Shown here: positions 1 to 64,000 of the stretch, piece after piece
How positions within the stretch are numbered: the first letter of the stretch is position 1
How the letters are laid out: every line of letters begins with the position of its first letter
DNA from: a virus
IMG/VR virus record: IMGVR_UViG_3300028584_000320
Location: 1,001 to 65,000 of that record
Direction: 5' to 3' (one strand)
Length of the DNA: 64,000 nt
Notes under the pieces: model-generated
Told to the model about the DNA's origin: nothing
The model's input: the letters and a program-made list of their open reading frames with translations, nothing else
The model's database searches: none
Position numbers and translations under genes: made by a program

Positions 1-101
1 CATTGCTGGGCATCAACATCCCAAGTAGCGGAAGCATCTCGCCATACGTCTTGGCTTCCGCAGCTATGACAGTGCTTGGTGACTTTGGCCATAAGTCCTC
101 C

Positions 102-1301
102 CTAAGCTTTGATATGAATGACTTCACCAAACAGCACTTGGGCTGATCGGTTAGCGATGGCGACCCAGATGATTGGGGTGTCCGTGGGCAGTCTCTCCAT
201 TGGTTCGCAATAGAGATCTGAGAACACGATAGCAGCTGTAGGCTGATGCTCGATCATGTGAGCTCGGACAGGCCGCAGGTCAGTTCCGCCGCGGCCAATG
301 ACCACCAGCTCGTCGAAGGGGTCTTCTTCGAGGAAGGTCTTCTCCCAAGTGATTCTGGTGTCGAATTGAACCAAAGTCAGCTTCTTGGGATTGTAGGTGT
401 CCTTGATGTATTTCACCTCGGAATTGAACCGGATGACCTGGGCGTCGGTGACGGAGCCAGAGACATCCAGGTAGTAAACCAGGTGCTCTAGCCGACCCTG
501 ATCCTCGATCTCGCCAGGCAGATAGACGTCAGAGTATCGGCGGTCCCTGACCTGCCAAGAGAAGTCGGTTTCTGACAGGTCCTGGAAGAACCTGTGCAGG
601 GCTGTCTCCCAAGGAATGATCGGTGCCAGGAACTGCTTGAGGGTCTTTTCGACCTCTCCGGGGATGGATCCCGCCTGGTTCGACATACGGGCACTGTGGG
701 CGGCCTGGATGACGTTGTTGACGGCTTGCTGGGTCTGACCAGCTGACGGCTGTCGCATGTCTCCTTGGTGGTCACCCGGGATAGGTTTCCCGTTTGGATC
801 CAGGGTACCCTTGCCGGTGTTCCCGAAGGGATTGCTGCAGGGTGGGTGGAGCTGCTTCTGGCGGAGCTGGTCGTAGATCTCCTCGGCTGATTGCTCGCCG
901 TAGGACTGATCTTTCCAACAGTCTTCAATGCCTTTGAACGAGTAGCCCTCGTTCTCCAGCATGTTGTTGATCACGATGTCGCAGGCGTAGTTGAAGATGA
1001 GGTGGTCACGATCGCCTAAGCGGATCATGTGCAGGAATGCAACGTGCCAGAGCTCGTGCATAAGGACGGTCTTGCGAGCATCAGGAACCAGTGAGAGGAA
1101 CCAGTTGGGGTTCCAATAGAAGTTGATCCCATCTGTAGCTGCAGTAGGCAGACTCTCATCCCAGACAAAGTTCAGGTAACACATGAGAGCGCCGAGAAAG
1201 CCGGCGTTCTTATCGCGGAATACGTGGGACTTAGTGCGATCCAGCTCCCTATTGAGGAAGTCTAGATCGAGGTCAGTGACCTCAATAAGAGCTGGTTGCA
1301 T
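102..1301 (-). CDS. vWA-domain protein with N-terminal putative metallopeptidase (DUF2201-like; N4 gp25-like)
   Basis: HELWH zincin motif, vWA MIDAS-like DVSGS and GRGGTD; adjacent to AAA ATPase as in N4-like phages. Confidence 0.85.
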   Translation of the reverse strand: MQPALIEVTDLDLDFLNRELDRTKSHVFRDKNAGFLGALMCYLNFVWDESLPTAATDGINFYWNPNWFLSLVPDARKTVLMHELWHVAFLHMIRLGDRDHLIFNYACDIVINNMLENEGYSFKGIEDCWKDQSYGEQSAEEIYDQLRQKQLHPPCSNPFGNTGKGTLDPNGKPIPGDHQGDMRQPSAGQTQQAVNNVIQAAHSARMSNQAGSIPGEVEKTLKQFLAPIIPWETALHRFFQDLSETDFSWQVRDRRYSDVYLPGEIEDQGRLEHLVYYLDVSGSVTDAQVIRFNSEVKYIKDTYNPKKLTLVQFDTRITWEKTFLEEDPFDELVVIGRGGTDLRPVRAHMIEHQPTAAIVFSDLYCEPMERLPTDTPIIWVAIANRSAQVLFGEVIHIKA

Positions 1302-1303
1302 TG

Positions 1304-2368
1304 TTAATCACCGTTGAAATATCGGCTGAGTTCGCTCAAAGCCTTGGCGAACTGAGGGTGTGTTCGCATCTTGGGTTGGCGAACGATGATTGAGCGGAAG
1401 AAGAGCACCCTGAAGTCCGCAGGAAAGCGGTTCACATAGGTGCAGACGTCACCGAAGTTTTCGGGGCTCGCCTTGTCCATCAGGTGAGAAATCACAGCCC
1501 AGCGAGTGGGCGGATCGTGAGGAACGAACATGCCAGACGGATCAGCCAGGATCTGTTTGATGGTAGGCATGTTCTGGTAGACCTTGGTGAAGGTCACGAA
1601 CTCGACAGCCACGCCGCTAGTGATAGTGCCGGCGTAGAGGTTGGTCTTGTCGTTGGTGACTTCCTTGCCCTTGACCAGACGGTTCATGAACTCCCAGGTC
1701 CGGGGACAGCAGAAGGTCTTCTCGTTGTGGGCCGGCTTGAAGTCCATCAGGTAGTTGGACTGGTAGTTGAGGAAGGCAACGATCCGCGGATCGTAATTCT
1801 GCTTGAGAGCCACATCCTCGAGCCATTCCTTGTGACTCAGGACCATCTCGATATGAACCACTCGGGACTGCATGGCAGTTGAGAGCGGGTTGGTGATGGC
1901 TCGGTCAGTGGCCAGGTTGCCGGCGCAGACTATGGCGGTGCAAGGGTGCAGCTTTCGCAGGCCTACCATGCGATCGAGGATCAGCTTGTAGGCTGCAGCC
2001 TGGGTCGACTTGGACGCAGCATTGAACTCGTCCAGGAACAGGAGCCAGCCATCCTTGTTGGCCGGCCGCGGACTGTCCTCGAGAGGGTAGACGTCAAACG
2101 GGGTGAAGGTGGCTGTCCTGGTTCCATTCTTGTTGGTGATGAAGTCAGGGATGCCGGCGAGGTCGACAGGCGACCTGGTGGACAGGCGCTCGTCGATGAC
2201 CTCCAGATTGAAGGTCTTGCCGATGTCATTGACGATGCTGGACTTGCCCATGCCAGGCGAGCTTTGGATGTAGGGAACCAGGCCCGCCTCGATGCAGTCC
2301 TGGATGGCTGCACGAGCCTGACGAGGCGTGCATTTGTAGAGGCTCTGGGCCGTGTTGGTGTCAGTCAT
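1304..2368 (-). CDS. AAA+ ATPase (MoxR-like; N4 gp24-like)
   Basis: Walker A SSPGMGKS, Walker B LLFLDE, AGN sensor, SR arginine finger. Confidence 0.9.
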   Translation of the reverse strand: MTDTNTAQSLYKCTPRQARAAIQDCIEAGLVPYIQSSPGMGKSSIVNDIGKTFNLEVIDERLSTRSPVDLAGIPDFITNKNGTRTATFTPFDVYPLEDSPRPANKDGWLLFLDEFNAASKSTQAAAYKLILDRMVGLRKLHPCTAIVCAGNLATDRAITNPLSTAMQSRVVHIEMVLSHKEWLEDVALKQNYDPRIVAFLNYQSNYLMDFKPAHNEKTFCCPRTWEFMNRLVKGKEVTNDKTNLYAGTITSGVAVEFVTFTKVYQNMPTIKQILADPSGMFVPHDPPTRWAVISHLMDKASPENFGDVCTYVNRFPADFRVLFFRSIIVRQPKMRTHPQFAKALSELSRYFNGD

Positions 2369-2380
2369 GAGACCCTCGAA

Positions 2381-2596
2381 TTAGGATTGTTGGGTGACGG
2401 GCGGGAGCATCTGCTCGATCTTGCCCATCTCGATGATGTCGGCAGTCAGGCCGATCGTGGCGGCTCGGACTTCCATCCTGGAATCATCAGGACCCACAAA
2501 AGTCCTGTGGCCCTGAATACAGTCTCTAAGGTGCCTCTCGATCACATCACGAGGCCCGACGTACTCGAGCACGCGAAGAACGCGGATAGTGTCCAT
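2381..2596 (-). CDS. hypothetical protein
   Basis: 71-aa ORF in the operon direction with AGGTAGAG upstream. Confidence 0.65.
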   Translation of the reverse strand: MDTIRVLRVLEYVGPRDVIERHLRDCIQGHRTFVGPDDSRMEVRAATIGLTADIIEMGKIEQMLPPVTQQS

Positions 2597-2680
2597 GGGT
2601 CTCTACCTGTCTGAGGGAGACGAACGTCTATTCCTTTGGCTCATGACCAGAGGATCTAGACGTGTTTCTCCGAGTGGTTG

Positions 2681-2875
2681 TTAGGCCACTTTGGTCTGTC
2701 GAACGACCTTGCCGCCTTTACGACCAGCCTTGATGGCCAGTTCGCGATTAGAGGCAAAGCTGCGGTTTTGTGGCTGTACCGAGGATCCACCCTTGCGGGT
2801 GAGCTCAGCGAAACGTTCAGGATTGTGCTCCTTCATGTGAGCGAACCCACGGAGCTTTTTGGTGTCAGTCGTCAT
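2681..2875 (-). CDS. KGG-repeat stress-induced protein (YciG/GsiB-like)
   Basis: RGFAHM...RKGG...RSFASNRELAIKAGRKGG pattern. Confidence 0.8.
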   Translation of the reverse strand: MTTDTKKLRGFAHMKEHNPERFAELTRKGGSSVQPQNRSFASNRELAIKAGRKGGKVVRQTKVA

Positions 2876-2921
2876 GCGGTACCAGGGTCCTTTGAGTCAA
2901 TAGCTTGGCTATAACCAACCG

Positions 2922-2957
2922 AAAAAACAAAAACGCCCCTCTGTTAGGAGGAGCGTT
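2922..2957 (-). terminator. rho-independent terminator
   Basis: AACGCTCCTCCT-AAC-AGAGGGGCGTT imperfect stem followed by TTTGTTTTTTC on the minus strand. Confidence 0.75.
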
Positions 2958-2988
2958 CTGTTAGATCGGTTGGTTTTGGGATCAGTAG

Positions 2989-3024
2989 GACCCCCACAAA
3001 CTGAGTAGGGGTGTGGGGGTCTAG
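2989..3024 (-). repeat. hairpin repeat after SGNH gene 2 (copy A; 28/36 nt identical to 6330-6365)
   Basis: CTAGACCCCCACACCCCTACTCAGTTTGTGGGGGTC; 10-bp stem GACCCCCACA/TGTGGGGGTC. Confidence 0.8.
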
Positions 3025-4310
3025 GCGGCGTAAGCGGCCAGAGTTTGCAGCGCGGGAAGGACTGCACCCGTCACCCCGACATCGACGGCAGCATCCGTCG
3101 CGTGAATGCCTTCAGTCGTATAGGTTCCGCTTGCGAACAGAGACGGCGTGGAGACGCTTTGGAGCACGCCTCCAAAGTTGATCGAGATGATGTTCGGGCC
3201 TGACAGCGCCATGAACTCAGCGTTGAGTGCTTGGCGGATTGTGTCGTCCGTATATCCCGGAAGCGTGTTGCCCGCATTGGTTCGCGGAATGGCGCTCACG
3301 GGCATGAAGATCACGCCCCGCTGGGCGCACAAATCCATCACGCGATACGCCCGGTTCTTCGCGGCCAAGGCGACGCTTGCCGTCATGTCCCCGTCGTTTG
3401 GAGAGCTGATATTGTAAGCCAGTGCCGTGGGGGAGTTGACGAACTGACCTGCGGCGTCCTTCAGCAGCAGGTAGTCAAGGGCGCGCTGGAAATAGGTAAG
3501 CGTCGTTTCGCCTGCGCGCGAGTGGTTCGACACCACAAGCGGAACAGATGGCGTCGAGACCTGGTATGCCGCCCGATGGAACTGCGAGAAGGTTTCCGCC
3601 GTTAGGGCCGAGCCTTCGGCGATAGAGTCCCCGAAAACGGCCATGCTGACTTGCGGAACCGCTGCCCTGTATTCGACAGCGATGATGGGAGACGTTGCGA
3701 AAAATGCCGTCACAGACCATCCAGCCGCAGAGGTTGCTAAACCATTGCTGCCTCTAGATGAAGCATCGAACCGTCCAGCGAGGGCCGCATTTCCCGATGC
3801 CCAGTATCCAGAAGATGTGCCCATAAAGTTTGCGCTGAACGCCAGCGCGCTTGTGCTGGGGTCAACCCGCGCGATCAGTAGGGGTAGCGTCCCGCCATCC
3901 GTTCGCGCGATGCTCGAAAGCGGCATCCAGTCAGACCAGCGAAGGGTTGGGCGACTGGCAGCGGCAGCGGCCGGGATGGTGACTGATGTTGCGCCATCCC
4001 ACGTCACCGCTACCATGACGCCGGTCGAGGGGTTGATATCCGCCGATGCGCCCGTCACGCCAACGCCGCCCGCAGAGATCAAGGCGGCGTTGGCGGGGTC
4101 AGCATTTCCAACCAGCACGCGCACGGCTGAAAACGGCGCTTCGGCCGTCATCACCCTCTGGTACGTGCGGTTGTTGAAGTTCCCCACCGGCGTGAGAACA
4201 GCGCAGCGGCCATCGGAGGCTTGAGGTGCGCTCGTGCGCTTCGGGATGCCGACATTCAATTGCTCGCGCATATAGACGCGGTCTGCCGCGATGGCGGTGT
4301 TCAGAGTCAT
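3021..4310 (-). CDS. SGNH/GDSL hydrolase-domain protein (module 2)
   Basis: Block I VFGDSIAEG, N in SSPND, terminal EGIHAT; beta-rich N-terminal half. Confidence 0.8.
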   Translation of the reverse strand: MTLNTAIAADRVYMREQLNVGIPKRTSAPQASDGRCAVLTPVGNFNNRTYQRVMTAEAPFSAVRVLVGNADPANAALISAGGVGVTGASADINPSTGVMVAVTWDGATSVTIPAAAAASRPTLRWSDWMPLSSIARTDGGTLPLLIARVDPSTSALAFSANFMGTSSGYWASGNAALAGRFDASSRGSNGLATSAAGWSVTAFFATSPIIAVEYRAAVPQVSMAVFGDSIAEGSALTAETFSQFHRAAYQVSTPSVPLVVSNHSRAGETTLTYFQRALDYLLLKDAAGQFVNSPTALAYNISSPNDGDMTASVALAAKNRAYRVMDLCAQRGVIFMPVSAIPRTNAGNTLPGYTDDTIRQALNAEFMALSGPNIISINFGGVLQSVSTPSLFASGTYTTEGIHATDAAVDVGVTGAVLPALQTLAAYAA

Positions 4311-4624
4311 TGCGGCCTCGCGGGGCTGATGGCGCGCTGGGTGCTAAAAACCCAAGGCTGGCCGTTGGTGGTCCAGATGTTGCCCCCCCCACCCGTACTT
4401 AGGGCGATGGTGAACCTGTGCATGTCCTGGTGGCCAAGACGGTACAGAGCATCCTGGACCTCATGGTAAAGCACGTGGTTCAGAGAGTTGCGGTCGAAGG
4501 CGTCCGTACCAGGTCCATCATGATAGAATGAACTGATGTTTGTGTGGCCTTCAGGAAGCACATCACCGTGCTCCTGAATGACTATGCTTCTATCTGAAGG
4601 CCTAAAGGCCATTTGATAATACAC
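4307..4624 (-). CDS. small conserved protein, paralog of 7804-8184
   Basis: Aligns with 7804-8184 over about 80 aa (YQ.A.R.SDR..V.QE.G...P......S.FYHDG.G.D......L.HVL.HEVQ..LY.LG.Q.M...TI...TGGG); ATGA overlap with SGNH gene. Confidence 0.85.
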   Translation of the reverse strand: MYYQMAFRPSDRSIVIQEHGDVLPEGHTNISSFYHDGPGTDAFDRNSLNHVLYHEVQDALYRLGHQDMHRFTIALSTGGGGNIWTTNGQPWVFSTQRAISPARPQ

Positions 4625-4634
4625 AGTTTGATCC

Positions 4635-6248
4635 TTAGCCTCGGTAAAGCGGTCCGCGAATGGTGATAATGCTTCTCTTGGAATTTGGATAGGTACAAAT
4701 CAAAGAGTGAGACCAGCTCGAAGGGCTGTCTGCATTGTATCCTTGGTTCATAAGACCGCAGAGACCAGCAGAGAATACACCGTCCAGGATGCCAGCTGTG
4801 TGGTCGTGGGCTTTGTTCATTTTCATGGCGACTTTGGTCAGAGCCATGGAAGATCCCCTGGCTCCGTTGGGACCTTTGTCGCCGTGGTAGATGTTCTCGA
4901 TCGGGCTGGTGTCCCGGCAGATCAGGAACGAGGCTTCCCGGGGCGGGAAGGCGATGTCTTTCAGGCCGGCAGCATCATGTTGCGCCAAAGCCCATTGAAC
5001 GACATCGAAGCCTGAGTTGCCTTCTTCGACAGCTCCGTAGAGAGCGTCGTTAGCCTGGAACCAAAGACGAGCATTTACCTCATCTAGGCGAGGATCAGCT
5101 TCTCTGAGCCAGCGAGGAAACGCATCGTTGTGGTTTGAAGGGATGACTGCTGTCTCACAGAAGTCTCTTGATATGGCTCTCAGGAACCTTGAGCCCTTGA
5201 TGAAGGCCTTCTGTATGGATCCTCCAGTCGACATAAGCGTCTGAAAGCGGAAAAGATGGTCGCCTCTGCGATGGTGATTGCGGTCCGCAAAGTCGATCAA
5301 GTCGTGGATGAATTGGTATTTGGGCTGCAGATGGTCGATGAGACCATCAGTAACCTTCTCCATGCTGTCAGCGTCGACGCCCCAGATGACCTTGGTGACG
5401 ACTGGATCCACTTTCTCGATGTGAACGTCGCCAGGGGTGATGGCCTCGACACGATGGCCTCTGGTGACGACGCCGGCGTTAGTCTGGGCGTCTAGATCCT
5501 GGAACGATCCATCTTCAGTGCCGCTGATCTGCCTGCAGAACACCACGCCATCGGGTGTGACCTCGACGATCGTGGCTCCGAAGACATGATGGAACTCGGC
5601 TTTGAGTCCGGCTTTCTTGGCCACGTAGTTGGGCACCGTACAGGCGCCTGTGGTCATCAGCATGGCTGGGTGACGAGTGAAGTGGTTTGGTACTGAGACC
5701 AGTTGGACCTTGGCGTGGGGGAACACGCCCCAGGCTCCTTGGGTGTAGGTGTCCAGGCCGGAGAGAGGCCTCACCGCGGTCGGCAAAGTGTTCATCTCAG
5801 CGCAGAACACGATGTCAGGACCCAGCTGGACTCGATCGTGGCGCATGAAGGGCTGGACTTCGCTAGCGAAGACAGCGGACCTGGCTGCGTGGTCCTCGAA
5901 CAGGCCCTTTTGGTAGGTGAAGCCTCCGACGATGACCTGGGCACCAATGTCGTGGGCGTAGGCTTGGAGGTTGTGCCAGAAGGGCAGGAACACGCTGGTA
6001 TTGTCTTGGGCTGAAGTCAGGATGAACCTGGCTGTCTTGCCGGCGACTGAGGTGTTCTTTCTATTGGTTCCGCGGATAGCAGCGTCTCGTCTGGCTCGAG
6101 CTCCTGCAATGGCATGATCTACTGCTGAGTTGTGTACGCCAAGATGTTTGGCGGCTTTTCTATGGGAACCGTGTTCCCTTACAGCTTGTAGGTAGACTCT
6201 CTGACGATCTGTGGCGTATTCGATAAGCACTTCATTAAGGTCAGGCAT
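4635..6248 (-). CDS. calcineurin-like metallophosphoesterase with N-terminal HTH
   Basis: Motifs GDVH, HDLID, SNHN, YHGD, AHDH; N-terminal GSHRKAAKHLGVHNSAV helix-turn-helix. Confidence 0.75.
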   Translation of the reverse strand: MPDLNEVLIEYATDRQRVYLQAVREHGSHRKAAKHLGVHNSAVDHAIAGARARRDAAIRGTNRKNTSVAGKTARFILTSAQDNTSVFLPFWHNLQAYAHDIGAQVIVGGFTYQKGLFEDHAARSAVFASEVQPFMRHDRVQLGPDIVFCAEMNTLPTAVRPLSGLDTYTQGAWGVFPHAKVQLVSVPNHFTRHPAMLMTTGACTVPNYVAKKAGLKAEFHHVFGATIVEVTPDGVVFCRQISGTEDGSFQDLDAQTNAGVVTRGHRVEAITPGDVHIEKVDPVVTKVIWGVDADSMEKVTDGLIDHLQPKYQFIHDLIDFADRNHHRRGDHLFRFQTLMSTGGSIQKAFIKGSRFLRAISRDFCETAVIPSNHNDAFPRWLREADPRLDEVNARLWFQANDALYGAVEEGNSGFDVVQWALAQHDAAGLKDIAFPPREASFLICRDTSPIENIYHGDKGPNGARGSSMALTKVAMKMNKAHDHTAGILDGVFSAGLCGLMNQGYNADSPSSWSHSLICTYPNSKRSIITIRGPLYRG

Positions 6249-6329
6249 TATTTAACCTTCGGCCTTACTTAAACTTGTCGCAGATTCGTACTGGTATTTG
6301 GTTCTGTGTGGGTGAGGGGATGCCGGATG

Positions 6330-6365
6330 CACCCCCACAAAATATACTGGGGTGAGGGGGTCTAG
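6330..6365 (-). repeat. hairpin repeat after SGNH gene 1 (copy B)
   Basis: CTAGACCCCCTCACCCCAGTATATTTTGTGGGGGTG, same position relative to the TAG stop as copy A. Confidence 0.8.
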
Positions 6366-7804
6366 GCGACCATGTCGAGAAGCGTATCGGCAACCCTTGA
6401 GGCGGCCATTTTTGCCCATTGGTCTTGGCCGAACTGGTGCATGTGATTGCCGTCGCCAACGGCCAGCCAATTAGTCCCGGTCGGCAACCAATTCTCCGAG
6501 ACGTTCTCGATATACCTCGTTCGATCCTGCCCGTCTGCGGCGAGGAAACCTGCCTGAATGCTCTGCGAGAGGGTAATGACCCCGGCGCTGCTACCCACGA
6601 CAGGGCCGATGCCCACAATGTATGCGCTGGGCCTCGCGGCTCGGATCGCATTCAGGGTGTCGGCCACCTTGTTCGTCAAGGTGGTGCCAGAGGTGTCGTT
6701 CTGCGAGCCTATAAACAGATAAATATCTGCTTCCGCATCAATGAAATCTTGCACCCGGTTTGGGTGACTCCAGGCAGCAGCGTTACTAACTGTAACATTC
6801 CACCCCGTGGAGCCTTGCGCAGTAATGAGCGCTTGATCACACAGGCCGAGCATTTGCGCGATCCGCAGGCCGATATGTCCGCCTGCATAGCCGAGATAAG
6901 TTCCAGCCTGTATGCTGTCGCCTATGACGCATATTTTCGGCATATCAACCGGGATTGGATCTTCATAGATTTTGTATCCGGTAGGTAGGACTAGACCCCT
7001 AAGCTCAAGACCTCCATGCCATACGAGTTCAACGCGCCGCATATTGCGCGTTGTTCCGTAGTTCTCATACGCTGGGAACGTCAGCTGAAGGCCAGTTCCC
7101 GACCCGGTTGTTGCTGTCTGTAATTGAGTGAGGCCGAGCGGGTTTGAGTTCATTGCGCCGCGATCTAGGGGCGTTACCGCCGTGACCACGCCTCCGGTGA
7201 CCGCTCGCACCCTGACCGTCAGCCCAGTACCGGTCACGCCAGACGGTATGAGCGTGACTATGTCCCCGATTGCGTGGGAGGAGCCACCAGATACCACGGT
7301 CGGAGCTTCGCTAGCGTAGCCAAAAGCATCAGTATTGCTTCCAAAATTGAATTGGAGATATCGAAAATTATTAAAGGCGATGGGAGCGTATTTATAATCG
7401 TCATACGCCAACTCACCATCGACCATCAGACCCATGCGTGAGGACTGACCCTCATAGACGCACGCCTCAAATGCTGGAGCGTCCGTAAGGAAGCGAACGC
7501 GAAACGGGCAGTTCCCGCCAGTCTTCGTCCCGTCAATGCCTGTGATATGCTTTCCCTCGCCGCCTTGACTGTCTGCGGTTAGCGGCGCTCCTGCAACATT
7601 GATCAGCGGGCTATTCCAGAGGTAGGTAACGGCCCCTCCGCTTTTTGTTCCGTCGACAACGCTGGTAGCCCCAGCACTGACTGAGCAAGTGGGTGGAGAG
7701 GCCATCGTCGCCGCAGGTAGCTGCAAGCCATCAAAGGATTGCGCCCAACGACGGACCTTGTCGGCGTTGTAGTTTGAGGCGGTAATCAGACGAGGAGCGA
7801 GCAT
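6362..7804 (-). CDS. SGNH/GDSL hydrolase-domain protein (module 1)
   Basis: VIGDSIQAG, QGSTG, GSQND, DGNHMH blocks; Gly/Thr-rich beta-rich central region. Confidence 0.85.
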   Translation of the reverse strand: MLAPRLITASNYNADKVRRWAQSFDGLQLPAATMASPPTCSVSAGATSVVDGTKSGGAVTYLWNSPLINVAGAPLTADSQGGEGKHITGIDGTKTGGNCPFRVRFLTDAPAFEACVYEGQSSRMGLMVDGELAYDDYKYAPIAFNNFRYLQFNFGSNTDAFGYASEAPTVVSGGSSHAIGDIVTLIPSGVTGTGLTVRVRAVTGGVVTAVTPLDRGAMNSNPLGLTQLQTATTGSGTGLQLTFPAYENYGTTRNMRRVELVWHGGLELRGLVLPTGYKIYEDPIPVDMPKICVIGDSIQAGTYLGYAGGHIGLRIAQMLGLCDQALITAQGSTGWNVTVSNAAAWSHPNRVQDFIDAEADIYLFIGSQNDTSGTTLTNKVADTLNAIRAARPSAYIVGIGPVVGSSAGVITLSQSIQAGFLAADGQDRTRYIENVSENWLPTGTNWLAVGDGNHMHQFGQDQWAKMAASRVADTLLDMVA

Positions 7805-8184
7805 TATGCGGCCTCCATCAGATATGCGCCGTCGTCGTCCGTCAGGATCGCGCCGTCGCTGTCAGTGAGAAAGATGAAGCCAGCAGGCACCCCCCCACCC
7901 GTGTCTCGGGTGATGGTGACGGCTTGCATATTCTGTTCTCCAAGCTTGTAGAGAACCTCTTGCACTTCGTGGAACAGCACATGACTAAGTGCGTAACTGC
8001 TGATCATGTCAGCACCACCGCCGTCATGATAGAAGTCGCTGATTTTGGTGTAGGTCTCGGGAATACTCTCACCGTATTCCTGGACGACTACGTTCCTGTC
8101 TGAAGCCCGGTAGGCTAGCTGATAGCGCATACTATCCGTTCTTCTTAAAAGAAAGAGAGCCAGTATCTGCTGGATAGCAGACAC
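7804..8184 (-). CDS. small conserved protein, paralog of 4307-4624, acidic C-terminal tail
   Basis: GTG start with GAGGGAG SD (alternative ATG at 8130); TAATG overlap with SGNH gene; tail LTDSDGAILTDDDGAYL. Confidence 0.85.
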   Translation of the reverse strand: MSAIQQILALFLLRRTDSMRYQLAYRASDRNVVVQEYGESIPETYTKISDFYHDGGGADMISSYALSHVLFHEVQEVLYKLGEQNMQAVTITRDTGGGVPAGFIFLTDSDGAILTDDDGAYLMEAA

Positions 8185-8233
8185 TGACTCCCTCTTAAAC
8201 GAAGAACTTTGTTAGTTACAAGTTTGTGGGAGT

Positions 8234-8374
8234 CTAAGACAATGCGTAGTTAGCCTGAGCAATGTCTTGATAGAGGCTTGGGTCCACTTTGCCGACACCA
8301 ACAGGACGTTGAACAATCTGCGAGACCAGGTAACTAAGCATGTCGCTTTTGGCGATCAGCTGGAGCTGCAGATT
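8234..8374 (-). pseudogene. displaced remnant of the RNAP2 3' end (46 codons + TAG)
   Basis: Translates NLQLQLIAKSDMLSYLVSQIVQRPVGVGKVDPSLYQDIAQANYALS*, 28/46 identical to the last 46 aa of RNAP2. Confidence 0.9.
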
Positions 8375-9092
8375 GTCAGGTCCCATGGCGAGCTGTGAAG
8401 CCGTACTTCGCTTCGGCGTTTTTGCGAGCAGCTACTGCGTCTTCGAGGAGGCAGAAGTAACCTAGTGGAACCGCCACCTTGTTCACGTTTAGGGTTGCTC
8501 GCCACTTATTACAATTTTCCGCCCATGTAACGCCAGAGCAGCCGCTTAGATTGTTTATGTACTTGCGTTTATTCTGCATGTTACCTGACACGGTTTTGCT
8601 TATGACATTGTCAGGCGTGTTTTCGGTTTTATTTCCGTTGTCGTGATCCACGTTGTCTGGGTCAACACCATGGATCATTTTATATATGATCCGATGTACC
8701 AAATATTTTACCCCGTCTAGGCACACTCTAAGATAACCGTCGTTTGTCAGCCTGCCGGCGGTTGTTAGAGCGTAGCGATTATTCCATAGGTTTGCGGTGT
8801 GTTCAGCTGACCTATACCCAGTTTCTTTAAAATGACTTGTTGGCCGCGTTTTCCAGGTAAGCCCTCCTGTCAAGGGCTCGTAGCGGAACGCTGATACAAG
8901 GTATTCCCTGCTGGGGAGTTGTATTGCTTTGCGGGGCACTTGAGAACATCCTCAGCTAAGTGCGTAATTTGCTTCTGGAATAATTTTCCAGAGCGTTTCA
9001 TCAATCTTACTCACGGTAATAGCTCTGCCAACTATTTGAGATACCAAATATGACAGCAGGTCAGACTTAGCGATCGAAGACAGTTGGTTTAC
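8375..9092 (-). mobile_element. homing-endonuclease cassette (replacement RNAP2 tail + HNH-AP2 gene)
   Basis: AT-rich 718-bp block; removing it fuses RNAP2 codon TAC (9095-9093) in frame to the remnant at 8374. Confidence 0.8.
8376..8939 (-). CDS. HNH homing endonuclease with AP2-like C-terminal domain
   Basis: YLVHRIIYKM..VDHDNGNKTENTPDN HNH core; SGCSGVTW..KWRA..LGYF..EDAVAARKNAE AP2 domain. Confidence 0.9.
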   Translation of the reverse strand: MPRKAIQLPSREYLVSAFRYEPLTGGLTWKTRPTSHFKETGYRSAEHTANLWNNRYALTTAGRLTNDGYLRVCLDGVKYLVHRIIYKMIHGVDPDNVDHDNGNKTENTPDNVISKTVSGNMQNKRKYINNLSGCSGVTWAENCNKWRATLNVNKVAVPLGYFCLLEDAVAARKNAEAKYGFTARHGT

Positions 9093-10163
9093 GTACTGCC
9101 GGCGCAGGTCATTGCCGTAGTGGGGCAAGCACCTGAAGCAGTCATGGACCGAGATGACCTTGAACGGCTTCTCAGGCAGACTGTTGATGAGCTCCAGGAC
9201 CACATCAGCATCGATCAGTCCGACGTTCTGTTCGTCGATGACGTCAAGGATGCGGGCAGATAGATATCCGCTGGCTCGATAGTGATCCCACAGCTTTCCG
9301 AGAAGGATGTCTTTAGGACGATCGATCCGTCGGTCAGAAGCAGCTCCGTGGCTGCTGAGAGCTGCTCGGACGTTAGCGATTTGAGCAGGGTCGTAATCAC
9401 ATCGTCTGGACATTTCACGGACGATCATCCCGTCGACTGAGTGAATGGTATTGGCGCCGAGTGACCGGCCACCTTCGGTAGGTGCGTTGACCTTGTAAGG
9501 AACCTCATAGGGCACGTCCATAAAATGGACGGTATCGACCACCCGGCTCATGACCTTGACGTGGACGTGGAAGTTGTCCGGAAGGATCCAGTCATGGCTC
9601 AGGGCATCGGGGTTCCACATGGTCAGGAACGCTTCGTTGAGCTCCCAGGCTCCTGGAGCCAGGTCGGTCATGGTTTGGTAGAAGGTGTCGAGCAGAGCCC
9701 CTTCACCGAACACTTTTCTTGGCATTGCGGTGGAACCATAGAGGGCAGTCATCACTGCCATTTTTGTCTGCTCCGCGGTCACATTGGCGGTTCCGCCTGT
9801 GCGGTTCAGCATCTCTTGATAGATGCCCCAATAGGCGTTCTCACGATTCCCGGTGTCGACGACATTGCACAGCTGGGCAGCCAGACGATCGCCAGTGAGA
9901 GCAGCGAGCAGCTGCAGGCCCGAAGCCGTGCCATCCAGGCTGATCATGTAGCCGATGGGCTTGCCCTTCTGGACATCACGCCAGGCTTTGACGCCGGCGT
10001 AATAAAGGGCAGGTTCCTTGGCCTGCTGGATCATGTCTTCCAGCCCCAGCTCGTGCTGGTCGAACCAAGAGAGACGTTCAGCCCAGGTCTTCTTGTCGAG
10101 GCCGAAGTTGCTAGCGATGTCGATCTTGAGATATTCGCGGCCGGTGAAGGTTTCGAAAGCCAT
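8952..10163 (-). CDS. N4 RNA polymerase II subunit 2 (RNAP2, gp16-like)
   Basis: T7-type motif A SLDGTASGLQ, motif B KMAVMTALYGS, motif C SVHDCF. Confidence 0.95.
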   Translation of the reverse strand: MAFETFTGREYLKIDIASNFGLDKKTWAERLSWFDQHELGLEDMIQQAKEPALYYAGVKAWRDVQKGKPIGYMISLDGTASGLQLLAALTGDRLAAQLCNVVDTGNRENAYWGIYQEMLNRTGGTANVTAEQTKMAVMTALYGSTAMPRKVFGEGALLDTFYQTMTDLAPGAWELNEAFLTMWNPDALSHDWILPDNFHVHVKVMSRVVDTVHFMDVPYEVPYKVNAPTEGGRSLGANTIHSVDGMIVREMSRRCDYDPAQIANVRAALSSHGAASDRRIDRPKDILLGKLWDHYRASGYLSARILDVIDEQNVGLIDADVVLELINSLPEKPFKVISVHDCFRCLPHYGNDLRRQYVNQLSSIAKSDLLSYLVSQIVGRAITVSKIDETLWKIIPEANYALS

Positions 10164-10187
10164 GGTGCAGTCTCCAAAGTATGAGCC

Positions 10188-10220
10188 AAAGAAAAAGGCC
10201 CCATCGAGTGATGGAGCCCT
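10188..10220 (-). terminator. rho-independent terminator
   Basis: GGGCTCCATC-ACTC-GATGGGGCC then TTTTTCTTT on the minus strand. Confidence 0.7.
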
Positions 10221-10255
10221 GCGTATTGCGCCAGACTGTGTTGGGTTATTGGGCT

Positions 10256-10687
10256 CTAGATGTTGAGCTCAACGTCGCTTTCTTTTGTAAAGTCGTCGCA
10301 TATGCTTCGCGAGATACCCAGTAGGCCCAGATTATCGTCATTTGTTCTACAGACGATGTCGGTATCATCTTCGCCAATACGAATAAACTCGGTGTTTAAT
10401 CCGAACTCTTGGGCCTCATAGATCAGATTTTCCCAAGCTTGAACGTCTTCGTAGCTTTCATACCATTTCCAGCTATAGCCACTTAGGTCGAGAACATGGA
10501 TTAGTATTTCTTCTGAACTCTTTTGTTCCTTTAAGTAAATGTCGGCCTTGACTGTGTATCTCGACAGGGAATCTTTAAAATACCTGAACACTTCTGATCC
10601 GAGGATCGTTGTGTGAAGTAGGAGAAACTCATCGAGCTTCTCTTTGGGTCCATAGATCAAGGACCTGACTTGGCTGCGGTATCCCAT
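10256..10687 (-). CDS. hypothetical phage protein
   Basis: 143-aa ORF, MGYRSQV...FIRIGEDDTDI pattern typical of phage hypotheticals. Confidence 0.75.
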   Translation of the reverse strand: MGYRSQVRSLIYGPKEKLDEFLLLHTTILGSEVFRYFKDSLSRYTVKADIYLKEQKSSEEILIHVLDLSGYSWKWYESYEDVQAWENLIYEAQEFGLNTEFIRIGEDDTDIVCRTNDDNLGLLGISRSICDDFTKESDVELNI

Positions 10688-10885
10688 CTAGAGGCCCTCA
10701 TTATGGTTGGCTTCTAGCGCTGCGATGTACGCTCGAAGAGCCTTGCCAGTTTCCTCAAAGTCCAACCTGGCTTGGATGACATAAGCCGGATTGTAGCCCT
10801 GGTCCTGCTGCCAGCCATGAGTCTGGGCAGCTTCTTCGAATGCGGTGATCAGCTCTTCAGCTTGTTTGCTCAGGGTGTTGGTCAT
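10688..10885 (-). CDS. hypothetical protein
   Basis: 65-aa ORF tightly packed in the operon. Confidence 0.65.
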   Translation of the reverse strand: MTNTLSKQAEELITAFEEAAQTHGWQQDQGYNPAYVIQARLDFEETGKALRAYIAALEANHNEGL

Positions 10886-10887
10886 GT

Positions 10888-11070
10888 TTACCAGGCTCCG
10901 TCACACGAGGACCATTCGTCCCCCACTTGAACCTCCTGGATCCTGCTTGGATCAGGGGCTTCTTCTTGATCTTCAGATTCCATGTAGCGCCGTATGGCTT
11001 CTTCCCGCGGAACATTGAGGTAGCACCTCATGCATCCGAGATAGCCGATGCTGATGATCGTGTTGGGCAC
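10888..11070 (-). CDS. hypothetical protein
   Basis: 60-aa ORF, GTG start, packed in the operon. Confidence 0.6.
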   Translation of the reverse strand: MPNTIISIGYLGCMRCYLNVPREEAIRRYMESEDQEEAPDPSRIQEVQVGDEWSSCDGAW

Positions 11071-11072
11071 TT

Positions 11073-11246
11073 TTAGTCCCCTATGCCCGATAGGTCGACT
11101 TCGCAGCCGTCCACTTCAAATACGGATGCCGAGCACGGATCGCTCAGGTCTATTCTCTTCATGACAGCAAAAGCCTTGACAGCCGCATCTAAGGGATCTT
11201 TGGAATCAAAGATGTCGATAGTCCAGGTTACGGTGCGTTGGGTCAG
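11073..11246 (-). CDS. hypothetical protein with putative CTG start (57 aa)
   Basis: AGGAGG SD 5 nt before CTG; CTGA overlap with upstream stop; (M)TQRTVTWTIDIFDSKDPLDAAVKAFAVM...SVFEV. Confidence 0.5.
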   Translation of the reverse strand: MTQRTVTWTIDIFDSKDPLDAAVKAFAVMKRIDLSDPCSASVFEVDGCEVDLSGIGD

Positions 11247-11389
11247 CAGAACCTCCTACGGTACTCGGCTTCCAGCTTAAGCCGGCGAGCCTTGTGGTAG
11301 TCGTACATGGTGTAGTTGTGGCGCTTCTGGTGGAACTCTTCCCAGCCACCTTCGTCAGCGATCGTGAGTCCGAGCTCTCGCTTATCCAT
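11243..11389 (-). CDS. hypothetical protein (48 aa)
   Basis: ATG GAT AAG...TGC TGA, fills the gap between neighbours; below the ORF-track cutoff. Confidence 0.5.
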   Translation of the reverse strand: MDKRELGLTIADEGGWEEFHQKRHNYTMYDYHKARRLKLEAEYRRRFC

Positions 11390-11609
11390 CGATTAAGGCC
11401 TTCACGTCCTCGCTAGGCTCGTAGTAACCCCAGGAGCTGTCTTCTTCTTCTTCCTCTGAGTAGATGCGCTCGGCTTTAGCGCTCCCCCAGCCGGCTTTGA
11501 AGCCAGCCCGGAACGCCTCTTCGCCGAGGACGTAGGCAGCGTCAGTGGTTAGCTTTTTGGTCAATCGATGTACTCCTTGTCGGCCAGCATCACGCAGGCT
11601 TTGTTCCAC
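11382..11609 (-). CDS. hypothetical protein
   Basis: 75-aa ORF overlapping the RNAP1 3' end; true start may be downstream. Confidence 0.55.
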   Translation of the reverse strand: MEQSLRDAGRQGVHRLTKKLTTDAAYVLGEEAFRAGFKAGWGSAKAERIYSEEEEEDSSWGYYEPSEDVKALIDG

Positions 11610-12400
11610 GGGGCTGCCTGGTACGATACGTGGTAGCCCTGGCAGTATGTACGACCGCGTTTGTCGTACTTGTGGGTGAGGTAGAACTCATTCCCTTCCT
11701 GGATCAGGAGGGCGATGACCTCGTGAGCGGTGCGATCGTATTTATCAAAGGCACGCTTTCGCTTCTCGAAGTCCTCTCTGGTCTCGCCTGACTTAGGCTT
11801 GTCCAGGTTCTTCCATTGGTTCTTGACCATGGTGGCGGTGTCCAGGTCCACCGAGAATTTGATCCTGTTGGCTCGATTCAGGTGGTCGATACACACGTCA
11901 TCATCGTGGTGGTTCTTCTTCAGGATCACCGAGCCACCGGACATCAGATAGCCGGTCTCGCTGTTGGTGGTGATGGTCTTGGGCTCAACGACCATGGGCA
12001 GAGGATACTGGAACATGTCCAGCTCACGCTGCAGGTCATCGGAGATGGTGTACCTGACGACGCAGATCCGCAGGTCTGTAGCCCAGTCCAGGAGGTCAGC
12101 TTCGACAGCCTTCCAGAGCATGTCCGCGGTCAGCTGGCTGTCGTTGAAATGGTGCCTCAGGATGCCGATCAGGGTCGGCAGAGTGGTCCGCTTGTGCAGA
12201 GCCATCTGAGCCAGGACATCGAACCCGAATGGCAGAGGGACTCCGTGTTCAATCATATGGGCGCCAAAGTCGAACTCTTTGCAGGTTTCGAACTCCTTAC
12301 GGATCCTTGGCAGGGTTTGGTTCTTGTTGAACAGCAGCTCCAGCTGAATTTGATGGGCTATACGATCGGCTTGAGGGTCGTTCATAGCGAGAGCAAGCAT
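11561..12400 (-). CDS. N4 RNA polymerase II subunit 1 (RNAP1, gp15-like)
   Basis: YLTHKYDKRGRTY (DxxGR motif) at the C-terminus; start moved to ATG 12400 after GGAG SD. Confidence 0.92.
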   Translation of the reverse strand: MLALAMNDPQADRIAHQIQLELLFNKNQTLPRIRKEFETCKEFDFGAHMIEHGVPLPFGFDVLAQMALHKRTTLPTLIGILRHHFNDSQLTADMLWKAVEADLLDWATDLRICVVRYTISDDLQRELDMFQYPLPMVVEPKTITTNSETGYLMSGGSVILKKNHHDDDVCIDHLNRANRIKFSVDLDTATMVKNQWKNLDKPKSGETREDFEKRKRAFDKYDRTAHEVIALLIQEGNEFYLTHKYDKRGRTYCQGYHVSYQAAPWNKACVMLADKEYID

Positions 12401-12430
12401 CGTTCTCTCCATACAGATAGAGGAATAGCC

Positions 12431-12469
12431 AAAGAAAAAGCCACTCTCGATGGCTATCGAGGGTGGCTT
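12431..12469 (-). terminator. rho-independent terminator upstream of RNAP1
   Basis: 14-bp stem AAGCCACCCTCGAT/ATCGAGAGTGGCTT (one mismatch) then TTTCTTT. Confidence 0.75.
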
Positions 12470-12495
12470 GTGTAGGCACTTAGCAAGCACCAAAC

Positions 12496-12511
12496 AGCCG
12501 CGTCAGCGGCT
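12496..12511 (-). promoter_or_regulatory. putative virion-RNAP hairpin promoter (upstream of RNAP1)
   Basis: Template-strand hairpin AGCCGC-GTCA-GCGGCT, near-identical to 15604 and 18164. Confidence 0.5.
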
Positions 12512-12667
12512 ACGAGCATACATAGTTGATCTGCTTAGTTGAGCTTCATCAATGGATAGGAAAGGTCCGCACCATATTTCTATGGTCTTGTATTTAGACA
12601 CAACCCAACCGCCGTATTCGTAATAGAAGCCCTCGCTGGGTATGTACTTGAAGCGGGCCTTGTTCAT
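12503..12667 (-). CDS. hypothetical protein (54 aa)
   Basis: TAATG coupling to the upstream gene; MNKARFKYIPSEGFYYEYGGW... Confidence 0.5.
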   Translation of the reverse strand: MNKARFKYIPSEGFYYEYGGWVVSKYKTIEIWCGPFLSIDEAQLSRSTMYARSR

Positions 12668-12882
12668 TAGACGGATTCTTCAGTGAGGTCGTCTTGTACA
12701 TTCATCGCTTCTAAAGCAGCAGCTACTTTCGCTTCTTCGCGATCTGCAAGGGTCTCCAGATATCCAAGTGCGGCTAGAGTTTCAGAACCAGAAGCACAGT
12801 TATTTAGTTGAGCCTCGTCATACCAGCGTACGCTTCCGTCTTGGTGGAACGAGACGCCTGTGTACCAGTGGATGTTGACCAT
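12667..12882 (-). CDS. hypothetical protein
   Basis: 71-aa ORF with AGGAGG SD. Confidence 0.7.
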   Translation of the reverse strand: MVNIHWYTGVSFHQDGSVRWYDEAQLNNCASGSETLAALGYLETLADREEAKVAAALEAMNVQDDLTEESV

Positions 12883-12890
12883 AAAGCCTC

Positions 12891-13172
12891 CTAATAGGTC
12901 CTGCAGTGGTAGAGTTGGTCGGTCACTCCACGGCAGTAGACCCAGGTTGTTCCATCATATTGTTTGATCTGTTGAACTTCAACAGGCTGATACTGTGTTG
13001 ACTGGTTCATGATAGCGATGCTGTCTCGGCTCATCTGCTGTGTGATGGTGGCTGTTCCTGATAGCGCCGTGTTGAGGTCATTGACCGTCATAGGGCTACC
13101 GTCGTCGTTTACCCAACCAGTGCAGCCGGCTAGCAGCATGGATCCAGCTACGATCATCAGCAGGTTCTTCAC
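12891..13172 (-). CDS. putative lipoprotein
   Basis: Signal peptide with lipobox LLAGC; C-terminal Cys pair. Confidence 0.7.
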   Translation of the reverse strand: MKNLLMIVAGSMLLAGCTGWVNDDGSPMTVNDLNTALSGTATITQQMSRDSIAIMNQSTQYQPVEVQQIKQYDGTTWVYCRGVTDQLYHCRTY

Positions 13173-13205
13173 GACAGTACCCTCTTAAAGTTGTGTCTTA
13201 CATTC

Positions 13206-13445
13206 CTACTGGTCGGTCGACCTGACGTCCAGATGCCAACCTAAGGCTTGGGCTTGGGCTTGGGTTGGTGGTTTGATGGGTACGACAAAAACCTGAGGTT
13301 CTTCTTTTTCCGGTTCAACGTCGACGCAATCCATGTCGTAGTGCTTGAGTCGCAGCTCTTTGGCTTGAACTGCGGTTTCTGCCCATACGAACAGATCTCG
13401 CTCGTATTCCTCTTTAGGGGAGGTGCTGATGAAATATAGATTCAC
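13206..13445 (-). CDS. hypothetical protein
   Basis: 79-aa ORF, GTGA overlap with upstream ORF. Confidence 0.65.
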   Translation of the reverse strand: MNLYFISTSPKEEYERDLFVWAETAVQAKELRLKHYDMDCVDVEPEKEEPQVFVVPIKPPTQAQAQALGWHLDVRSTDQ

Positions 13446-13591
13446 TCGTCTTCGTCCTCTTCTGGCTCAGCTGCATCAGCGCAGCTAGGGCACAATCCGT
13501 CGAAGCCATCGCCTACGGTTCCGTAGTCAGATGTTCCTTCGACAGCTCCGCATAGCCGGCATGGCTCATCGTCATCCCCAAACGGGCTCAT
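13442..13591 (-). CDS. small zinc-ribbon-like acidic protein (49 aa)
   Basis: MSPFGDDDEPCRLCGAVEGTSDYGTVGDGFDGLCPSCADAAEPEEDEDE; two CxxC pairs; AGGA SD. Confidence 0.55.
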   Translation of the reverse strand: MSPFGDDDEPCRLCGAVEGTSDYGTVGDGFDGLCPSCADAAEPEEDEDE

Positions 13592-13602
13592 GTGGTTCTG
13601 TC

Positions 13603-14328
13603 CTAGATGCCGAACAGCACGTCACCAAAAGCCTGGCCAATGGCCAGCTGGGTGACTGCGTCATAGTGGATGTTGTCAGGTGCGAAGGTGTGCTCGATCT
13701 CGATGTGATCGTGCTGTCGTTGAGCCTGGATCACCTGGTCTGACCAGGCAAAGCCGTCATCAGTGACGCTGATCGTCTCATCGCCAGGCCACGCATCCAA
13801 CAGCAGCTGCAGGTTGGTGGCGTAGCTATTGGCGCCTGCTTCGTTCATGGCGTCGGCTTCGCCTTGCACAATGAAGGTGTGCGACAGGCTCAGTCCGCTG
13901 AGGCCTTCAGCCACAGATACCTTTTCCAGTGACCTGGAAAAGGTTTCGTCTTGGCTCAAGGGAGACCAGTCTGTTTTGTCTGGATCCGCGGCTAGGCCGG
14001 TTTCGCCCCTGGTCGCTTTGACTATGTAGAGGATCTCAGAGGAGTTCTGGGTCCACTCAATCGCAATGCCAACCTCCGGTCCCCACATCAGAGGGCTGTT
14101 TGGGATGCCGGTGTTCACGCCAGGCGTCATGGTTTCGAATTGATCTCCGACCAGGATCTGGACCTGAGCCGTCGGTGTGTACGGAGCAGGTCCGTTGTTG
14201 GTGAAGCCGCCGGCGTTGGACTGTCCGATCAGAGCGATCAGTTTAGGACCGCCTTGTATCGTGGACACAGGCAGATAGCAGGCCGCTTCTTCGCCAAAGG
14301 CGAAGGCGTCCATATCAGGATTTTGCAT
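13603..14328 (-). CDS. sialate O-acetylesterase family (SASA, SGNH fold) carbohydrate esterase
   Basis: LIGQSNA, QGEADA, DNIHY catalytic motifs. Confidence 0.85.
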   Translation of the reverse strand: MQNPDMDAFAFGEEAACYLPVSTIQGGPKLIALIGQSNAGGFTNNGPAPYTPTAQVQILVGDQFETMTPGVNTGIPNSPLMWGPEVGIAIEWTQNSSEILYIVKATRGETGLAADPDKTDWSPLSQDETFSRSLEKVSVAEGLSGLSLSHTFIVQGEADAMNEAGANSYATNLQLLLDAWPGDETISVTDDGFAWSDQVIQAQRQHDHIEIEHTFAPDNIHYDAVTQLAIGQAFGDVLFGI

Positions 14329-14336
14329 AGCTATCT

Positions 14337-14364
14337 TTCAGGATGACGCCGCTTAAGCGGTCGT
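14337..14364 (-). promoter_or_regulatory. hairpin + CATCCTGAA element (one of at least 11 intergenic copies)
   Basis: ACG-A-CCGC-TTAA-GCGG-CGT-CATCCTGAA, 8 nt before the SASA ATG. Confidence 0.65.
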
Positions 14365-14386
14365 TGTGGGTAGGCTTAGTGGTAAC

Positions 14387-14581
14387 TCAGCGAGAGTGAG
14401 CTCGTATGCCTTCCTCGATCGAGCGACCGAAGATGGTTTCAGCGATGTTCAGGCCGGCAGCAGTGCCGTCCAGGGTGTCAGCGATCCGCTTGAGGCTGAT
14501 CGCTATGGAGGCCAGAGCCGGCCATTCTTCATCAGGCATGTGGGCCACGCCTGGCTCGAGGAGATTTTGGTTGAGGTTCAT
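14387..14581 (-). CDS. hypothetical protein
   Basis: Start at ATG 14581 by ATGA coupling; amphipathic helix LASIAISLKRIADTL. Confidence 0.6.
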   Translation of the reverse strand: MNLNQNLLEPGVAHMPDEEWPALASIAISLKRIADTLDGTAAGLNIAETIFGRSIEEGIRAHSR

Positions 14582-14811
14582 CAGTTGGCTCCGATCAGCT
14601 CGTTGTAGCGATCGATAGCCATTTGGGTGCCGAACAGGCTGTAGACGTTGTCTATTTGTCCCTCGATGCACGTGCGGAAGCAGTGTGTATGCGGCGTGAA
14701 GGTGAGCTTGATCCTGTGTCCCCAGCTGTCGGTGCAGCTGGCAATGGTGATGCGATGAGACAGCACATTCGTGACGTCGCTGAAGGTCAGCGCTTCGGGC
14801 TTAGAAGCCAT
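14581..14811 (-). CDS. hypothetical protein
   Basis: 76-aa ORF coupled to neighbours. Confidence 0.6.
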   Translation of the reverse strand: MASKPEALTFSDVTNVLSHRITIASCTDSWGHRIKLTFTPHTHCFRTCIEGQIDNVYSLFGTQMAIDRYNELIGAN

Positions 14812-14968
14812 GGCTTAGGAACCCAACGCTGCCGCCCACCAAGATAAAATATACCAAACCAACCAATGCCTTTTGGGGTCTGATAGTCTGGCCTGGTCTG
14901 AGAGTTCCGATGTTCCAAATAGCAATCAAGCCCCAGATGAATGCGGCGATTGCGATGCCATTTCTCAT
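14801..14968 (-). CDS. small membrane protein with two TM helices (55 aa)
   Basis: MRNGIAIAAFIWGLIAIWNIG...ALVGLVYFILVGGSVGFLSHGF; below the ORF-track cutoff. Confidence 0.6.
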   Translation of the reverse strand: MRNGIAIAAFIWGLIAIWNIGTLRPGQTIRPQKALVGLVYFILVGGSVGFLSHGF

Positions 14969-15060
14969 AGGTAATAGCCTTTAGGTGATTATCGCCAGAA
15001 TTGGCTCAAAAGTCGGAATAGTCGGAACTTGGTCTATCGCCAGTTGGACTATCAGTAGAG

Positions 15061-15103
15061 CTAAAACGAACCTCAGAGCAATAGCTCTGAGGTTCGTCTT
15101 TAG
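15061..15103 (-). terminator. long perfect hairpin, probable terminator after gp2
   Basis: 14-bp stem ACGAACCTCAGAGC/GCTCTGAGGTTCGT, 4-nt loop, TTTT on the minus strand. Confidence 0.7.
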
Positions 15104-15120
15104 AGGGATGTTGAGTTCGC

Positions 15121-15537
15121 TTAGCCGACAGCGAACAGCTTGGGACGAGCGTAGTGGTTCGACTCGTCGGTCTTGGGAGCTGCGACTTCATCCAGGATGC
15201 GTCGGATCTGGATAGCCATTCCGCCTTCGGCGTTGATGACATAGTCCTGGCCAGGTGCCAGGCCTTCGGCTGCTTCCAGGATCTGGGTCAGCAGGTCATT
15301 GCGAGCTGCTTGGAACATGGCGTAGTCGGGATTGCTGGAGCGGGTCTTCACTGCGTCCATGGTGTCCAGGGGAATGCCCATGGGCAGGCTGACGAAGCGG
15401 AAGGTGCCGTCTTCGTCCTTGACGTCCGAGACATAGCCAATGTTGAGCCAGAACTTGGCCTTGGGCTTGTCGCTGTTGTTGGTGGTCGTGGCTTGGGTGC
15501 CGAGGTTCTTCAGGGCCGAGAGGTTGATGGCGGACAT
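15121..15537 (-). CDS. N4 gp2-like ssDNA-binding activator of RNAPII
   Basis: KPKAKFWLNIGY...RFVSLPMGIPLDT...ARNDLL..I matches the recalled N4 gp2 family; early position. Confidence 0.8.
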   Translation of the reverse strand: MSAINLSALKNLGTQATTTNNSDKPKAKFWLNIGYVSDVKDEDGTFRFVSLPMGIPLDTMDAVKTRSSNPDYAMFQAARNDLLTQILEAAEGLAPGQDYVINAEGGMAIQIRRILDEVAAPKTDESNHYARPKLFAVG

Positions 15538-15549
15538 GGTGGTAGTTCC

Positions 15550-15577
15550 TTCAGGATGATGCCGATTTTCGGCGTTG
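15550..15577 (-). promoter_or_regulatory. hairpin + CATCCTGAA element upstream of gp2
   Basis: GCCGA-AAA-TCGGC-AT-CATCCTGAAGGAACTACC-ATG. Confidence 0.65.
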
Positions 15578-15603
15578 GGTAATGGGGCGAGAAACTCACG
15601 AAA

Positions 15604-15617
15604 GCCGCGTAAGCGGC
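15604..15617 (-). promoter_or_regulatory. putative virion-RNAP hairpin promoter (upstream of gp2)
   Basis: Template hairpin GCCGC-GTAA-GCGGC. Confidence 0.6.
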
Positions 15618-15624
15618 CCTTAGC

Positions 15625-16068
15625 TCAGAGGTAGACGTATTCACGATCATAATAGTCGTCGTAGTCTTTTTGCCGGTAGTCATCGACATAGTCGTCTTCA
15701 GTTTCTTCTTCGGGCTCGTTGTAGCGATCCCAATCTTCGTCGATGTAATCCCAGCCGTAGTCGTGCTCAGCCAGCTGCTCTTCCCAGCAGTCATCTTCAA
15801 TGTCTAGGAAGTGCTGGTTGATCATTGCAGCAATGGCGTGCTGCATTTGTCTACGACGGTCTTTGCCGGCTTTGCGCTTGAAGAACCTGGCTGCTCCAGG
15901 ACGGAATTCCTCCCGGTAGCAGTGGTTCTTGTTGGTGCTCATGTAGAGACATGAGCACCGTTTATGCGATCCCGAGTTAGCTCCGTCTTTGTCGGAGCTC
16001 CCGGATTGAGTGGATCCGTGGAGCTGCCAACGTCCGCGGACTTCCTGATGTTTAAGGAAATTGGGCAT
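15625..16068 (-). CDS. hypothetical protein with very acidic Asp/Tyr-rich C-terminus
   Basis: TAATG overlap at 16068; alternative start ATG 15942. Confidence 0.6.
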   Translation of the reverse strand: MPNFLKHQEVRGRWQLHGSTQSGSSDKDGANSGSHKRCSCLYMSTNKNHCYREEFRPGAARFFKRKAGKDRRRQMQHAIAAMINQHFLDIEDDCWEEQLAEHDYGWDYIDEDWDRYNEPEEETEDDYVDDYRQKDYDDYYDREYVYL

Positions 16069-16646
16069 TAGGCGACCCCTTCGCTTAGAGGTGGTGGAGT
16101 CGTTTCCAACTTCTCGACGAAGTTCTGGAGAGCGTCCCAGTCCTCGCTTATGGCGAGGTCGAAGACAGGGATGTTGTGGCTGGCAGCTATGCGTATCGCT
16201 TGACCAGTTCCACCAGATCCACTGCCGTTGGGTGTCCAGCAGACGACCATGTCAGCTGGTGTTTTGCAGTCCTCACCGAGGACCTGGCAGACGTTTCGCA
16301 TATGGAGGAGACGAGCATCCCTCAAGCACGCACCCCAGTTGGGATGGTGCTTACGAGCGATGTCTTCCATGAGCTCAGTGGGCTTGATGACGCGATAGCC
16401 TTGGATAGGGCAGGTGATTGCGTTGTTAAATCCGGACCAGGGAAGAAAGATCTTCTTGTTCCTGGCTCCATGTTCAAACGCTGTATCGGCCCCTCGAGCA
16501 TGGCCTGATCGTAGAAGCCATCCACGATCAGACAGAGCTTGAGACAGATAGGTGATGGTGGAGAGAATGGCATCGGGCGTCTTGCGAGACCCGATGCCGG
16601 CATAGGTGAGGCGCTTCATCCGTGGTGTGCCCACAGGGTTAGGCAA
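16068..16646 (-). CDS. SLOG/DprA-like Rossmann-fold protein
   Basis: YAGIGSR, SGHARGAD, WTP...GGTGQA motifs. Confidence 0.75.
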   Translation of the reverse strand: MPNPVGTPRMKRLTYAGIGSRKTPDAILSTITYLSQALSDRGWLLRSGHARGADTAFEHGARNKKIFLPWSGFNNAITCPIQGYRVIKPTELMEDIARKHHPNWGACLRDARLLHMRNVCQVLGEDCKTPADMVVCWTPNGSGSGGTGQAIRIAASHNIPVFDLAISEDWDALQNFVEKLETTPPPLSEGVA

Positions 16647-16860
16647 CCAGGATGCGCTGGGTGATCACCGGCATAGCCGAAAGGACCGGCAGCCAGATAA
16701 TGATCAGGCCCGCTGCCATGCCCAGGGACACGTAGCGAGTCGCCTTATGGGCACGGCCGGCACTGAGAGCGGAGAAGAACAGCATCCCACTCATGAAGGG
16801 TGGAATGACGCAGCAAGCGACCAACAGGATGTAGGTCACAGTCTCGATCGAGATGTGCAT
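16639..16860 (-). CDS. small membrane protein (2 TM)
   Basis: Start reassigned to ATG 16860 after GAAGGA SD; two hydrophobic segments. Confidence 0.65.
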   Translation of the reverse strand: MHISIETVTYILLVACCVIPPFMSGMLFFSALSAGRAHKATRYVSLGMAAGLIIIWLPVLSAMPVITQRILVA

Positions 16861-16870
16861 TGGGTAGTCC

Positions 16871-16896
16871 TTCAGGATGTGGAGCCTTTGGCTCTC
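16871..16896 (-). promoter_or_regulatory. hairpin + CATCCTGAA element
   Basis: GAGCC-AAA-GGCTC-CA-CATCCTGAAGGACTACCCA-ATG. Confidence 0.65.
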
Positions 16897-16906
16897 TTGG
16901 GCAGAC

Positions 16907-17119
16907 TTAGGCGGCTTCTTGAACCAGGTCCTTGGGCGCATCCTCGGTCTTGATGACCTTGCAGATGTAGGGGTTGTTTTTGAAGGCCAGCTGAATGTGG
17001 TCTTCGGGGCAATCGCCCCAGCCAGGGACCATGTCCAGAGCCACTTCGAAGGTGATCAGCACCTTCTTGGTGCAGGGTCCGAAGCTGTATTGGTTCGTAT
17101 TCTCAATCAGATGAGACAT
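16907..17119 (-). CDS. hypothetical protein
   Basis: 70-aa ORF with GAAGGA SD. Confidence 0.7.
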   Translation of the reverse strand: MSHLIENTNQYSFGPCTKKVLITFEVALDMVPGWGDCPEDHIQLAFKNNPYICKVIKTEDAPKDLVQEAA

Positions 17120-17130
17120 GTGGGTATTCC

Positions 17131-17158
17131 TTCAGGATGACGGGGCTTAGGCCCTCGT
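17131..17158 (-). promoter_or_regulatory. hairpin + CATCCTGAA element
   Basis: ACG-A-GGGC-CTAA-GCCC-CGT-CATCCTGAA; same bulged stem as 14337 with compensatory changes. Confidence 0.7.
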
Positions 17159-17200
17159 ATGGGGAATGGTGTGGCTTAGCTTTGGCTCGGAGTCGAGCGT

Positions 17201-17425
17201 CTAGCGACGGATGCTAAAGCCGTGACGGATGATGGTGATCGTCCCGAGGACGATGGCATTGGCGAACAGCAGGCAGGCAACGCCGAAAGCAAGCATGCCG
17301 AAGCTGTAGACCAGCATTTCGTATTTAGGCTCGATGGTGGAGGACGCTTTGTAGCTGACCCAGGCGAAGCCAGTCAGGAACAGGGCGACGTAGGTCGAGA
17401 GCATGATGGATGCGAGACGAGACAT
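17201..17425 (-). CDS. small membrane protein (2 TM)
   Basis: Two long hydrophobic segments; preceded by ATCCC-AAA-GGGAT-CATCCTG-ATG. Confidence 0.7.
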   Translation of the reverse strand: MSRLASIMLSTYVALFLTGFAWVSYKASSTIEPKYEMLVYSFGMLAFGVACLLFANAIVLGTITIIRHGFSIRR

Positions 17426-17450
17426 CAGGATGATCCCTTTGGGATTGTTG

Positions 17451-17744
17451 TTAGGCAGTTGCCCAGGGTGTGCGACCGGGTTTTGGATCGCCCATTAGGA
17501 GACGAGTCACGGACTTCTTCGGGGTAGCCCGATCATTGTCGTTCCGTGAGAACTCGATGGAGTACTGGCCTCGGCTTTCACCATTAGGAAGGCGAGTGAG
17601 CTTGTCGAGGATGGGCACTTCGGAGCGTCTTTTAGATCCGCGTTTGTAGAACGCAACATTACGCTCTTGGCAAGATAGTTCGTAGTCGTAGCTCATGAGG
17701 TCTACTCCAGTAGACATGAGTTGAGGATAGGTTGAGCTGTACAC
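17451..17744 (-). CDS. hypothetical protein
   Basis: 97-aa ORF; true start may be MSYDYEL. Confidence 0.55.
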   Translation of the reverse strand: MYSSTYPQLMSTGVDLMSYDYELSCQERNVAFYKRGSKRRSEVPILDKLTRLPNGESRGQYSIEFSRNDNDRATPKKSVTRLLMGDPKPGRTPWATA

Positions 17745-17815
17745 CAGTGGATGGTGAGCAGGTGTGTTTACCTGACAGTGCGTGGACTGTCTTTAGGCAA
17801 GGGATAGTCCCCCGC

Positions 17816-18127
17816 CTAAGCGGGGGACTTGTTGAGGGAATCGACGATTTCTTGGATACGATCAGCCCTGGTAGGATTCTTAGAGATATACTCACTAAGA
17901 GTGTCCTCAGCCTTGATGATACGCATAGCAACGCTGGAGCTGAGCTCAGCTTTGAAGCCATTCTTATTGGCTTCGATGGTCTGGGTTTGCTCCCAGTGCG
18001 CATTGTCAGCGAAAGAGTTGAGCATCTTTGCGCCAGTACCGACAGCACCGATGAGTGATGTAGCGGTAGATGCGACCTCATTGACGGTCGAGAGTAGTGC
18101 AGCAGCAGTAACGCGGGCGTTAGCCAT
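17816..18127 (-). CDS. first early gene (N4 gp1-like)
   Basis: ATG 18127 after GGAGAA SD; ALLSTVNEVA..A..LIGAVGTGAKMLNSF resembles recalled N4 gp1; directly follows a hairpin promoter. Confidence 0.6.
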   Translation of the reverse strand: MANARVTAAALLSTVNEVASTATSLIGAVGTGAKMLNSFADNAHWEQTQTIEANKNGFKAELSSSVAMRIIKAEDTLSEYISKNPTRADRIQEIVDSLNKSPA

Positions 18128-18158
18128 TGTAGTTCTCCATGTATATGGGTGAGAGTTC

Positions 18159-18179
18159 TCCATAGCCGCGTAAGCGGCT
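18159..18179 (-). promoter_or_regulatory. putative virion-RNAP hairpin promoter (Pe1-like)
   Basis: Template strand TCC-AT-AGCCGC-GTAA-GCGGCT; TCC offset resembles the recalled N4 promoter TCCAAAAGAAGCGGAGCTTC. Confidence 0.65.
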
Positions 18180-18204
18180 TAGTTTATGGGGGGTGGGTTG
18201 ATTT

Positions 18205-18244
18205 GTGTTAGTGTTAAGACCCCGGGGGGGTAGTGTTAGTGTTA
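18205..18244. repeat. direct repeat GTGTTAGTGTTA x2 within G-runs
   Basis: Copies at 18205-18216 and 18233-18244. Confidence 0.8.
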
Positions 18245-18527
18245 GGGGGGCATAGCCCCCAGTGTACTGCTACAGCACACAGCTAACGGTTTTCTTGTAC
18301 TGCGGCTGTTCGAGCCAGCACACAACAAACACTTTTCTGCGCACTGCGATCGCTAAACTAGCGCTCACCAACAGCTTTTCCCCTGTGACGGGAAAAGTTA
18401 CGCGCTCGATATAAATGTACAGATCAACCGTTCATCATATAAAAATGAGCCGCATTGCGCATGTTGAGATATAAGTTTGAGGAAGCTTAACCAGCTCAAC
18501 TGGCAGTGTTAGTTATACCGATGTTCG

Positions 18528-19019
18528 ATGAATACTCTATCTAAGCGTCTGCGACCCAATGTTGAGGAGCACTCCTTTGAGTTGAAGCGGTCTCTTGGCG
18601 GACAGTTAATCCGTCATATGGCCCTTAGCCGTCGCTTAAGCGTAGGTGACATGGACACCATGTTTGTCCTGTCGGTGCTCATTATCAGGATGGGGGGAGA
18701 ACCCCTGCAATCTAAGGGGAGATCGGCTGGTTCCCCAGCTGATGAGATCGGTCCGATCCCCATGCTGCCTGTCAGCATCCAGTTCATAGCTCGAGCCACG
18801 GGTATTCCGCGGGAGACTGTCCGTCGGAAGGTCAATCAGCTGGTTCAGATTGGCTGGGTCGAGAGGATCGATGGGGGAACCAAGTTAGGGCTCACTCCCC
18901 TGGGCTACAGAGATAGCCTGCCCATACGGGACTCTTGGATCGACCTGGTGGTGGATAATTACCTGGCGGTTGACAGGTTGCTGACCCGTAAAAGGCAGAG
19001 CGATTCTTCTACCTATTAG
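18528..19019 (+). CDS. winged-HTH transcriptional regulator (Crp/MarR-like C-terminal HTH)
   Basis: SIQFIARATGIPRETVRRKVNQLVQIGWVER HTH plus wing. Confidence 0.8.
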   Translation: MNTLSKRLRPNVEEHSFELKRSLGGQLIRHMALSRRLSVGDMDTMFVLSVLIIRMGGEPLQSKGRSAGSPADEIGPIPMLPVSIQFIARATGIPRETVRRKVNQLVQIGWVERIDGGTKLGLTPLGYRDSLPIRDSWIDLVVDNYLAVDRLLTRKRQSDSSTY

Positions 19020-19336
19020 AGAAGCCCATATTGGGCGCCTTCTATTGCGAGAGCTACCTTGGGTCCGTAGAGCCACCCGGGTTCTCTGCAGGGGTGTATA
19101 AAATAGGAGGAACCAGACAGAACACACAGAGCTTCCCGGGGGACAGGTAAAGAACCCCGAATGTCATTGTGCGTTCTGCTGGTTCCCCCGACTCTTATAG
19201 AGAACGAGGCCGTGGGCTCCCTACCAGCGATTTACCCCAAACCATCCTGAAGAGAGGGGGGTAGCGCTGGTCCCGCTCGCGAGAGACGGAAGCCTTATAG
19301 AGGTAACTTAGGGGAATGTCTCTCTGGTCATTGCCC

Positions 19337-19378
19337 AAAAAGAAAAGCCCCATCCGGCTCATTCCGGTTGGGGCTTTT
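19337..19378. terminator. bidirectional rho-independent terminator
   Basis: AAAAGCCCCA.CCGG / CCGG.TGGGGCTTTT stem flanked by A- and T-runs. Confidence 0.75.
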
Positions 19379-19744
19379 CCATGTAGGGCATCCAGGGCAG
19401 GAGGAACGACCCTGATCTATCTACTGCGAGTGTTATATCCCCACCGCTCGCTGGGGTCATGACTAACAAGCATCACTTACGCCGACCGCACAGGTCGAGA
19501 TCAGTGTTGGGCTAATAGAGCCGCTGAGTAAACACTCTAGTTATATTGGGGGAGTTCCCATTATTACCCTGGTCCTAAACCCCCTACGTAGTAGGGGTTT
19601 AGACAATAGCCGGGTCTGATCCGTTTTATTCCTAAGGAATCGGATCTGTCGGGTAGTACGGGTACTTGCGCAAAAGCGATATAGGACCTAGAGGCTAATC
19701 TGTAAAGCGTCCAAGTCGAGACGCCATCCTGATAGGTAAAACAG

Positions 19745-20242
19745 ATGAGCCATAGAGAGAACCCTATCGTACCGACAGTGGGGCGGACTGTATTGGTTAG
19801 AGGAACGCACGTTCATTCCCTGGATCCGCACCGGGAAATGCCTGCGATTGTTACGGAGGTGATCGACAAGAACACTCTGACGGTCGAAGTGTTTGGTAGG
19901 GGCCGAGAAGCGAACTTGATCCTGGACGCGGATTACCGACCCAATCTGGGTCTCCCTATTGTGGGGGCAGGCTGGCGGTGGATGGATTACCAGGTCCAAC
20001 AGGGCGCGAAGGCGGTCACGCCTGAGAAGGTGTCCGACGTGTCGACGCCCCTTAGCCGGCTGCAAGACGAGCTCCATGACCTGAGCACCAGGTTCACTGC
20101 CCTTGGTAATTTCCTTGGTTCGGCTGGCTTTAGGGCTCTGTCCATGACCCGCCAGGACCTGCTCGGTGCCCAGCACTCAGCCATGCAGGTCTACCGGAGC
20201 ATCCTCCTTCAGCGGACCCAGCTGCTGACAGCCGAGGCCTGA
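19745..20242 (+). CDS. hypothetical protein (beta-rich N-domain + helical C-domain)
   Basis: 165-aa ORF, first gene of the plus-strand block, preceded by hairpin + CATCCTGA. Confidence 0.75.
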   Translation: MSHRENPIVPTVGRTVLVRGTHVHSLDPHREMPAIVTEVIDKNTLTVEVFGRGREANLILDADYRPNLGLPIVGAGWRWMDYQVQQGAKAVTPEKVSDVSTPLSRLQDELHDLSTRFTALGNFLGSAGFRALSMTRQDLLGAQHSAMQVYRSILLQRTQLLTAEA

Positions 20243-20319
20243 GCACACACGGAACGCTAAGTTTCCGGCGTGAGTCGGGAACTGAGACCCAACCCAACGA
20301 CAACATAAGGCGTCCTGAT

Positions 20320-20691
20320 ATGAACCAGACCTCTCTCTTTCCTCCCACTGAAGCCGAACTGAAGGAGCGTTCAATTGCTCCTCGTGTGACGCTCGACGCG
20401 CTTAATGCGAACATCGCCTGCGTGAACTACATCAATGTGGGCGATGCGGTCTGCAAGTCGAACCAGCCTGATCACGTCAGCCACCATCTGCTGACGATCT
20501 GCGTCATCGTTCTCAAGAACGGATTCACCGTCACCGGCGAGAGCGCCTGCGCCAGCCTGGAGAACTACCAGCAGGACATTGGTGAGCGGATCGCGTTCGA
20601 GAATGCCAAGAACAAGATCTGGCCGCTAATGGGCTACGCTCTGAAGGAGCAGCTGCTCCTGGTCAACGAAGTGTCCGAGGTTGAAGCCTGA
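20320..20691 (+). CDS. Gp49/Sf6 gp66 family phage protein
   Basis: TICVIVLKNGFTVTGESACAS.ENY...IGERIA...A..KIWPLMGY signature. Confidence 0.85.
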   Translation: MNQTSLFPPTEAELKERSIAPRVTLDALNANIACVNYINVGDAVCKSNQPDHVSHHLLTICVIVLKNGFTVTGESACASLENYQQDIGERIAFENAKNKIWPLMGYALKEQLLLVNEVSEVEA

Positions 20692-20987
20692 TGGCCTTCT
20701 TCCGCAAGATAGCATCGCCGGAGCGCACGTTCGAGGCCATGCGCTGGCCAGGCATCACCAGCGTATGGGCGCTCGAGGATATCCTCAAGTTTGAGAAGTG
20801 GTTTCTAAAACAGAAGTCTTACCGGCCTGAAATGGCTGAGGCCAAGTACGTAGGTGATAAACTGGTTATCAGGCCCGGCCTAACCGCTGAACCTGGTGAC
20901 TGGGTCATCTTCGGCAAGGGCTGTTTTGGCGCCAGCATTCCAGAGTTCTTCGAGGCCAACTACGAAAAGGTCGAGGTTGATCAATGA
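20691..20987 (+). CDS. hypothetical phage protein
   Basis: 98-aa ORF, A.PGDWVI...F...YE pattern. Confidence 0.7.
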   Translation: MAFFRKIASPERTFEAMRWPGITSVWALEDILKFEKWFLKQKSYRPEMAEAKYVGDKLVIRPGLTAEPGDWVIFGKGCFGASIPEFFEANYEKVEVDQ

Positions 20988-21220
20988 ACGACAACGTCAT
21001 CAACCTGGTCCGTCCTCCTGTGAACGAGGACATCATTGCCATCCTGGAGGAGCAGCTGGAAGAGGCAAGGGCCGGCAACCTCAGGGCTTTGGCCCTGTCC
21101 GTCGTAACGACTGCCGGTGAGATTGGCGGAGAAGTCTACTCAGGGGACTGCTTTGCGGTCCTCTTGGCTTCTCTGACCTGCATCCAGCACGAGATTATCG
21201 ACCAGGCCAGAGGCGCCTGA
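20984..21220 (+). CDS. hypothetical protein
   Basis: 78-aa ORF, ATGA overlap. Confidence 0.65.
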   Translation: MNDNVINLVRPPVNEDIIAILEEQLEEARAGNLRALALSVVTTAGEIGGEVYSGDCFAVLLASLTCIQHEIIDQARGA

Positions 21221-21335
21221 AACGAAAAGGCAGCCGGGGCTGCTCCGCGACCAACGGACCCCGACTGCCAAACCCATCCAAAGCACAAAGCCACCAGGAC
21301 AGAAGTGAAATATCACTCATCCTGAAGGGTTCAAA

Positions 21336-22025
21336 GTGCTTACAAAAGAATTGGTGGAGCGGGCCGTGCCCGCAAACCTCAAGAGCTCTATTACTCAGCA
21401 GTTGGTCGACAGGATCAACAACGCTGTAGGCGACCCTGTCATTGCAGATCAGGTGCGTGAGAACTTCCTAAACTACACCTCCGTGCTGCGAGACGGGAAG
21501 TTCAAGACCGAAGATTACCTGAGCGCCGTCATGTACGTGAGCTTCAAGCTCCTGGGTGACAGCAACCTGATCGCCTACACGAAGACCTTCCCTCAGCGAT
21601 ACACCGACCTGCTGGCCAAGGGCACATCGTCCAAGGACATCGCTGCTTATGTGGCGGCCTACAACAAGGGCAAGCTCGTCAACCTGGTGTTCGAGCAATC
21701 CGCGGTGCCCAGCTGGGTGCTGAACCAGCACATCTACCAGGAAGCCATCAACACCCAGTACGACCTGATGACCTCTGCCCAGTCAGAGAAGGTCCGAACT
21801 GAGGCTGCGAACTCGCTGCTGACGCATCTCAAGCGACCTGAAGCCATCAAATCCCAGATCGATATCAACCTGAAGGACTCTTCAGGCCTGACTGAGATGA
21901 AAGAAGCCATGCGTCAGATGGCTGTCCAGCAACAACAGCTCATCCAAAGCGGCGCATCAGCCAGACTGATAGCCGATTTGCCCCTCATTGAAGGCGACTT
22001 CACCGAGGTGTCTGATGACGCTTAA
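21336..22025 (+). CDS. N4 gp69-like protein (probable terminase small subunit)
   Basis: Size and position directly upstream of terL as in N4-like phages. Confidence 0.75.
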   Translation: MLTKELVERAVPANLKSSITQQLVDRINNAVGDPVIADQVRENFLNYTSVLRDGKFKTEDYLSAVMYVSFKLLGDSNLIAYTKTFPQRYTDLLAKGTSSKDIAAYVAAYNKGKLVNLVFEQSAVPSWVLNQHIYQEAINTQYDLMTSAQSEKVRTEAANSLLTHLKRPEAIKSQIDINLKDSSGLTEMKEAMRQMAVQQQQLIQSGASARLIADLPLIEGDFTEVSDDA

Positions 22026-23610
22026 GGCCCCCTTGAAGAAGCAGGAACTGGACGTATGGCTGGATGAGGTCAACTACAGCTTCCTAAACAGCCAGGAATA
22101 CCTGCCCTCAGAGTTCGCTCTGATGTTCATGAACTTCATTAAGCTGGTGAATGGTTCGACTGGGGAGTCGCATAAGACCCCTCCAGTCCACCTTGCCATG
22201 CTGGATAAGGTGGCTAATGGGGGCTCTTACATAGCCAACTTGTGCTTCCGAGGAGCCGCTAAGACCACGCTCTTCATGGAGTATTTCTGCCTGTTCATCG
22301 CTGTCATGGGCTACTTGCCGGGCTTGGGTAAGATTGATGGCATGATCTACGTCTCCGACTCGATGGAGAACGGGGTCGCCTCGGCGCGCAAGAACATTGA
22401 GTTCCGCTACAATAACAGTGAGTTCCTGCAGGAGTGGCTGCCGGGAGCCCGGTTCACCGACAAATACATCGAGTTCCAGAACAAGGATGGCCATCGGCTG
22501 GGCATCAAGATGTTCGGCGCGAAAACGGGTATCCGCGGTACGAAGATCTTCGGCAAGCGTCCTAAGCTGGCTGTGCTCGACGACCTGGTGAGCGACGACG
22601 ACAGCAAGAGCCAGGCTGCGATGCTGGCCATCAAGGACACGGTCTACAAGGGTATCAACCACGCCCTCGACCCAACCAAGCGCAAGGTCATCTTCAACGG
22701 CACGCCGTTCGGTAAAGAAGACATCCTGGTCCAGGCCGTGGAGTCGGGAGCCTGGGACGTCAACGTCTGGCCGGTCTGCGAGAAGTTCCCGTGCCCCAAG
22801 GAAGAGTTCGTCTCGGCCTGGCCTGATCGCTTCACCTACGACTATGTCCTGGAGCAGTACGAGCTGTCGGTGAAGAACGGCCAGCTGTCTTCGTTTCTGC
22901 AAGAGCTAATGCTTCGCATTACCAGCGAGGAAGAGCGCCTGGTCCAGGACGCAGAGATCCGGTGGTACAGCCGAGCCAAGCTGCTGACCAACAAGAGCTC
23001 GTTCAACTTCTACATCACCAGCGATCTGGCTACGTCCAAGAAGCAGACGGCCGACTTCACCAATCTCTCGGTGTGGGCCTACAACGCCCAGGGTGACTGG
23101 TTCTGGGTCGACGGGATCCACGAGCGCCAGACGATCGACAAGACCTGGAACGATCTGTTTCGTTTGGTTCAGATCTACCGGCCCCAGGCCGTCGGCATCG
23201 AGGTCACTGGCCAGCAGCAGGCCTACATCAAGCTGCTGCAGCTCGAGATGATGAACCGCAATGTCTGGTTCAACTTTGCCTCCAGCGAGAAGAGCGGTGA
23301 CCCGGGCATCAGGCCGATCACCGACAAGCTATCCAGGTTCAACGTGGTCGTTCCCTGGTTCAAAGCCGGCAAGATGTACTTCCCTGAGGAAATGAAGGCA
23401 TCGACTATTATTGGCTATGCCTTGGGTCAGATTAGACTGGCCACACAAAGCGGCATTAAAGGCAAAGATGATTTCTTGGACGCGATCTCTATGTTGGGGT
23501 ATCTAACGCCTTGGAAGCCTTCTGAGACACCAGCCTTAACTCATCATGATCCAATGTGGGATGATGAGGTCAGAGAAGCACCTTCTGCCCTCTCATCTTA
23601 TATTGTGTGA
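22015..23610 (+). CDS. terL: terminase large subunit (N4 gp68-like)
   Basis: Walker A-like RGAAKTT, Walker B AVLDD, C-terminal nuclease DLATS and DDFLDA; start moved to ATG 22015. Confidence 0.92.
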   Translation: MTLKAPLKKQELDVWLDEVNYSFLNSQEYLPSEFALMFMNFIKLVNGSTGESHKTPPVHLAMLDKVANGGSYIANLCFRGAAKTTLFMEYFCLFIAVMGYLPGLGKIDGMIYVSDSMENGVASARKNIEFRYNNSEFLQEWLPGARFTDKYIEFQNKDGHRLGIKMFGAKTGIRGTKIFGKRPKLAVLDDLVSDDDSKSQAAMLAIKDTVYKGINHALDPTKRKVIFNGTPFGKEDILVQAVESGAWDVNVWPVCEKFPCPKEEFVSAWPDRFTYDYVLEQYELSVKNGQLSSFLQELMLRITSEEERLVQDAEIRWYSRAKLLTNKSSFNFYITSDLATSKKQTADFTNLSVWAYNAQGDWFWVDGIHERQTIDKTWNDLFRLVQIYRPQAVGIEVTGQQQAYIKLLQLEMMNRNVWFNFASSEKSGDPGIRPITDKLSRFNVVVPWFKAGKMYFPEEMKASTIIGYALGQIRLATQSGIKGKDDFLDAISMLGYLTPWKPSETPALTHHDPMWDDEVREAPSALSSYIV

Positions 23611-23619
23611 GCCAGACAC

Positions 23620-24315
23620 ATGGACGTCACTGAACTGTATCGTCGACTCGCACTTGGTGAGCTTTCCAACCTGGCCATGGCAGAGGGAGGTGTGATCTCC
23701 GAGACCAAGAAGGCAACGGTGATCCTTCACGCCAACGAGGCGCTCAACCATCTGCACATTCGCTTCCTGCTGAAGGAAGCCACGCTCATTGTCGAACAGA
23801 GCACAGACCGGACCAACTATCCGCTGGATAGCCGCTATGCGATGACGAACGTGGACGTGGGCAACACTCTGCCGCGGTTCATCAATGATCTGAGCAAGCC
23901 CTTCACTGACGACGTCATCAAGGCGATGTCTGTTTATGACGGCACCGGCGACAAGCTCCCAATGAACGACCCCAACGCTTTCAACAGCGTCTTCACGCCG
24001 CTGCCGGCAGTCCTGCAGGTTCCTCACCCCAGCGAGGACCAGCCACTCGGTGTGGTCTACCAGGCAGCACACCCCAAGCTTTCAGTCTCCACCCCTGCTC
24101 AGGTGCTGGAGTTGCCTGAGTTCTTCTCAGGAGCGCTGACTGCGTACATCGCTTACAAAGTGTTCTGTCAGATGAACACGCAAGAGAACACTGCAAAAGG
24201 GGCCGAGCATCTTCGGACATACGAGTCAATTTGCATTGAAGCGGCGGAACAAGACTTGGTAACTACCTACGTGTCTGCGGCTAGCACTCGCTTTGCAAAC
24301 AATGGTTGGGTCTAG
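23620..24315 (+). CDS. virion head-tail adaptor protein (N4 gp67-like)
   Basis: 231 aa, synteny after terL, LALGELSNL N-terminus. Confidence 0.75.
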   Translation: MDVTELYRRLALGELSNLAMAEGGVISETKKATVILHANEALNHLHIRFLLKEATLIVEQSTDRTNYPLDSRYAMTNVDVGNTLPRFINDLSKPFTDDVIKAMSVYDGTGDKLPMNDPNAFNSVFTPLPAVLQVPHPSEDQPLGVVYQAAHPKLSVSTPAQVLELPEFFSGALTAYIAYKVFCQMNTQENTAKGAEHLRTYESICIEAAEQDLVTTYVSAASTRFANNGWV

Positions 24316-24317
24316 GT

Positions 24318-26534
24318 ATGGCTTCTGCTCCTCTATTCTGGGATCCAACCGACACGGCTCCTCTTATCGATCGCATGATCGGTGACGAGTACGAGGTCGT
24401 TAAGCGTGTAGGCGAAAACGTCCCAGGGTTCCTGGCCGCACTCGCTCTCATCGACCTGACGTCCGAGCAGATCATCGCCTTTACCAGCCGCCTGGTGGAG
24501 CTGGAAAATCTTGCTGGCTCCCTGGAAGGCCTGGACACAAGCGGCATCACTGCGCTCATCAACAGCGAGGCTTTGTCTCGTGCCCAAGGCGACGCGGCCC
24601 TGGAACTTCTGATCCAGGCCCTAACCACGGCGGTTGGTCTGAAGGCCGACGCGTCCCTGGCCAATGTCAGCAATGTTACCTTTGCGGCCAAGATCGTTGC
24701 ATCGGGTTACACAGGCGGCGGTGCTGTGTCCTGGGCTGATGTCACTGACAAGCCGGCGTTCGCCACTGCTGCTATCAAGTCCATTTCCGACTTTGGTACG
24801 ATCAACGGCAACGATTCATTCGACAATCAGCCGACATTCACCACCACAGAAGCCAGCCCCTACGCTCGCATCTACCTGCCAGAAGGCACGTTCTATACGA
24901 CCACGGGTCTGACTGATCTGAAGAAGGCCTATTACGGCCCCGGCAAGATCCGGCTGACTGATGGCTCCGTCCTGCCTGGCAAATTTACGACCATCACCGC
25001 GGCGCTCACACCGTACACGACTACCGGCATCACTGGGTTCTTCAGGGGCGACCTGAGCAAGGTCGAGCCTGCCTATTTTAGGATAGAGCCCGGCCTCCGC
25101 ATCGGCCACAGTGAGCGTTACTTCGAGCCCGGCTATATCCCTAAAGTCACTTGGTTCACGCCCTGCGGTGGCTGGTCGGGTCGCTCTGGTCGACTGCAAG
25201 ATCCCGCAGCCATGAACGCGACTGCAATCAAGATCCTGGGCGGCGTCAGTGGCTTTGTGCCCGGTCAGACACTCAAGATCTATGACTTCGCCACGCCCAC
25301 CCTGTTTGACACCATCACGATCTCCCCGGGAGGCGTTGACGCGTCAACGCAGATCGTCAGCTTCACGCCCCCACTCAGCAGGGCCTATGCAGCAAATTCG
25401 TTTGTCACACATGGCAATCGCACCTGGCACGGCAACGACTATGTACACGTCCGTAACTCGGGCGGCGGCGATGCCTATGGTCACATTGTCAGGCTGCAGC
25501 AAAACTACGTTCCGCTCGACAGCCAACTCCACTTCTTCGACACGGCAACGGTCGGGCAGTACGGCGGTGACGTCGTGTTCACCACCCCCGGCACCTACGC
25601 CACCGGCTGGGAAAGCCAGTACATCGACCAAGGCAATGACGTTGCGGTAATCGGGCAGGTGGACAGCTTTGTCCGCAGCGTGGACACCGGCGCCCGCTCC
25701 TGCGTCTGGGTCGGCACCTACCTCAAGAGCGAAGGCACGGCTCCTTGTGATGCGGCCCATGTTGTCGTGGGCGGTTGGCGCATCGGCCTCGACTTCGTTC
25801 GAGGAGACTTCAGCAGCAACGGCCAGGCCGCGATCCAGTTGAAGACCGCCCAGCGTATCTACCTCAATGGCTCAGTGACTAACGCTGGCCGAGGTGGCGA
25901 CCCTGCGGGCATCTATACCCCGTTCTTCGGCAACATCCTTGGCGACACCTGGATCGAGCACAACACGGACGTCACTGGCGCATACGCCGACATCCAGGTT
26001 GGTGCGACTCACAGGCTGAGGATGCGTGCTACCGGCCAATGTACCTGGACCGGAAACCTTAACCTCAGTAACGGCCTCAACGTCAACGCCGGCAACGCCT
26101 CGTTTGCTGGCGAAGTCAACATGGCCACCACCAGGTTTCTGTACCTGAACGGGGCCAACACAGCTTGGCTGACCCACAATGCTGATGTCACCTCTCCATA
26201 CGTAGACCTGGCAGTCAGCGCAACCTATCGACTGCGGATGCGGGGCACAGGGGTTCTGTCCTGGAACGGACAGATGAACATCAGCAACGGCTTGAACGTT
26301 GACGACGGCAACGTCTCTATCAATAAAGAGATAACGCTCGGCGGGAAGCTGACGCTGAACGCTACTGGCGGCACCAGCGGCATCGCCCTGACCGGGTCGC
26401 TTACCGCCACCGACCACGTCACCCTTGCCGGCAAGCTCTTCCTGAACACCGCCCAGACCGCCTGGATCGAGTACAACGGATCAAACGTCCGCGTGACCAA
26501 GAACAGCGGGTCTACTTTCGCGAACCTCGTGTAA
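24318..26534 (+). CDS. tail fibre / receptor-binding protein
   Basis: N4-type anchor (LIDRMIGDEYEVVKRV), coiled coil, beta-rich body, C-terminal 72-aa tandem repeats. Confidence 0.8.
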   Translation: MASAPLFWDPTDTAPLIDRMIGDEYEVVKRVGENVPGFLAALALIDLTSEQIIAFTSRLVELENLAGSLEGLDTSGITALINSEALSRAQGDAALELLIQALTTAVGLKADASLANVSNVTFAAKIVASGYTGGGAVSWADVTDKPAFATAAIKSISDFGTINGNDSFDNQPTFTTTEASPYARIYLPEGTFYTTTGLTDLKKAYYGPGKIRLTDGSVLPGKFTTITAALTPYTTTGITGFFRGDLSKVEPAYFRIEPGLRIGHSERYFEPGYIPKVTWFTPCGGWSGRSGRLQDPAAMNATAIKILGGVSGFVPGQTLKIYDFATPTLFDTITISPGGVDASTQIVSFTPPLSRAYAANSFVTHGNRTWHGNDYVHVRNSGGGDAYGHIVRLQQNYVPLDSQLHFFDTATVGQYGGDVVFTTPGTYATGWESQYIDQGNDVAVIGQVDSFVRSVDTGARSCVWVGTYLKSEGTAPCDAAHVVVGGWRIGLDFVRGDFSSNGQAAIQLKTAQRIYLNGSVTNAGRGGDPAGIYTPFFGNILGDTWIEHNTDVTGAYADIQVGATHRLRMRATGQCTWTGNLNLSNGLNVNAGNASFAGEVNMATTRFLYLNGANTAWLTHNADVTSPYVDLAVSATYRLRMRGTGVLSWNGQMNISNGLNVDDGNVSINKEITLGGKLTLNATGGTSGIALTGSLTATDHVTLAGKLFLNTAQTAWIEYNGSNVRVTKNSGSTFANLV

Positions 26535-26642
26535 GCGTTTCGAATATCTGAGTTGTATGTGGTCATTAAACTGCGCTATCGAAGGATACGCAGGAAAGTC
26601 TCCTGTATTGAAGCGTAACTCTGTGCCAGAAGATCTCAAGAC

Positions 26643-26981
26643 ATGTCTAATGAATCTGTAGAAGTCCAGATCGCTCGCATGGATGAGCGCTTGGTTATGA
26701 TAATTGGTGACATGAAAGAGGCCAGAGAGTCTCGCAAAGAGCAGTACGAAAGCACGGAGGCTCTTAGCGGCAAGATCACCAAACTGGACAGTAGGGTGGC
26801 AAATGTAGAGTCGTCGTTTGCGGCTGCTAAGCCAACGATCGAAGAGTTCATTGCCGTCAAGCACAAGGTCATTGGCGCTGGCGCAGCCGGCAAATGGCTT
26901 TGGGTAGCTTGCGGGGCACTCATCGGAATGATCGCTGCGTCCCGTGAAGCAGTGTTCCATTACTTTAGCAAAGGCAGCTGA
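26643..26981 (+). CDS. holin-like membrane protein (N4 gp63 position)
   Basis: Coiled coil plus a single C-terminal TM; first gene of the lysis cassette. Confidence 0.6.
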   Translation: MSNESVEVQIARMDERLVMIIGDMKEARESRKEQYESTEALSGKITKLDSRVANVESSFAAAKPTIEEFIAVKHKVIGAGAAGKWLWVACGALIGMIAASREAVFHYFSKGS

Positions 26982-26983
26982 GC

Positions 26984-27226
26984 ATGATCAGCAAAGTCGA
27001 GGATCGCCTGGTATCTGGATGGCGGTCAGCCTGGAAGCTGTGGTCTGTGCAGCTGAATGCCCTGGGCCTGGTGCTCATTGGCGTGGCTGAGCTGCTGCAG
27101 CAAGGCATCGTCGCTCTGCCTCCAGCTCTGCTCGACAAGCTCCCTTACGCAAGCACGATCGCCACGGTCTGCTTCGTTCTTGGTCTGGTTGCCAGGCTGA
27201 TCCGCCAAGACAAAAAGGCAGACTGA
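26984..27226 (+). CDS. holin/antiholin (2 TM; N4 gp62 position)
   Basis: WKLWSVQL..L pattern, two TM helices, basic C-terminus. Confidence 0.75.
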   Translation: MISKVEDRLVSGWRSAWKLWSVQLNALGLVLIGVAELLQQGIVALPPALLDKLPYASTIATVCFVLGLVARLIRQDKKAD

Positions 27227-27228
27227 CC

Positions 27229-27843
27229 GTGGCTATGCAACTGTCCCCCAAAGATAAGAAGGTCAGCGTTGTCAGCGCAGTGGCTGCTGCCATTCTGGCT
27301 GGCGTGCTGGCTGTTGAGGGCGGCTACGTCAACAACAAGAACGACCCAGGCGGCGTTACCAATCACGGTGTCACCGAGGCTGTGGCTCGAGCCGACGGCT
27401 ACACGGGCGACATGAGGGCTCTGCCCCAAGAGCGAGCCTTGTCGATCTTCCACAAGAACTACATCGTCAAGCCGGGGTTCGAGCCGTTCCTGGAGCTCTC
27501 GCCGGCTGTGGCTGAAGAGCTGATCGACTCCGCGGTCAATGCAGGACCAGGCCGTCCTTCTCGTTGGCTCCAGAGCTCGCTCAATGCCCTGAGCCAGCGG
27601 GGACAGCTGTATCCCCTGGTTCCTGTGGATGGTCGTGTCGGTCCTGGAACAGTGGACAGCTACCGGGCTCTGCAGAAGGCTCGAGGCAAGGTTGCTGCCT
27701 GCCAACTGGTCATCAAGTCGCTCGATGCCCAGCAAGGTGCTTACTACCTGATGATCTCCGAGAAGAACCCGAAGCTCCAGACCTTCACTGCCGGCTGGAT
27801 GCTGCATCGGATCGGCAACGTCCCACTCTCGCGCTGTGGTTAG
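27229..27843 (+). CDS. endolysin, GH108 N-acetylmuramidase with PG-binding domain, SAR-like N-terminus
   Basis: EGGYVNNKNDPGGVTNHGVT; VDGRVGPGT; F.AGW..RI. Confidence 0.92.
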   Translation: MAMQLSPKDKKVSVVSAVAAAILAGVLAVEGGYVNNKNDPGGVTNHGVTEAVARADGYTGDMRALPQERALSIFHKNYIVKPGFEPFLELSPAVAEELIDSAVNAGPGRPSRWLQSSLNALSQRGQLYPLVPVDGRVGPGTVDSYRALQKARGKVAACQLVIKSLDAQQGAYYLMISEKNPKLQTFTAGWMLHRIGNVPLSRCG

Positions 27844-27854
27844 AGAGACCAGTG

Positions 27855-28376
27855 ATGAATATCCCGAACCAGTCGACTTTGACCAAGTTCGCCCTATCTT
27901 CGCTTGCGCTAGTACTTGTTATGAGTGCGTGCGTGATTACGGGCGTCAAGCAGGGCGAGAACAATATAAATGCCCTGTGGCAGAAAGAAAAGCGCGAGAG
28001 GGCTGATGCTCTCCTGGTCCTGAACGGCAAGATCAAACAGCAGGAGTCTGTTCACCGGCAGGAGACGACCCGCATCGACGAACAACTCCGTAAGACCGAG
28101 GATCGCTATGAAGAAGCTACTTCCGCTCTTGCTGCTGAGCGCACTCAGCGCCTGCGCCTGTCAGACCAAAGAGCTGCAGCTTACGCCGCTCAAGCCCAAG
28201 CCGGATCCGATCAGTGCCGAAGTGTTGCAAGCCATGCAGCCGAACTCGACCGATCTCTCGAAGAGGGCAGGGGACTGGTTGGAGAGCTCAAAGAAGCTCT
28301 TGGACGGCGGGACGACCAACTAAGGCTCCTTGGAGCCCAGATTAACAATGACCGTAGCCTCCTGGATGCCAACTGA
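27855..28376 (+). CDS. inner-membrane spanin (Rz-like)
   Basis: N-terminal TM then long coiled coil; start ATG 27855. Confidence 0.8.
28108..28323 (+). CDS. outer-membrane spanin lipoprotein (Rz1-like), nested in Rz
   Basis: Lipobox LSAC, Pro-rich linker, embedded out of frame. Confidence 0.85.
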   Translation: MKKLLPLLLLSALSACACQTKELQLTPLKPKPDPISAEVLQAMQPNSTDLSKRAGDWLESSKKLLDGGTTN

Positions 28377-30688
28377 TGGAACTGATTACGGACCCTTCGG
28401 TGGCAGTGAAGCTGACTACATGGAAGGCTGAGCCTTCTCTTCTGCGTCTGAAAGAAGACTTTGAGATGGCTAAGCCGTCTCATGATGCCCAGATGTTGAA
28501 GATCAACGGCTGGAACGACATGATGTTCGTTCGGGGCAGTGCTGCTCCGAAGAAGATCAAAGGCCGCTCGAGTGTGCAGCCCAAGCTGATCCGTCGCCAG
28601 GCGGAGTGGCGATATGCAGCACTGTCTGAGCCGTTCCTTGGCTCCAACAAGCTCTACAAGATCGACCCAGTCAGCTGGGAAGACGAAGACGCTGCCAAGC
28701 AGAACGAGCTGGTTCTCAACTGGCAGTTCCGAACCAAGATCAACCGCGTCAAGTTTATCGACGACTTCGTTCGCTCGACGGTGGACGAAGGCACCTCGGT
28801 GCTTCGTGTCGGCTGGTGCCGCACCGTCGTGAAGGTCAAGAAGAAGGTGCCGGTCTACAAGCACTTCTTGATCGCTGACGAAGAGCAGGCTCAGCAGTTC
28901 CAGCAAGCCCTGGAGCTGCGTGACAGCGATCCGCACACCTATAACAATGCGGTGCCGGCCAACATCCAGACGGCGATCGACTACTACGACGAGTCCGGCC
29001 AGCAGACCTATGCGATCCAGGATGGGACGCAAGAGGTTATGGTCGACAAGGTGGTCGAGAACCGACCCACGGTCGAGATCATCAACCCTCAGAACTTCTA
29101 CCTGGATCCAACCTGCAACGGTGACATCGACAAGGCGCTGTTTGGCATCCTGTCGTTCGAGACCAACCAGGCTGAGCTCAAGAAAAACCCTGAGCGCTAC
29201 AAGAACCTGAACCAGGTGAACTGGGAAACCAGTACCCCGATCACGCAGACTGACCACGCCAGCGCTATCACTGAACAGGCCCAGTTCAGGGACCTGATGC
29301 GCAAGAAGGTCGTGGCCTACGAGTATTGGGGCTTCTGCGACATCAACGGCGATGGCGTGCTGGTGCCTGTGGTCTGCACCTGGATCGGCAACACCATCAT
29401 CCGGATGGAGCGCAACCCGTTCCCTGACCAGAAGATCCCCTTTGTTTTGGTTCCCTACCTGCCGGTGAAGCGCAACGCTTTCGGTGAGCCCGATGCCGAG
29501 CTTCTGGAAGATAACCAGAAGATTCTGGGCGCTGTGAGCCGCGGCATGATCGATCTTCTGGGTCGGTCTGCCAACGCTCAGCGGGGCATGTCCAAGGGCC
29601 TGCTCGACCCGCTCAACAAGCGTAAATACGAGAACGGGGAGGATTACGAGTTCAATCCAACCCAAAATCCCCAGAGCGGGCTTATCGAGCACAAGTACCC
29701 AGAGCTGCCTCAGTCAGCGATGGTGATGCTCAACATGCAGAACCAGGAGGCTGAAGCACTTACGGGCGTGAAGTCCTTTTCTGGCGGCATGTCGGGCAAT
29801 GCCTATGGCGACACGGCTACCGGCGCCAAGGGTGTGATGGACGCTGCCGCTAAGCGGGAGATGTCGATCCTTCGTCGACTGGCTCAAGGCATGTGTGAGG
29901 TCGGCAACAAGTTCATCTCAATGAACTCGGCTTTCCTGACCGAGAAGGAAGTCGTTCGGGTCACCAACTCCGAGTTTGTGCAGCTGTCGCCGGCTCTCAA
30001 GGACGGTTCAAAAGACGCTCCTAGCTCCTTCGAGGATGGCCAAGAGGTCCAGAACAAGTTCGTCACGGTGAACCGGGAAGACCTGGCCGGCAACTTTGAC
30101 ATGTCCTGCGATATCTCCACCGCGGAGGTCGACAACGCCAAGTCCCAGGACCTGGCGATGATGACCCAGACGATTGGTCCCAATGCGCCTCCTGGTGTGG
30201 CCATGATGCTGATGGCTGAGATCGCTGACCTGAAGCGTATGCCTGGCCTGGCTCACAAGCTGCGGACCTACCAGCCCGAGCCTGATCCCATGGCCGAGCA
30301 GCTCAAGGAAATGGAGCTGCAGAAGGCCAAACTGGAGATTGCTGTTCTGGAGAGCCAGGTGGCTCTGAACCAAGCCCGTACAGCCGAGACCGCGTCCAAG
30401 AAAGACAAGATTGATCTGGACTACGTCGAGACGGAGACGGGCACCAAACACGCTCGTGATCTGGACAGACAAGGCGCTCAGGCCCGAGGCAACCAGGACT
30501 TGGTGATCACCAAAGCCCTGGCTCAGCCTCTTAAGCCAGAGAATACCCGCCCTAATATCGAAGCGGCGGTGGGCTATAACGAGATCACTGAAGAGAAAGC
30601 CCGCAACAACACTACATATAGCCCGCCTGTAAGTGTTGACATGCCTGAGCAAATACCAGCAATACCGGAACAAGCTGCCTTCTACTGA
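28376..30688 (+). CDS. portal protein (N4 gp59-like)
   Basis: 770 aa, [35 protein letters not shown]. Confidence 0.92.
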
Positions 30689-30744
30689 TTGCAGTTAAGC
30701 AAAAACAATACCCATCCTGAAACGTCTAAGGACCAGTTAGACAA

Positions 30745-31080
30745 ATGACCGAACTTGAAAATCTGGAACAGCAACTCGAAAACGCCAAGACGCTTATTGA
30801 TGTGCGTCAGCGGGCTATGAGACTGGCTCAGAACTCCGACTTCCGGAAACTGATCCTGGAGGGCTTCTGCACCACTGACGCTGCTCGTCTTGTTCAGCAG
30901 TCAGGTGACCCTGCCATGGGCGCTGAAGAACGGGCCGATGCCTTGGCCATGGCCCAAGCTTCAGGTCACCTGAAGCGCTATCTGTCGGCCGCTATCCGAA
31001 TGGGTGAGCACTCTGAGCGCACGCTGGGCGAGCTCCAGGAAGCGATCGAAGACGCTCGGATCGAAGGCGGTGCTGAGTGA
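30745..31080 (+). CDS. N4 gp58-like protein
   Basis: NSDFRKLILEGF pattern, synteny between portal and gp57. Confidence 0.75.
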   Translation: MTELENLEQQLENAKTLIDVRQRAMRLAQNSDFRKLILEGFCTTDAARLVQQSGDPAMGAEERADALAMAQASGHLKRYLSAAIRMGEHSERTLGELQEAIEDARIEGGAE

Positions 31081-32237
31081 GCGACCTGGCGGCGGAAGCC
31101 GCTAGCGTCCAGGAAGAAGAGCCAAACTTCCTCTCGATGTCGGACGAGGACATCATGAGCATGTCCTCGCCGACGGCTGAGGTGCCTGTTGCCGAAGAGC
31201 CGGCTGCAGTTGTCGAGCCCGCGGTCGTGGAGCCAGTAGCTGCTGCGCCTGTAGAGGCTAACCCGCTGGTCGATCCAGTGGCTGCTCTTCCTGGTTCAGG
31301 CGAAGCTGTAGCAGCTCCGGCTGTTGTGGAAGGTGAAGTCGCTCCTGTTGAAGCTAAGGCTGGCCCTGCGGACTATGAAGGCTTCTACAACCAGATCATG
31401 ACCCCGTTCAAAGCGAACGGCAAAACTATCGAGCTTAAGTCTCCGGACGAAGCCGTACAACTCATGCAGATGGGTGCGAACTACACTCGGAAGATGCAGG
31501 AACTTGTTCCTCATCGGAAGACAATCACTATGCTGCAGAACAACAACATCGATGAAGGGAAGCTTTCTTTCCTTATTGATCTAGACAAGAAGAACCCAGA
31601 GGCGATAAAGAAGCTTCTGAAGGAGAGTGGTATCGATCCTTTGGATATCGATACCTCCTCTGAGCCAGCATATCTGGAAGGCAATCACCAGGTTACTGAT
31701 GAAGAAGTGAACTTTCGTACTGCTCTGGAAGAGGTAAGCTCTACTCCAGACGGCAAAGCCACACTTCAGGTCATCAATAGCGACTGGGATCAAGCCAGCA
31801 AGGATGTGCTCTGGAAGAACCCAGAGACTATGGCGCTAATCCATGGACAACGTGAGTTCGGTATCTATGACCGGATCACTGAGGAAATGGCTCGCCAGAA
31901 GACCCTGGGTACAATTCCAGCCGGCAAGCCGTTTCTGGAAGCCTACAAGATTGTCGGAGATCAGCTGACTGCAGCTGGAGCCTTCGCCGATCTAGTGGAA
32001 AAGCACCAAGGCAACGCACCCTCGGAAGCGCCTGCATCGCCCGGCCCGGCGACAAGCAAGGTGGCTCCTGAGCCGGTTGTGACCAGGGCTGCGACACCCA
32101 AGCCTGCCGTCTCGAACGGTGCTGCAGCTGGAGCTGCTTCGCCTACTCGAGCCGCCCCCACAACCGCTCAGGTCTTCGTCAACCCACTCTCGATGTCGGA
32201 TGACGATTTCCTCAAGACTTTCAATGGCCGGCTGTAG
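31077..32237 (+). CDS. N4 gp57-like protein (scaffold / tape-measure annotation)
   Basis: FKANGKTI...EAVQLMQMGANYTRKMQ conserved block; repeated LSMSDED/LSMSDDD termini. Confidence 0.8.
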   Translation: MSDLAAEAASVQEEEPNFLSMSDEDIMSMSSPTAEVPVAEEPAAVVEPAVVEPVAAAPVEANPLVDPVAALPGSGEAVAAPAVVEGEVAPVEAKAGPADYEGFYNQIMTPFKANGKTIELKSPDEAVQLMQMGANYTRKMQELVPHRKTITMLQNNNIDEGKLSFLIDLDKKNPEAIKKLLKESGIDPLDIDTSSEPAYLEGNHQVTDEEVNFRTALEEVSSTPDGKATLQVINSDWDQASKDVLWKNPETMALIHGQREFGIYDRITEEMARQKTLGTIPAGKPFLEAYKIVGDQLTAAGAFADLVEKHQGNAPSEAPASPGPATSKVAPEPVVTRAATPKPAVSNGAAAGAASPTRAAPTTAQVFVNPLSMSDDDFLKTFNGRL

Positions 32238-32264
32238 CCGGCTAAAGCTTAAGGACACAGTCCA

Positions 32265-33455
32265 GTGCTGAACTACAACAACCCCTACGGCGGCACCAAG
32301 TCGGACATCGATGCCGTTGGTTCGACCCAGATGGAGACCTTCTTCCAACTGAAGAAGGCCATCATCACGGCCCGCAAAGACCAGTATTTCATGCCGCTGG
32401 CGTCGACGATCAACATGCCGAAGAACTACGGCAAGACGATCAAGGTCTACGAGTACATTCCTCTGCTCGACGACCGCAACGTCAACGACCAGGGCATCGA
32501 TGCTGCCGGCGCTACGATTACCAACGGCAACCTCTATGGCTCGTCCAAGGACGTCGGCACCATCACCGCGAAGATGCCGACCCTGACTGAAAGCGGTGGC
32601 CGCGTGAACCGCGTCGGTTTCACCCGCGTCCAGCGTGAAGGCTCGATCTTCAAGTTCGGCTTCTACACCGAGTTCACCCAGGAAGCCCTGGACTTCGATA
32701 CCGACTCGGAACTGATGAGCCACCTGGCCACCGAGCTGATGAACGGCGCCGTCCAACTGACGGAAGCTGTTCTGCAGAAGGACCTGCTGGCTGCTGTCGG
32801 TGTCATCGTCTACGCCGGCGCTGCCACCACCAACGGCACTGTGACTGCTGAAGGCGCTACGCCTTCGATCGTCAGCTATGCCAACCTGATGCGTCTGGAT
32901 CAGATCCTGACGGACAACCGCACGCCCAAGCAGACCACGGTGGTCACCGGCTCGCGCCTGGTGGACACCAAGACCCTGCCGGCTGCCCGGGTCATGTTCA
33001 TTGGCTCGGAACTGGTTCCGGTGATCAAGGCTATGAAGGACCTGCACAACGAGCGGGCCTTCATTCCGGTCCAGCGCTACGGCGATGCGGGCACCATCCT
33101 GAACGGCGAAATCGGCACCGTCGATGCGTTCCGCATCGTCCAGGTTCCGGAAATGCTGAACTGGGCTGGTGCAGGCGCCACTGTCAGCACCAACCCCGGC
33201 TATCGGGTCACTGCCGGCAAGTACAACGTCTACCCCATGCTGGTGCTGGGCGAGGACTCGTGGACCACCATCGGTTTCCAGACCGACGGCAAGTCCGTGA
33301 AGTTCGAGGTCATGACCAAGATGCCAGGCAAGGAAACCGCGGATCGCAACGATCCCTACGGTGAGACCGGCTTCAGCTCGATCAAGTGGTACTACGGTAT
33401 CATGATCAAGCGTCCTGAGCGCATGGGTCTGATCAAGACCGTTGCTCCGCTGTAA
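32265..33455 (+). CDS. major capsid protein (N4 gp56-like)
   Basis: 396 aa, strong codon bias, KYGFY.EFTQE-type block, followed by a terminator. Confidence 0.93.
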
Positions 33456-33478
33456 AGCGAAAGCATTCTGAAATAGAG

Positions 33479-33508
33479 AGGGCGGGCCTATTGGCTCGCC
33501 CTTTTTAT
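33479..33508 (+). terminator. rho-independent terminator after MCP
   Basis: AGGGCGGGCC-TATT-GGCTCGCCCT-TTTT. Confidence 0.85.
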
Positions 33509-33560
33509 TGACTACAGTGCAATCACTCAAATCACTCTTCCAATATGGATCCAAGGACCA

Positions 33561-34244
33561 ATGGATAACCAGAACAAAGACCAGAAGAACACGGCAGTTA
33601 TTGGCGTGTTTTCGGCTGCCGCTGAAGACACCACTCCGGAGATCGTGCAGCTTGATCCCGCTGCCGAAAAAGAAGTGCTGATGAACCGAGCCCGCATGAT
33701 GGGCATCGAGTTCTCCAACAACATCGGCATCGACACCCTGCGTCAGCGCATCAACGCCAAGCTCGACGAGAGCGATGAAGAAGATGAGCCGGACTACGAA
33801 GAAGTCGCGGAAGTCGAAGAGCCTGTGGTCACCAATGCGCTGACCGGCGAACCTGCGAACGCCCGCAAGAAAACGCTTCGCGAGACGATCCACGACGAGC
33901 AGATGAAGCTGGTCCGCATCCGGGTCACCTGCATGGATCCAAAGAAGAAGGATCTGCACGGCGAGGTGTTCACCCTGGCCAACGAGTACCTGGGCACTGT
34001 CCGCAAGTTCGTGCCGTTCGGTGAAGTCACCGATAACGGCTTCCATGTGCCCTACTGCATCTACACGATGATGGAAGAGCGTCGGTTCCTCAACATCCGC
34101 ACGATCAAGGATCCCCGCACGGGTCGTGACGAAGTCCAGAGCAACTACGCTAAGGAGTTCGCCATGGAGGTCCTGTATCCTCTGACGCCGCATGATCTGG
34201 CTCAGCTGGCCAATGCCCAGGCCGCTGCCGGCAGCATCGACTAA
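33561..34244 (+). CDS. N4 gp55-like protein
   Basis: LVRIRVTCMDPKKKDLHGEVFT..N...VRKFVPF conserved block. Confidence 0.8.
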   Translation: MDNQNKDQKNTAVIGVFSAAAEDTTPEIVQLDPAAEKEVLMNRARMMGIEFSNNIGIDTLRQRINAKLDESDEEDEPDYEEVAEVEEPVVTNALTGEPANARKKTLRETIHDEQMKLVRIRVTCMDPKKKDLHGEVFTLANEYLGTVRKFVPFGEVTDNGFHVPYCIYTMMEERRFLNIRTIKDPRTGRDEVQSNYAKEFAMEVLYPLTPHDLAQLANAQAAAGSID

Positions 34245-34256
34245 CACTAGCGTACA

Positions 34257-34289
34257 AAGCCCGCTCTCTTAAGTGAGAGCGGGTTCTTT
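34257..34289 (+). terminator. rho-independent terminator
   Basis: CCCGCTCTC-TTAAGT-GAGAGCGGG-TTCTTT. Confidence 0.75.
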
Positions 34290-34304
34290 GAAAGAGACCT
34301 GATT

Positions 34305-35156
34305 ATGGCCGCATCTGATACCGCAGCGAACGCCGCTTTTACGGCCCTGACATCGGGGACGGACTTCTCGATTTCCTCGCCAGACATGTCGTCGGCAAGC
34401 TATCAGCTGCCAGACCTGACAGGTCCTCTGCACGCAACGGTGACCAAGCTGGTCAACGCCGACCTGACCACGGGTGTGGTTGCAGGCACCGGCACGTTCG
34501 ACCAGCTGATGCAGGGTTTCAAAGTCCATCTCAGGGGCGAGTTCGAAGGCAACCGCATCAGCGGAGCCGAATACACCAAGGCTTTCATTGCCCTAACCGA
34601 AGGTGCGATGAGCAACGCTGTGCAGTTCCTGCTCGGCAAAGACACCGCTCATTGGCAAGCCATCAGCGCCCAGGTCCAGGCCCAGGTAGCGCAGGTTCAG
34701 CTGGTCACGGCCCGGGTTGGCCTAGAGACGGCCAAGGCTCAGCTGGAACAGCTGCAGATGGAAGCTCAGCTGGTTCAAGCCAACTACGCTCTGACCAAGC
34801 TGAAGCTGGCCACGGAGTCGGTAACCTACGACGCCTCGCTCTACACCGTGAACACGATGCTGCCTCAGCAGCTTCAGCTGGTGAAAGAACAGACCGAGGT
34901 CCAAAGGGCTCAGACCCTGGACGTCCGGGCTGATGGCGACACTGTCGTTGGTTCCGTTGGCAAGCAGAAGGCCCTCTACACCCAGCAAATCGAGTCCTAC
35001 AAGCGGGATGCTGAGGTTAAGGCTGCCAAGATCTTCACCGACGCCTGGATCACCCAGAAGTCGATGGACGAAGGCACTCTGCCTCCTGACGCTTTCAACA
35101 ATGCCAGCCTGCAGACGGTTCTGATTGCCATCAAAGCCGCTAACGGGCTTGGCTAA
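34305..35156 (+). CDS. virion structural protein (N4 gp54-like)
   Basis: G.FD.LM...RI.G.EY..A pattern; VGKQKALY.QQI.SY. Confidence 0.8.
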   Translation: MAASDTAANAAFTALTSGTDFSISSPDMSSASYQLPDLTGPLHATVTKLVNADLTTGVVAGTGTFDQLMQGFKVHLRGEFEGNRISGAEYTKAFIALTEGAMSNAVQFLLGKDTAHWQAISAQVQAQVAQVQLVTARVGLETAKAQLEQLQMEAQLVQANYALTKLKLATESVTYDASLYTVNTMLPQQLQLVKEQTEVQRAQTLDVRADGDTVVGSVGKQKALYTQQIESYKRDAEVKAAKIFTDAWITQKSMDEGTLPPDAFNNASLQTVLIAIKAANGLG

Positions 35157-35159
35157 TCG

Positions 35160-37631
35160 GTGGGCCTCTTCAGCTCCAAGAAGAAGACCTATGTCGCTTC
35201 GACTTGCTACAATCTGGCAGGCGATGAGAACGAGCGCCCCGACTACCTGAAGTCAGTGGTCGTCGGGGCTGTGATCAGCGGCGATCGTAGCGTCTCTCTG
35301 GGTGAAGCGATCCAGAACGGCTTCACTGGGGGTCCTGGAGCCAAGCTGAAGAGCTACTACCGCTGGGCCAGGGACAACTACGAGTCACTGATCGGCTTCT
35401 CCTCCAGCGGGCTGGCTTCGGCCCCTGACGTCAGCGCCTCGACCGTGGACAGTCACATTTCCGCGGCGCCTGGCAACTCGGTCTCTGTGCAGTCGGTCAA
35501 GGTAGGACCTGCAGACCTGGAGGTTTGGGCCGAGCAGTGGATGCTCAACAACTACTACGCCCAGTTCAGCGGCGAGTGGCGAGCCGACTTTGACGAAGCC
35601 ACAGGGGAGGTGGTTGTCACCCTGCCTGCTGGTTCGGTGCATCGGTTTACGCCGGCCGGCTTCGACAAAGACGCCACCTACGTGTTCGCGACCTACAACG
35701 AGGTCACCGAAGGTGTGACCCTGCCGACGGTCATTGGCAGCACGATCCTTCTGGCGACAGGGGCAGCATTTCCCTCCACGACTGGCTGGTCGACAACGAG
35801 CTTCACGACCACCCCCAGGACTGTACCCTCCGCCTACAACGAGACGCACGGCGTTTACACCAAGACTGAGCTGGTCGGGAACGAGTCGTCGGTCATCGTC
35901 TACAACCTGACCAGCGTGATGTACCAGGACCAGACGGGCCGCGATAACGGCTCTGGTGTGCTCATCATCGACAGGTCTTACAAGATCAACACGACGCAGA
36001 CGGTCGTGGTCGACTACTCGCCGCTGAAGGTGTTCATCTACAAGGTTGGCTCTGGGATTACCGAGCTTGATGATCAGGTAAGCGACAACTCAGGCGGAAT
36101 GAGTGGGTTCTTTCCGCCCATTCCTGTTCGCATCAACAACCAGTTTGTGTCCGACAGCTTCCTGCCTGACCAGTATGATAACGCCAAGAAGGCGTTCAAA
36201 AAGCTGATTGGCGGCACCAAGTTCGATGAGCTGGTGGCTTCTCTGGAAGACAACCCGGACTTGGGCGACATTGACTACGTCTATGTGGTCCCTGGCGTCT
36301 CCCTCAATGTGAAGGAAAACGCCTGTAGGAAGTACCTCTACAAGTTCTTTGCCAACGCAATGGCGACCTCTCTTTATGGAGAGACGGAGTACACTGCCTG
36401 GGGGGCCGGCACAGAGGATGGCAAGGAAGCCATGCTCGAGTGGAGAGAATGGCTTGCTGCCCAGGCGATCGATGGTGATGCCCTGCAAGGCAGTGCTGAG
36501 CCAGTCCGCGGTAGCTATGCCGCATCGGCCACGAATGAGATCCTGGTCAAGGCTACAGCTGACAGCCTGGGGTATGACACTCGCATTTCCTGGAGCTCGA
36601 TCACTGAGGACGCTGGTTCGGGTCTTTCCAGGCCAGGCGCTGTTAAGGGTGATGTCTGGCTCGCTTCTGGAGATTCGCTCTACAGCCAGGGCCTGATCAA
36701 CGGCGGCTCTCTGGGAGAGCTCGATACCGCCAATACGACGGACCTGGTGATCTACTGGCAGCTAAGCGCCGTCAGCTGGAAGCGTTTGACCATCCGTGAG
36801 CTGGTTCACCGCAACTACGTCTACGGCGGCAAGTTCGTGGAGATCAGTGCCCAGGAAGCGATGGAGGATATCGACGACTCTGGCTTCATCGTACCGCTGC
36901 ACTATGAGACCCTGAAGAGCATGTCGGCCAAAGACTGCGCTCAAATGTCCACGGCTTGCCTGTTCATCGTCATCAACACCTACCAGATCGTAAAGAAGAA
37001 GTGGTATCAGACCGGCTGGTTCAAGCTTCTGGTGATCATCGTTGTTGTGGTTTTGACGATCATCTTTCCTCCAGCAGGACTGGTGGGAGCGTCTGCTTTC
37101 ACAATTGCTGTGGTTACGTTGGCGAACATCTTGATCAGCATGATACTGTTCAAGATCATTCAGACAGTGTCTATCGAACTGTTTGGTAGAAAAGCCGGCA
37201 CGATCATCGCGATCATAGCCAGTTTCTTGGCTATGAACCCTGAACTGTTGACGCAGAGCCTGGGCGAAAGCCTAACTTACTTGAGCCAAGTGGAGCAATT
37301 GACCAGCCTTACCAGTGCTGTTGGTCAGCTTGGGCAAGCCATAAGCGCTATCAAAGTCCAGGACATAGCGAGCAAGAACCAGAGTGTTCTGGAAGATTAC
37401 GCACGCATATCCAAACAACTATCGGATCTATATGCCAAGAACCTTGGTTCAGACTTCTCGTTTGACGCTATGTCGCTAACAAGCTCTTCAAACGCCGATC
37501 GTTTTGTTGTAGAGCCGAGGAGCGTCTTCCTCGCCAGAACACTGATGACCGGAAGTGACATTGCTGAGCTGTCTAACAGCCTGGTGTCTGACTTCACGTC
37601 GTTGACTCTGAACACGGAACTCCCGGTTTAA
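35160..37631 (+). CDS. virion structural protein (N4 gp53-like)
   Basis: MGLFSSKKKTYVAS start, 823 aa, KKKWYQTGWF then hydrophobic segment. Confidence 0.8.
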   Translation: MGLFSSKKKTYVASTCYNLAGDENERPDYLKSVVVGAVISGDRSVSLGEAIQNGFTGGPGAKLKSYYRWARDNYESLIGFSSSGLASAPDVSASTVDSHISAAPGNSVSVQSVKVGPADLEVWAEQWMLNNYYAQFSGEWRADFDEATGEVVVTLPAGSVHRFTPAGFDKDATYVFATYNEVTEGVTLPTVIGSTILLATGAAFPSTTGWSTTSFTTTPRTVPSAYNETHGVYTKTELVGNESSVIVYNLTSVMYQDQTGRDNGSGVLIIDRSYKINTTQTVVVDYSPLKVFIYKVGSGITELDDQVSDNSGGMSGFFPPIPVRINNQFVSDSFLPDQYDNAKKAFKKLIGGTKFDELVASLEDNPDLGDIDYVYVVPGVSLNVKENACRKYLYKFFANAMATSLYGETEYTAWGAGTEDGKEAMLEWREWLAAQAIDGDALQGSAEPVRGSYAASATNEILVKATADSLGYDTRISWSSITEDAGSGLSRPGAVKGDVWLASGDSLYSQGLINGGSLGELDTANTTDLVIYWQLSAVSWKRLTIRELVHRNYVYGGKFVEISAQEAMEDIDDSGFIVPLHYETLKSMSAKDCAQMSTACLFIVINTYQIVKKKWYQTGWFKLLVIIVVVVLTIIFPPAGLVGASAFTIAVVTLANILISMILFKIIQTVSIELFGRKAGTIIAIIASFLAMNPELLTQSLGESLTYLSQVEQLTSLTSAVGQLGQAISAIKVQDIASKNQSVLEDYARISKQLSDLYAKNLGSDFSFDAMSLTSSSNADRFVVEPRSVFLARTLMTGSDIAELSNSLVSDFTSLTLNTELPV

Positions 37632-37652
37632 GTGTCGGTACAGGAACAAGAC

Positions 37653-38099
37653 ATGACCCCCTTCCAGATGCCCAACAGCGGGTTTTCTATGCCCGACAAC
37701 GGCAGCGGCCTTTTCAATGCGGCTGGCTTTTCTCCAGATCAGATTAACTACGGCGGCGGCTTTGGCGGGATGAAGAGCCTTATGAGCTCTGGCCCTGCTC
37801 AGGACGGTGGGTTGTTCGGCTTCAAAGGCTTGGGCAAGAACATGGCTACGATCAACGCAGGTCTGTCTGGTGTACAGACGCTGGCTGGTCTGTGGGGCGC
37901 TCTGAAGGCTGCTGACGTGGCCAAGAAGCAGCTGGCTTTCACCAAAGCCACGACCAACGCCAACCTGGCTAACCAGACCCAGTCTTACAACACCGGCATC
38001 GCTGACCGTGCTCGGGCTCGTGGTGCTTTCGAGGGTCAGAGCCAGTCCCAGGTGTCGGACTACATCACCCAGAACTCGCTCGCCAAGCGTACCGTCTAA
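37653..38099 (+). CDS. virion/ejection protein (N4 gp52-like)
   Basis: Gly-rich N-half, NLANQTQSYNT block; ATG after AGGA SD. Confidence 0.75.
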   Translation: MTPFQMPNSGFSMPDNGSGLFNAAGFSPDQINYGGGFGGMKSLMSSGPAQDGGLFGFKGLGKNMATINAGLSGVQTLAGLWGALKAADVAKKQLAFTKATTNANLANQTQSYNTGIADRARARGAFEGQSQSQVSDYITQNSLAKRTV

Positions 38100-38108
38100 G
38101 GATTTCTA

Positions 38109-40112
38109 ATGACCCAGTTCACTTGGCGGGACGTAGCCGCTCCTGATTTCTCCGGTGCTGCCAAGGGCTTCACCGAAGCTGGCCGGCTGCTGCAAGATAC
38201 GATCGGAAAGGCGTCCAGCGGCATTGAGGCGTTCGACAAGAGCCAAGACACTTTGGCTGCCGAACAGCTCAGGACGTTCATCGCCAAGAACCAAGATCCT
38301 GCTGCTCTGCAAGCAGCTTTTGTCGCCGGCAATGTGGGCGGCATGGATACGGTCGGCAACAAGCGCTTTGCTCGGGCTGCGCTGGATCAGCTGAACCCTG
38401 ACGCTATCAGCGCTATGGTCGAAGCTCAACGAGCTCGAGCTAATAGCCAAACGGCTTTTGACCAGAAGACGAAAATGGACGGCCTCTCTGACGAGCGGCA
38501 AGCCATCGACGTGGCTCTGGCCAATGGCCATGTCAAAAGGGCTGAGGAAATTCGGGCCGGCATTGATGCAACTGGCTTGGGCTGGGACAATGTGGGCGTC
38601 ATTGGCTCATCCCTCATCAAAGCCAGAAACAGCCAAACGGGCGCCGATAGCTCGGCGTTTGATTTCAGCAAGACGGTTGATGACCACCTGACGAACAAGG
38701 CGGTCATTCAGTATGTCGAGCAGATCCGCGGTAGCGAAGACCCGTCTGGCTACGAGCTGGCTCTGAACTCTCTCGATGTCAGCCCAGAAGTGCGGGCCGG
38801 CGTTCGCAGGAGCCTTGGCATCGGATCTGATGCTGCACCTGGCTCCTCTGCAGGGTTTGGCGGTTCGGGTGCCGCTGGTGGTGCTGGTGGCGGCTACGGC
38901 ACCATTGTTGGCGGCGTTGTATCTCCGCCCAGGCCCATCGAAACGATGACGATCGCTGAACTCGAAGAGTTCGGCAACAAGGTGGTCATTCCTGCGACCA
39001 GAGACATGGATCCCGCTAAGCGAGCTCAGCTTGGTTTGACCGGTAACCTGGGCTCTAGCGCCATGGGTCGCTACCAGATCATTGGCGACACGGCGATTTC
39101 CTACGCCAAGAAGCTAGGTCTGGATCCAAGCACCACGGTCTACAGTCCCGCTGTCCAGGAGCGGCTGGCAGAAGCCATCTACAACGACGCCAAGGGTGGC
39201 GATCTTACCAAGGTGTTTGCTTCGGTGCCGAAGCGTCCTGCTGGCTTCTACGCCGGTAAGAGCTGGGCAGAGATGCGTGACTCAATCGCTGCCGGTGAAT
39301 CTGGTGGTTCGGCTGCAGCGCTCATGATCCAGACTGCGGCTGCGAACCAAGATGTGAAGAGCACGTCTCAGTTGAACAACGCCGGCTCCTTGGCGGAGGC
39401 GTTCGACAAGTCCTGGAACGACGGCAGGAGCGAGTCTCAGGTAGCTCAGGATCTCCTGGATAAAGAGGGCTTTAAGGGCAAGGGCGTCGACCAAGGCCTT
39501 CTCATCGGTAAGCTGGGTCAGATCCAAGCCAGGGCACTCAAGGCCGGCTACGAGATCCGGCCGGCAGTGGCTGCTGAGATCCTGAAGAGGTCCCTCCAAG
39601 AAGAGAACGCGCTTGAGCGTTTTGCTCTTGGTGAGGATATCGGCAACGGTCGGAAGATGAACTGGCGCCAGGTTGATAGCTACATCAACCAGTTGCAGAC
39701 CGGACAGATCAAGACGGCAGCAACCGCTAATGAGGTGCTTGCACAGACTGAGTCTGGTTTTGGTGTCGCTAAGCAAAACTATGAAGCAGCTAAACAGCGA
39801 CTTACCACAGTAACCGCTGCAGCCAAGAGTAAGCCTAACTTCAATCCTGCCTCTATTGCTAGAGCGCAAGAAGAGTTCAACTCGGCCACCGCTGCATACG
39901 CTATTGCGGCGGAGTCGAGGGATGCAGGTATTTCCGCACCAGTGCGGGCTACTAACCCGACTGTTGCAAGGCAGTCTTCTGCTCCTGCAGCAGTAGCGGC
40001 CCCAGTCAAGAAGGGTCCAGAGACCCGGTACGTGACTGTAAATATCGGTCGAGGTCTGACTGAGCGAGTTCGAGAAGTTAAGTCTCCTCGAGGTGTTTGG
40101 ATCAAGGGCTAG
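38109..40112 (+). CDS. ejection protein (N4 gp51-like) with lysozyme-like domain
   Basis: TWRDVAAPDFS N-terminus; SSAMGRYQI...YSPAVQERLA lambda-lysozyme-like motif. Confidence 0.75.
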   Translation: MTQFTWRDVAAPDFSGAAKGFTEAGRLLQDTIGKASSGIEAFDKSQDTLAAEQLRTFIAKNQDPAALQAAFVAGNVGGMDTVGNKRFARAALDQLNPDAISAMVEAQRARANSQTAFDQKTKMDGLSDERQAIDVALANGHVKRAEEIRAGIDATGLGWDNVGVIGSSLIKARNSQTGADSSAFDFSKTVDDHLTNKAVIQYVEQIRGSEDPSGYELALNSLDVSPEVRAGVRRSLGIGSDAAPGSSAGFGGSGAAGGAGGGYGTIVGGVVSPPRPIETMTIAELEEFGNKVVIPATRDMDPAKRAQLGLTGNLGSSAMGRYQIIGDTAISYAKKLGLDPSTTVYSPAVQERLAEAIYNDAKGGDLTKVFASVPKRPAGFYAGKSWAEMRDSIAAGESGGSAAALMIQTAAANQDVKSTSQLNNAGSLAEAFDKSWNDGRSESQVAQDLLDKEGFKGKGVDQGLLIGKLGQIQARALKAGYEIRPAVAAEILKRSLQEENALERFALGEDIGNGRKMNWRQVDSYINQLQTGQIKTAATANEVLAQTESGFGVAKQNYEAAKQRLTTVTAAAKSKPNFNPASIARAQEEFNSATAAYAIAAESRDAGISAPVRATNPTVARQSSAPAAVAAPVKKGPETRYVTVNIGRGLTERVREVKSPRGVWIKG

Positions 40113-40165
40113 ATATAAGTCTAGCTAGACTTCTACTTGCTGTCTAAAGGCAACAAGGATTAAAG

Positions 40166-40204
40166 AAAGAGGCCTCGGTTTTGCTGACCGCGGCCTCTTT
40201 TTTG
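40166..40204 (+). terminator. rho-independent terminator before vRNAP
   Basis: GAGGCC.CGGT...ACCG.GGCCTC stem then TTTTTTT. Confidence 0.75.
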
Positions 40205-40216
40205 TTGGGATAACCT

Positions 40217-43200
40217 ATGGCTGACATCAGCGCTCTGATCGCCCAATCTTTGGGTGTGGTTCCCAGCAAGCAAGCTGAGGTCAGCGCAGCAGCCGAACAG
40301 AAGAAGCAACAGCTATCTGGGAAGACCCCAGCTCAGGCGTACTTGGACGCTGCTGCTCGGTTCAAGGGCCAGGACGTGGCCGGGCCTGATATGAGCACGG
40401 GCAGTGCTGCAGATATCCAACGAGCTCTGCTTACCGAGTCGATCGCTTCAAACCAGTTCTACGGGGACAGGTCCGCGGAACGCAGCGAAGCCGAAACCTA
40501 CGGTGACATCGCTTCTGGAGTAGGCCTGGGAGCCGTCAATTCGGTGCTCGGCATTGGAGCCCTGGGTCTGGGTGTTGTCAGTGACGAGCTGGGCACCGCA
40601 GCTGCAGAAGGCATCTCCGACTTCAATAAGTGGGGACACGACAAGCAGTCGGCTGGCTTGGCTGCAAAGCGCAATGCCTACGGTGCGTCGAACGAAGTCG
40701 ACATGCAGGACAACGCCGCCCTGTATGAGTCTGACCTGGCTCAGTACGGAGCGTTCCAGGCTGGCCTCAACCGCATGGGTCGGGATGCTGTCGACGCTGG
40801 TCGTAACGCTCTCGAGGACCCGGCTATCCTCACGGACGGTATTGCTACTGGAGCTGGCTCACTGCTGGTTGGTGGTCCCGCAAGCAAGGCCCTGAAAGCA
40901 GTAGGCGTTGCAGAGAAACTGGCTTTCCCTCTGGCGATCGGAGCCATGGAAGGTGGTGGTGCATATCAAGGCGCCGTCGAAGCATCCCTTGCGAAGGGTG
41001 CTTCCCGAAATGACGCCAATGCTGCTGGTCTGATTGCTGCTGCGGTCCAGGCTCCGGTGGGTGCTGTGACCGGCAAGATCGTCTCCAAGTTTGAGACTGC
41101 ACCTCTCAAGGTTTCCAACCTGGTGGAAGGCCTGGCCAACATCGGTCGGGAGACCCTGGAAGAAGGTCTGCAGTCGGCCTCTGGTCAGTTTGCCCAGAAC
41201 GTCGGTGTGAAGGTTGCTGTTGATCCAAACCAGTCGCTGACCGAAGGCGTAGGCGAACAGACGGCTCTTGGCTCGCTGTACGGCATGGGTACGGCCGGCG
41301 TTATTCAGGCACCTGGTCTGGCAGGTCAGGCCGCGGTGTCTGGAGCCAAGGCTGCCTTCAACGCTACGGTCGTGCCCTTCATGGGTCGGGAAGCCCGCAT
41401 CCAGGAAGCGGCCAAAGCCCAGAGCACTGAACAAGCCAACGCTGCCCAGGCTGAGGTGGTGGCTGGTGCTCCGACCCTGCGCCAGGAACTTGATGCTTTG
41501 GTTGGTTCCAGCGGTAGCGCTGATGCCCCGAAGATGGCCGAGTACCTGAACCAGTTCTTCGACAAGGTGGCGTTCGATCCTGCAGAAGCTGCCAACGAGT
41601 CGCCAGTAGTTCGGGCCGCTGTCGAGGGCACGAACAATCGCTTTGACGCCCTCAAGAGCGTGGCTGCGATCAACGACGATCCCAATGCCTCGGATCAGAT
41701 GAAGGCCCTGGCTGGGGCGTATCTGCTTAAGCAGTACAACGAGTTCAAGGATCTTGTTCATGGCGGACTGAACGCCACCGTCGATAAGATCGACGACAAC
41801 GATCCGCTGCTCGCAAAGCTGCGTGAGTTTGAAGACACCACCCTGGCTCTGGCCAGTCATCCGGTGATTGCGCCGGCGATGAAGGCTGCTCTGGAAGCAG
41901 CCAAGAGCCCTGCTGTCGCTGAGCAATTCAGCCAGGCTTCTATGGAAGCTCCTGGCGGTATCGAAGCTGCTCAACAGATGGCTGAAGCCGTCACTGAGCT
42001 GACCAAGAGTGACCCATCAAGCGGCAATCTGGAGGTGTTGAACACCATCAGAGCGCACGCTGTATCGGGCAAGATCAAGCTTACTCCGGAACAGCTGAGC
42101 ATCCTGACGGCTTCGTCGGCGCTGATCAGGGGCAATGCTGAGCGTGTTGCGGCTATGAAGGCGCTCGGCATCAAAGAGAATGCCCGGGTGTCGGAAGAGG
42201 CTCAGAGCCTTGAGGCCAATGGGGATCCTGACAAAGAGCCGGTGCAGTCGGCTTCCGCCAAAGCCAAGGCTGCTATCAAGGCTGCCCTGTCTGGTGACAC
42301 TGAACTAGCCAGCTTGCACCTGGTGGATATGCGTCTGCTGGCGGAGCACTTCCAAAACAAAGTGACCGCCTTCAACGACAACCTGGCAAGCGGCCGTCCT
42401 GACAAGAAGACGGGCTTCACCGGCATCCGCAAAGAGCGCCGGCTGGCAGAGGCCAAATGGGGACCGGCTAGCCCTGTTTGGCTCAACACCGGAAGCGAGA
42501 CGTCTATCCGACTGGCTCAGGCTGCTGCGTTGGACGGCAAGGCGATCGCTGATATGGTCAACGGTCTGTCAGAGGCATTCCCCGACATCGCCGTGAAGCG
42601 TGTCGATCCTGTTGCTCTCACTGTCGATCCTGGCCTGACCAAGACCGCTGCTGAGATCATGAAAGAGCGTAGCCGAGCCAAGGACAAGCAACCCGTCCAG
42701 GAGGCAAAGCCTGTCGAGGCTCCTGTCCAGGAAAAGCCCCAGGTTGATAAGCCGGAGCCTGCGAAGGCCGAGGAAGAGCCTGCTCCTGTGGCTGAGAAGC
42801 CTGTCAAAGAAGAGGCTCCCGCTAAGGCTGAACCAGCTCTCGAAAAGCCGGTTGCCGAAGTCGTCCCTGACAAGAAGCCTGCCGAGACCGCGGAGAAAGT
42901 CGCTGTTGAACCAGAGGCGAAAGAAGCCCCATTCAGCAAGCTGATTGGCGCCGGCAAGAACCGTAACTGGTTCATCAACGGGTTCTCTGCCCCTGATGCC
43001 AGCCTGTCTCGCCTGGTGGGTATGGGCGACAAGGTGTTCTCGAACATCAAGGCTGCCGTGCTGTCCTCGACGGCTCTAGCCAATCTGACGGGCAAGAAGA
43101 ACAAGGCCATGGGTGCCGATCTGTCGGCGTCCTTCGGCACGGTACTGGGTATGTCTGGCTCGATTGTCGAAGTCATGGAACAGCGTCTCGCTGCCTTCCT

Positions 43201-46200
43201 CTCCTCGACCGACATCGACAAGGCCCGTGAAGAAAACCCGACCCAGGAGTGGGTGGGTGGTCGAGCCCTGAACATCGTCGAGGTTCGTGAAGACGGAACC
43301 AAGGGCTACAATGTCGAGCTGCTGCAGCAAGCCGTTCTGGCCGGGTTGAGCTGGTTGGTTCAAAGCCAAAGTCGGCCCCTCAAGGGCATGGATGCTGAGG
43401 CTGTAGCTGAGTACGCCGGCAAGCCGGTCGAACAGATCACGCCTGACATGATCGACGCCTTCAACTCAGGGGTTCCCCTGGTTCAGGCTGCTGCTGACAT
43501 GGGTGCTGCAATCACCCGCTTCTGGGGCGTGAAGGCAAACGACAATGCACCTGAGGGCCTGGTCAAGGGTGTCGCTGAAGGCGTCGCCAAAGAGATCATG
43601 GCTGCCATGCGGCACGAGAGCGTGTCCCTGCTGGACATCTCGCCGCGGACTTTTGCCGACCCAGTTGGCCAACAAGATGCCGAGAGCGAGGACGGTGCGG
43701 TCGAGAAGTCCTACCAGTTTGTCGCGCTGAAGATCCTGGGCGACACGGACACTGACAAAGCTGGCTACAGGAAGGCCTGGCGCAACATGTCCACCATGCC
43801 AGACGCCATTGAGCAGGCTGCTCTGGTGGCCCCTGATCCGACTCGGTTTGTCGGTGCTCCATCTGCCAACGTGCCCAAGAGCCAGCTGCGAAACAGCATG
43901 GTGCCTTTGAGCGATGAGCAGGTCGAAATGGTGACGAACGCCAACCAGACCGCTCACATGCCCAACATGCCGATGGTCGGCCTGTATAAGGCCCTGGGCT
44001 TGGATGCCTTGAGAGAGCTGTTCGGTGCCGGACTGCTAGATGCAGACGTCGAAGCCAAGACCAACGTCAACACGTTCCGGTCGATGAAGGGCAAGAACAA
44101 CAGCATCTCTGGAGCCTTTGAGGCCTTCGAGAGCATGGTTGGCTCGATCGAACTTGAGGCTGCTGAGCTGGGTAAAGAAGCGGCTGACGTGCCTGTGTTC
44201 TTTGAGCACGCTGTCTTGGGCAGCGGTCGTCTGATGGTGACTGGAGCCTACAATCCTCAGGCCAGCAAGCTGACCCGGGAAGCCTGGCTCCCCACTCGTG
44301 CTGTGGTCGATCTGACTGATCCTGAGATGCTGACCCGCTTTAAGCTGGCAGTGGCCCAGGCGTGGGGCGAGAAGGTCCACAAACAGAGCCACGAGGCTTC
44401 GGGCCTGGTCGTCGACAGGATGGCCCAGGAGGACGTCTCTGAGGTCCTGGCGGCGCTGGATAGGTTCCTGGACACTGGCGTCATGGAAGACGACTTTGCC
44501 CAGCTGATGATCGAGAAGTTCAAAGGCAAGCAGACGGCTGTAGCCTTGCACGCCTCGCTGGAGATGGCTCGCTACTTCCTAGCCAGCCCTGAAGAGCTCA
44601 AGGCTTTCCAGACGCATTTGTATGTCGAAGCCGATGGCATGACCAACGGTCCGATCATGGCGCTCTATCATCTGTCGGAGGGTAGCTTCACCGAGAGCTG
44701 GATCGAGCTGATGAGCAAGGGTGGCTTGTATCTGGGAGCCCCTGGCATCAACGCCAGGATCTTTATCACAGGCGACAAAGAGAACGAGCTGGACGTCTAC
44801 AACGTCAGCTCGACCGGCACCCAAGCCAATGTGGCTGCAGCCAAAAAGACATACACTGGCAAGGTACTCAGGCACTCTGGCCTGGTCGACACGCTACTGA
44901 AAGATCTGCTCAAGGGCGCTTCTATCAACGATAAGGGCGAGCTCGAAGTTGGTCGAGACGTGACCAAGAACCCTCAGACCGTGATCGTCTATGGTGCTGG
45001 CGTAGCGGGTGTCACCAATGCTGTGGTCAAGAAGATTGAAGAAGCCTTTTACGCTGAGCTGACGAAGGCTGAACAAGGTCTAGCCAACAACGCTGATGAC
45101 ATGATCGCTCTTGTTGAAGAGCTGAGCAGCACCTTTATCGGCAAGAGCAAAGATGGCGAGGGCTTTTATGTTACTCTGGCGCGGGAAGTGAATCTTCCCA
45201 AAGACAGAAGCTACACAAAGTACACGCTGACTAAGAGTCAACTGAAGAATTTGTCTGGTAACGTTCAGTTCTTCTTCGTTAGTCACATGGTGAAAGCTCT
45301 AGAAGCGGTCATGGACGACACGTCCAAGGGCCGAGATGCTCTTCAGCAGGCAACAGCTGCCCAGTCCCTGGTCATGCAGCACACGTTTGTGAAGCTGATC
45401 AGCGACAAGCTGGCGACCAAGAGTGACGACGAGGCCAAGAATTTCCTTAGCAAAAAGGAAATGCGGGAGGTCGAGCGGGATCTCCTCAAGATGTTCCCGT
45501 TGATCAAGACGGATGACCAGTCGTTCCTGGCCGCCAAGAACGCTGTGTCGGCTGTCTATTCCAGGGCTCGTCCCGGCAAGGATGGCAAGATGCCGTCTCG
45601 CCGGCGCTACTTCCAATTCTCTCGCACGCTGGATGGCGATCTGAGTTCGGATGCCCTGGTTCGCGGACCCAGCAATGCTGGCGTCGCCGCCATTCCTATG
45701 ATGGTTCAGGGCTTCGGTGATGCTCTGACGATCCAGAAACTCACGACTGGGAAGGATCGCCCAAAGAGAATGCTGCCGGTCTATGACGGCATTCACTTCC
45801 CCTTGGACACGCTCAAGGAAGACGGTACCAGAGCCAACGAGGCTGTCTATCGAGCCTGGCAGAGCAATCCTTTGCAGGCCGTTAGCGAGAGTTTCCAGGG
45901 TTTCTTGTCGAACTTGTCAGCCAAGGATGCGTCTGGAGAGTTCAGCATCGGCATGTCTGAAGAGCTCCGCATGGATCTGGCGGATCTGTTTCTGGGTAAG
46001 CCAAGGAAAGGCGAGCCTCGCAGAGGAATGGATCCCACTGAGATCCAGGTCGAGTTGCGGCTTGCCGGCCGCAGGCTTGCTAATGCCGCCAGGAAGTCCC
46101 TGGCTCGTCACCGTGCTCTGGCCCGGGTGCAGATGTCTGTTGACCAGATGTCCTCGATCGAAGCGGCCTATGAGCCAAACGGCAAAGATCTGATCAGCCT

Positions 46201-49200
46201 GGAAGGCATGAGCAGCGCCGAGCAGGTCATGGTTCTGAACCAGCTGATGGAAGAAGAACTGGCTGCGATCGACGAAGAAGCCGCGTACCTGGAGAAGGGC
46301 ACGAAGGAAGCCAAGGCCTTTGCGGAAAAGAAAACCCGCAACGCGAAGGAGGTTTCGGCTGCGCCGAAAGCTACTAAGACCCAAGCCCCGAAAGTCACCC
46401 AGGGCGTTGATCTGCTTCGGATGGTTCGTGCTGCCAAGGCGTCTCCCGATCAGCTGAACCTCCTGAAAGAGGTTGCCAAATCGCTGGCCAAAAGCGGCTG
46501 GGAAGTGGTCGAAGGTACTGCAGATCAGCTGGCTCAATATGCCATTAGCAAGGGCCAAGAGCCCTACCGCGGTGAACCAGGTCAGACCATCAAGGGCTAT
46601 GCGTCTTTGGCTGAGCAGCGGATCTATGTGGCTTCAGGCGAGAGCGAAACGCTTCTCCATGAGCTGATCCACGCCTCGGTGTCCCAGACCATCCTGGCTC
46701 ACTATCAGGGCAATTCCACGCCTGAAGTGGCTGAGGCCATCAAGCGCATGGAGACCCTGAAGAATGAGTGGCTGGCTATGGATCGTCAGGCCCTGTCCGA
46801 GCTGACGCCCGGCCAGCGCCAAGCCTATCGTGATGCTGTCCACCAGATGACTCTGGAGGCCGGGCGTACCGATCGATCCAAGGAAGAGAACGAGGCTGCA
46901 GCCCTTGATGAGTTCCTGGCCTGGAACCTGTCCAACCAGGATCTGATCAAGGTTGCCCAGGGCACGAAAGTTGAGACACGCTTCGCTCGAGTGGTGAAGC
47001 GGGCAGTGGCTGCGCTCAGGTCGCTGATCTACGGCAAGGGCTCTGTGCGGGGCGGCAACTTCTACACCGCTCTGCGTTTCAACGCCGGCATCCTGATGAA
47101 CGCCAGTCCTACGCTGCAGAGCCGATCGGATCTGGTGTTCCGTGCCCAGCTGGCTGGCAACGCAACCCGTACTGATACGATCCTCAAGGGCCTACAAGCC
47201 AAGATCAATGTCTATCTGAACCAGCATTCGAACGAGACTATCAACGAGATGGTGTCCAAGGAGTTTGGTGCAGTTGCCGTTGATGTTGGGTTCGACCTGG
47301 CTCAGTCCTTCAGGAAGGCCGGCTTTGATATCTCTCATCAGGATGAGATCGCGTTTGCTTCGCTGGTCGCCGTGCTTGGAACCAACATGAAGCTGGATGC
47401 AGCTTCTCTTGGTCGGATCGGGGATCTGTATGCCCATGTGAACAAGATGATCTCGCCTACCGACTTCGTGACGGAGGAAGGCAACCAGGCCCAGGAGAGC
47501 ATCGGCAACACCAAGGTTCAGGCGCTCCGCGGTATTCTGAACGGTCAGTCGATCGAGCGCACAGACGCCTATGGGCGCTCGACCCTGATGCCGGCGTTTC
47601 TGGCTCTCGCCATGGTCAATGATGAGTTCCGGGCTGTGCTCTCGAAGATGGATCTGCCCAAGGCTGAAAAGCTTAAGGGCGATAGCGTCGACAACATTGC
47701 CCAGAACATTGGCAACAGTGCGATCGATAGCCTGTCTGAAATGGTGAGCGGAGAGGGCCGTAACCGTCCTGACGTCCGGTCGGCCATCGACACCCTGACC
47801 GAGCACCTGGCTAAGACCGTCAGCCGGGATGAGCGCATGGTTCTGCGGGCTACGGATCCCATCGCCAACATGATCGACAAGGCCAACGACAAGGTCGCTG
47901 CGGTAATGCAGTCAGGCGTGAAGAAGGCCTATGACAAGCTGGGTGATCTCGAGGCCGGAGCCACGGGTAAGAAGACCAAGGCGCTGCTCGAGGTCGCAAA
48001 GCTGATCGTGGCTCTGCCGAGCGAGGATCTGGGTAAAGGCGCCGGCGAAGGGTGGCTGTCTCTGGCCAACAAGTCGAATGCCTGGGAGCCGCTTCGGGCT
48101 GTCCTGAACGACCTGGTAGGCCGGTCGGAGAGCAATGCTCCTATCTTTGATCTGATCAAGCCGGTCCGTTCCTTTGTACAGGCTGTCCGCCAGCAGGCCC
48201 GGGAGTTTGTGCCTAACCTCATTGGTTCCAAGTTCAAGAAGCCCCTGGCCAAAGAGCAGTGGTCGCATGTGTTTAGCGGCCTGGCTCAGAGCGATCTGGC
48301 TGCCTTGAAATTGGGTCGTAAGGCTGAGGACGTGCTGCAGTTCCTGTCGGACGACACCAAGCGTAGTGCCGAGATCAGCCGTCTGGAGAAACAAATCGAA
48401 CAGCTGGTGGGCGCCGACACCTGGAAGGTGATGAAGCCCAAGGCTGAGCAGCTGGCCAAGTTCATGAACACCCGGGAGAAGGGCGTTCACCTCCTGCGTA
48501 ATGCCGAGGCTGTGGCGGGTCTTTATGGGCTGAAGCAAGGCTACGTCCCGATCGATGGCGTTGCTGCTAAAGTGGACCAGCTGGTGAGCTTGTACGCTGT
48601 CGACACGCTGCCGACCGACACCAGGGCGTCGTTGGCCTCTTTGGTTCAGGACGAGTCCGAGGGCATGGTCTACGCCCTGGAGTACATCGTCGGTCAGCGA
48701 GTGACGGAGCTGGCCAAGGCTTCAACGCCGAAGGCGAGAGCCAACCACTATAAAGGCTATGTGCCCTCGACCGCGGAACGAGGCGTTCAGCTGATCGTGG
48801 CTTCGGACAGCGAAAAGGTTCGTCTGGAGATGTTGGGGTTCTCTCGCAAGGGCGACTACAAAGGCAGCCGCTATGAGCGTCGTCAGGGTCTGGGCTACTA
48901 CTATGCGCCCCTGGCTAGCCGATCGACTTTCTCAGCCGGCGTGATGCAGAACGTCCGCCAGACGGCTTCCGGCGTGGATCCAGTGACGGGCTTCACACAC
49001 GATGGCCTGATGATTGCTGGCCGCATTGAGAGCCCTGCAGCTATCCGCCGCATCCAAGCTCAGATGGCCGTCCGAGGCATTGCTGAGACAGAAGGCCTGC
49101 TTCCGGTGTTCGGGGTCGACGGCTCTGTGGTCGCCTACGAACGTGGTGTGGATCCCCTCCAGGAGGAGCTTCTGAAGCGGGACAAGCATCTTGGCCGGAT

Positions 49201-50524
49201 GTTGGGTGTGTGGCGTGGTCGCCAGGCCGAAGAGGCTATTGCTCAGCAGTTCAACGAGCAGCTGGTGACCAGGCTGCAGACGATCTGGGAAGAGGGCAAA
49301 GGCAAGACCCGCGGAAACGAGTTCATCAATCTGTTCGACGCTGACGAGCAGAAGAAGGACCCAGTTATGGCTGATGCCATGAGCCTGCTCACGCCTGAGG
49401 CCCTTGAGCACATCAAGAACACCTTTGGTGCTGACGGCTTCATGGTTCGTCGGGACATGATAAACGACGCCATCGGCTACCGAGCGGCTTCGATTGGTGA
49501 TGCCTGGCACGGCACGACTCGCATTCCTGCAGCGGCCTCTGACGTGGTTCGCAAACTGGCTATCGGTGTGTGGGGCAAGGATGCCTATCGCAACCTGGTG
49601 GTGGCTGAGAAGCTGACCCAAAACCTGGTGAGCGAAGCCCGCCAGACCATCGTGGTTCGATCGGTTGTGGTGCCTGTGTCGAACCTGGTGGCCAACATCT
49701 ACCAGATGCTGTCCAGAGGTGTTCGCCTGGACCGCATCGCCAAGGACATGCCCAAGAAGCTGGCTGAGGTGAATGGCTACGTAAAGCGCCGTAAGCGCCT
49801 CCTGGAGCTGGAAGCCGACCTTCGTGCAGCCGGTGACAGCTCAGCCCGTGTTCGTCAGATCCAGACCGAGATGAAGATCATCAATGACACCGACAAGCGG
49901 ATGTCTATCTGGCCGTTGATTGCGGCCGGCGAGTTCTCGTCGATCTCTGAGGCCGGTAGCCTGGAGAAGGAGGAGCTCAGCCTCTATGAGGGCCGGCTGA
50001 CGGACTACATCGAGAGCAAGGTGGACAAGCTCCCCAAGGGTCTAAAGACCGCGGTTCGCTACGGTCTCGTGACCCAGGACACGGCGCTGTTCCAGGGCAT
50101 GGCCAGAGCCATGGAATACGGGGACTTCCTAGGTAAGGCTATTCGATACGATCACCTGATCGAGGAGAAGAGACTGTCTCAGGAAGAAGCCTTGGCTTCG
50201 ATCGGCGAAGAGTTCGTGAACTACGATCGCCTGCCTGGCCGAACCAGGGCCTACCTGGAGAACATGGGTCTTCTCTGGTTCTACAACTTCAAGATACGAA
50301 GCGTGAAGGTGGCTTTGGCTGCTATCCGAGAAAACCCTCTCCACGCCTTGCTGGTCTCGTTGATCCCGACTCCCCCGTTCATTGGATCGGTCGGGACCAT
50401 GCTGGGAGACAACGTGGTGGCCATGGCTGTCGATGGCAGCCTGCCTTGGTCCATCGGACCGGACATGGGCTTCAGGGCTCACGAGATGAACCCTACGGTT
50501 CAGCTTTTTGATCACGTCTTTTGA
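40217..50524 (+). CDS. virion-encapsidated RNA polymerase (N4 gp50, vRNAP)
   Basis: 3435 aa; GSGRL, motif A EADGMTNG, motif B RDVTKNPQTVIVYG, motif C VYDG; Pro/Glu/Lys linker. Confidence 0.96.
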   Translation: MADISALIAQSLGVVPSKQAEVSAAAEQKKQQLSGKTPAQAYLDAAARFKGQDVAGPDMSTGSAADIQRALLTESIASNQFYGDRSAERSEAETYGDIASGVGLGAVNSVLGIGALGLGVVSDELGTAAAEGISDFNKWGHDKQSAGLAAKRNAYGASNEVDMQDNAALYESDLAQYGAFQAGLNRMGRDAVDAGRNALEDPAILTDGIATGAGSLLVGGPASKALKAVGVAEKLAFPLAIGAMEGGGAYQGAVEASLAKGASRNDANAAGLIAAAVQAPVGAVTGKIVSKFETAPLKVSNLVEGLANIGRETLEEGLQSASGQFAQNVGVKVAVDPNQSLTEGVGEQTALGSLYGMGTAGVIQAPGLAGQAAVSGAKAAFNATVVPFMGREARIQEAAKAQSTEQANAAQAEVVAGAPTLRQELDALVGSSGSADAPKMAEYLNQFFDKVAFDPAEAANESPVVRAAVEGTNNRFDALKSVAAINDDPNASDQMKALAGAYLLKQYNEFKDLVHGGLNATVDKIDDNDPLLAKLREFEDTTLALASHPVIAPAMKAALEAAKSPAVAEQFSQASMEAPGGIEAAQQMAEAVTELTKSDPSSGNLEVLNTIRAHAVSGKIKLTPEQLSILTASSALIRGNAERVAAMKALGIKENARVSEEAQSLEANGDPDKEPVQSASAKAKAAIKAALSGDTELASLHLVDMRLLAEHFQNKVTAFNDNLASGRPDKKTGFTGIRKERRLAEAKWGPASPVWLNTGSETSIRLAQAAALDGKAIADMVNGLSEAFPDIAVKRVDPVALTVDPGLTKTAAEIMKERSRAKDKQPVQEAKPVEAPVQEKPQVDKPEPAKAEEEPAPVAEKPVKEEAPAKAEPALEKPVAEVVPDKKPAETAEKVAVEPEAKEAPFSKLIGAGKNRNWFINGFSAPDASLSRLVGMGDKVFSNIKAAVLSSTALANLTGKKNKAMGADLSASFGTVLGMSGSIVEVMEQRLAAFLSSTDIDKAREENPTQEWVGGRALNIVEVREDGTKGYNVELLQQAVLAGLSWLVQSQSRPLKGMDAEAVAEYAGKPVEQITPDMIDAFNSGVPLVQAAADMGAAITRFWGVKANDNAPEGLVKGVAEGVAKEIMAAMRHESVSLLDISPRTFADPVGQQDAESEDGAVEKSYQFVALKILGDTDTDKAGYRKAWRNMSTMPDAIEQAALVAPDPTRFVGAPSANVPKSQLRNSMVPLSDEQVEMVTNANQTAHMPNMPMVGLYKALGLDALRELFGAGLLDADVEAKTNVNTFRSMKGKNNSISGAFEAFESMVGSIELEAAELGKEAADVPVFFEHAVLGSGRLMVTGAYNPQASKLTREAWLPTRAVVDLTDPEMLTRFKLAVAQAWGEKVHKQSHEASGLVVDRMAQEDVSEVLAALDRFLDTGVMEDDFAQLMIEKFKGKQTAVALHASLEMARYFLASPEELKAFQTHLYVEADGMTNGPIMALYHLSEGSFTESWIELMSKGGLYLGAPGINARIFITGDKENELDVYNVSSTGTQANVAAAKKTYTGKVLRHSGLVDTLLKDLLKGASINDKGELEVGRDVTKNPQTVIVYGAGVAGVTNAVVKKIEEAFYAELTKAEQGLANNADDMIALVEELSSTFIGKSKDGEGFYVTLAREVNLPKDRSYTKYTLTKSQLKNLSGNVQFFFVSHMVKALEAVMDDTSKGRDALQQATAAQSLVMQHTFVKLISDKLATKSDDEAKNFLSKKEMREVERDLLKMFPLIKTDDQSFLAAKNAVSAVYSRARPGKDGKMPSRRRYFQFSRTLDGDLSSDALVRGPSNAGVAAIPMMVQGFGDALTIQKLTTGKDRPKRMLPVYDGIHFPLDTLKEDGTRANEAVYRAWQSNPLQAVSESFQGFLSNLSAKDASGEFSIGMSEELRMDLADLFLGKPRKGEPRRGMDPTEIQVELRLAGRRLANAARKSLARHRALARVQMSVDQMSSIEAAYEPNGKDLISLEGMSSAEQVMVLNQLMEEELAAIDEEAAYLEKGTKEAKAFAEKKTRNAKEVSAAPKATKTQAPKVTQGVDLLRMVRAAKASPDQLNLLKEVAKSLAKSGWEVVEGTADQLAQYAISKGQEPYRGEPGQTIKGYASLAEQRIYVASGESETLLHELIHASVSQTILAHYQGNSTPEVAEAIKRMETLKNEWLAMDRQALSELTPGQRQAYRDAVHQMTLEAGRTDRSKEENEAAALDEFLAWNLSNQDLIKVAQGTKVETRFARVVKRAVAALRSLIYGKGSVRGGNFYTALRFNAGILMNASPTLQSRSDLVFRAQLAGNATRTDTILKGLQAKINVYLNQHSNETINEMVSKEFGAVAVDVGFDLAQSFRKAGFDISHQDEIAFASLVAVLGTNMKLDAASLGRIGDLYAHVNKMISPTDFVTEEGNQAQESIGNTKVQALRGILNGQSIERTDAYGRSTLMPAFLALAMVNDEFRAVLSKMDLPKAEKLKGDSVDNIAQNIGNSAIDSLSEMVSGEGRNRPDVRSAIDTLTEHLAKTVSRDERMVLRATDPIANMIDKANDKVAAVMQSGVKKAYDKLGDLEAGATGKKTKALLEVAKLIVALPSEDLGKGAGEGWLSLANKSNAWEPLRAVLNDLVGRSESNAPIFDLIKPVRSFVQAVRQQAREFVPNLIGSKFKKPLAKEQWSHVFSGLAQSDLAALKLGRKAEDVLQFLSDDTKRSAEISRLEKQIEQLVGADTWKVMKPKAEQLAKFMNTREKGVHLLRNAEAVAGLYGLKQGYVPIDGVAAKVDQLVSLYAVDTLPTDTRASLASLVQDESEGMVYALEYIVGQRVTELAKASTPKARANHYKGYVPSTAERGVQLIVASDSEKVRLEMLGFSRKGDYKGSRYERRQGLGYYYAPLASRSTFSAGVMQNVRQTASGVDPVTGFTHDGLMIAGRIESPAAIRRIQAQMAVRGIAETEGLLPVFGVDGSVVAYERGVDPLQEELLKRDKHLGRMLGVWRGRQAEEAIAQQFNEQLVTRLQTIWEEGKGKTRGNEFINLFDADEQKKDPVMADAMSLLTPEALEHIKNTFGADGFMVRRDMINDAIGYRAASIGDAWHGTTRIPAAASDVVRKLAIGVWGKDAYRNLVVAEKLTQNLVSEARQTIVVRSVVVPVSNLVANIYQMLSRGVRLDRIAKDMPKKLAEVNGYVKRRKRLLELEADLRAAGDSSARVRQIQTEMKIINDTDKRMSIWPLIAAGEFSSISEAGSLEKEELSLYEGRLTDYIESKVDKLPKGLKTAVRYGLVTQDTALFQGMARAMEYGDFLGKAIRYDHLIEEKRLSQEEALASIGEEFVNYDRLPGRTRAYLENMGLLWFYNFKIRSVKVALAAIRENPLHALLVSLIPTPPFIGSVGTMLGDNVVAMAVDGSLPWSIGPDMGFRAHEMNPTVQLFDHVF

Positions 50525-50672
50525 AGACAGGCCGGAGCGCTAGAAATAGTGCTCCGGCTATGAGGGCGATCATGATTACGACCAGGATCACCTTGGCCAA
50601 AATGAAAATGGCCGCTGCCAGGATACCGGCAGCGGCCATAAACATCAGGGCCTTGAAGGCCAGTTTCGCCAT
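50493..50672 (-). CDS. small hydrophobic membrane protein (59 aa), 3' end overlapping vRNAP antisense
   Basis: MAKLAFKALMFMAAAGILAAAIFILAKVILVVIMIALIAGALFLALRPVFKRRDQKAEP. Confidence 0.55.
   Translation of the reverse strand: MAKLAFKALMFMAAAGILAAAIFILAKVILVVIMIALIAGALFLALRPVFKRRDQKAEP
50531..50558 (+). terminator. GAAA-tetraloop hairpin at the convergence of late and middle transcription
   Basis: GCCGGAGCGCTA-GAAA-TAGTGCTCCGGC; the one G.T pair works only on the plus RNA; no U-tract. Confidence 0.55.
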
Positions 50673-50675
50673 CAG

Positions 50676-51221
50676 TTAGGCGGCAGCTTCCGACGAGTCG
50701 TTCACCGGACGGCTCAGGCCGGCGAAGATCGAACGCTTCAGGGGCTGTGAGCCCTCGACGTCTTCCACGCCATCTTCGGCCGGCTCAGCGATTTCATCGC
50801 TGATGGCCACAGTGGGGTTGTTGCCGAACAGCGACTTGGGGGCACTGATGACAGCAGCTTCGCCCTCAGGCGACAGGGTCACTGCAGGAGCGACCTCATC
50901 TTCTTCAGTCTCGGCTTCAGCTTCGGCAGCGAGAGCAGCTTCAGCAGCCTTGCGGGTCACCCGGGGACGGAAGACAACCGGAGCTGCGGCCGTCTCAGTT
51001 ACCGGGGCTTGGGGAGCCGTCACCTGTTCAGCAGCAGGAGCCTGTACATTCTCGGCGCCGGCCTTGATGGGCGAGATGTCGATGTTGGCGATGAACCCAT
51101 CTTCCCCGCGGGTAGCGCGGATCTCCATGGTGATTTCCATGCCTTCCTTGACGGTGATCTGGCGTTCGATGTGGGCTCGGATCGCTTCTTGGATCTCGGA
51201 CTCAACGATAGTGATCTTCAT
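50676..51221 (-). CDS. conserved N4-like protein with acidic low-complexity tail
   Basis: MKI.I.E.EI.EAI..HI N-domain; KSLF/RSIF motifs echoing the SSB C-terminus. Confidence 0.75.
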   Translation of the reverse strand: MKITIVESEIQEAIRAHIERQITVKEGMEITMEIRATRGEDGFIANIDISPIKAGAENVQAPAAEQVTAPQAPVTETAAAPVVFRPRVTRKAAEAALAAEAEAETEEDEVAPAVTLSPEGEAAVISAPKSLFGNNPTVAISDEIAEPAEDGVEDVEGSQPLKRSIFAGLSRPVNDSSEAAA

Positions 51222-51238
51222 ACCTGTCTCCATTGGTT

Positions 51239-51667
51239 CTAACTTTGCAGACCATCACTGACGTATATGTCGGTGTTAGGTCCGATTAAGTGGACAGTTG
51301 CATCCACTCTTGGGTTGATGGTGTCAACCCCACCGAAGCGGAATGCGACGATAGGGAGGATCTTGCAGTTGTCGTCTTCAAGTTTGCCAGCGCTTACCAG
51401 GGTGTCGCTGAAGAACTTGTCGACCACAGTGCAGATGTTGGCGGTATCTACGAGCCCTTTGTCAGGCGTGAACAAGCTGTAGACGATCATGGCACGATCC
51501 AACTTAGGAAGGTGTTGAACCATGGGACTGACCCTTTCGGCAAATGCCTCTTTCGCCTTGTTTAGTGTCTGGTAGTGCTCGTTCCTGTAGACGTTAAGAT
51601 TGAGCTTCCACCACTTCTTGGCCGATATTTGGACGGCCAAGGGGAGTTTGATCGTCCACATAGACAT
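51239..51667 (-). CDS. rusA: RusA-like Holliday junction resolvase
   Basis: LNLNVYRN; D.AN...VDKF..D.LV..G.L.DDN. Confidence 0.8.
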   Translation of the reverse strand: MSMWTIKLPLAVQISAKKWWKLNLNVYRNEHYQTLNKAKEAFAERVSPMVQHLPKLDRAMIVYSLFTPDKGLVDTANICTVVDKFFSDTLVSAGKLEDDNCKILPIVAFRFGGVDTINPRVDATVHLIGPNTDIYVSDGLQS

Positions 51668-51694
51668 AGCCCCTGTAGAACTCTACAGGGGCTA
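51667..51694 (-). promoter_or_regulatory. perfect 12-bp hairpin occluding the rusA SD and the first base of the start codon
   Basis: TAGCCCCTGTAG-AGTT-CTACAGGGGCTA(TG). Confidence 0.7.
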
Positions 51695-51723
51695 CCCTAT
51701 ACTGCTCTTATGCTGCTGAGCAA

Positions 51724-52497
51724 CTAGGCGGCTTGAGCGCCGAACAGACTCTTGCGAGCAGTCGAAGCGCCGCTCGAGGCTGCGCCCGGGTGAACGCCGG
51801 CACGGGGACGACCCGATTGCACGCCTTCGCCGTCCTTGATGGAACGCTTGTCTTGGGTCTTGCCCTTGTTCTTCTCGAGCCAGACGTCGATGAACTCAGC
51901 GACCGGAACTTCGCCGGCAGCAGCCTTCTTGGCTTCGACGACGGTGACGCGCAAAGTGGGATGGAAGACCTTCTCGATGGTGTTTTCCTCGCGGGTCTCG
52001 GCAGTCGGAACGTAGGCCTCGCCGACCTTCTCGTTCTTGTTGACCAGGGTCTTCTTGATCGCGATTAGGACGTCCTTGCCGGTCAGCTCGGTCAGCACGG
52101 GCACCGACTTGGGCAGTTCCTTCTTGGCGTCGTAGTCGTAGATCTGGACGACCTTGTCTTCGGCGACCATGTCGGCCAGGACCTTGTCGGCGGACACCTG
52201 GCAGATGTCGTCGATCGTGGTGAAGCCAGGCAGGGCGACCTTCTTGGTCTTGTCGTCCTTGTTGAGGAAGAAGTTCTCACCCTTCTTGTTGGTGATGTAG
52301 ATCGTCTCGCGGTATTCGTTGCCGTCGGCCATGGCGATCAGCAGCGTCACATTGTGGGCGCCACCAGCCGATTGGCCGGCGTAGGCGACCTTGATCTTGC
52401 CAGCATAGACATCGGTTTCCCGACGGCCGCTGGCGCCACCGGCACGGTCTTCATTGTCTTCGAGACCGGCAGTGGTGAGGTTTTTGAACAGGCTCAT
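51724..52497 (-). CDS. single-stranded DNA-binding protein (N4SSB, gp45-like)
   Basis: MSLFKNL...EDR.GG start; YRETIYIT.K.GENF; KSLFG C-terminus. Confidence 0.85.
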   Translation of the reverse strand: MSLFKNLTTAGLEDNEDRAGGASGRRETDVYAGKIKVAYAGQSAGGAHNVTLLIAMADGNEYRETIYITNKKGENFFLNKDDKTKKVALPGFTTIDDICQVSADKVLADMVAEDKVVQIYDYDAKKELPKSVPVLTELTGKDVLIAIKKTLVNKNEKVGEAYVPTAETREENTIEKVFHPTLRVTVVEAKKAAAGEVPVAEFIDVWLEKNKGKTQDKRSIKDGEGVQSGRPRAGVHPGAASSGASTARKSLFGAQAA

Positions 52498-52548
52498 TTT
52501 TGGTTTCTTTCGTTTTCAGGATGTTGGTTCTATTGGCTTTTTTCTGTT

Positions 52549-53316
52549 TTAAGCTTTGTAGAACCTGTTGAGGTGGTCCAGCAGGACCATGGCATCATTG
52601 TCCATAAAGGTCTGTTCACGGGTGAACATTCCCATAGGAGAACGGATGCGTTCTCCGACCGTATCTTTGGTCGGTCGAGTCTGGAAGACGTGCTTGTAGC
52701 CCAACTCGCGATCATCTTCAGTGATGTTGAGGAGGTCTGACTTGTACGGATCCAGAGAGCGGATCTCCATTTTCTTGGTGGAGACCACGGTGGAGAAGTA
52801 GGCTTCCACACCGTTGTTGGCCAACGCCCCCTTGATAGGGACCGCGGTATCGTAACCCATGCTTCGCTCGTTATAAACGGACTTCGTATGGGCCATGATG
52901 ATGACGGGCTTGCCAAAGGCCACGATCTTCTTCTGCATCAGCGTCTTGAAGAACTGCTGATAGCTGCTCCAGCCCTTCATGGTGTCGCTTGCACCGATGA
53001 TGAACTGGGTCTCGAACATGTCCATGAGGAAGGTCAGGCTGTCGATAATGACGCCATTGGCCAGATCGAGATTGGCGGTTGCCTGGTCGAACGCATCCCA
53101 GACTTCGTAAGGGTCTTCGACGCGCAAGGACATGAAGCTGTTTCTGAAGGGCAGACGTTTGCCGGCTTCGGTATTCAGATAGGCCCACTTCTCCTGGTTC
53201 CGGATGTTCATCAAGCTGGCGCTCTTGCCAGTCGATGAGGAGCCAGAGATCAGGACCAGCTGGTCGTTGGTTTCGCCAGGTGCGTCTGCCTGGGTGTCAG
53301 TTTGACCGTCGGCCAT
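52549..53316 (-). CDS. AAA/P-loop ATPase (Sak4-like; N4 gp44-like)
   Basis: LISGSSSTGKS Walker A; VIIDSLT Walker B; IMAHT. Confidence 0.85.
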   Translation of the reverse strand: MADGQTDTQADAPGETNDQLVLISGSSSTGKSASLMNIRNQEKWAYLNTEAGKRLPFRNSFMSLRVEDPYEVWDAFDQATANLDLANGVIIDSLTFLMDMFETQFIIGASDTMKGWSSYQQFFKTLMQKKIVAFGKPVIIMAHTKSVYNERSMGYDTAVPIKGALANNGVEAYFSTVVSTKKMEIRSLDPYKSDLLNITEDDRELGYKHVFQTRPTKDTVGERIRSPMGMFTREQTFMDNDAMVLLDHLNRFYKA

Positions 53317-53317
53317 A

Positions 53318-53542
53318 TTAGGTTACTCCATGGAGGTACATGCCCACGTAGTAATTATCGTCTATCTGGCCATCAAGGTAGTGCTGGCCGTCGTTGCAGG
53401 GCACGAACAAGCCGTGCTTGTCATGAGCAACGGTAACGACAGCACCTTCACGTATGCAGGTAAAGTCGCCGTCTACTTCTATTTGGCTGCCTTCTTTGAC
53501 TTCATTAATTCTGGCGTAAGGTCGTCCGCTGACATCTTTCAT
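53318..53542 (-). CDS. hypothetical protein
   Basis: 74-aa ORF, VDGDFTC...LFVPC..GQHYLDGQ. Confidence 0.7.
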   Translation of the reverse strand: MKDVSGRPYARINEVKEGSQIEVDGDFTCIREGAVVTVAHDKHGLFVPCNDGQHYLDGQIDDNYYVGMYLHGVT

Positions 53543-53573
53543 CTGACTCTTTCAGTTTGTGGGATCTGCCGGC

Positions 53574-53614
53574 CCCAGACCCAAGAAAAAGACTGACTCT
53601 TTCCTGGGCCTGGG
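53574..53614 (-). other. 18-bp RNA hairpin with three G.U pairs
   Basis: CCCAGGCCCAGGAAAGAG-TCAGT-CTTTTTCTTGGGTCTGGG; all three non-Watson-Crick pairs are G.U on the transcribed strand. Confidence 0.75.
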
Positions 53615-53631
53615 TGCCATCAACAGCCTGG

Positions 53632-55803
53632 CTAGGCTGCCTGCGCTCGATGGAACCGCTTGCCGACAGTCACCATCACGGTGGTGTCGAGCTCGTCTTC
53701 CGACAGCGGAGTGTTCAGCTTCTTGTTGAAGGCGTGAACCTGCTGGTTGACCTCGATCATCGACATGCCGCTGTCCACCAGGGCTAGGGCGTACTTGATC
53801 ATGTGATTGTTGCGGTTGCCCGAAGCAATCCGCTGGGCGAACCAGCGCTCGAGGTTGTCGTGGGACTGGAGCTTGCGGTTTTCCTGGATGTACTGCTCGT
53901 TCCGGGAAGTCTTTGGAATGAAGGGCAGGGCGTCCAGAAGCTCTCCATCGTTGTAGTGGTATTGGCCTCCTTCGAAGCACTCCCACTTCTTCTCGCGCTT
54001 CTCCGAAGACTCATCGGTCTTGAAGGGAAGCCACTCAAAGATCAGAGACATGAACTCCTTATACTCAGCAGAGTCGAGCTCAAGGTAGTAATTGATAGGG
54101 AAGATCAGCCTAAACCTGTTGGCGTCTTCAGTTGAGCGCTTGGTGGTATAGGTGAAGAACTTGTAGTCTTTCAGAAGTTCATGAGCAGCATCAAGACTGA
54201 TGCCCTCATCAACGTCGATCACCACAAGGTTGAAGCCGGTGAGGATGTTCTCTTCGGCTCTATGTCCCTGACCAATGTCACCTTTCTTGAAGTGGTGATT
54301 GGTCCAGTGCATCCCTGGTGCCTGGGTCAGCAGATGGAGCTGATCGAAGGGCACCTTCTCGGCCAGGTAGTTGTAGGCCCAGTGGTCGCTGTAGGAGACG
54401 ACCATCTCGTTGAGATCGGTCTTGGTCAGGGTTTCCCCTTTGAAGAACTCGATGCCGTCGACGAACGACTTCTTGATGATGATGTGCTGCTTGTAGCCCC
54501 AGGCCGTGGCCAGGTTCATCATGTCCTGCCGAGCAACATTGCTCTTGGGATAGAACGACAGGTCCTCCAGAAGGTCGGTATGGGTGACCTCGTTGTCGGA
54601 GTCGGCCATATACCGGGCCAGCTTCACATAGGTCCTCTCGCGGGTGAGGATCGTCTGAAATGAGGCGCCAGACTCTTCGACCAGGAGGATGGCCGAGAGC
54701 AGCTGCTCCATTTCTATCTCATTGGATCCATCGACGAAGGCATATGCGCCGGCGAGCTTGAGGGCCTTGAAGTAGCGGTGGCTGATCTCGGCCTTACGGA
54801 TCTCTTCGTGATCCTTCATGCCTTCAGCTGCCCGCTCACAGGCGATCTTGTACTCGATCAGCTTGATGCCAACCTCGTCTTCGACAGTCATCTTCCAGCC
54901 GTAACAAACCGGGTCGGCCAGCCCGTGAAAGTAGTTGGACCACTTCTTGATGGCGGCGTCGTTCTTGGTTGAGGTGAGGCTGTTGTAGATCTCTTCAGGC
55001 GTGCTGGTGAGGTAGGCCCGATCAGAGAGACCACCCCAACCGAACAGGCACCGCCTAGCGTAGCCGGTGTCGAGCAGGGAGTAGAAGAGGTCCTCGGTTG
55101 GGCCACCGTCCAGCAGCTTAGAAGGCGTGCCGAACATCAGCATGTTGGTTGGCGTTTTGCCGTCCAGGTCTTCGCCGCGGCTGTTGTCCTTGCTTTCTTT
55201 GGTCAGCTTGGGCTTCACCCGTCCCTGGTCAAAGAGCTCCAGGAACAGGATGAGGCCCTCGGTTGACTTGGCCAGGTTGAGACCAACCTCGTCGATCTGC
55301 AGGCTGACAGCGCCGCAGCCTGCCATCAGCAGCTTCTTGCGCATCTGCTTGACGGCTGGCGAGGAAGCTTCGTCGAAGGTATAGAGAAACGAGCCGACAG
55401 CTTTGTATTCGATGCTGACTTTGTCAAACTCGGCCTGCTGATCGGTGCCGTCTCGGGCTGCCCGATCGTTGGCGATCTTCCAGAGATTATCTTCAGCGAC
55501 GGTAGGCATGGTCTCGTCGAGGAACCGGCGTTTGAAGCCCTTCATGAACTCCTCTTCGACGATCGAGACGGAGTAGCCCTTGCCAAAGCCGGAGGTGGCC
55601 AGAGCCAGGGCATAGGTGTTGACGGGGATCTCGCCACGATCTTTGGTGACGATCGAGGCCCTCATGTTGGAGGCCATCTTCGAAAGGAAGTAGGCGGCTT
55701 CGACCTGGAAAAATCCGCGGTCGGTATTCTGGGTCTTGTTGCAAAGCACGTCCACCATTTCGGTGAGGGCTGGGTGGTGCTTGACCCCAGTCAAATCGAT
55801 CAT
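53632..55803 (-). CDS. DNA primase (N4 gp43-like) with P-loop region and PriCT-like C-terminus
   Basis: ATSGFGKG; VVIDVDEG; NRFRLIFP; GNRNNHMIKYA; start ATG 55803 via TGATG overlap. Confidence 0.85.
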   Translation of the reverse strand: MIDLTGVKHHPALTEMVDVLCNKTQNTDRGFFQVEAAYFLSKMASNMRASIVTKDRGEIPVNTYALALATSGFGKGYSVSIVEEEFMKGFKRRFLDETMPTVAEDNLWKIANDRAARDGTDQQAEFDKVSIEYKAVGSFLYTFDEASSPAVKQMRKKLLMAGCGAVSLQIDEVGLNLAKSTEGLILFLELFDQGRVKPKLTKESKDNSRGEDLDGKTPTNMLMFGTPSKLLDGGPTEDLFYSLLDTGYARRCLFGWGGLSDRAYLTSTPEEIYNSLTSTKNDAAIKKWSNYFHGLADPVCYGWKMTVEDEVGIKLIEYKIACERAAEGMKDHEEIRKAEISHRYFKALKLAGAYAFVDGSNEIEMEQLLSAILLVEESGASFQTILTRERTYVKLARYMADSDNEVTHTDLLEDLSFYPKSNVARQDMMNLATAWGYKQHIIIKKSFVDGIEFFKGETLTKTDLNEMVVSYSDHWAYNYLAEKVPFDQLHLLTQAPGMHWTNHHFKKGDIGQGHRAEENILTGFNLVVIDVDEGISLDAAHELLKDYKFFTYTTKRSTEDANRFRLIFPINYYLELDSAEYKEFMSLIFEWLPFKTDESSEKREKKWECFEGGQYHYNDGELLDALPFIPKTSRNEQYIQENRKLQSHDNLERWFAQRIASGNRNNHMIKYALALVDSGMSMIEVNQQVHAFNKKLNTPLSEDELDTTVMVTVGKRFHRAQAA

Positions 55804-56780
55804 CAGATGAACGTGTCCTTTTGTTTGCACAGGTCATAGACCTGACAATAGTTGCAGGCTTTAGCTTCGCCGGGGATAGTGATGACTACGCCGACTCCGC
55901 CTTTCTCTGCTTTGAACTGCTCGGCTTCGTGCTTGTTGTCGAAGTTCTTGGTAGAGCGTCCGGAGATCTTGGTGGAGTCCTTGTAGTACTTGTAGGCCGG
56001 CTCTGATCGCCAGAGCTCCTTGTCGGAGCAGGGAGGAATGTTTTCCTCAGGATCGGCCCAGTGTCGTTGGATCAGCGTCAGCCGGTCTTTGACCCATCGA
56101 TCGGTTTCAGCCACCGAAAGAAGCGGGATGTGCTTCTCCTCAACCCGCTTCTGCGGGTACTTCGGATTGGTCTTGGCCTGCATCCTCGACCAGTCGGTGA
56201 AGATGTAGTTGATGTGGATGTGGTTGCCGTAGATCTTCTGGGGATTGAGCCAGCGATAGAGCGAGCCCTGGACCTGGTGGTCATCGTCCCTGGTTCCGAA
56301 GAGCCAAGAAAAAGCACTGGTGCTCTTGTGGTCGTAGAGCTCACCGTCAGCCACCATGTCGAACTTGCCGCCGACGGTGTAGACGACGTCACCGATGGTG
56401 ACCTCGCGATACTCCCGCTGCTCCATGTAAACAGGGATAGCTTCGTTGGTTGCCCGGAGCTCTTCATCCGTGGGGTTGATGAGGATCCTGGCAATGACAT
56501 CGTCAGGGTAGCCCAGCTGTTTCATGGCCCGCTTGTGGCCATTCTTCCAGGCGCCCTCGATCGAGTCATGGATCGAGTGACCCAGGGCTCGAGCTGTGTT
56601 GTCAGAGACGTCCATCTCACGCTGACCGGCCGGTATGCGGGCACCCAGGATCGTCTGCTTGATGGGCTTCATCAGGCTAGTGGCCGAGATGTAGTTTGGC
56701 TTGTCGACATAGTCATAGGTGTCGTGGAGCAGCCACACTGCCAGAGGCAGGTTGATACCCGTCTTGTTGGTGATCTTCAT
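55803..56780 (-). CDS. PD-(D/E)XK exonuclease (N4 gp42-like, Cas4/AddB-type Cys cluster)
   Basis: GKFDMV...YDHKST; C-terminal CNYC.....C. Confidence 0.8.
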   Translation of the reverse strand: MKITNKTGINLPLAVWLLHDTYDYVDKPNYISATSLMKPIKQTILGARIPAGQREMDVSDNTARALGHSIHDSIEGAWKNGHKRAMKQLGYPDDVIARILINPTDEELRATNEAIPVYMEQREYREVTIGDVVYTVGGKFDMVADGELYDHKSTSAFSWLFGTRDDDHQVQGSLYRWLNPQKIYGNHIHINYIFTDWSRMQAKTNPKYPQKRVEEKHIPLLSVAETDRWVKDRLTLIQRHWADPEENIPPCSDKELWRSEPAYKYYKDSTKISGRSTKNFDNKHEAEQFKAEKGGVGVVITIPGEAKACNYCQVYDLCKQKDTFI

Positions 56781-56852
56781 ATCATGCCCTCTTCAGGATG
56801 ATTTGGGTGCTCTGTCCCGTTGATCGGGATCAGGCGTAGGGCGGTATTTGTC

Positions 56853-57065
56853 TTAGCGCAGTCGTGCGATCTCCCGGGCCAAGTACCAGGCTGCTTTTTC
56901 CAGATCCTGGATTTGGTTGCCCTTCTCGTCGGCTCGCCAGATGTATTTCATGGCGTTGCCGAGGTTGAAGTTCATGTGCTCGGTCACCTGGATGCATTCA
57001 ACGCCGCTAGGGTGTGCGTTGTAGTGCGCCGGATGATTGACCTGGTCCTGGGAGATCTCAGCCAC
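56853..57065 (-). CDS. DUF3310 protein (T7 gp1.7-like)
   Basis: VNHPAHY...ECI...FNLGNAMKYIWRA..K...DLEKA.WYL; GTG start at 57065. Confidence 0.85.
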   Translation of the reverse strand: MAEISQDQVNHPAHYNAHPSGVECIQVTEHMNFNLGNAMKYIWRADEKGNQIQDLEKAAWYLAREIARLR

Positions 57066-57402
57066 GTTCCAAAAGGTCCTTGGTGAAGTCGATGATCTCA
57101 GCCGAAGGCTTGACTCGTTCCTGGACGGCCAGGCCCTCAGGACGAGCATTGAACTCGGCTTCGGTCATCTCGCCAAGGAGAACCAGGTTGGTGACGATAA
57201 CGTCAATGACTTCAGGGCTTTCACCCAGCTTCTTGAACATAGTGACCTGCAAAGCCTGTTGGGCTTTGCCCAGCTGGTGCAGGCCGATGTTCTCGTTGTC
57301 GGTGATGATCATGGCATTCTGGGGAATGCCCTGAATGCCGGCGTCGCTGTTGATGATCACATTGCCGGCGACGAGGTAGTAATACTGCTTCAATTCGCTC
57401 AT
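57058..57402 (-). CDS. conserved N4-like hypothetical protein
   Basis: 114-aa ORF, YYLVAGNV...LGKAQQALQ...DV.V.NL..LGEMT..EF. Confidence 0.75.
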   Translation of the reverse strand: MSELKQYYYLVAGNVIINSDAGIQGIPQNAMIITDNENIGLHQLGKAQQALQVTMFKKLGESPEVIDVIVTNLVLLGEMTEAEFNARPEGLAVQERVKPSAEIIDFTKDLLERG

Positions 57403-57421
57403 TTGGTTCTCCAGAGCAGCT

Positions 57422-58169
57422 CTAAGCGGCTGCTAACATTTGGCTGTCGATGATGTTGTAGATGTCGCCTTCACTAGCCCCGTTAGGAATAGTGATGTCT
57501 TGGCTCCAGTCGGGATAGAATATGGACAGTTCTCCGCCCAGCTTGACCTGATCATGGGCAATGTCTGGGTGGTCTTGCCACTGAACAGCACTTACCAGAT
57601 GCTCGTTCAGGTACATTAGAGCCTTGATGTCGTCCTTAACGAGGGCATAGCCGGCGTCATGGATCTGAGCACAAGGTCTGATCATAGTTCGATACGGAGA
57701 GTTCCGCACCTTGATCATGGTCTCGCTCCAGGCCCTGGAGTTTAGAAGACACCAGGATTGTCCAAGAGCGTTACCTGCTGACCTGCCTTCGGCTTCTGCT
57801 TCGAAGGGTGTCTTACTCGTGCCACGAATGACTTGAGCTAGTTTTGGCGTCCTCAGTCGTAGCCCGAAAGCCACAGTCACGTATCCTGTTCTACTAGCCT
57901 CGTCCAGCTTGGCAGAGACCCACTTGTCGCTGACCTCGTACATGGCGTGATAGCGTTCTTCGATCAGCTTGGCTTTCTCCATAGAGAAGCCGCAGTTAGC
58001 CATTAGCGCCTGGTACGTACCTTGGTAGGTAAGAGCAAAAGGTAGGCGCCTTCGATTCCTGCCGAAGTGCGCCCCCTTTCGTCCCAGAGATCTTGTTGAT
58101 CTCGCTGACATTGAACGTAGTGGGAGAGATCTCCTCGATTCCCGCGACGTCTGCTATATTAACTTCCAT
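57422..58169 (-). CDS. DNA polymerase (family A) C-terminal fragment, interrupted by a +1 frameshift at 58037-58040
   Basis: Frame 1 from ATG 58169: MEVNIADVAGIEE...ALRQESKAPTF; frame 2 continues (F)ALTYQG...AQIHDAGY (motifs B and C). Confidence 0.85.
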
Positions 58170-58891
58170 TGAAATCCGTATCCAATTTTCTGGGAATTAC
58201 CGGGGTTCAGCGCGTTGGCGATGGGGCCGCTCGTGAGCTTTCCAAGCGACCTGGCGGCAGCGGTGGGGCTTGGAAAAGTGGCGACGATGGTGCCCGTGGC
58301 TGGGTCTATTTGAGCCACGGGTCGCCGCCTGGGCGCATTGGCTTCGGTGTTTCTGGCCCGCTTTTGTTGGACCAACATAGCCTCAAAGTCTTTGTCGCGC
58401 CTTGTACGGATGGCGTGATTACGTAGGTTGATGGTCAGCCTGGACAACCCCACCCCCATACGTTTTGCCAGCAGCGTCATACTGTGATTGAGCAAAAATT
58501 CTTCCAACAGCCAATCGAGCTCGTTCGCATCAAAGTTCCTCTTTTGGCTCATATTGCCGAGCCTGTAGGCGTGCTTGATGTTCTCAGACTGCGTACACCA
58601 CTCCAAGTTATACAATCGCGGATTTGAGCGGTTTGCGTCGATGTGGTTGACGAAAGGCTTAAACTCCGGATTTGGAATGTAGGCCCCTGCAACAAGTCGA
58701 TGCAGCAGTTTAGCCGTGACTTTGCCGCTCTTGGAGAGATTCACATAGATGTAGCCGTTCTCGTTGAGGGTGTGCTTTAGCGTCGTCCCTTTAATTGTGT
58801 TAGTGACAATACCGTCCTCAGACACAGTGTAGTTCTCAAAGCCCGCTATTTTTCTCAAAGTATTCCTCAATTGGCGTACGGACACCCCCAT
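58154..58891 (-). CDS. HNH homing endonuclease (NUMOD4-HNH-NUMOD1 type) inserted in the polymerase gene
   Basis: YTVSEDG.V; LHRLVA..YIPN....FVNHID.NRSN...NLEWCT.SEN..HA; V.QID..TG..VATFPS...AAR; likely TTG start 58858. Confidence 0.9.
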   Translation of the reverse strand: MGVSVRQLRNTLRKIAGFENYTVSEDGIVTNTIKGTTLKHTLNENGYIYVNLSKSGKVTAKLLHRLVAGAYIPNPEFKPFVNHIDANRSNPRLYNLEWCTQSENIKHAYRLGNMSQKRNFDANELDWLLEEFLLNHSMTLLAKRMGVGLSRLTINLRNHAIRTRRDKDFEAMLVQQKRARNTEANAPRRRPVAQIDPATGTIVATFPSPTAAARSLGKLTSGPIANALNPGNSQKIGYGFQWKLI

Positions 58892-60896
58892 CGGTTACTA
58901 TAAAGTCCCCACTTTTGCACATCAAGATGTTATTGCCTACTTTGACCCGAAAACATCTGTCCTCTGGCTGTGCTTGACGAACCTCTGGCATATGCTCGCT
59001 ATAGTACGCGTAGGCCCTGAGTGAGTGCCCGTCGTACCCATCACTGTAGACCTTTAATTTAGCGGGATCCTTCGTCGTCAGAGCCGAGATCCGGTCTTCG
59101 AGAGATGCGAAATCCAGGCCAACAAACATCCAGCCTGGTGGTGCTGCGAAGCACTTCTTGATCCACTTGGCGTAGAGCGCAGCCTTCTCGGACTTTCCGT
59201 TGGCCGGCAGGTTCTGCAGGTTTGGGTTTGAGCTCGACAGGCGACCACTGATGGTGCCTCCGAGATTGAAGTTGCCAAACAGGTAGTGCCAGCTATCAGG
59301 CCCCTGTACGGCCGCTTCCAGGGCCGGGATGAAGGACGTCAGGATCTTGTTGACCGCGGCGTGGTCACTCATCGCATCCAGGAAGTCGATTATGTCCTGT
59401 TGTGTCGTGTGGTTCCGCAGAGCCCTGATGGTCTCCCCGTCCACCGATGGCTGTTTGTTGTCAGTGTAAGAGATGACCGGCAGGTCGAGCATCTCATAGA
59501 GGAGGCTCTGCAGCTGGGGACCAGAGTTGGGATTGAAGGTGATCTCGTCCCTAACGGTCTTGCTGGTCTTAGCTTCTTCCAGGGTCTCGGTGACCGTGGT
59601 GCGCTTCTTCTTCCACTTGGCATTGCGAGTGGCGACGCTTTTTTCCAGGAGCTTGTAGTTGAAGCGCTGAACCACCTGGCTCCCATGGATAGAGGCCATG
59701 GCTCCGTTGTAGTCAGTCTGTAGGGCCTTTTTGCTTTTGATGACCTGCTTCATGTCGACCGGCATTCCGGTCAGCTGCATCTGGATGATGTCGACTGTGG
59801 CCGGCTGGAATACGTCTCGGTAGACCGACAGCTGGTCATCACGAACCAGGGTGTCCCAGTGCTTGTCGTGGACGAACCAGGTCGAGAGACCGTCAATCAG
59901 ATTGTAGCGGAGCAGGTCAGGCAGAGGGATCTTCCTGATGTCAGGATCGTCACCTAGCAGGGCGTAATTGCCAGAGAACTCCTGGGCCTGCTCCTTGAGG
60001 CTGAGCTTGTTGCCGGCGCAGCTGTTGGTGGCCAGGTAAGTGATTAGCTTGGTGCATTCCCAGCCACCTGGGCGAAGCATGATCGACAGGCCATCCAGGA
60101 GACCCTCGGTGTCGAGGATGTGCTCCATGAAGAGCTGATAAATCAGGACGTAAATGTCGAAGGCGGCATTGTGGTAGATCAGCTTGTTGCGGAACTGCTG
60201 GAAGAAAGCCTTCAGCATGTCTCGCACGATCTTACCGTCTGGCCCCAGATCTACCGGGAACACCACCCCCTCGTGTTGGCTCCAGCAGAGGGTGATTGTG
60301 CCGATGCCCGCTGAGTTGTGCTTGAGGCTGAACGTCTCGATGTCACAGGTCAGGGGCATGTCGCTATCGATAAGCTGGATGAGCCAGTGCTCGATCTCTT
60401 CAGGCGTCTGAGGGTAGGCAGCATACTTGATGATGCTGGTGCCAGGCGCCTCATAGCCACCGGCCCTGTAGGCCTTCATGGCGTCTATGCCCTGGGCGAT
60501 CTTTCCGCGGATCTTGTCTGGATCGTAGAAGATCTGGCGCTGGTTGGGGACGTAGACGACCTTCCAGGGGCCGAACTTGCAATCTAGCACGTAGCCCAGA
60601 TTGGCGTCGGCTTTGCTGACGCCGGCGAGGACCTTGAAATACTCCGAGTCGTTAACAACGATGATCTCGGTGCCCATGTCGATCCAGGTCGGGACAAGCT
60701 CTTCAGTGATGTAGCGCTTGAACTCGGCGACAGGGGTCTTCTTGGTCTCTCCATAGTGGAGATCGAGGATTAGGACCTCGTTAGGGTCCAGGCTGTGGGC
60801 GTCGATATAGGCCTTGCGGATCTCATCCTTCCTGATGGTTTGAACCAGCAGGCAGATCGGATAGGCGTCCTGTTCAGAGAAGGTGAGAAATCGCAT
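58836..60896 (-). CDS. DNA polymerase (family A) N-terminal fragment: UDG-like, 3'-5' exo, motif A
   Basis: TCDIETF, YHNAAFD, YNLID exo motifs; GRLSSSNPNLQN; motif A GLDFASLE; DGHSLRA; start ATG 60896 via TAATG. Confidence 0.92.
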   Translation of the reverse strand: MRFLTFSEQDAYPICLLVQTIRKDEIRKAYIDAHSLDPNEVLILDLHYGETKKTPVAEFKRYITEELVPTWIDMGTEIIVVNDSEYFKVLAGVSKADANLGYVLDCKFGPWKVVYVPNQRQIFYDPDKIRGKIAQGIDAMKAYRAGGYEAPGTSIIKYAAYPQTPEEIEHWLIQLIDSDMPLTCDIETFSLKHNSAGIGTITLCWSQHEGVVFPVDLGPDGKIVRDMLKAFFQQFRNKLIYHNAAFDIYVLIYQLFMEHILDTEGLLDGLSIMLRPGGWECTKLITYLATNSCAGNKLSLKEQAQEFSGNYALLGDDPDIRKIPLPDLLRYNLIDGLSTWFVHDKHWDTLVRDDQLSVYRDVFQPATVDIIQMQLTGMPVDMKQVIKSKKALQTDYNGAMASIHGSQVVQRFNYKLLEKSVATRNAKWKKKRTTVTETLEEAKTSKTVRDEITFNPNSGPQLQSLLYEMLDLPVISYTDNKQPSVDGETIRALRNHTTQQDIIDFLDAMSDHAAVNKILTSFIPALEAAVQGPDSWHYLFGNFNLGGTISGRLSSSNPNLQNLPANGKSEKAALYAKWIKKCFAAPPGWMFVGLDFASLEDRISALTTKDPAKLKVYSDGYDGHSLRAYAYYSEHMPEVRQAQPEDRCFRVKVGNNILMCKSGDFIVTDGGVRTPIEEYFEKNSGL

Positions 60897-61405
60897 TAGT
60901 AAAGTAGCCTCGCACAAGCATAAAACTCAATACGAGGCAGCGTCTTTAGGTACTGCTTCATGGTTCGAGTGTCATGCTGAATGGTGTATGCCGCGTCTCT
61001 TAGCCTTGGAAGAGTCTTGAGATCTTCCAAGGTGTCGACGATGCAGTTGGGAAGCGCATCTCTAATGTCTTGAGTGTCGTTACAAGGCATTAGAAGAGGC
61101 ACCAACATTTGGGATATGAGGTGCCGATCGGTCCAGACCTTCTCGATGTCAGCCAGGTATTCGTCCATAGTATCGACAAGTGAGGGATGAAGGCTGGCTC
61201 GTGTTCTAGTACCTCTGGCCAAGTTCGCAGGAAAGTAGCTCATGCCTTTATAAGCAAAGCCATCATGCGGCTTGTCCGGGTAACACTCCTTATTAGAAGT
61301 GATAGCTTGGTCCTTGATCTTCTCTAGTCTGCGCTCTTCAGCAGCGAAGAGAGATCCTGCTATGCGCTTGATGACCTCATGCGCGTTACTAAGGGCCATG
61401 CCCAT
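60896..61405 (-). CDS. conserved N4-like hypothetical protein (gp38-like)
   Basis: QDIRDALP..V motif, synteny between helicase and polymerase. Confidence 0.75.
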   Translation of the reverse strand: MGMALSNAHEVIKRIAGSLFAAEERRLEKIKDQAITSNKECYPDKPHDGFAYKGMSYFPANLARGTRTRASLHPSLVDTMDEYLADIEKVWTDRHLISQMLVPLLMPCNDTQDIRDALPNCIVDTLEDLKTLPRLRDAAYTIQHDTRTMKQYLKTLPRIEFYACARLLY

Positions 61406-61409
61406 CCTC

Positions 61410-62714
61410 CTATTGGATTATGCCTCCGTACTTATCAGCCAGCTTTCCATAGAAAGCGATGCGTGTTCGGGGGCGAGAGACAGCAACGTACAGCATCCGA
61501 GCCGCTTGGTTTGGATTGTGGCAGTCGCTGATGTTGGCGGCGTCAATGTAGATGGTCTCGGTGGTGCTGCCTTGAGCCTTATAGACTGTGGAGGCATCAC
61601 GTTGGCGCAGATCAGGAACCTTGTTCTTCAAGAAGAAGTAACGGTTCCAGTTAGCTTTGCTCTTGTACCACTTGAGCAGAGACTCGAAGTGGGGACGATC
61701 GACCGGCATAGTGACGTTCTTGAACACCTCGCCCAGAGCGGTGCGTAGGTCGGTGCGTCGAACCACCAGAGAGAACTCGCTGTCGACCTCGAGCAGCTCG
61801 GTTTGGGATGCCTGGCTGAGGATTGTGACTTCCTCTTCGACCTTCAGCATCCGGTCCTTGAACTGGATTGCTGAGCTGCTGACAAGGCGTTCACCGACTT
61901 TGAACTCGCTGGGCAGCTGTCGGACTTCACGGATGAAGTCGTTGTAGGTAACCACCTGGCGGTTGGTGTAGGCGAGGATCCGGCTGTCGTGGTCTTGGGT
62001 GCTGAAGACCTGGGAAATCTCAGCCATCATTTCGTCAGGGGTGAGGTGATCGATGACACCCGGGACAACCTGGATCGGTTGAAAGATCCCTGTCTCCACG
62101 GTGTTCCTGAGCTGCTGGCAGATTGCCATCAGAGCCGGCTGAGCACTGTTTCGCATTGGCTCAGTCAGCACGAAGTGCTTGATGCCGCGGCGGTAGATCG
62201 GCGAGAGCGGCTCGGTAATTGGAGCCATCTGGCAGTGATCGCCGACGTAGACGATCTTGCAGTTGTGGGTGCCCTCCAGGATCGCTGTTTCCAGGGGGCT
62301 GTCGATCATCGAGCACTCGTCGACGAACAGGATCTTTCGTTCGTGGACGACCCAGTTGGTGGTCTTGGTGACCTTGGACTTGCCGGTCTCGTAGTTGTCC
62401 TGGACCTTCAGGTTCATAAAGGAGTGGATGGTCGACGCCGGCCGTCCGGTGGACAGGCTCAGGGCCTCGACAGCCTTGTTGGTGGTGGCTGTCATTTCGA
62501 CGGAGTCGTACTGAGGCGTGATGCCCATCAGTTTGCAAGCTTCATAGTACCGCGGCATGATCTCATCGATCATGTGACCCATCAGGAAGGTCTTGCCGTA
62601 GCCACCTGGCCCGCTGATCACCAGCTCCTTGTCTTCGCTGAAGAGGAAAGAGAAGAACCCTTCTGCAGCCTCGTTCTGCCCCTGGTTCAGGGGAGGCTTG
62701 GGTTGAGCGCTCAT
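61410..62714 (-). CDS. SF1B Dda/RecD-like DNA helicase (N4 gp37-like)
   Basis: SGPGGYGKT, FVDECSM, VGDHCQ, TVYKAQGST, YVAVSR. Confidence 0.93.
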   Translation of the reverse strand: MSAQPKPPLNQGQNEAAEGFFSFLFSEDKELVISGPGGYGKTFLMGHMIDEIMPRYYEACKLMGITPQYDSVEMTATTNKAVEALSLSTGRPASTIHSFMNLKVQDNYETGKSKVTKTTNWVVHERKILFVDECSMIDSPLETAILEGTHNCKIVYVGDHCQMAPITEPLSPIYRRGIKHFVLTEPMRNSAQPALMAICQQLRNTVETGIFQPIQVVPGVIDHLTPDEMMAEISQVFSTQDHDSRILAYTNRQVVTYNDFIREVRQLPSEFKVGERLVSSSAIQFKDRMLKVEEEVTILSQASQTELLEVDSEFSLVVRRTDLRTALGEVFKNVTMPVDRPHFESLLKWYKSKANWNRYFFLKNKVPDLRQRDASTVYKAQGSTTETIYIDAANISDCHNPNQAARMLYVAVSRPRTRIAFYGKLADKYGGIIQ

Positions 62715-62932
62715 GCTTGCTCCAGGGTGTTAAGGGGCCGCATGTTCTTGATTGCCTCAGCCACCTGTTCAGCCGTCTCCCAAGTGATAATTATCTCTTG
62801 AGGAGTACTGTCGGATTCAATGTAGGCAATGCGGCACAAACTAAGGCCATCGTTGTCGGGCGATACTTCGACGTAGAAGTTGCGGTTGTTTTCGTAGACA
62901 CGGGCAGTGTGTTCCGTCCATATGTTGGTCAT
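62711..62932 (-). CDS. hypothetical protein
   Basis: 73-aa ORF, ATGA overlap with helicase; preceded by CAATCCTGAA variant. Confidence 0.7.
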   Translation of the reverse strand: MTNIWTEHTARVYENNRNFYVEVSPDNDGLSLCRIAYIESDSTPQEIIITWETAEQVAEAIKNMRPLNTLEQA

Positions 62933-63108
62933 TTTATTCTTTCAGGATTGGATTGAGCTCTAGAGGCTCTTGGGTGGAATGCTTGCGAGTCGCATTCTGC
63001 TCAGCGGGGCAATAAGCAGGGGCAGGGACCGGGTAACCACGTCGGGGGAGGATGTGGCTGCAAGCATTCCGCCGAAGAGCCCCAGCTGCGAGAGCTGGGG
63101 CTGCAGGA

Positions 63109-63372
63109 TTACTTGGCGTAGGAGACCACGCATTCGCCTTCGGTCTTGGTCAGCCGGCCAGTCTTGTCGTCGACAAAGTCTATGCGGCCGGTGGCGTCGA
63201 ACTCGATGCGACCCGTAGTCGTGGTGTTGACCATCATGCCGTTGTAGCCCTGGCAAATGATGTGGGCCGGCTTGTCACCGTAGAAAGCTTGTCGTTGAGC
63301 AACTTCAGTGTCGCTGACGGTACAGGCAGTCATAGAAGCGGCCAGAAGGCCAAGGATCAGGATCTTCTTCAT
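63109..63372 (-). CDS. putative lipoprotein
   Basis: MKKILILGLLAASMTAC lipobox. Confidence 0.75.
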   Translation of the reverse strand: MKKILILGLLAASMTACTVSDTEVAQRQAFYGDKPAHIICQGYNGMMVNTTTTGRIEFDATGRIDFVDDKTGRLTKTEGECVVSYAK

Positions 63373-63397
63373 TGTTTTTCTCTTGGTTCAGGGGAAA

Positions 63398-63474
63398 TGG
63401 CGCACCCACCTGGGTTTGAACCAGGAACAACCGACTTAGAAGGTCGGTGCTCTATCCAATTGAGCTATGGGCAC
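63398..63474 (-). tRNA. tRNA-Arg (anticodon TCT), CCA encoded
   Basis: 77 nt cloverleaf; D-loop AATTGGATA; anticodon arm CCGAC-CTTCTAA-GTCGG; GGTTCAA T-loop; ends GCCA. Confidence 0.92.
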
Positions 63475-63480
63475 TTTGGT

Positions 63481-63936
63481 TCAGACGAAGCTGGAGAGAT
63501 CCGGCTTCTCGTAGTCGGCGCTCTTCATGATCTTCATGTTGGGGTCGAAGATCGGGTCTCCAGATTCATTGAACTTGGAGAAGTTGGATCGGTTGACCTC
63601 GGTCATGCCGCCCATGATGTCGAGATCCGACATATGAGCGCAGCCTGTGACGGTAACGATCTGATCACAGAGAGCATCTAGGTACTCTTCTCTGTCCGCA
63701 TCAGCGATGCTGACGACACCTGTGTGGGTCTTCAGGTGCATGGATAGGGAATGAAGCGCTGACTTAGCGCAGTCGAGATAGATCTGAGTGGGATAGTCCT
63801 TGGTTTGAAGGACCATCAACATCTCGTTCACTTCCTCCAGATGGCAACCCAACTGGGTGTGGAAGTTCTGATCCGCGGGTTCAGGCACGGCTTTTTCGAA
63901 CCAAGACAAAGCCTTGGCGAGGGTATCCAGGAACAT
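63481..63936 (-). CDS. MazG-like / PRA-PH nucleotide pyrophosphohydrolase
   Basis: LEEVNE, DALCDQIV, EVNRSNFSK. Confidence 0.85.
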   Translation of the reverse strand: MFLDTLAKALSWFEKAVPEPADQNFHTQLGCHLEEVNEMLMVLQTKDYPTQIYLDCAKSALHSLSMHLKTHTGVVSIADADREEYLDALCDQIVTVTGCAHMSDLDIMGGMTEVNRSNFSKFNESGDPIFDPNMKIMKSADYEKPDLSSFV

Positions 63937-64000
63937 ACTGGGTCTTTCTACGGGTTATGGGCGATGCAGTCCTTCACCAGCAGGTTCTTCACATAGTCCT

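Follow-up and report, generated by a model that had tools for sequence, protein, structure and literature searches.

The window analysed here is a stretch of 64,000 nucleotides of viral DNA (positions 1,001 to 65,000 of IMG/VR record IMGVR_UViG_3300028584_000320). On its minus strand, between positions 2989 and 8184, two units, each made of a small protein, an SGNH esterase and a common hairpin, lie on either side of a gene that resembles A1 of phage T5. This duplicated layout had been described in an earlier reading made from the sequence alone (the sequence-only reading), and every element of it is found on the minus strand. The "phosphoesterase" that the same reading placed between the units is a T5 A1-like "DNA transfer" protein (phrog_1745, E 4.6e-154), with tblastn matches in 1132 phage records, the best of them in alphaproteobacterial phages. 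Table 1 gives the coordinates.

Table 1. Features of the two units and of the gene between them; positions are those of the window.
Feature	Position	Strand	Evidence or remark
Small protein 1, probably 108 aa	ORF 7804-8184; probable start ATG 8130	minus	homology
Small protein 1 anchor, 80 aa	7891..8130	minus	homologue of DI of N4 gp17 / Moo19 gp28; profile, AF2 model, synteny
Small protein 1 tail, 28 aa, proposed adaptor peptide	7804..7890	minus	motif P-A-G-F-x-F-L-x-D-x-D-G...D-G-A-Y-L-x-E-A-A, then stop
Hinge 1, GGGTGGGGGGG, encodes G-G-G; left edge of cassette 1	7890..7900	minus	sequence; relatives fully diverge at the same junction
SGNH esterase 1 (SGNH 1), 480 aa	6362..7804	minus	weak Pfam Lipase_GDSL_2, family alignment, AF2, Foldseek
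Hairpin 1, from the SGNH 1 stop codon onward	6331..6368	minus	sequence comparison with hairpin 2
T5 A1-like protein, 537 aa, N-terminal HTH; between the units, outside the module	4635..6248	minus	phrog_1745
Small protein 2, 105 aa, GTG start	4307-4624	minus	ORF
Small protein 2 anchor, 80 aa, paralogue of anchor 1 (55% identical)	4385..4624	minus	alignment
Small protein 2 tail, 25 aa	4307..4384	minus	known from this lineage only; stop overlaps the SGNH 2 start
Hinge 2, GGGTGGGGGGGG; left edge of cassette 2 and recombination breakpoint	4383..4394	minus	blastn with relatives
SGNH esterase 2 (SGNH 2), 429 aa	3021..4310	minus	homologues pass Pfam Lipase_GDSL_2; invariant residues
Hairpin 2, from the SGNH 2 stop codon onward	2990..3027	minus	-18.7 kcal/mol, z -2.8

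The junction between small protein and esterase reads TAATG in unit 1 and ATGA in unit 2. The small proteins had been given 105 and 126 aa: the first length stands for unit 2, and the second, for unit 1, probably shrinks to 108, because homology places the start at the ATG of position 8130. The two hairpins are 82% identical over 38 nucleotides, each beginning at the stop codon of its SGNH gene, and their pattern occurs at these two places only in the window, where 0.05 occurrences are expected; a terminator-like hairpin with a T-run can be read by eye near 2915-2950, after hairpin 2. Both units belong to the middle region, and not to the late region. Against GenBank phages, the whole region by megablast and SGNH 1 by tblastn gave no matches, and single-protein scans of viral contigs gave none for either esterase.

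The small proteins are paralogues, as had been proposed, with 48% identity over 97 aa (E 1e-34) and 55% over the first 80, and they diverge past the motif T-G-G-G. What the sequence-only reading called a conserved anchor can now be made precise: profile and fold strongly support a homology between the 80 residues that both proteins conserve and domain DI of N4 gp17. A profile of the anchor matches Moo19 gp28 (9d7z_J; E 1.5e-8, then 4e-18) and N4 gp17 (9e99_J; E 7e-5, then 2e-11), in each case over the N-terminal domain. These two proteins are also the only significant fold matches in the PDB to the AF2 model of the anchor of small protein 1 (pLDDT 86.9), with a probability of 1.00 and an rmsd of 2.6-3.0 over about 88 columns. 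By synteny, small protein 1 holds the gp17 slot after the gene of the RNAP2 large subunit, from which an HNH insertion separates it; small protein 2 is displaced from this slot, behind the A1-like gene. In N4, DI is the domain of gp17 that contacts the capsid, docking at the quasi-3-fold axes of the T=9 shell (PMC11768535). Neither small protein has Ig-like domains after DI: past the hinge there are 25-28 residues only.

Head-decoration proteins are usually regarded as cement or as sticky Ig domains, and gp17 is a structural protein encoded in the same genome region. Sixty-nine of the 105 representatives of the anchor family are 131-350 aa long, the size of an anchor with at least one Ig domain, a domain that Pfam confirms (as Big_2) in two relatives only and that is deduced from length in the others. 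Anchor-only members without any enzyme exist as well. Since most members carry Ig domains or nothing, a role as DI-only cement would be sufficient by itself. Two others, P0024 and P0088, have a large C-terminal cargo fused covalently to the anchor. The idea that anchor and enzyme keep company fails for the family as a whole, mostly Ig-sized and with no enzyme adjacent, and holds for the subtype with a short tail: all five assessable short-tail anchors have a coupled downstream gene, readable as a large protein in four of them and truncated to 38 aa in the fifth, where the contig ends.

The tail of small protein 1 has 78% identity with the C-terminal end of DMCA_023, a protein of 47 aa. Its motif, a conserved two-hairpin peptide, ends free peptides of 47-65 aa in at least ten unrelated phage contigs, and directly 3' of these peptides lie SGNH esterases or fibres that start with M-x-T-T-R..S. 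The junction between peptide and cargo is TAATG in all four cases read (this window, L077, L103 and L102), and in most of the other pairs the start of the cargo overlaps the stop of the peptide. One contig, which lacks a gp17-type anchor upstream of the pair, has a free 52-aa peptide that ends in this tail, followed by an esterase 75% identical to SGNH 1. Several free peptides are preceded by proteins of about 100 aa, for which no informative family was found. Caulobacter phage DMCA, which has a peptide-cargo pair, is a cultured phage.

Of ten pairwise comparisons of tails, six give 67-81% identity, and the enzymes are 20-29% identical; at the protein level the tails are conserved, with synonymous changes. 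Unit 1 displays all three features of the peptide-cargo module, namely the C-terminal motif, the stop/start overlap and the cargo N-terminus M-x-x-(T/P)-R-x-x-x-S; of these, unit 2 displays the overlap only. Tail 2 is confined to this lineage, with P0006 as its sole other copy, and no partner motif conserved with it was found. No Pfam or PHROGs family matches tails 1 and 2, P0024 or P0125. A complex prediction for residues 71-108 of small protein 1 with SGNH 1, run as one job, returned "no answer" with a score of 0.00, and does not weigh on the question of binding either way.

Relatives at 84-91% nucleotide identity retain the A1-like gene and anchor 2, followed by other tails and other cargos. 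In L011, L014 and L015, the blastn similarity (84-91%) stops at positions 4381-4384, in the poly-G hinge; runs G7 and G8 sit at the hinges. The breakpoint falls inside the small ORF, right after the anchor, and each cargo therefore brings its own tail. As judged from these alignments, tail and downstream gene move as one exchangeable cassette, with its edge at the poly-G hinge.

The two hydrolases share the SGNH blocks only, as first described: they have no significant BLASTP similarity to each other, and each family retains the blocks. In SGNH 1, GDS 295-297, GSQND 366-370, D451 and H454 are invariant in 13 sequences; in SGNH 2, G227-D228-S229, N305 and H403 are invariant in 12, and the acid of block V, read from the translation, is Glu, not Asp. 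SGNH 1 scores 16.8 bits with Pfam Lipase_GDSL_2 against a cut-off of 32.9, and SGNH 2 has no Pfam hit of its own; homologues of both carry the domain (PF13472). The AF2 model of SGNH 1 (pLDDT 82) consists of a beta-sandwich, an inserted small beta domain and an SGNH domain, with residues 1-13 conserved, predicted disordered and below a pLDDT of 50. Foldseek retrieves CE2 esterases (2waa, 9.7e-12) among many SGNH structures, and also phage esterases and tail fibres. By family and predicted fold, SGNH 1 is a putative esterase of CE2-like build. Its match to phrog_9703, "head decoration", is weak (E 9.3e-5) and that of DMCA_024 better (E 1.3e-12), which is a lead only. SGNH 2 has its nearest homologue, at 58% identity, in a bacterial chromosome context, where that gene stands alone. 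In phages, homologues of SGNH 2 occur in tail-fibre regions behind unrelated small proteins, and the proteins 5' of SGNH 2 homologues (65-108 aa) have no visible likeness to tail 2. A scan of bacterial genomes gave three distant relatives of SGNH 2 only, with no clue to the host.

We propose that the locus serves to display exchangeable, glycan-active cargo non-covalently on the capsid, a proposal on which our own judgement is evenly divided. Each small protein would be a truncated decoration protein of the gp17 type, in which a short peptide takes the position of the Ig domains, after DI and a Gly hinge. That a variable tail recruits its cognate enzyme, as the sequence-only reading had it, is supported indirectly, by the joint movement of tail and downstream gene and by the recurrence of tail 1 with M-x-T-T-R cargo in many unrelated phages. 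This peptide would hold its cargo without a covalent bond, tethering a polysaccharide O-acetyl esterase to the capsid surface; in relatives, the tethered cargo would be a fibre or another hydrolase. In unit 1, the likely contact is the N-terminus of the cargo, conserved and otherwise disordered. With two paralogous anchors, one head could carry two types of cargo. We infer that the stubs bind the capsid, that the peptide binds the cargo, and what the substrate of the esterase is; the part given to unit 2 would follow mostly by analogy.

The esterase family is not intrinsically one of head proteins, because the same peptide-esterase pair stands in tail modules of other phages. A wider reading, which we advance tentatively, makes the peptide a portable docking device: about 27 residues in two hairpins would bind the N-terminal strand (M-x-T-T-R..S) of a cargo that may be an esterase, a fibre or a hydrolase, and whatever is fused to the N-terminus of the peptide would set its site on the virion. 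Here, the gp17 DI anchor and the swapping of cassettes at a poly-G hinge would give head display with two specificities.

The small proteins might instead be minimal, DI-only cement, and the esterases soluble, non-virion enzymes that de-O-acetylate host surface glycans during infection, for example to prevent the trapping of progeny or to stop superinfection; in that case the tail peptide would be a folding or regulatory partner of the enzyme, and not a tether. The enzyme-free members of the anchor family, the solitary cellular homologue of SGNH 2, the placement of the genes in the middle region and a third esterase that the sequence-only reading saw elsewhere in the genome all fit such a scheme. 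We nevertheless find it rather unlikely: it leaves unexplained a breakpoint inside the small ORF, exactly past the anchor, and a conservation of the tails far above that of the enzymes; moreover, the peptide-esterase pair occurs among tail genes in other phages, and gp17 is structural.

Peptide-esterase complexes could also be carried by the tail of the virion, like G7C gp63.1 or the tailspikes of Moo19 and B2, with DI as a generic N-terminal fusion partner or bound off the shell. N4-like phages do use esterase tailspikes (PMC11654681, PMC9569702), some proteins that match the fold of SGNH 1 carry the name tail fibre or minor tail protein, and the free-peptide versions sit in tail modules. However, the relatives of the anchor, in sequence and in fold, are only capsid decoration proteins, in which DI is the part in contact with the major capsid protein; a separate, unassigned 742-aa late gene occupies the tail-appendage position; and the best 50 PDB fold matches of SGNH 1 include neither G7C gp63.1 nor any likeness to its attachment domain. 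A tail location seems improbable to us.

We give hardly any credence to the split being an artefact or the decay of a former anchor-enzyme fusion, caused at the poly-G run by a homopolymer error or a frameshift: the G7 and G8 runs lie exactly at the hinge and covalent anchor-cargo fusions do occur in the family, but by eye no alternative frame past the G-run links a small ORF to its SGNH ORF, the two-ORF layout with its stop/start overlap is kept in at least ten unrelated contigs, and the tails are conserved as protein, with synonymous changes. Read by eye, both alternative frames of unit 1 are closed by stops ahead of the SGNH gene, and so is the SGNH frame of unit 2, whose third frame is open but out of frame with SGNH 2.

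New here are the homology of the anchors to gp17 DI, the conserved and recurrent pairs of tail-1 peptide and cargo, and the cassettes bounded by a hinge. To our knowledge, only tail esterases are known in the N4-like family. If head display is true, the gp17 anchor also serves N4-like phages as a mount for glycan-modifying enzymes on the head, attached by a small natural tag and not by fusion, and the cargo is exchanged at a defined hinge, which adds a head-borne layer to the recognition or penetration of the host surface. For phage engineering, head display would supply a minimal peptide-cargo pair of natural origin and, as a capsid anchor for displayed proteins, a domain of 80 residues; the recurrent module is of interest wherever it is located. 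Head display would also account for virion esterases that are abundant and yet can escape icosahedral reconstructions; in Peru-2 virions, a 473-aa GDSL esterase is abundant and unresolved by cryo-EM (PMC13320782).

Among known systems, N4 gp17 and Moo19 gp28 (PDB 9E99, 9D7Z) have in common with the small proteins the domain DI, by profile and fold, the slot after RNAP2 and an N4-like T=9 background; here, however, DII and DIII are replaced by a tail of about 25-28 aa, and the protein exists as two paralogues, both with a coupled enzyme gene. The pairs of free peptide and SGNH esterase or fibre, such as DMCA 023/024, share with unit 1 the two-hairpin peptide, the stop/start overlap and the cargo N-terminus, but their peptides have a Gly-rich N-terminus of their own, of about 20 aa, where the window has a gp17 DI domain, and they lie in tail or other structural modules. 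The CE2 esterase of Cellvibrio japonicus (PDB 2WAA) shares with SGNH 1 a beta-sandwich at the N-terminus and, at the C-terminus, an SGNH domain that has the Ser, His and oxyanion residues; SGNH 1 differs by an identity of about 12%, the extra inserted small beta domain and its phage context.

The esterase tailspikes of N4-like phages (G7C gp63.1 with gp66, Moo19 gp82, B2 gp48/49, Possum) are SGNH enzymes of the same phage family that deacetylate polysaccharides, and they are virion-borne, exchangeable modules of host recognition, conserved where they attach and variable at the distal end. They are, however, encoded by late tail genes and, as in gp63.1 with its gp66-docking N-terminus, sit on gp66-type adaptors, whereas the genes described here follow a capsid anchor at the decoration locus. 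Finally, the Hoc-like protein of Enterobacter phage PG7, of 511 residues, joins a capsid-binding domain to a GDSL domain (Fokine et al. 2023, PMC10385173). Both systems associate a head-decoration anchor with an SGNH/GDSL esterase, and head display is proposed in both; the PG7 protein is a single polypeptide with a T4-type anchor, whereas here anchor and esterase are separate ORFs with a stop/start overlap, the anchor is gp17 DI, and a separate conserved peptide is the presumed link.

The virus record, 71.8 kb long, is N4-like (Schitoviridae), and the window covers most of it, including the usual N4-like genes: two RNAP2 subunits, an AAA ATPase, a VWA protein, terminase, portal, major capsid protein (32265-33455) and a virion RNAP of 3435 amino acids. 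The sequence-only reading had reported two units, each composed of a small protein, an SGNH hydrolase and a shared hairpin, and every one of these elements was found at its locus on the minus strand, with the coupling of stop and start codons read as TAATG in unit 1 and ATGA in unit 2. The small proteins are indeed paralogous, with 48% identity over 97 amino acids (E 1e-34) and 55% over the first 80 residues, and are unrelated after T-G-G-G. The hydrolases differ outside their SGNH blocks, as claimed: their pairwise similarity is not significant, and each family keeps its own SGNH residues. The hairpin pattern occurs at only these two places in the window, versus 0.05 expected by chance. Two details had to be revised: small protein 1, given as 126 amino acids long, is probably 108, because ATG 8130 matches the start of all small-protein relatives, and the middle gene, taken for a phosphoesterase, encodes a T5 A1-like protein (phrog_1745, E 4.6e-154).

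Features of the two-unit locus, in window coordinates
Feature	Coordinates	Strand	Remarks
RNAP2 large subunit	8952-10163	minus	upstream of both units
HNH gene (inserted)	8376-8939	minus	between RNAP2 and small protein 1
Leftover RNAP2 C-terminus, 50-codon ORF	8234-8386	minus	after HNH gene
Small protein 1 ORF	7804-8184	minus	
SGNH 1	6362-7804	minus	followed by hairpin
537-aa T5 A1-like gene	4635-6248	minus	between units
Small protein 2	4307-4624	minus	
SGNH 2	3021-4310	minus	followed by second hairpin copy
Hairpin arms	2990-3027 and 6331-6368		one after each esterase
Hinges	4383-4394 (unit 2), 7890-7900 (unit 1)		

The A1-like protein has an N-terminal HTH, and 1132 phage records contain tblastn matches to it; the strongest, at 40-45% identity, come from phages of Erythrobacter, Sphingobium, Citromicrobium, Brevundimonas, Rhodobacter and Caulobacter, all alphaproteobacterial phages, and thus suggest a host among the Alphaproteobacteria. 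The 50-codon ORF is a diverged repeat of the last ~46 residues of RNAP2, and together with the HNH gene (8234-8939) it looks like a homing insertion that arrived with a copy of the end of the RNAP2 gene. Elsewhere, a late ORF of 742 amino acids (24306-26534), which adjoins terminase and gp67-like genes and has no PHROG match, likely gives this phage its variable tail appendage or receptor-binding protein.

In tblastn searches, the conserved part of the small proteins, or anchor, matches the N-terminus of "capsid decorating" or Ig-like proteins of Stenotrophomonas phage Philippe and Burkholderia phage HN01, whose genes directly follow RNAP2, the slot occupied by gp17 in N4. The anchor profile matches the N-terminal domains of Moo19 gp28 (9d7z_J, E 1.5e-8, and 4e-18 with a deeper alignment) and of N4 gp17 (9e99_J, E 7e-5, then 2e-11), and these two proteins are the only significant matches of the AF2 model of small protein 1 (pLDDT 86.9) in the whole PDB, with an rmsd of 2.6-3.0 over ~88 columns. 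An exhaustive profile search yields an anchor family of 105 cluster representatives: 60 have 131-200 amino acids, as expected for an anchor with a single Ig domain, nine have 201-350, six are longer than 350, and the other 30, with at most 130, are mostly the anchor alone. Profile, fold and family sizes therefore identify the small proteins of the window as gp17 homologues cut down to DI, the N-terminal domain found at the quasi-3-fold axes of the capsid, and a short tail. For N4 gp17 itself, shell reinforcement has been proposed, and its last Ig domain, a flexible one, is exposed to solvent (PMC11768535).

One long member of the anchor family has seven Big_2 stretches. Another, P0024 (692 amino acids), consists of the anchor and a domain of 600 amino acids, connected by a Pro/Gly linker; structural relatives of that domain bear CBM, dockerin or PA14 modules. 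P0088 (583 amino acids) seems, from sub-threshold Pfam Ig hits and a reading of its sequence, to join the anchor to an Ig domain with a BNR-like (Asp-box) region behind it. These two fusions may be covalent versions of enzyme display on the capsid. A different N4-like contig (L005 4530-5289) has two tandem anchor paralogues after RNAP2, a bare one of 76 amino acids and one of 162 with an Ig domain, so that duplication of the gp17 anchor is recurrent.

Three metagenomic relatives of the window (L011, L014 and L015) have an A1-like gene and an anchor 2 that are 84-91% identical to it in DNA, and in all three the similarity ends wholly at 4381-4384, the poly-G hinge ACGGGTG(G/T)GGGGG. On the far side of the hinge, their tails and downstream genes differ from those of the window: in one case the tail is of the hairpin type, in another it precedes a fibre-like protein of 337 amino acids. 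These breakpoints show directly that the cargo, the product of the coupled downstream gene, is exchanged by recombination at the hinge. Each hairpin starts at the stop codon of its SGNH gene, and its 3' arm, TGTGGGGGT on the coding strand, and the hinge GGGTG(G/T)GGGGG (GGTGTGGGGGT in L014) place near-identical G-rich words on both sides of each cassette of tail and cargo, which could serve as microhomology for the exchange.

Besides these breakpoints, two lines of sequence evidence support the view that the tail belongs with the cargo, and not with the anchor. In Caulobacter phage DMCA, the C-terminus of a free peptide of 47 amino acids shows 78% identity to the 28-residue tail of small protein 1; the gene of this peptide is in the tail module, and the next one immediately downstream encodes a 477-aa protein with SGNH-like blocks. 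A copy of SGNH 1, 75% identical (L038), follows a free peptide of 52 amino acids that has the tail-1 motif, with no gp17-type anchor upstream in that contig; the hairpin is absent after this copy, and is thus a feature of the N4-like backbone.

Further pairs came from two scans of viral contigs for DNA patterns, for a total of at least ten independent cases in which the peptide ends its ORF and, in most, the start of the next gene overlaps the stop. The junction is TAATG in four that were read (the window, L077, L103 and L102), while in L118 the two genes are 15 nt apart. In ten pairs, seven cargos are SGNH-like, two fibre-like, and one (L102) is cut by the contig end; P0027, an anchor with a hairpin-type tail, precedes a protein of a "hydrolase" family (phrog_16653, E 4.9e-82). 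The cargos begin with M-x-T-T-R..S, or M-L-A-P-R-L-I-T-A-S in the window, and variation in this conserved N-terminus falls at synonymous sites. Tails are 67-81% identical in 6 of 10 pairwise comparisons, and the enzymes of the same phages 20-29%, a pattern that would be expected of two short segments forced to fit each other. If the esterases were soluble and the stubs plain cement, which we consider unlikely, it would be left unexplained why the breakpoint lies within the small ORF and why the tail is so strongly conserved.

A beta-rich protein of ~95-109 amino acids, with weak phrog_32858 matches, precedes free peptide-esterase pairs in three contigs (L010 3609-3938, L038 271-558, L019 3680-3982), and may be the virion part that holds the Gly-rich N-terminus of the free peptide. 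The last of these, from a non-N4 phage, has two adjoining units of small protein and SGNH esterase upstream of terminase (3982-7376), one with a divergent repeat peptide (...NDQVVTYNGQVVTYAS).

Both esterases look catalytically competent. The 13 members of the SGNH 1 family share invariant GDS (295-297), GSQND (366-370), D451 and H454; the SGNH 2 family keeps GDS 227-229, N305 and H403, and its homologues pass Pfam Lipase_GDSL_2. The AF2 model of SGNH 1 (pLDDT 82) is a beta-sandwich followed by the SGNH domain, the build of carbohydrate esterase family 2 (2waa, E 9.7e-12), and residues 1-13, the conserved cargo N-terminus, are its sole long segment predicted to be disordered. Among viral models, it matches phage esterases, including that of Shigella phage Sf12, and proteins named tail fibre or minor tail protein. 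That the peptide-esterase complexes sit on the phage tail is nevertheless improbable in our view: the anchor's only relatives are shell-bound. It is hardly credible that the two ORFs are the remains of a broken fusion gene, or were split by a homopolymer error, since no alternative frame joins a small ORF to its SGNH ORF and the two-gene layout is conserved elsewhere.

The reading that we prefer, and to which we give an even chance, is the non-covalent display of exchangeable glycan-active cargo on the capsid; the display interpretation of the sequence-only reading is partly supported. Homology suggests that the anchor stub would dock on the capsid as the DI of gp17 does; the Gly hinge would let the tail project, and, judging from co-inheritance and conservation, the tail would grip the cargo by its N-terminal strand. 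The esterase would, as its family indicates, act on O-acetylated surface polysaccharide encountered by the head, and two paralogous anchors would allow two cargos per head.

Unit 2 is the weak part of the display reading, because no relatives of its tail were found outside this lineage, the phage homologues of SGNH 2 lie in tail modules behind unrelated small proteins, and its closest homologue, 58% identical (L033 5001-6284, L034 2281-3564), is a lone gene in a bacterial chromosome context. It is surrounded by genes for glycine cleavage and ATP synthase and one for a TetR regulator, and no phage genes occur close by, which suggests a recent exchange of this type of gene between host and phage.

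The most interesting part is the peptide-cargo module, and a cultured phage, Caulobacter phage DMCA, carries such a pair. The known esterase tailspikes of N4-like phages (G7C; Moo19 and B2, PMC11654681; Possum) are late tail genes. For the T4-like phage PG7, a protein that covalently joins a capsid anchor to a GDSL domain is on record (PMC10385173), and purified virions of Vibrio phage Peru-2 contain an abundant GDSL esterase of 473 amino acids that cryo-EM does not resolve (PMC13320782): this behaviour is compatible with flexible tethering. Our literature search found no paper that ties gp17-type anchors to enzymes. Compared with these systems, what is new is the DI of gp17 as a putative cargo anchor, the encoding of anchor and cargo as separate genes with a conserved peptide as their presumed link, the duplication of the unit, and an exchange of cassettes at a fixed hinge that is visible at the population level.

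What the first reader, a model, noticed from the sequence alone, without database searches (positions are those of the whole stretch)
8234..9095. HNH cassette replaced the RNAP2 C-terminus and left the old 46-codon end behind as an in-frame fossil
Seen: directly after the HNH stop (TGA 8378-8376) lies an unannotated 141-nt segment encoding NLQLQLIAKSDMLSYLVSQIVQRPVGVGKVDPSLYQDIAQANYALS*. It is 28/46 identical to the last 46 aa of RNAP2 (VNQLSSIAKSDLLSYLVSQIVGRAITVSKIDETLWKIIPEANYALS*), which are also exactly 141 nt (9092-8952). Deleting 8375-9092 fuses RNAP2 codon TAC to the remnant in frame, with a 2-bp AC microhomology at the junction. The current tail and the HNH are AT-rich, while the remnant is closer to the rest of RNAP2 in composition. 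Inference: a free-standing endonuclease invaded an essential gene near motif C by carrying its own cleavage-resistant gene end. The remnant has no stops, so the event may be recent or reversible.
Basis: partly seen in the sequence, partly recalled or inferred. Interest (0 to 1): 0.8.

Follow-up and report, generated by a model that had tools for sequence, protein, structure and literature searches.

The report
Endonuclease cassette replaced RNAP2's gene end
A selfish DNA-cutting enzyme gene has inserted into the essential RNA polymerase gene of an N4-like phage, bringing a foreign substitute for the last 46 codons and leaving the original end stranded downstream; the layout is long known from fungal mitochondria, but I found no published description of it in phages.

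Summary
A 716-bp cassette sits after codon Y357 of the N4-type RNAP2 gene. It holds a foreign 46-codon gene end, a 12-nt spacer with a ribosome-binding site, and a full-length HNH-AP2 homing endonuclease gene. The native 46-codon end lies directly after the HNH stop.

Four relatives without the HNH (78-88% protein identity in the body) align up to base 9093 and resume at 8376, with a 2-nt AC overlap. In the two closest, the tail matches the remnant at 44/46 residues and the current tail at only 28/46. The new tail is a strong AT-rich outlier.

The remnant shows no decay (dN/dS about 0.1, like the gene body). A 160-nt contig from another metagenome run spans the body/new-tail junction at 93% identity, which argues against an assembly chimera.

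No donor was found. Cleavage of the native site and resistance of the new tail are inferred, not shown. "Reversible" is not supported.

The architecture matches the endonuclease "mORF" gene hybrids of fungal mitochondria. This scan's earlier notes report it on other DNA (phage nrdB, terL, ninB). In two other N4-like phages the same RNAP2 block is invaded 16 codons upstream by a group I intron followed by an HNH gene.

The parts
9093..10163 (-). Native body of the RNAP2 gene (N4 gp16-type subunit of the two-subunit phage RNA polymerase II), codons 1-357. It ends with motif C and the conserved block ..HDCFRCLPHYGNDLRRQY.
   Evidence: Pfam RNA_pol. phrog_2051 matched full length, E 5e-153. 84% nt identity to the HNH-less relatives L001/L003 right up to base 9093. 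The block 340-357 ranks 13th of 386 18-aa windows in conservation.
8952..9092 (-). Foreign replacement gene end: 46 codons plus TGA, in frame with the native body. This is the currently expressed C-terminus of RNAP2.
   Evidence: Only 28/46 aa identical to the tails of the closest relatives. pS 0.72 and dN 0.43 against the L001 tail; GC 0.404, GC3 0.383, lowest 0.2% of windows. It keeps every tail residue that is invariant in 27 other RNAP2s: Q360, L361, A365, S367, L370, K386, Y400, L402, S403. V358 occurs in 0 of 183 other tails.
8940..8953 (-). 12-nt spacer (8940..8951) between the RNAP2 stop and the HNH start. It carries a GAGGA Shine-Dalgarno (8953..8949) that overlaps the RNAP2 stop codon, 9 nt before the GTG start.
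   Evidence: Read directly from the sequence.
8376..8939 (-). Free-standing HNH-AP2 homing endonuclease gene, 187 aa, GTG start, full length.
   Evidence: Pfam HNH_3, E 4e-7. phrog_99, E 6e-49. The family profile hits I-HmuI (1u3e, E 1e-8) and AP2/ERF domains (7wq5, E 6e-7). Family-invariant R83, H99 and N107 are kept, as are D98, N120 and N123, and the protein ends at the family's ..HG(T/R) terminus. It is the only copy in the 71.8-kb genome. It is absent from L001-L004 and L006.
8375..8376 (-). Right junction: the dinucleotide AC shared with the end of codon TAC (9094..9093). The inserted segment is therefore 8377..9092 (716 bp), or equally 8375..9090.
   Evidence: The two blastn segments against L001 overlap by 2 nt (L001 positions 1691-1692); sequence.
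8234..8374 (-). Displaced native gene end (remnant): 46 intact codons plus TAG, no longer joined to the gene.
   Evidence: 44/46 aa identical to the tails of P0002/P0003. Against L001: dS 0.43 and dN 0.044, against 0.49 and 0.066 for the body. Same TAG stop as the relatives. phrog_2051 positions 359-401.
8092..8233 (-). Native sequence downstream of RNAP2 (intergenic region and the first ~13 codons of the next gene), still collinear with the HNH-less relatives.
   Evidence: The blastn segment window 8376..8092 matches L001 1691..1973 at 79.6%.

Best explanation
This is a homing-endonuclease cassette of the gene-end-replacing kind. A free-standing HNH-AP2 endonuclease gene entered the RNAP2 gene of this N4-like phage together with the last 46 codons of a distantly related, AT-richer phage's RNAP2. 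The 716-bp unit sits exactly between codons Y357 and N358, at the 3' edge of the very conserved motif C block. The polymerase is now a hybrid of a native body and a foreign tail. The native tail is cut off from the gene and lies directly behind the HNH stop codon.

Most likely course (inferred): the HNH cut or nicked the HNH-less allele in or near the conserved QY|NLQL coding sequence during a mixed infection. The left end was repaired by copying from the donor through its gene end and the HNH gene. The right end was joined without homology, through the AC dinucleotide. The strongly recoded new tail (14 of its first 18 nt differ from the native tail) would no longer be a target, and it shares no stretch long enough for the cassette to be lost by recombination. 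The HNH is probably translated from the RNAP2 message through its own GAGGA site.

Shown: the structure, the polarity (which copy is native), the foreign composition, the presence/absence polymorphism, and the intactness of all three coding parts. Inferred: nuclease activity, the cut site, the immunity of the new tail, and the repair route.
For: - Junctions: alignments to four HNH-less relatives stop at 9093 and resume at 8376 with a 2-nt overlap.
- Gene order: in the relatives RNAP2 is followed about 100 nt later by the next gene, with no HNH.
- Polarity: the two closest relatives' tails match the remnant at 44/46 and the current tail at 28/46.
- Remnant divergence (dS 0.43, dN 0.044) equals that of the body (0.49, 0.066), whereas the current tail is saturated at synonymous sites against both the L001 tail and the remnant (pS 0.72 and 0.89).
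- Composition: tail GC is in the lowest 0.2% of windows and HNH GC in the lowest 2.8%.
- The HNH is full length with catalytic residues kept, and its family profile hits I-HmuI and AP2 domains.
- The hybrid tail keeps all invariant residues.
- A second strain (93-95% identical contigs in run X1) has the HNH and a contig bridging the body/new-tail junction.
- The same conserved block of RNAP2 is invaded in two other N4-like phages by a group I intron followed by an HNH-AP2 gene after ..HD, 16 codons upstream. This part of the gene is therefore a recurrent endonuclease target.
- The same architecture is documented for endonuclease mORFs in fungal mitochondria (PMC3630166).
Against: - No donor was found. 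Nothing closer than 47% identity to the HNH, or 63% (29/46) to the new tail, turned up in cultured phages, IMG/VR, JGI metagenomes, the 5.8 billion protein clusters or the 1.84 billion representatives.
- No other RNAP2 locus shows two tails: 196 phage records and 80 IMG/VR loci were checked. Spread of this cassette as a unit is seen only in the window and the X1 strain.
- Nuclease activity and target site are untested.
- The record is a metagenome-assembled virus, and the HNH/remnant junction has no read-level confirmation.
- The rare residues next to the junction (V358, S363) could reflect an odd donor lineage rather than selection for resistance.
Confidence: 0.85

Rival explanations
1. Metagenome assembly chimera. 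Two co-occurring N4-like phages were joined by the assembler within the conserved RNAP2 block, so no real molecule carries both gene ends.
For: The record is an assembled virus contig of 71,822 bp, not an isolate. The 33 nt before the left junction are nearly invariant among relatives and could in principle bridge two strains in a k-mer graph.
Against: - The right junction (HNH stop | remnant) shares only AC with the native sequence, so no shared k-mer could produce it.
- Both flanks of the insert belong to the same L001-like lineage.
- A separate 160-nt contig in run X1 spans the left junction, with 59 nt on the tail side and 101 nt on the body side, at 93% identity. It therefore comes from a different strain.
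Confidence: 0.04
2. Ordinary recombination mosaic without homing. The foreign tail and the HNH gene arrived by illegitimate or short-homology recombination between two phages. The HNH was a passive passenger, possibly inactive or with an unrelated target.
For: - N4-like genomes are mosaic just here: homology to relatives also ends about 13 codons into the next gene, at ~8092.
- The right junction is a 2-nt microhomology, typical of illegitimate joining.
- No cleavage data exist.
Against: - The insert begins exactly at the edge of one of the most conserved blocks of an essential gene and ends exactly at the HNH stop codon. This is an economy expected of a selected mobile unit.
- HNH-AP2 genes are an established homing family, and another branch of it rides a group I intron 16 codons upstream in two other N4-like phages.
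- The same layout recurs with endonuclease ORFs in mitochondria.
Confidence: 0.09
3. In-situ tandem duplication of the native gene end, followed by divergence of one copy, with later insertion of an HNH gene between the copies.
For: The two copies are of exactly equal length (141 nt) and in the same orientation.
Against: - The copies are saturated at synonymous sites (pS 0.89) and differ by 10 GC points, while the whole gene differs from HNH-less relatives by only dS 0.49.
- The closest relatives have a single tail of the remnant type.
- The new tail has no close match in this lineage.
Confidence: 0.01

Closest known systems
Mobile endonuclease ORFs (mORFs) of fungal mitochondria that create gene hybrids: Allomyces macrogynus atp6 (Paquin et al. 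1994, as cited in PMC3630166) and Glomus sp. atp6, atp9, cox2 and nad3 (Beaudet et al. 2013, PMC3630166)
   Same: - An endonuclease ORF is inserted in the 3' part of an essential gene and preceded by a foreign, in-frame substitute C-terminus.
- The native C-terminus is displaced downstream of the ORF.
- The native copy clusters with close relatives and the inserted copy does not.
- The donor is not identifiable (compared).
   Different: - The host genome is a lytic N4-like phage, not a mitochondrion.
- The enzyme is HNH-AP2, not LAGLIDADG or GIY-YIG.
- The host gene is an RNA polymerase subunit.
- The new tail ends with its own stop, and the HNH has its own start and ribosome-binding site, as in Glomus atp9 and cox2 but unlike the in-phase atp6 case.
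Intronless homing by free-standing phage endonucleases (T4 Seg and Mob proteins; reviewed in PMC2988022; mobE in PMC2790892; SegB in PMC2330249)
   Same: A free-standing endonuclease gene lies next to or within conserved essential genes. It is thought to cut the endonuclease-less allele and be copied in together with flanking donor sequence (co-conversion).
   Different: In classic intronless homing both flanks recombine homologously, so the recipient's sequence is replaced and nothing is duplicated. Here the right side joined without homology and the old gene end was kept. This comparison rests on my knowledge of those papers' abstracts, not on a test here.
Group I intron with an HNH gene in RNAP2 of other N4-like phages (Pseudomonas phage ZC08, KU356691; IMG/VR contig IMGVR_UViG_3300050144_000101). 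An endonuclease insertion in ZC08 RNAP2 was reported by Amgarten et al. 2017 (PMC5418858)
   Same: Same host gene and same conserved block (motif C), with an HNH-AP2 type endonuclease (33% identical to the window's). The insertion point is only 16 codons upstream.
   Different: There the gene is kept whole by RNA splicing: Rfam RF00028 scores 77 and 89 bits. The window has no intron signal and keeps the gene whole by supplying a substitute gene end instead.

Membership tests
Gene-end-replacing endonuclease cassette (mORF-type gene hybrid) | An endonuclease ORF inserted within the 3' part of a host gene, absent from close relatives | tested here: met
   The HNH ORF lies at 8376..8939. L001-L004 and L006 lack it, and their alignment breaks at 9093/8376.
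Gene-end-replacing endonuclease cassette (mORF-type gene hybrid) | A foreign substitute gene end, in frame with the native gene core and complete to the stop codon | tested here: met
   8952..9092 holds 46 codons plus TGA. It keeps all invariant tail residues, has foreign composition and is saturated at synonymous sites (pS 0.72 against the L001 tail).
Gene-end-replacing endonuclease cassette (mORF-type gene hybrid) | The native gene end is displaced downstream of the endonuclease ORF and groups with close relatives | tested here: met
   The remnant 8234..8374 is 44/46 identical to the P0002/P0003 tails and 88% identical at the nt level.
Gene-end-replacing endonuclease cassette (mORF-type gene hybrid) | The endonuclease cleaves the cassette-free allele, and the hybrid allele is resistant | not testable with these tools
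   This needs a cleavage assay. The only indirect hints are that 14 of the first 18 nt of the new tail differ from the native sequence and that V358 is unique among 183 tails.
HNH-AP2 homing endonucleases (Pfam HNH_3 with an AP2-like DNA-binding domain; I-HmuI relatives) | HNH catalytic motif with the conserved His and Asn residues | tested here: met
   HNH_3 scores 29.9 bits, above the cut-off of 24.8. Family-invariant H99 and N107 are kept, as are D98, N120 and N123, in an alignment with 29 relatives. The family profile hits I-HmuI 1u3e at E 1e-8.
HNH-AP2 homing endonucleases (Pfam HNH_3 with an AP2-like DNA-binding domain; I-HmuI relatives) | C-terminal AP2-type DNA-binding domain | tested here: inconclusive
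   The single sequence gives no Pfam AP2 hit even at E 10. The family profile that includes it does hit AP2/ERF domains 7wq5 (E 6e-7) and 7et4 (E 0.002) over positions 108-177.
N4-type RNA polymerase II large subunit (RNAP2, N4 gp16 type) | Full-length match to the family, including motif C and the C-terminal ..NYALS end | tested here: met
   phrog_2051 positions 1-401 of 401, E 5e-153. Pfam RNA_pol. 60-86% identity to 119 metagenomic homologues of about 400 aa. The RNAP1 partner gene is at 11561..12493 (phrog_2166).
Group I intron-borne homing endonuclease | A group I ribozyme core flanking the endonuclease ORF, interrupting the host reading frame | tested here: not met
   The permissive Rfam scan of window 7800..10300 finds no intron. 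The same scan finds RF00028 in L065 and ZC08. In the window the RNAP2 frame is closed by a stop before the HNH.

The most novel reading that the evidence does not exclude
The cassette is an active 'cut-and-rescue' drive in N4-like phage populations. The HNH cuts the native QY|NLQL site of the RNAP2 gene of co-infecting relatives, which lack the cassette. This both copies the cassette in and cripples the competitor's middle-gene transcription, while the recoded tail makes its carrier immune. Together with the intron-borne HNHs that sit 16 codons upstream in other N4-like phages, RNAP2 motif C would be a contested target where splicing and gene-end replacement are two alternative solutions to the same invasion problem. 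The illegitimate right-hand join would mean such cassettes can cross into phages too diverged for two-sided homologous repair.
Probability: 0.35. Interest if true: 0.65.

Novelty: new member of a known kind. Interest (0 to 1): 0.5.

Why it matters
- **How the cassette avoids harm.** It shows how a selfish nuclease can enter the coding sequence of an essential phage gene, without an intron or an intein, by bringing its own substitute gene end.
- **Effect on annotation.** The event rewrites part of a core gene with sequence from a distant phage. That matters for phage phylogenies built on RNAP2 and for gene calling: the remnant is unannotated, and the hybrid could mislead recombination analyses.
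- **A clean natural set for experiments.** Available here are the empty alleles (L001, L003, L004, L006), the filled allele (the window), a second filled strain (X1), and an intron-based alternative at nearly the same site (ZC08, L065). This would allow a direct comparison of the two invasion routes.
- **Literature.** I found the layout described for fungal mitochondria but not for phages in the searched library. Earlier notes of this scan report it for other phage genes, so it may be a general but overlooked mode of endonuclease spread in phages.

Tried and rejected
- **Donor search, all without a close hit.**
  - blastn of the cassette against 50,697 phage records: no match.
  - tblastn of the HNH against phages: best 44%.
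  - HNH peptides against IMG/VR and JGI metagenome contigs: best 35%.
  - Word-based search of 5.8 billion proteins with the HNH: best 38%. The same search with the tail region alone found only itself.
  - HMMER over 1.84 billion representatives: best 47%.
  - Ranking of 183 RNAP2 tails: best 28/46, spread over many lineages, so no donor clade can be named.
- **Search for further double-tail loci.** 196 cultured N4-like records each hold one tail. None of 80 IMG/VR RNAP2 loci has two.
- **Sequencing runs.** The first query listed none. The second listed one run with a small share. Laying it gave three short contigs and no coverage of the remnant or the right junction. The excised allele and the right junction therefore could not be checked in reads.
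- **Other readings set aside.**
  - Group I intron in the window: none.
  - Paralogous HNH genes in the genome: none.
  - Promoter and terminator scan of the region: nothing telling.
  - The 50-aa ORF 8234..8386 (ATG inside the HNH 3' end) could express the remnant, but it has no evident ribosome-binding site. I do not propose a function for it.
Full report
**What is there.** The window is part of a 71,822-bp metagenome-assembled virus record with the hallmarks of an N4-like phage (Schitoviridae). It carries RNAP1 (11561..12493, phrog_2166) and RNAP2 (8952..10163, phrog_2051 full length, Pfam RNA_pol) on the minus strand.

Directly after the RNAP2 stop comes a 12-nt spacer whose GAGGA overlaps the stop codon. 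It is followed by a GTG-initiated 187-aa ORF (8376..8939) that matches Pfam HNH_3 and phrog_99. One base after its TGA begins a 141-nt open frame (8234..8374). Its 46 residues are 28/46 identical to the last 46 residues of RNAP2, and the DNA is 72/141 identical. Matches by codon position are 25, 33 and 14 of 47. That is the signature of two coding copies that diverged under selection for a long time.

**Which copy is native.** A protein search gave 2,076 homologues. The closest are P0002 and P0003 (88-89% identical over residues 1-357), then P0004 (80%), then P0005-P0007 (74-77%). In P0002 and P0003 the last 46 residues are 44/46 identical to the remnant and only 28/46 to the current tail. P0004 gives 37 against 29.

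Their contigs (L001-L004, and L006 from IMG/VR) show RNAP2 followed about 100 nt later by the next gene, with no HNH. Blastn of the window against these contigs runs at 78-84% identity up to base 9093, stops, and resumes at 8376. The two segments overlap by two bases on the relative. The last 33 nt before 9093 differ from L001 at one position, and the next six nt match at none. The insert is therefore 716 bp, flanked by the dinucleotide AC on both sides, exactly as proposed.

**Foreign origin and age.** The new tail has GC 0.404 and GC3 0.383, against 0.569 and 0.692 for the gene body. Only 0.2% of 141-nt windows in the 64 kb are as AT-rich. The HNH (0.489) lies in the lowest 2.8%. Against the L001 tail, the new tail is saturated at synonymous sites (pS 0.72, dN 0.43).

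The remnant has dS 0.43 and dN 0.044, indistinguishable from the body (0.49 and 0.066). So the remnant was under purifying selection for nearly all of the time since this lineage split from the HNH-less one. The insertion is recent on that scale.

Being stop-free over 46 codons after so little time is expected and says nothing about function. The remnant and the tail share no exact run longer than 6 nt. With only a 2-nt junction repeat, I see no route for frequent precise excision, so 'reversible' is not supported.

**Is it an assembly artefact?** Because the record is a metagenome assembly, this had to be considered. The right junction cannot arise from a shared k-mer, since only AC is shared. 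Both flanks belong to one lineage.

One public run (X1, an industrial-waste metagenome) holds three short contigs of a related strain:
- 8498..8658 inside the HNH, 8 differences in 161;
- 9796..9961 in the body, 12 differences in 166;
- 9034..9193 across the body/new-tail junction, 11 differences in 160.

A different strain therefore carries the same hybrid gene and the HNH. Within the bridging contig, the differences listed away from its ends are 1 on the tail side and 6 on the body side. This hints that the cassette is younger than the strain divergence, but the numbers are too small to claim it. The right junction and the remnant are not covered in X1.

**The endonuclease.** HMMER over 1.84 billion representatives finds 58,351 relatives, none above 47% identity. 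In an alignment with 29 of them the window protein keeps the family-invariant R83, H99 and N107, as well as D98, N120 and N123. It ends at the family's ..HG(T/R) terminus, so it is full length and probably active. The family profile matches I-HmuI (1u3e) and plant AP2/ERF domains, which places it among HNH-AP2 homing endonucleases. The single sequence does not reach Pfam AP2 on its own. It is the only such gene in this genome.

The cassette ends within two bases of the HNH stop codon and begins at the edge of the block 340-357, one of the most conserved stretches of RNAP2 (rank 13 of 386). The first residues of the new tail are unusual: V358 occurs in 0 of 183 other tails and S363 is rare. This fits a target-site change but does not prove one.

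**Context in other N4-like phages.** No other locus with two tails was found among 196 cultured records or 80 IMG/VR loci. Two other N4-like phages do have RNAP2 interrupted 16 codons upstream, right after the catalytic ..HD of motif C, by a group I intron followed by an HNH-AP2 gene:
- the IMG/VR contig behind L065 (RF00028, 77 bits);
- Pseudomonas phage ZC08 (RF00028, 89 bits).

An 'HE inserted within RNAP2' was reported for ZC08 by Amgarten et al. 2017 (PMC5418858). The window has no intron. The same stretch of the same essential gene has thus been invaded by two routes, splicing and gene-end replacement.

**Mechanism proposed.**
- Shown: the structure, the polarity, the foreign composition, the presence/absence polymorphism, and the intact coding capacity of the hybrid RNAP2, the HNH and the remnant.
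- Inferred: during a mixed infection, the HNH of a distantly related, AT-richer N4-like phage (where it sat just downstream of RNAP2) broke the recipient's RNAP2 near codon 357/358. The left end invaded the donor in the nearly invariant ..PHYGNDLRRQY coding block and was extended through the donor's tail and the HNH gene. Lacking homology further on, it was joined to the right end through AC.
- An alternative I cannot exclude: the unit had already existed with a remnant in a close relative and entered by two-sided homologous repair, using the remnant as the right arm.

**Comparison with what is known.** The layout is that of the endonuclease mORF gene hybrids of fungal mitochondria: Allomyces atp6, and Glomus atp6, atp9, cox2 and nad3. 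These share the same three parts and the same phylogenetic pattern of native and inserted ends (PMC3630166). Classic intronless homing of T4 Seg and Mob endonucleases differs in that both flanks recombine homologously and nothing is left behind.

In the searched literature I found no phage example. Barth et al. 2023 (PMC10448857) discuss nuclease genes at recombination boundaries but not duplicated gene ends. Earlier notes of this scan report the same architecture on other DNA: phage nrdB, terL, ninB and dCMP deaminase, bacterial ileS, and archaeal kae1 and gyrB. I did not re-test those.

**Verdict.** The enzymology is inferred. This is a new, very clean member of a known kind. Interest is moderate (0.5), raised somewhat by the availability of empty alleles, a second filled strain and an intron-based counterpart at nearly the same site.

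Noticed in passing
L065:4009-4909 (IMGVR_UViG_3300050144_000101): The RNAP2 frame of another N4-like phage stops right after ..SIHD (motif C). A group I intron follows (Rfam RF00028, 77 bits, E 6e-19), then an HNH-AP2 ORF that runs to the contig end. A further HNH-AP2 ORF lies directly upstream of RNAP2 (L065:2448-2975).
   Followed up: partly
L090:8702-10860 (Pseudomonas phage ZC08, KU356691.1, record 48701-50860): RNAP2 is split after ..KSVHD by a group I intron (RF00028, 89 bits, E 1e-22 at L090:9704-9969) followed by the HNH ORF ZC08_055. The second exon ends ..ATYILT* near L090:10856 and is not annotated, and the pieces are labelled hypothetical proteins. A weaker, cut-off intron hit (E 0.002) lies at L090:11090-11300, just upstream of the I-HmuI-like gene ZC08_057.
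   Followed up: partly
window 7804-8184 (boundary near 8092): Homology to the HNH-less relatives ends about 13 codons into the gene downstream of RNAP2. Relatives encode a 160-aa Big_2 protein there, while the window has an unrelated 126-aa ORF (likely true start ATG 8130). This is a second, independent mosaic boundary only about 140 nt from the remnant.
   Followed up: no
window 8234-8386 (-): An ATG inside the 3' end of the HNH gene opens a 50-aa frame (MGPD plus the 46-residue remnant). There is no evident ribosome-binding site, and whether the remnant peptide is ever made is unknown.
   Followed up: no
window 4635-6248 (-): A 537-aa protein matching phrog_1745 ('DNA transfer protein', E 5e-154) has weak helix-turn-helix and I-HmuI NUMOD-like Pfam hits at residues 13-51, all below the curated cut-offs.
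   Followed up: no
window 9034-9193, run X1: In the related strain's contig that bridges the junction, the listed differences are 1 on the new-tail side against 6 on the native-body side. The HNH contig is 95% identical against 93% for the body contig. The cassette may be less diverged than its host gene, but the numbers are too small to test.
   Followed up: partly

What the first reader, a model, noticed from the sequence alone, without database searches (positions are those of the whole stretch)
14337..62949. Recurring hairpin + CATCCTGA(A) element just upstream of start codons on both strands
Seen: CATCCTGA occurs on the coding strand in short intergenic gaps at 14337, 15550, 16871, 17131, 17425, 52515, 56792 (minus) and 19725, 21318, 30713 (plus). 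Variants occur at 62941 (AATCCTGAA) and 20311 (CGTCCTGAT). Most lie 0-25 nt before the start codon. In at least seven copies a 4-8 bp hairpin of differing sequence, mostly with an A-rich 3-4 nt loop, abuts its 5' side: GAGCC-AAA-GGCTC, ATCCC-AAA-GGGAT, GCCGA-AAA-TCGGC, AGTGA-AATA-TCACT, GCGTC..GACGC. Copies 14337 and 17131 share the same bulged stem (ACG-A-NNNC-YTAA-GNNN-CGT) with compensatory changes CCGC/GCGG versus GGGC/GCCC. Structure is therefore conserved while sequence is not. Targets include gp2, SSB, gp42 nuclease, gp69 and gp58. Inference: an undescribed phage-wide cis element, which could be an RNAPII/gp2 ssDNA promoter (recalled N4 middle promoters contain a GACCTG block), an RNA processing site, or an RNA-binding-protein site for translational control.
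Basis: partly seen in the sequence, partly recalled or inferred. Interest (0 to 1): 0.8.

Follow-up and report, generated by a model that had tools for sequence, protein, structure and literature searches.

The report
Start-associated CATCCTGA box in N4-like phage
A short conserved box, (C)ATCCTGA(A), often preceded by a small hairpin of variable sequence, sits next to the ribosome-binding sites of about 15 genes in this N4-like phage and its uncultivated relatives. It is a real gene-expression signal that I could not find described; it is most likely read in the mRNA, and it could instead be a phage-polymerase promoter.

Summary
CATCCTGA occurs 18 times against 3.0 expected. The 7-mer ATCCTGA lies 13 times on the sense strand in 6.1 kb of intergenic DNA, against 1.5 expected.

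In 41 elements from 7 related genomes, 27 have a perfect hairpin of at least 4 bp within 5 nt upstream, against a 19% background. Stems change by compensatory substitutions between orthologues.

The box is kept at orthologous genes in uncultivated relatives whose proteins are only 34-77% identical. These genes are gp2, SSB, the exonuclease, the helicase unit, the first late gene, and the gp69-like and gp58-like genes. The box is not seen upstream of gp2 or other early genes in N4 or LUZ7.

It is not the virion-polymerase early promoter. Separate GC-rich tetraloop hairpins occupy the N4 P1-P3 positions.

The box lies either directly 5' of the Shine-Dalgarno sequence or between that sequence and the ATG. 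One further copy sits in the apical loop of a covarying 14-pair hairpin that tolerates G.U pairs on the sense strand only.

My best reading (about 0.4) is a single-stranded RNA operator in translation-initiation regions, read by an unidentified factor. The close rival (about 0.33) is a compact promoter for the phage RNAPII. No expression data could be obtained. The closest analogue is the start-associated sequences (SAS/ESAS) of mycobacteriophages.

The parts
14338..14364 (-). Element before the 241-aa esterase-like gene. It has a bulged hairpin at 14346-14364 and CATCCTGA at 14338-14345, with 9 nt to the ATG at 14328. A second ATCCTGA lies 23 nt downstream (within 14314-14323), just before an in-frame ATG.
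   Evidence: RNA fold -8.2 kcal/mol
15551..15573 (-). Element before gp2 (PF26984). The hairpin GCCGA-AAA-TCGGC is at 15561-15573 and CATCCTGA at 15551-15558, with 13 nt to the ATG. It lies inside the leader that a transcript from the vRNAP-type hairpin at 15604-15617 would carry.
16872..16894 (-). Element before a 73-aa early ORF (ATG at 16860). The hairpin GAGCC-AAA-GGCTC is at 16882-16894.
17132..17158 (-). Element before a 70-aa early ORF (ATG at 17119). The bulged hairpin is at 17140-17158.
   Evidence: RNA fold -9.0 kcal/mol
17425..17445 (-). Element whose last A is the A of the ATG of a 74-aa ORF (CATCCTGATG). The hairpin ATCCC-AAA-GGGAT is at 17433-17445, and its loop and 3' arm provide the only Shine-Dalgarno-like stretch.
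19223..19271 (+). Long hairpin of 14 covarying pairs with CCATCCTGAA invariant in its apical loop (box at 19243-19250). It lies in a highly conserved non-coding region, with a terminator at about 19337-19378. It is probably part of a plus-strand RNA.
19707..19732 (+). Element before the first gene of the late block (165 aa, PF21825). The hairpin GCGTC...GACGC is at 19707-19724 and the box at 19725-19732, with 12 nt to the ATG.
20311..20318 (+). Variant box CGTCCTGA one nt before the ATG of a 123-aa gene, with a Shine-Dalgarno-like TAAGG upstream of the box and no hairpin.
21304..21325 (+). Element before the 229-aa phrog_2109 gene that precedes the large terminase. The hairpin AGTGA-AATA-TCACT is at 21304-21317 and is identical in three genomes. 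There are 10 nt to the GTG.
30713..30720 (+). Hairpin-less box between the portal gene and the 111-aa phrog_2346 gene. That gene heads the cluster ending with the major capsid gene and a terminator. There are 24 nt to the ATG. The box is conserved in L028 and L029.
52516..52523 (-). Hairpin-less box in an A-rich leader before the SSB gene, 18 nt from the ATG. It is conserved in L025, L026 and L027.
56793..56829 (-). Box before the 325-aa exonuclease gene, 12 nt from the ATG. A covarying hairpin lies 14 nt further upstream at 56815-56829 (CCCG/CGGG here, CCTG/CAGG in L026).
62941..62949 (-). Variant AATCCTGAA before a 73-aa ORF that heads the helicase / DNA polymerase unit, with 9 nt from the 8-mer to the ATG. 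The relatives carry CATCCTGA or CCATCCTGA at the same place.
18685..18705 (-). Doubtful copy. It has a hairpin plus CATCCTGA but lies antisense inside the plus-strand HTH ORF, has no downstream gene and is not conserved in L001. It is probably chance.

Best explanation
The element is a start-associated RNA signal. A single-stranded box, CAUCCUGA(A), is set in an A/C-rich leader. It is often held open by a small 'clamp' hairpin just upstream, and once it is displayed in the apical loop of a long hairpin.

It lies within the stretch of mRNA that an initiating ribosome covers. I propose that a sequence-specific trans-acting factor reads it. The factor is most likely a phage-encoded RNA- or single-strand-binding protein; gp2 and the SSB, both of which carry the box on their own mRNAs, are the candidates I can name. 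The factor would set translation, or stability, of about 15 phage messages together. The loop copy in the conserved non-coding RNA would act as a high-affinity or decoy site.

Shown: the motif, its enrichment, its strand and position, its conservation across relatives, and the covarying stems. Inferred: that it acts as RNA, that a factor binds it, and the direction of control.
For: 1. Position. The 7-mer is always beside the ribosome-binding site. It is followed at 0-2 nt by a Shine-Dalgarno stretch in most cases (9-14 nt to the start codon). In 12 cases it lies between a Shine-Dalgarno stretch and the ATG (-1 to 3 nt). No case has 4-8 nt, and in one case it directly follows the ATG. In long gaps of 80-115 nt it still sits at the end next to the start codon.

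2. The gp2 genes of L013 and L018 have AGAGGA or CAAGGA upstream of the box and the ATG 2-3 nt after it. The translated mRNA must therefore contain the box.

3. The gp2 copy lies inside the leader that a transcript from the vRNAP-type hairpin would carry.

4. The 19243 copy is in the loop of a hairpin with 7 of 14 pairs changed on both sides and 94% of cells paired, which 0 of 500 shuffles reach. That stem has five G.U and no A.C pairs on the plus strand, which points to folding of the plus-strand transcript.

5. The small hairpins are modestly stable as RNA (-3 to -9 kcal/mol). As template-strand DNA they are weak (-2.4 to -5.8) and lack the special loops that let N4 promoters extrude.

6. 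The first late gene already has a conserved block of about 35 nt upstream of its hairpin and box. That block could hold the promoter.

7. Copies inside genes are not avoided on either strand, so function depends on context.
Against: No binding factor is identified. Pfam and PHROGs found no RNA-binding domain among the early proteins I scanned.

One intergenic copy just outside the window lies 118 nt from the next start.

Several units look like transcription units running from the box to a terminator: gp2, SSB, and gp58-like to the capsid gene. That arrangement fits a promoter as well.

LUZ7 promoters are hairpins about 13-15 nt upstream of the start site, and N4 RNAPII needs only -7 to +2. 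Both resemble this geometry.

The G.U argument rests on five sequences. No RNA data were available.
Confidence: 0.4

Rival explanations
1. The box is a compact promoter for the phage's own RNA polymerase. This would be RNAPII (RNAP1+RNAP2) with gp2, reading CATCCTG as -7 to -1 and starting at the final A. The hairpin would help to open or mark the DNA. Transcripts would carry very short leaders or none.
For: The phage encodes RNAP1, RNAP2, gp2 and a gp1-family protein. N4 RNAPII needs only -7 to +2 and works on single-stranded template. The LUZ7 paper states that N4 RNAPII starts at thymidine; if that means the template base, the final A of the box fits.

LUZ7 early and middle promoters are hairpins with 3-4 nt loops, 13-15 nt upstream of the start site. 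Here the loop centre lies 13-16.5 nt from the G/A of the box.

The box heads units that end in terminators, and it heads each replication unit: helicase/polymerase, exonuclease/primase and SSB. Five copies overlap the ATG exactly (ATCCTGATG), which would give perfect leaderless mRNAs, and 11 of the 12 close starts are ATG. Recurrent short motifs before phage genes are most often promoters (general knowledge).
Against: A promoter between the Shine-Dalgarno stretch and the ATG of gp2 in L013 and L018 would yield messages without a ribosome-binding site for a protein needed in bulk. One copy follows the ATG.

There is no copy in the roughly 17 kb of middle genes after RNAP2, yet there are five in the 3-kb early region and four in the late block.

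The hairpins are too weak to extrude from duplex DNA and are absent from a third of copies. The loop copy sits in a stem that tolerates G.U on the non-template strand only. The box is 50% G+C, not AT-rich like N4 middle promoters.
Confidence: 0.33
2. The box is an RNA processing site. A phage or host endoribonuclease cuts in or next to CAUCCUGA. This leaves the hairpin as a protective 3' end on the upstream fragment, and it either frees or inactivates the downstream ribosome-binding site, as T4 RegB does at GGAG.
For: The hairpin abuts the 5' side of the box. The box is single-stranded and lies beside ribosome-binding sites. Polycistronic phage messages are often processed (general knowledge).
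Against: No nuclease candidate was found. Cutting between the Shine-Dalgarno stretch and the ATG would destroy many targets, including gp2. The hairpin is dispensable in a third of copies.
Confidence: 0.1
3. The box is a sequence-specific pause or attenuation signal for a T7-like polymerase. An RNA hairpin followed by a conserved stretch of about 8 nt would occupy the RNA:DNA hybrid, as with the T7 class II signal ATCTGTT.
For: The distance from the hairpin to the end of the box is 8-11 nt, which matches terminator or pause geometry. The box shares CATC..TG with the T7 class II signal; that comparison is from my recall and was not tested.
Against: A stop signal between a promoter and gp2, or between a Shine-Dalgarno stretch and its ATG, is counter-productive. 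There is no U-tract. The association is with the downstream start, not with the upstream stop.
Confidence: 0.05
4. The box is a double-stranded DNA operator for a phage DNA-binding protein (gp1 or the HTH protein at 18528-19019). It would act like the orientation-specific 'stoperators' of mycobacteriophage L5.
For: The site is asymmetric, intergenic and co-oriented with transcription, as stoperators are (mentioned in PMC3203893). An HTH gene lies nearby.
Against: The HTH gene is missing from L017, which keeps the elements. Covarying hairpins and a loop-displayed copy point to single-stranded recognition.
Confidence: 0.05

Closest known systems
Start-associated sequences (SAS) and extended SAS of Cluster K mycobacteriophages (Pope et al. 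2011, PMC3203893)
   Same: Both are asymmetric short repeats in one orientation, a few nt from the start codons of 11-19 genes per genome. Both are biased to ATG starts and are kept at orthologous genes across sub-clusters. About half of the SAS copies have an inverted repeat just upstream. The function and reader are still unknown.
   Different: SAS is 13 bp and contains the AGGAG Shine-Dalgarno core. This box is 7-9 nt, has no Shine-Dalgarno core, and lies beside or behind it. The ESAS repeats are sequence-conserved and do not support RNA pairing, whereas these stems vary and covary. The host and phage groups are unrelated.
LUZ7 hairpin promoters (ONT-cappable-seq, PMC9163698)
   Same: Both occur in N4-like phages. 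Both have a hairpin with a 3-4 nt loop lying 13-15 nt upstream of the point where the conserved box ends here and where transcription starts in LUZ7.
   Different: LUZ7 early hairpins have a conserved coding-strand TAC loop. LUZ7 middle hairpins are GC-rich with stems of at least 6 bp, and no conserved box is reported. Here the box is the constant part, the stems are 4-5 bp with A-rich loops, and a third of copies have no hairpin.
Coliphage N4 RNAPII middle promoters (PMC4496689)
   Same: The size is comparable: a minimal -7 to +2 region, read on single-stranded template with gp2. This phage has the same polymerase and gp2.
   Different: The N4 sites are AT-rich and confined to the left half of the genome. 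I found no recurrent high-information motif in N4 intergenic DNA. This box is 50% G+C and also precedes late genes.
Coliphage N4 virion-RNAP early promoters P1-P3
   Same: Both are a small hairpin upstream of early genes.
   Different: The early promoters are represented here by other hairpins, GCCGC-TTAC/TGAC-GCGGC on the coding strand (GTAA/GTCA loop on the template strand). These lie at 18165, 15604 and 12497, before gp1, gp2 and RNAP1, exactly as in N4. The CATCCTGA hairpins have T-rich template loops and variable stems, and they occur genome-wide.
T4 RegA / gp32-type translational operators and the RegB cleavage site
   Same: A phage-encoded factor acts on many messages at their ribosome-binding sites. 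Single-strand-binding proteins repress their own mRNAs next to a structured nucleation point (general knowledge).
   Different: RegA sites are poorly conserved and RegB reads only GGAG. No homologue of either was found here. Membership is not claimed.

Membership tests
N4 vRNAP early (hairpin) promoters | Template-strand hairpin of 5-7 bp, closed by C:G, with a G..A purine loop and conserved stem bases | tested here: not met
   On the template strand the loops are TTT, TATT, TTAG or TTAA, and the stems vary freely. The feature is met instead by the GCCGC-GTAA/GTCA-GCGGC hairpins.
N4 vRNAP early (hairpin) promoters | Three sites at the left genome end, before gp1, gp2 and RNAP1 | tested here: not met
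   The CATCCTGA elements occur in early, replication and late regions on both strands.
N4 RNAPII middle promoters | Minimal AT-rich region from -7 to +2 | tested here: inconclusive
   The size matches at 8-9 nt, but the box is 50% G+C.
N4 RNAPII middle promoters | Transcription starts at the site and depends on RNAPII and gp2 | not testable with these tools
   No usable RNA run was listed. Only contigs of one wastewater run were available.
LUZ7-type middle promoters | GC-rich hairpin with a stem of at least 6 bp and a 3-4 nt loop, about 15 bp upstream of the start site | tested here: inconclusive
   The spacing fits if the start is at the end of the box. However, the stems are mostly 4-5 bp and not GC-rich, and 14 of 41 copies have no hairpin within 5 nt.
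Start-associated sequences (mycobacteriophage Cluster K) | Asymmetric repeat in one orientation within a few nt of many start codons, conserved across related phages | tested here: met
   This is a likeness in behaviour only; there is no sequence relation.
Start-associated sequences (mycobacteriophage Cluster K) | The repeat contains the Shine-Dalgarno core AGGAG | tested here: not met
   The box has no Shine-Dalgarno core. That stretch lies next to it or upstream of it.
Intrinsic terminators | GC-rich hairpin followed by a U-tract | tested here: not met
   No T-run follows the hairpins, and the terminator scan did not report any of these element hairpins.
Any curated RNA family (Rfam 15) | Match at the gathering score | tested here: not met
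   Only a tRNA at 63401-63474 matched. Nothing significant was found in 18000-21500 at E<=1.

The most novel reading that the evidence does not exclude
The phage runs a post-transcriptional regulon. One factor, possibly the single-strand-binding proteins gp2 or SSB acting on their own and other mRNAs, reads CAUCCUGA at about 15 translation-initiation regions. It is buffered by a conserved non-coding RNA that shows the same box in the loop of a long hairpin. This would be a decoy-controlled translational network in a lytic phage that was thought to rely on switching between three polymerases.
Probability: 0.2. Interest if true: 0.8.

Novelty: new variant of a known kind. Interest (0 to 1): 0.6.

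Why it matters
N4-like phages (Schitoviridae) are a model for temporal control by three RNA polymerases. Outside N4 and LUZ7, however, the signals for middle and late expression are unknown.

This element is the strongest recurrent signal in the genome. It marks gp2, SSB, the replication units, the first late gene and the capsid cluster, and it is conserved across a whole uncultivated clade.

If it is a promoter, it gives the first sequence-defined RNAPII promoter outside coliphage N4, with a usable 8-nt consensus. If it acts in RNA, it adds a layer of translational control, with a possible decoy RNA, to a system thought to be purely transcriptional. It would also be a Gram-negative counterpart to the still unexplained start-associated sequences of mycobacteriophages.

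Either way, one 5'-end mapping experiment would decide between the two readings.

Tried and rejected
- Sequencing runs. None was listed for the 9-kb stretch. One wastewater run, labelled RNA-Seq, holds 85-95% relatives as contigs only. Laying it gave no ends or strands.
- Rfam. No family matched.
- Literature. No paper in the held library mentions the motif in a phage context. The Willis 2002 and Carter 2003 papers are not held, so the true N4 middle-promoter consensus could not be read.
- N4 comparison. GACCTG and ATCCTG are not concentrated upstream of N4 genes, and N4 intergenic DNA has no comparable repeat.
- L008/L009. CATCCTGA is their top 8-mer, but those copies appear to lie within coding sequence (Ile-Leu codons). 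This was a false lead.
- TATAG boxes as a genome-wide T7-like promoter. There are only three, all in 19.2-19.7 kb.
- Avoidance of the motif inside genes. Against synonymous-codon shuffles there is no depletion on either strand: 18 observed against 12.7 expected on the sense strand, and 3 against 4.4 on the antisense strand.
- Search for a clade-specific factor. The only proteins found solely in motif-bearing loci are small unknown ORFs, a crAss001_48/'Sequestin'-type protein and an acidic zinc-ribbon peptide. None is an evident RNA binder.
- Wobble pairs in the small hairpins. A.C at the stem base is frequent but is confounded by the C of the box and the A-rich flanks. I draw no conclusion from it.
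- 16S rRNA complementarity. No host rRNA was obtainable. From memory of the 3' end there is no convincing match.
- Hammerhead-like CUGAUGA. It is present in only a few copies, so I rejected it.


Full report
**What the window is**

The window is bases 1001-65000 of a 71,822-bp genome with 56% G+C. The genome is an N4-like phage (Schitoviridae).
- It encodes a 3435-aa virion RNA polymerase at 40217-50524.
- RNAP1 is at 11561-12493 and RNAP2 at 8952-10163.
- gp2 is at 15121-15537; its homologues carry Pfam PF26984.
- It also encodes an N4-type SSB, an exonuclease, a terminase, a portal protein and a major capsid protein.

The nearest isolates are distant. The capsid protein is about 77% identical to that of Sinorhizobium phage ort11. 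RNAP1 is about 60% identical to that of N4 and Pseudomonas phages.

Minus-strand genes from about 18.1 kb downwards are the early and middle genes. The plus-strand block 19745-50524 holds the late genes. The minus-strand block 50.6-64 kb is the replication module. The stretch 18.1-19.7 kb is largely non-coding and probably holds the genome end.

Yes. CATCCTGA occurs 18 times against 3.0 expected. Twelve copies or one-mismatch variants in the window lie in short gaps on the strand of the next gene.

Genome-wide, the core ATCCTGA lies 13 times in 6.1 kb of sense-oriented intergenic sequence against 1.5 expected (P = 8e-9). ATCCTGAA is the most frequent 8-mer in intergenic DNA (11 copies) and about 15-fold enriched there.

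I collected 41 elements from this genome and six related ones. Of these, 27 have a perfect hairpin of at least 4 bp ending within 5 nt of the box, against 19% at random positions (P = 7e-11). Loops are A-rich on the sense strand (AAA eight times, plus AATA, AAAA, AACA and CTAA).

**Relatives**

No isolate shares the element. Metagenomic contigs do, at orthologous places, although the encoded proteins are only 34-77% identical. These contigs are L001/L022, L012, L013/14, L015/16, L017/L026, L018, L025/L028 and L027.

The orthologous places are:
- before gp2;
- before the 73-76-aa early ORF;
- before the 74-aa ORF whose ATG overlaps the box;
- before the first late gene;
- before the phrog_2109 gene;
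- before the gp58-like gene;
- before SSB;
- before the exonuclease;
- before the helicase unit
.

Stems change by compensation:
- gp2: GCCGA/TCGGC, GCCGG/CCGGC and CCGG/CCGG.
- Exonuclease: CCCG/CGGG against CCTG/CAGG.
- First late gene: four unrelated stems.

The hairpin can be lost while the box stays, as at gp2 in L013, L016 and L018. More distant N4-like loci (L019-L021) lack the box upstream of gp2. In N4 and LUZ7 I did not see it upstream of gp2 or the other early genes I inspected.

**What it is not**

The early region has a second, different hairpin class: GCCGC-TTAC-GCGGC or GCCGC-TGAC-GCGGC on the coding strand, which gives a GTAA or GTCA loop on the template strand. These lie at 18165, 15604 and 12497, directly before gp1, gp2 and RNAP1.

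N4's own P1-P3 hairpins lie before the same three genes. LUZ7's early hairpins have the matching coding-strand TAC loop. These are therefore the virion-polymerase promoters. The CATCCTGA elements are something else.

They are not intrinsic terminators, because no T-run follows them. They match no Rfam family.

**Anatomy that bears on mechanism**

(a) The box always sits beside the ribosome-binding site. The number of nt between ATCCTGA and the start codon is -1 to 3 in 12 cases and 9-14 in 28 cases. It is larger in nine cases and never 4-8.

In the 9-14 group a purine-rich Shine-Dalgarno stretch follows the box at 0-2 nt (ATCCTGA-AGGA, -AAGGAG, -cAGGTA). In the close group the Shine-Dalgarno stretch lies upstream and the box fills the spacer. 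This holds for 10 of the 13 close-group copies I read by eye, including two variant copies. In one case the box directly follows the ATG (L013).

(b) The gp2 copy lies within the leader that a transcript from the vRNAP-type hairpin would carry.

(c) The copy at 19243 is the invariant apical loop (CCATCCTGAA) of a 14-pair hairpin. Seven of its pairs changed on both sides and 94% of cells are paired, which 0 of 500 shuffles reach. It has five G.U pairs and no A.C pair on the plus strand. This hairpin lies in a non-coding stretch that is far better conserved than the flanking proteins. The part I aligned (19379-19760) has 71% mean column identity. A strong terminator follows the hairpin at about 19337-19378. 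This looks like a plus-strand structured RNA.

(d) The small hairpins fold at -3 to -9 kcal/mol as RNA. As template-strand DNA they reach only -2.4 to -5.8 kcal/mol. According to the N4 review, promoter extrusion there depends on an unusually stable G..A loop, which these hairpins lack.

(e) Copies inside genes are not avoided on either strand.

**Weighing the two main readings**

A promoter for RNAPII is attractive for these reasons:
- The phage has the enzyme and gp2.
- N4 RNAPII needs only -7 to +2 on single-stranded template.
- LUZ7 promoters are hairpins 13-15 nt upstream of the start. Here the loop centre is 13-16.5 nt from the end of the box.
- The box heads units that end in terminators, namely gp2, SSB, and gp58-like to the capsid gene. 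It also heads each replication unit.

A promoter is hard to reconcile with these points:
- The box fills the Shine-Dalgarno-to-ATG spacer of gp2 in two genomes.
- It hugs the ribosome-binding site even in long gaps.
- There are five copies in the 3-kb early region but none in the roughly 17 kb after RNAP2.
- The loop copy sits in a G.U-tolerant stem.
- The hairpins are weak and dispensable.

I therefore rank an RNA-level start-associated operator first (about 0.4) and the promoter second (about 0.33). A processing site (0.1), a polymerase pause signal (0.05) and a duplex-DNA operator (0.05) follow. gp2 and SSB are named only because single-strand binders often control their own messages and because both genes carry the box.

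**Comparison with known systems**

The closest behavioural analogue is the SAS/ESAS repeats of Cluster K mycobacteriophages. These are asymmetric and start-proximal, are biased to ATG starts, and are conserved across sub-clusters. Half of them have an upstream inverted repeat, and their function is unknown. They differ in containing the Shine-Dalgarno core and in having sequence-conserved, non-pairing repeats.

Relative to N4 and LUZ7 promoters, the constant part here is a sequence box and the hairpin is optional. I found no description of this element in the held literature.

**Limits**

- There are no expression data.
- Relatives are few and partly non-independent.
- My gene starts come from ORF logic. 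For example, my call at 17659-18081 is probably not the real gp1 frame.
- The strand argument rests on five sequences.

Noticed in passing
window 18165-18178, 15604-15617, 12497-12510 (template = + strand): Three GC-rich hairpins with a GTAA or GTCA template loop lie directly before gp1, gp2 and RNAP1, the same three places as N4 promoters P1-P3. Relatives carry GGCGC-TGAC/TCAC-GCGCC. More distant loci (L019-L021) keep N4-like triloops. This looks like a tetraloop variant of the virion-RNAP promoter.
   Followed up: partly
window 19100-19745 (+): A non-coding region far better conserved than the flanking genes, which are about 40% identical at the protein level. The aligned part (19379-19760) has 71% nt identity across four genomes. 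It holds several covarying stems, a bidirectional terminator at about 19337-19378, and three TATAG(A/G) boxes at 19196, 19296 and 19680. It is a candidate for non-coding RNAs, late-operon promoters, or origin or packaging signals.
   Followed up: partly
window 18190-18250 (- strand, upstream of the first hairpin promoter): Tandem TAACAC(TA) repeats and C-runs lie just upstream of the presumed P1. They may mark the genome's left end.
   Followed up: no
window 13442-13591 (-): A 49-aa, very acidic CxxC...CxxC zinc-ribbon peptide. It is 69-87% identical in L001, L013 and L017, far above its neighbours, and was found only in the motif-bearing clade.
   Followed up: partly
L015:2860-2893 vs L016:418-451: Two strains with identical gp2 protein differ by a G-to-A change inside the box before gp2 (CATCCTAA against CATCCTGA). 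This is a natural knock-out that could be exploited.
   Followed up: no
window 2597-2680, and gaps just outside the window (64710-64826 and 67827-67910 in window numbering): Many gaps without the box end in GACAGGTA(A/G)...ATG. The same AGGT-type Shine-Dalgarno stretch follows the box at the first late gene.
   Followed up: no
window 63401-63474 (-): A tRNA gene (Rfam, 61 bits) lies upstream of the helicase unit. Relatives have a tRNA-like T-arm at the same place.
   Followed up: no
window 17659-18081 (-): The longest ORF after the first promoter translates to low-complexity Ser/Leu/Arg-rich sequence and is probably not a gene. The real gp1 (PF26891 in relatives) must be in another frame near 17816-18125.
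   Followed up: no
L002, L003, L010 (Zuri-like Pseudomonas phage relatives): A different recurrent start-proximal box, (T)GAACCA(A)GGA, precedes several genes. Other N4-like lineages may therefore have their own start-associated boxes.
   Followed up: no
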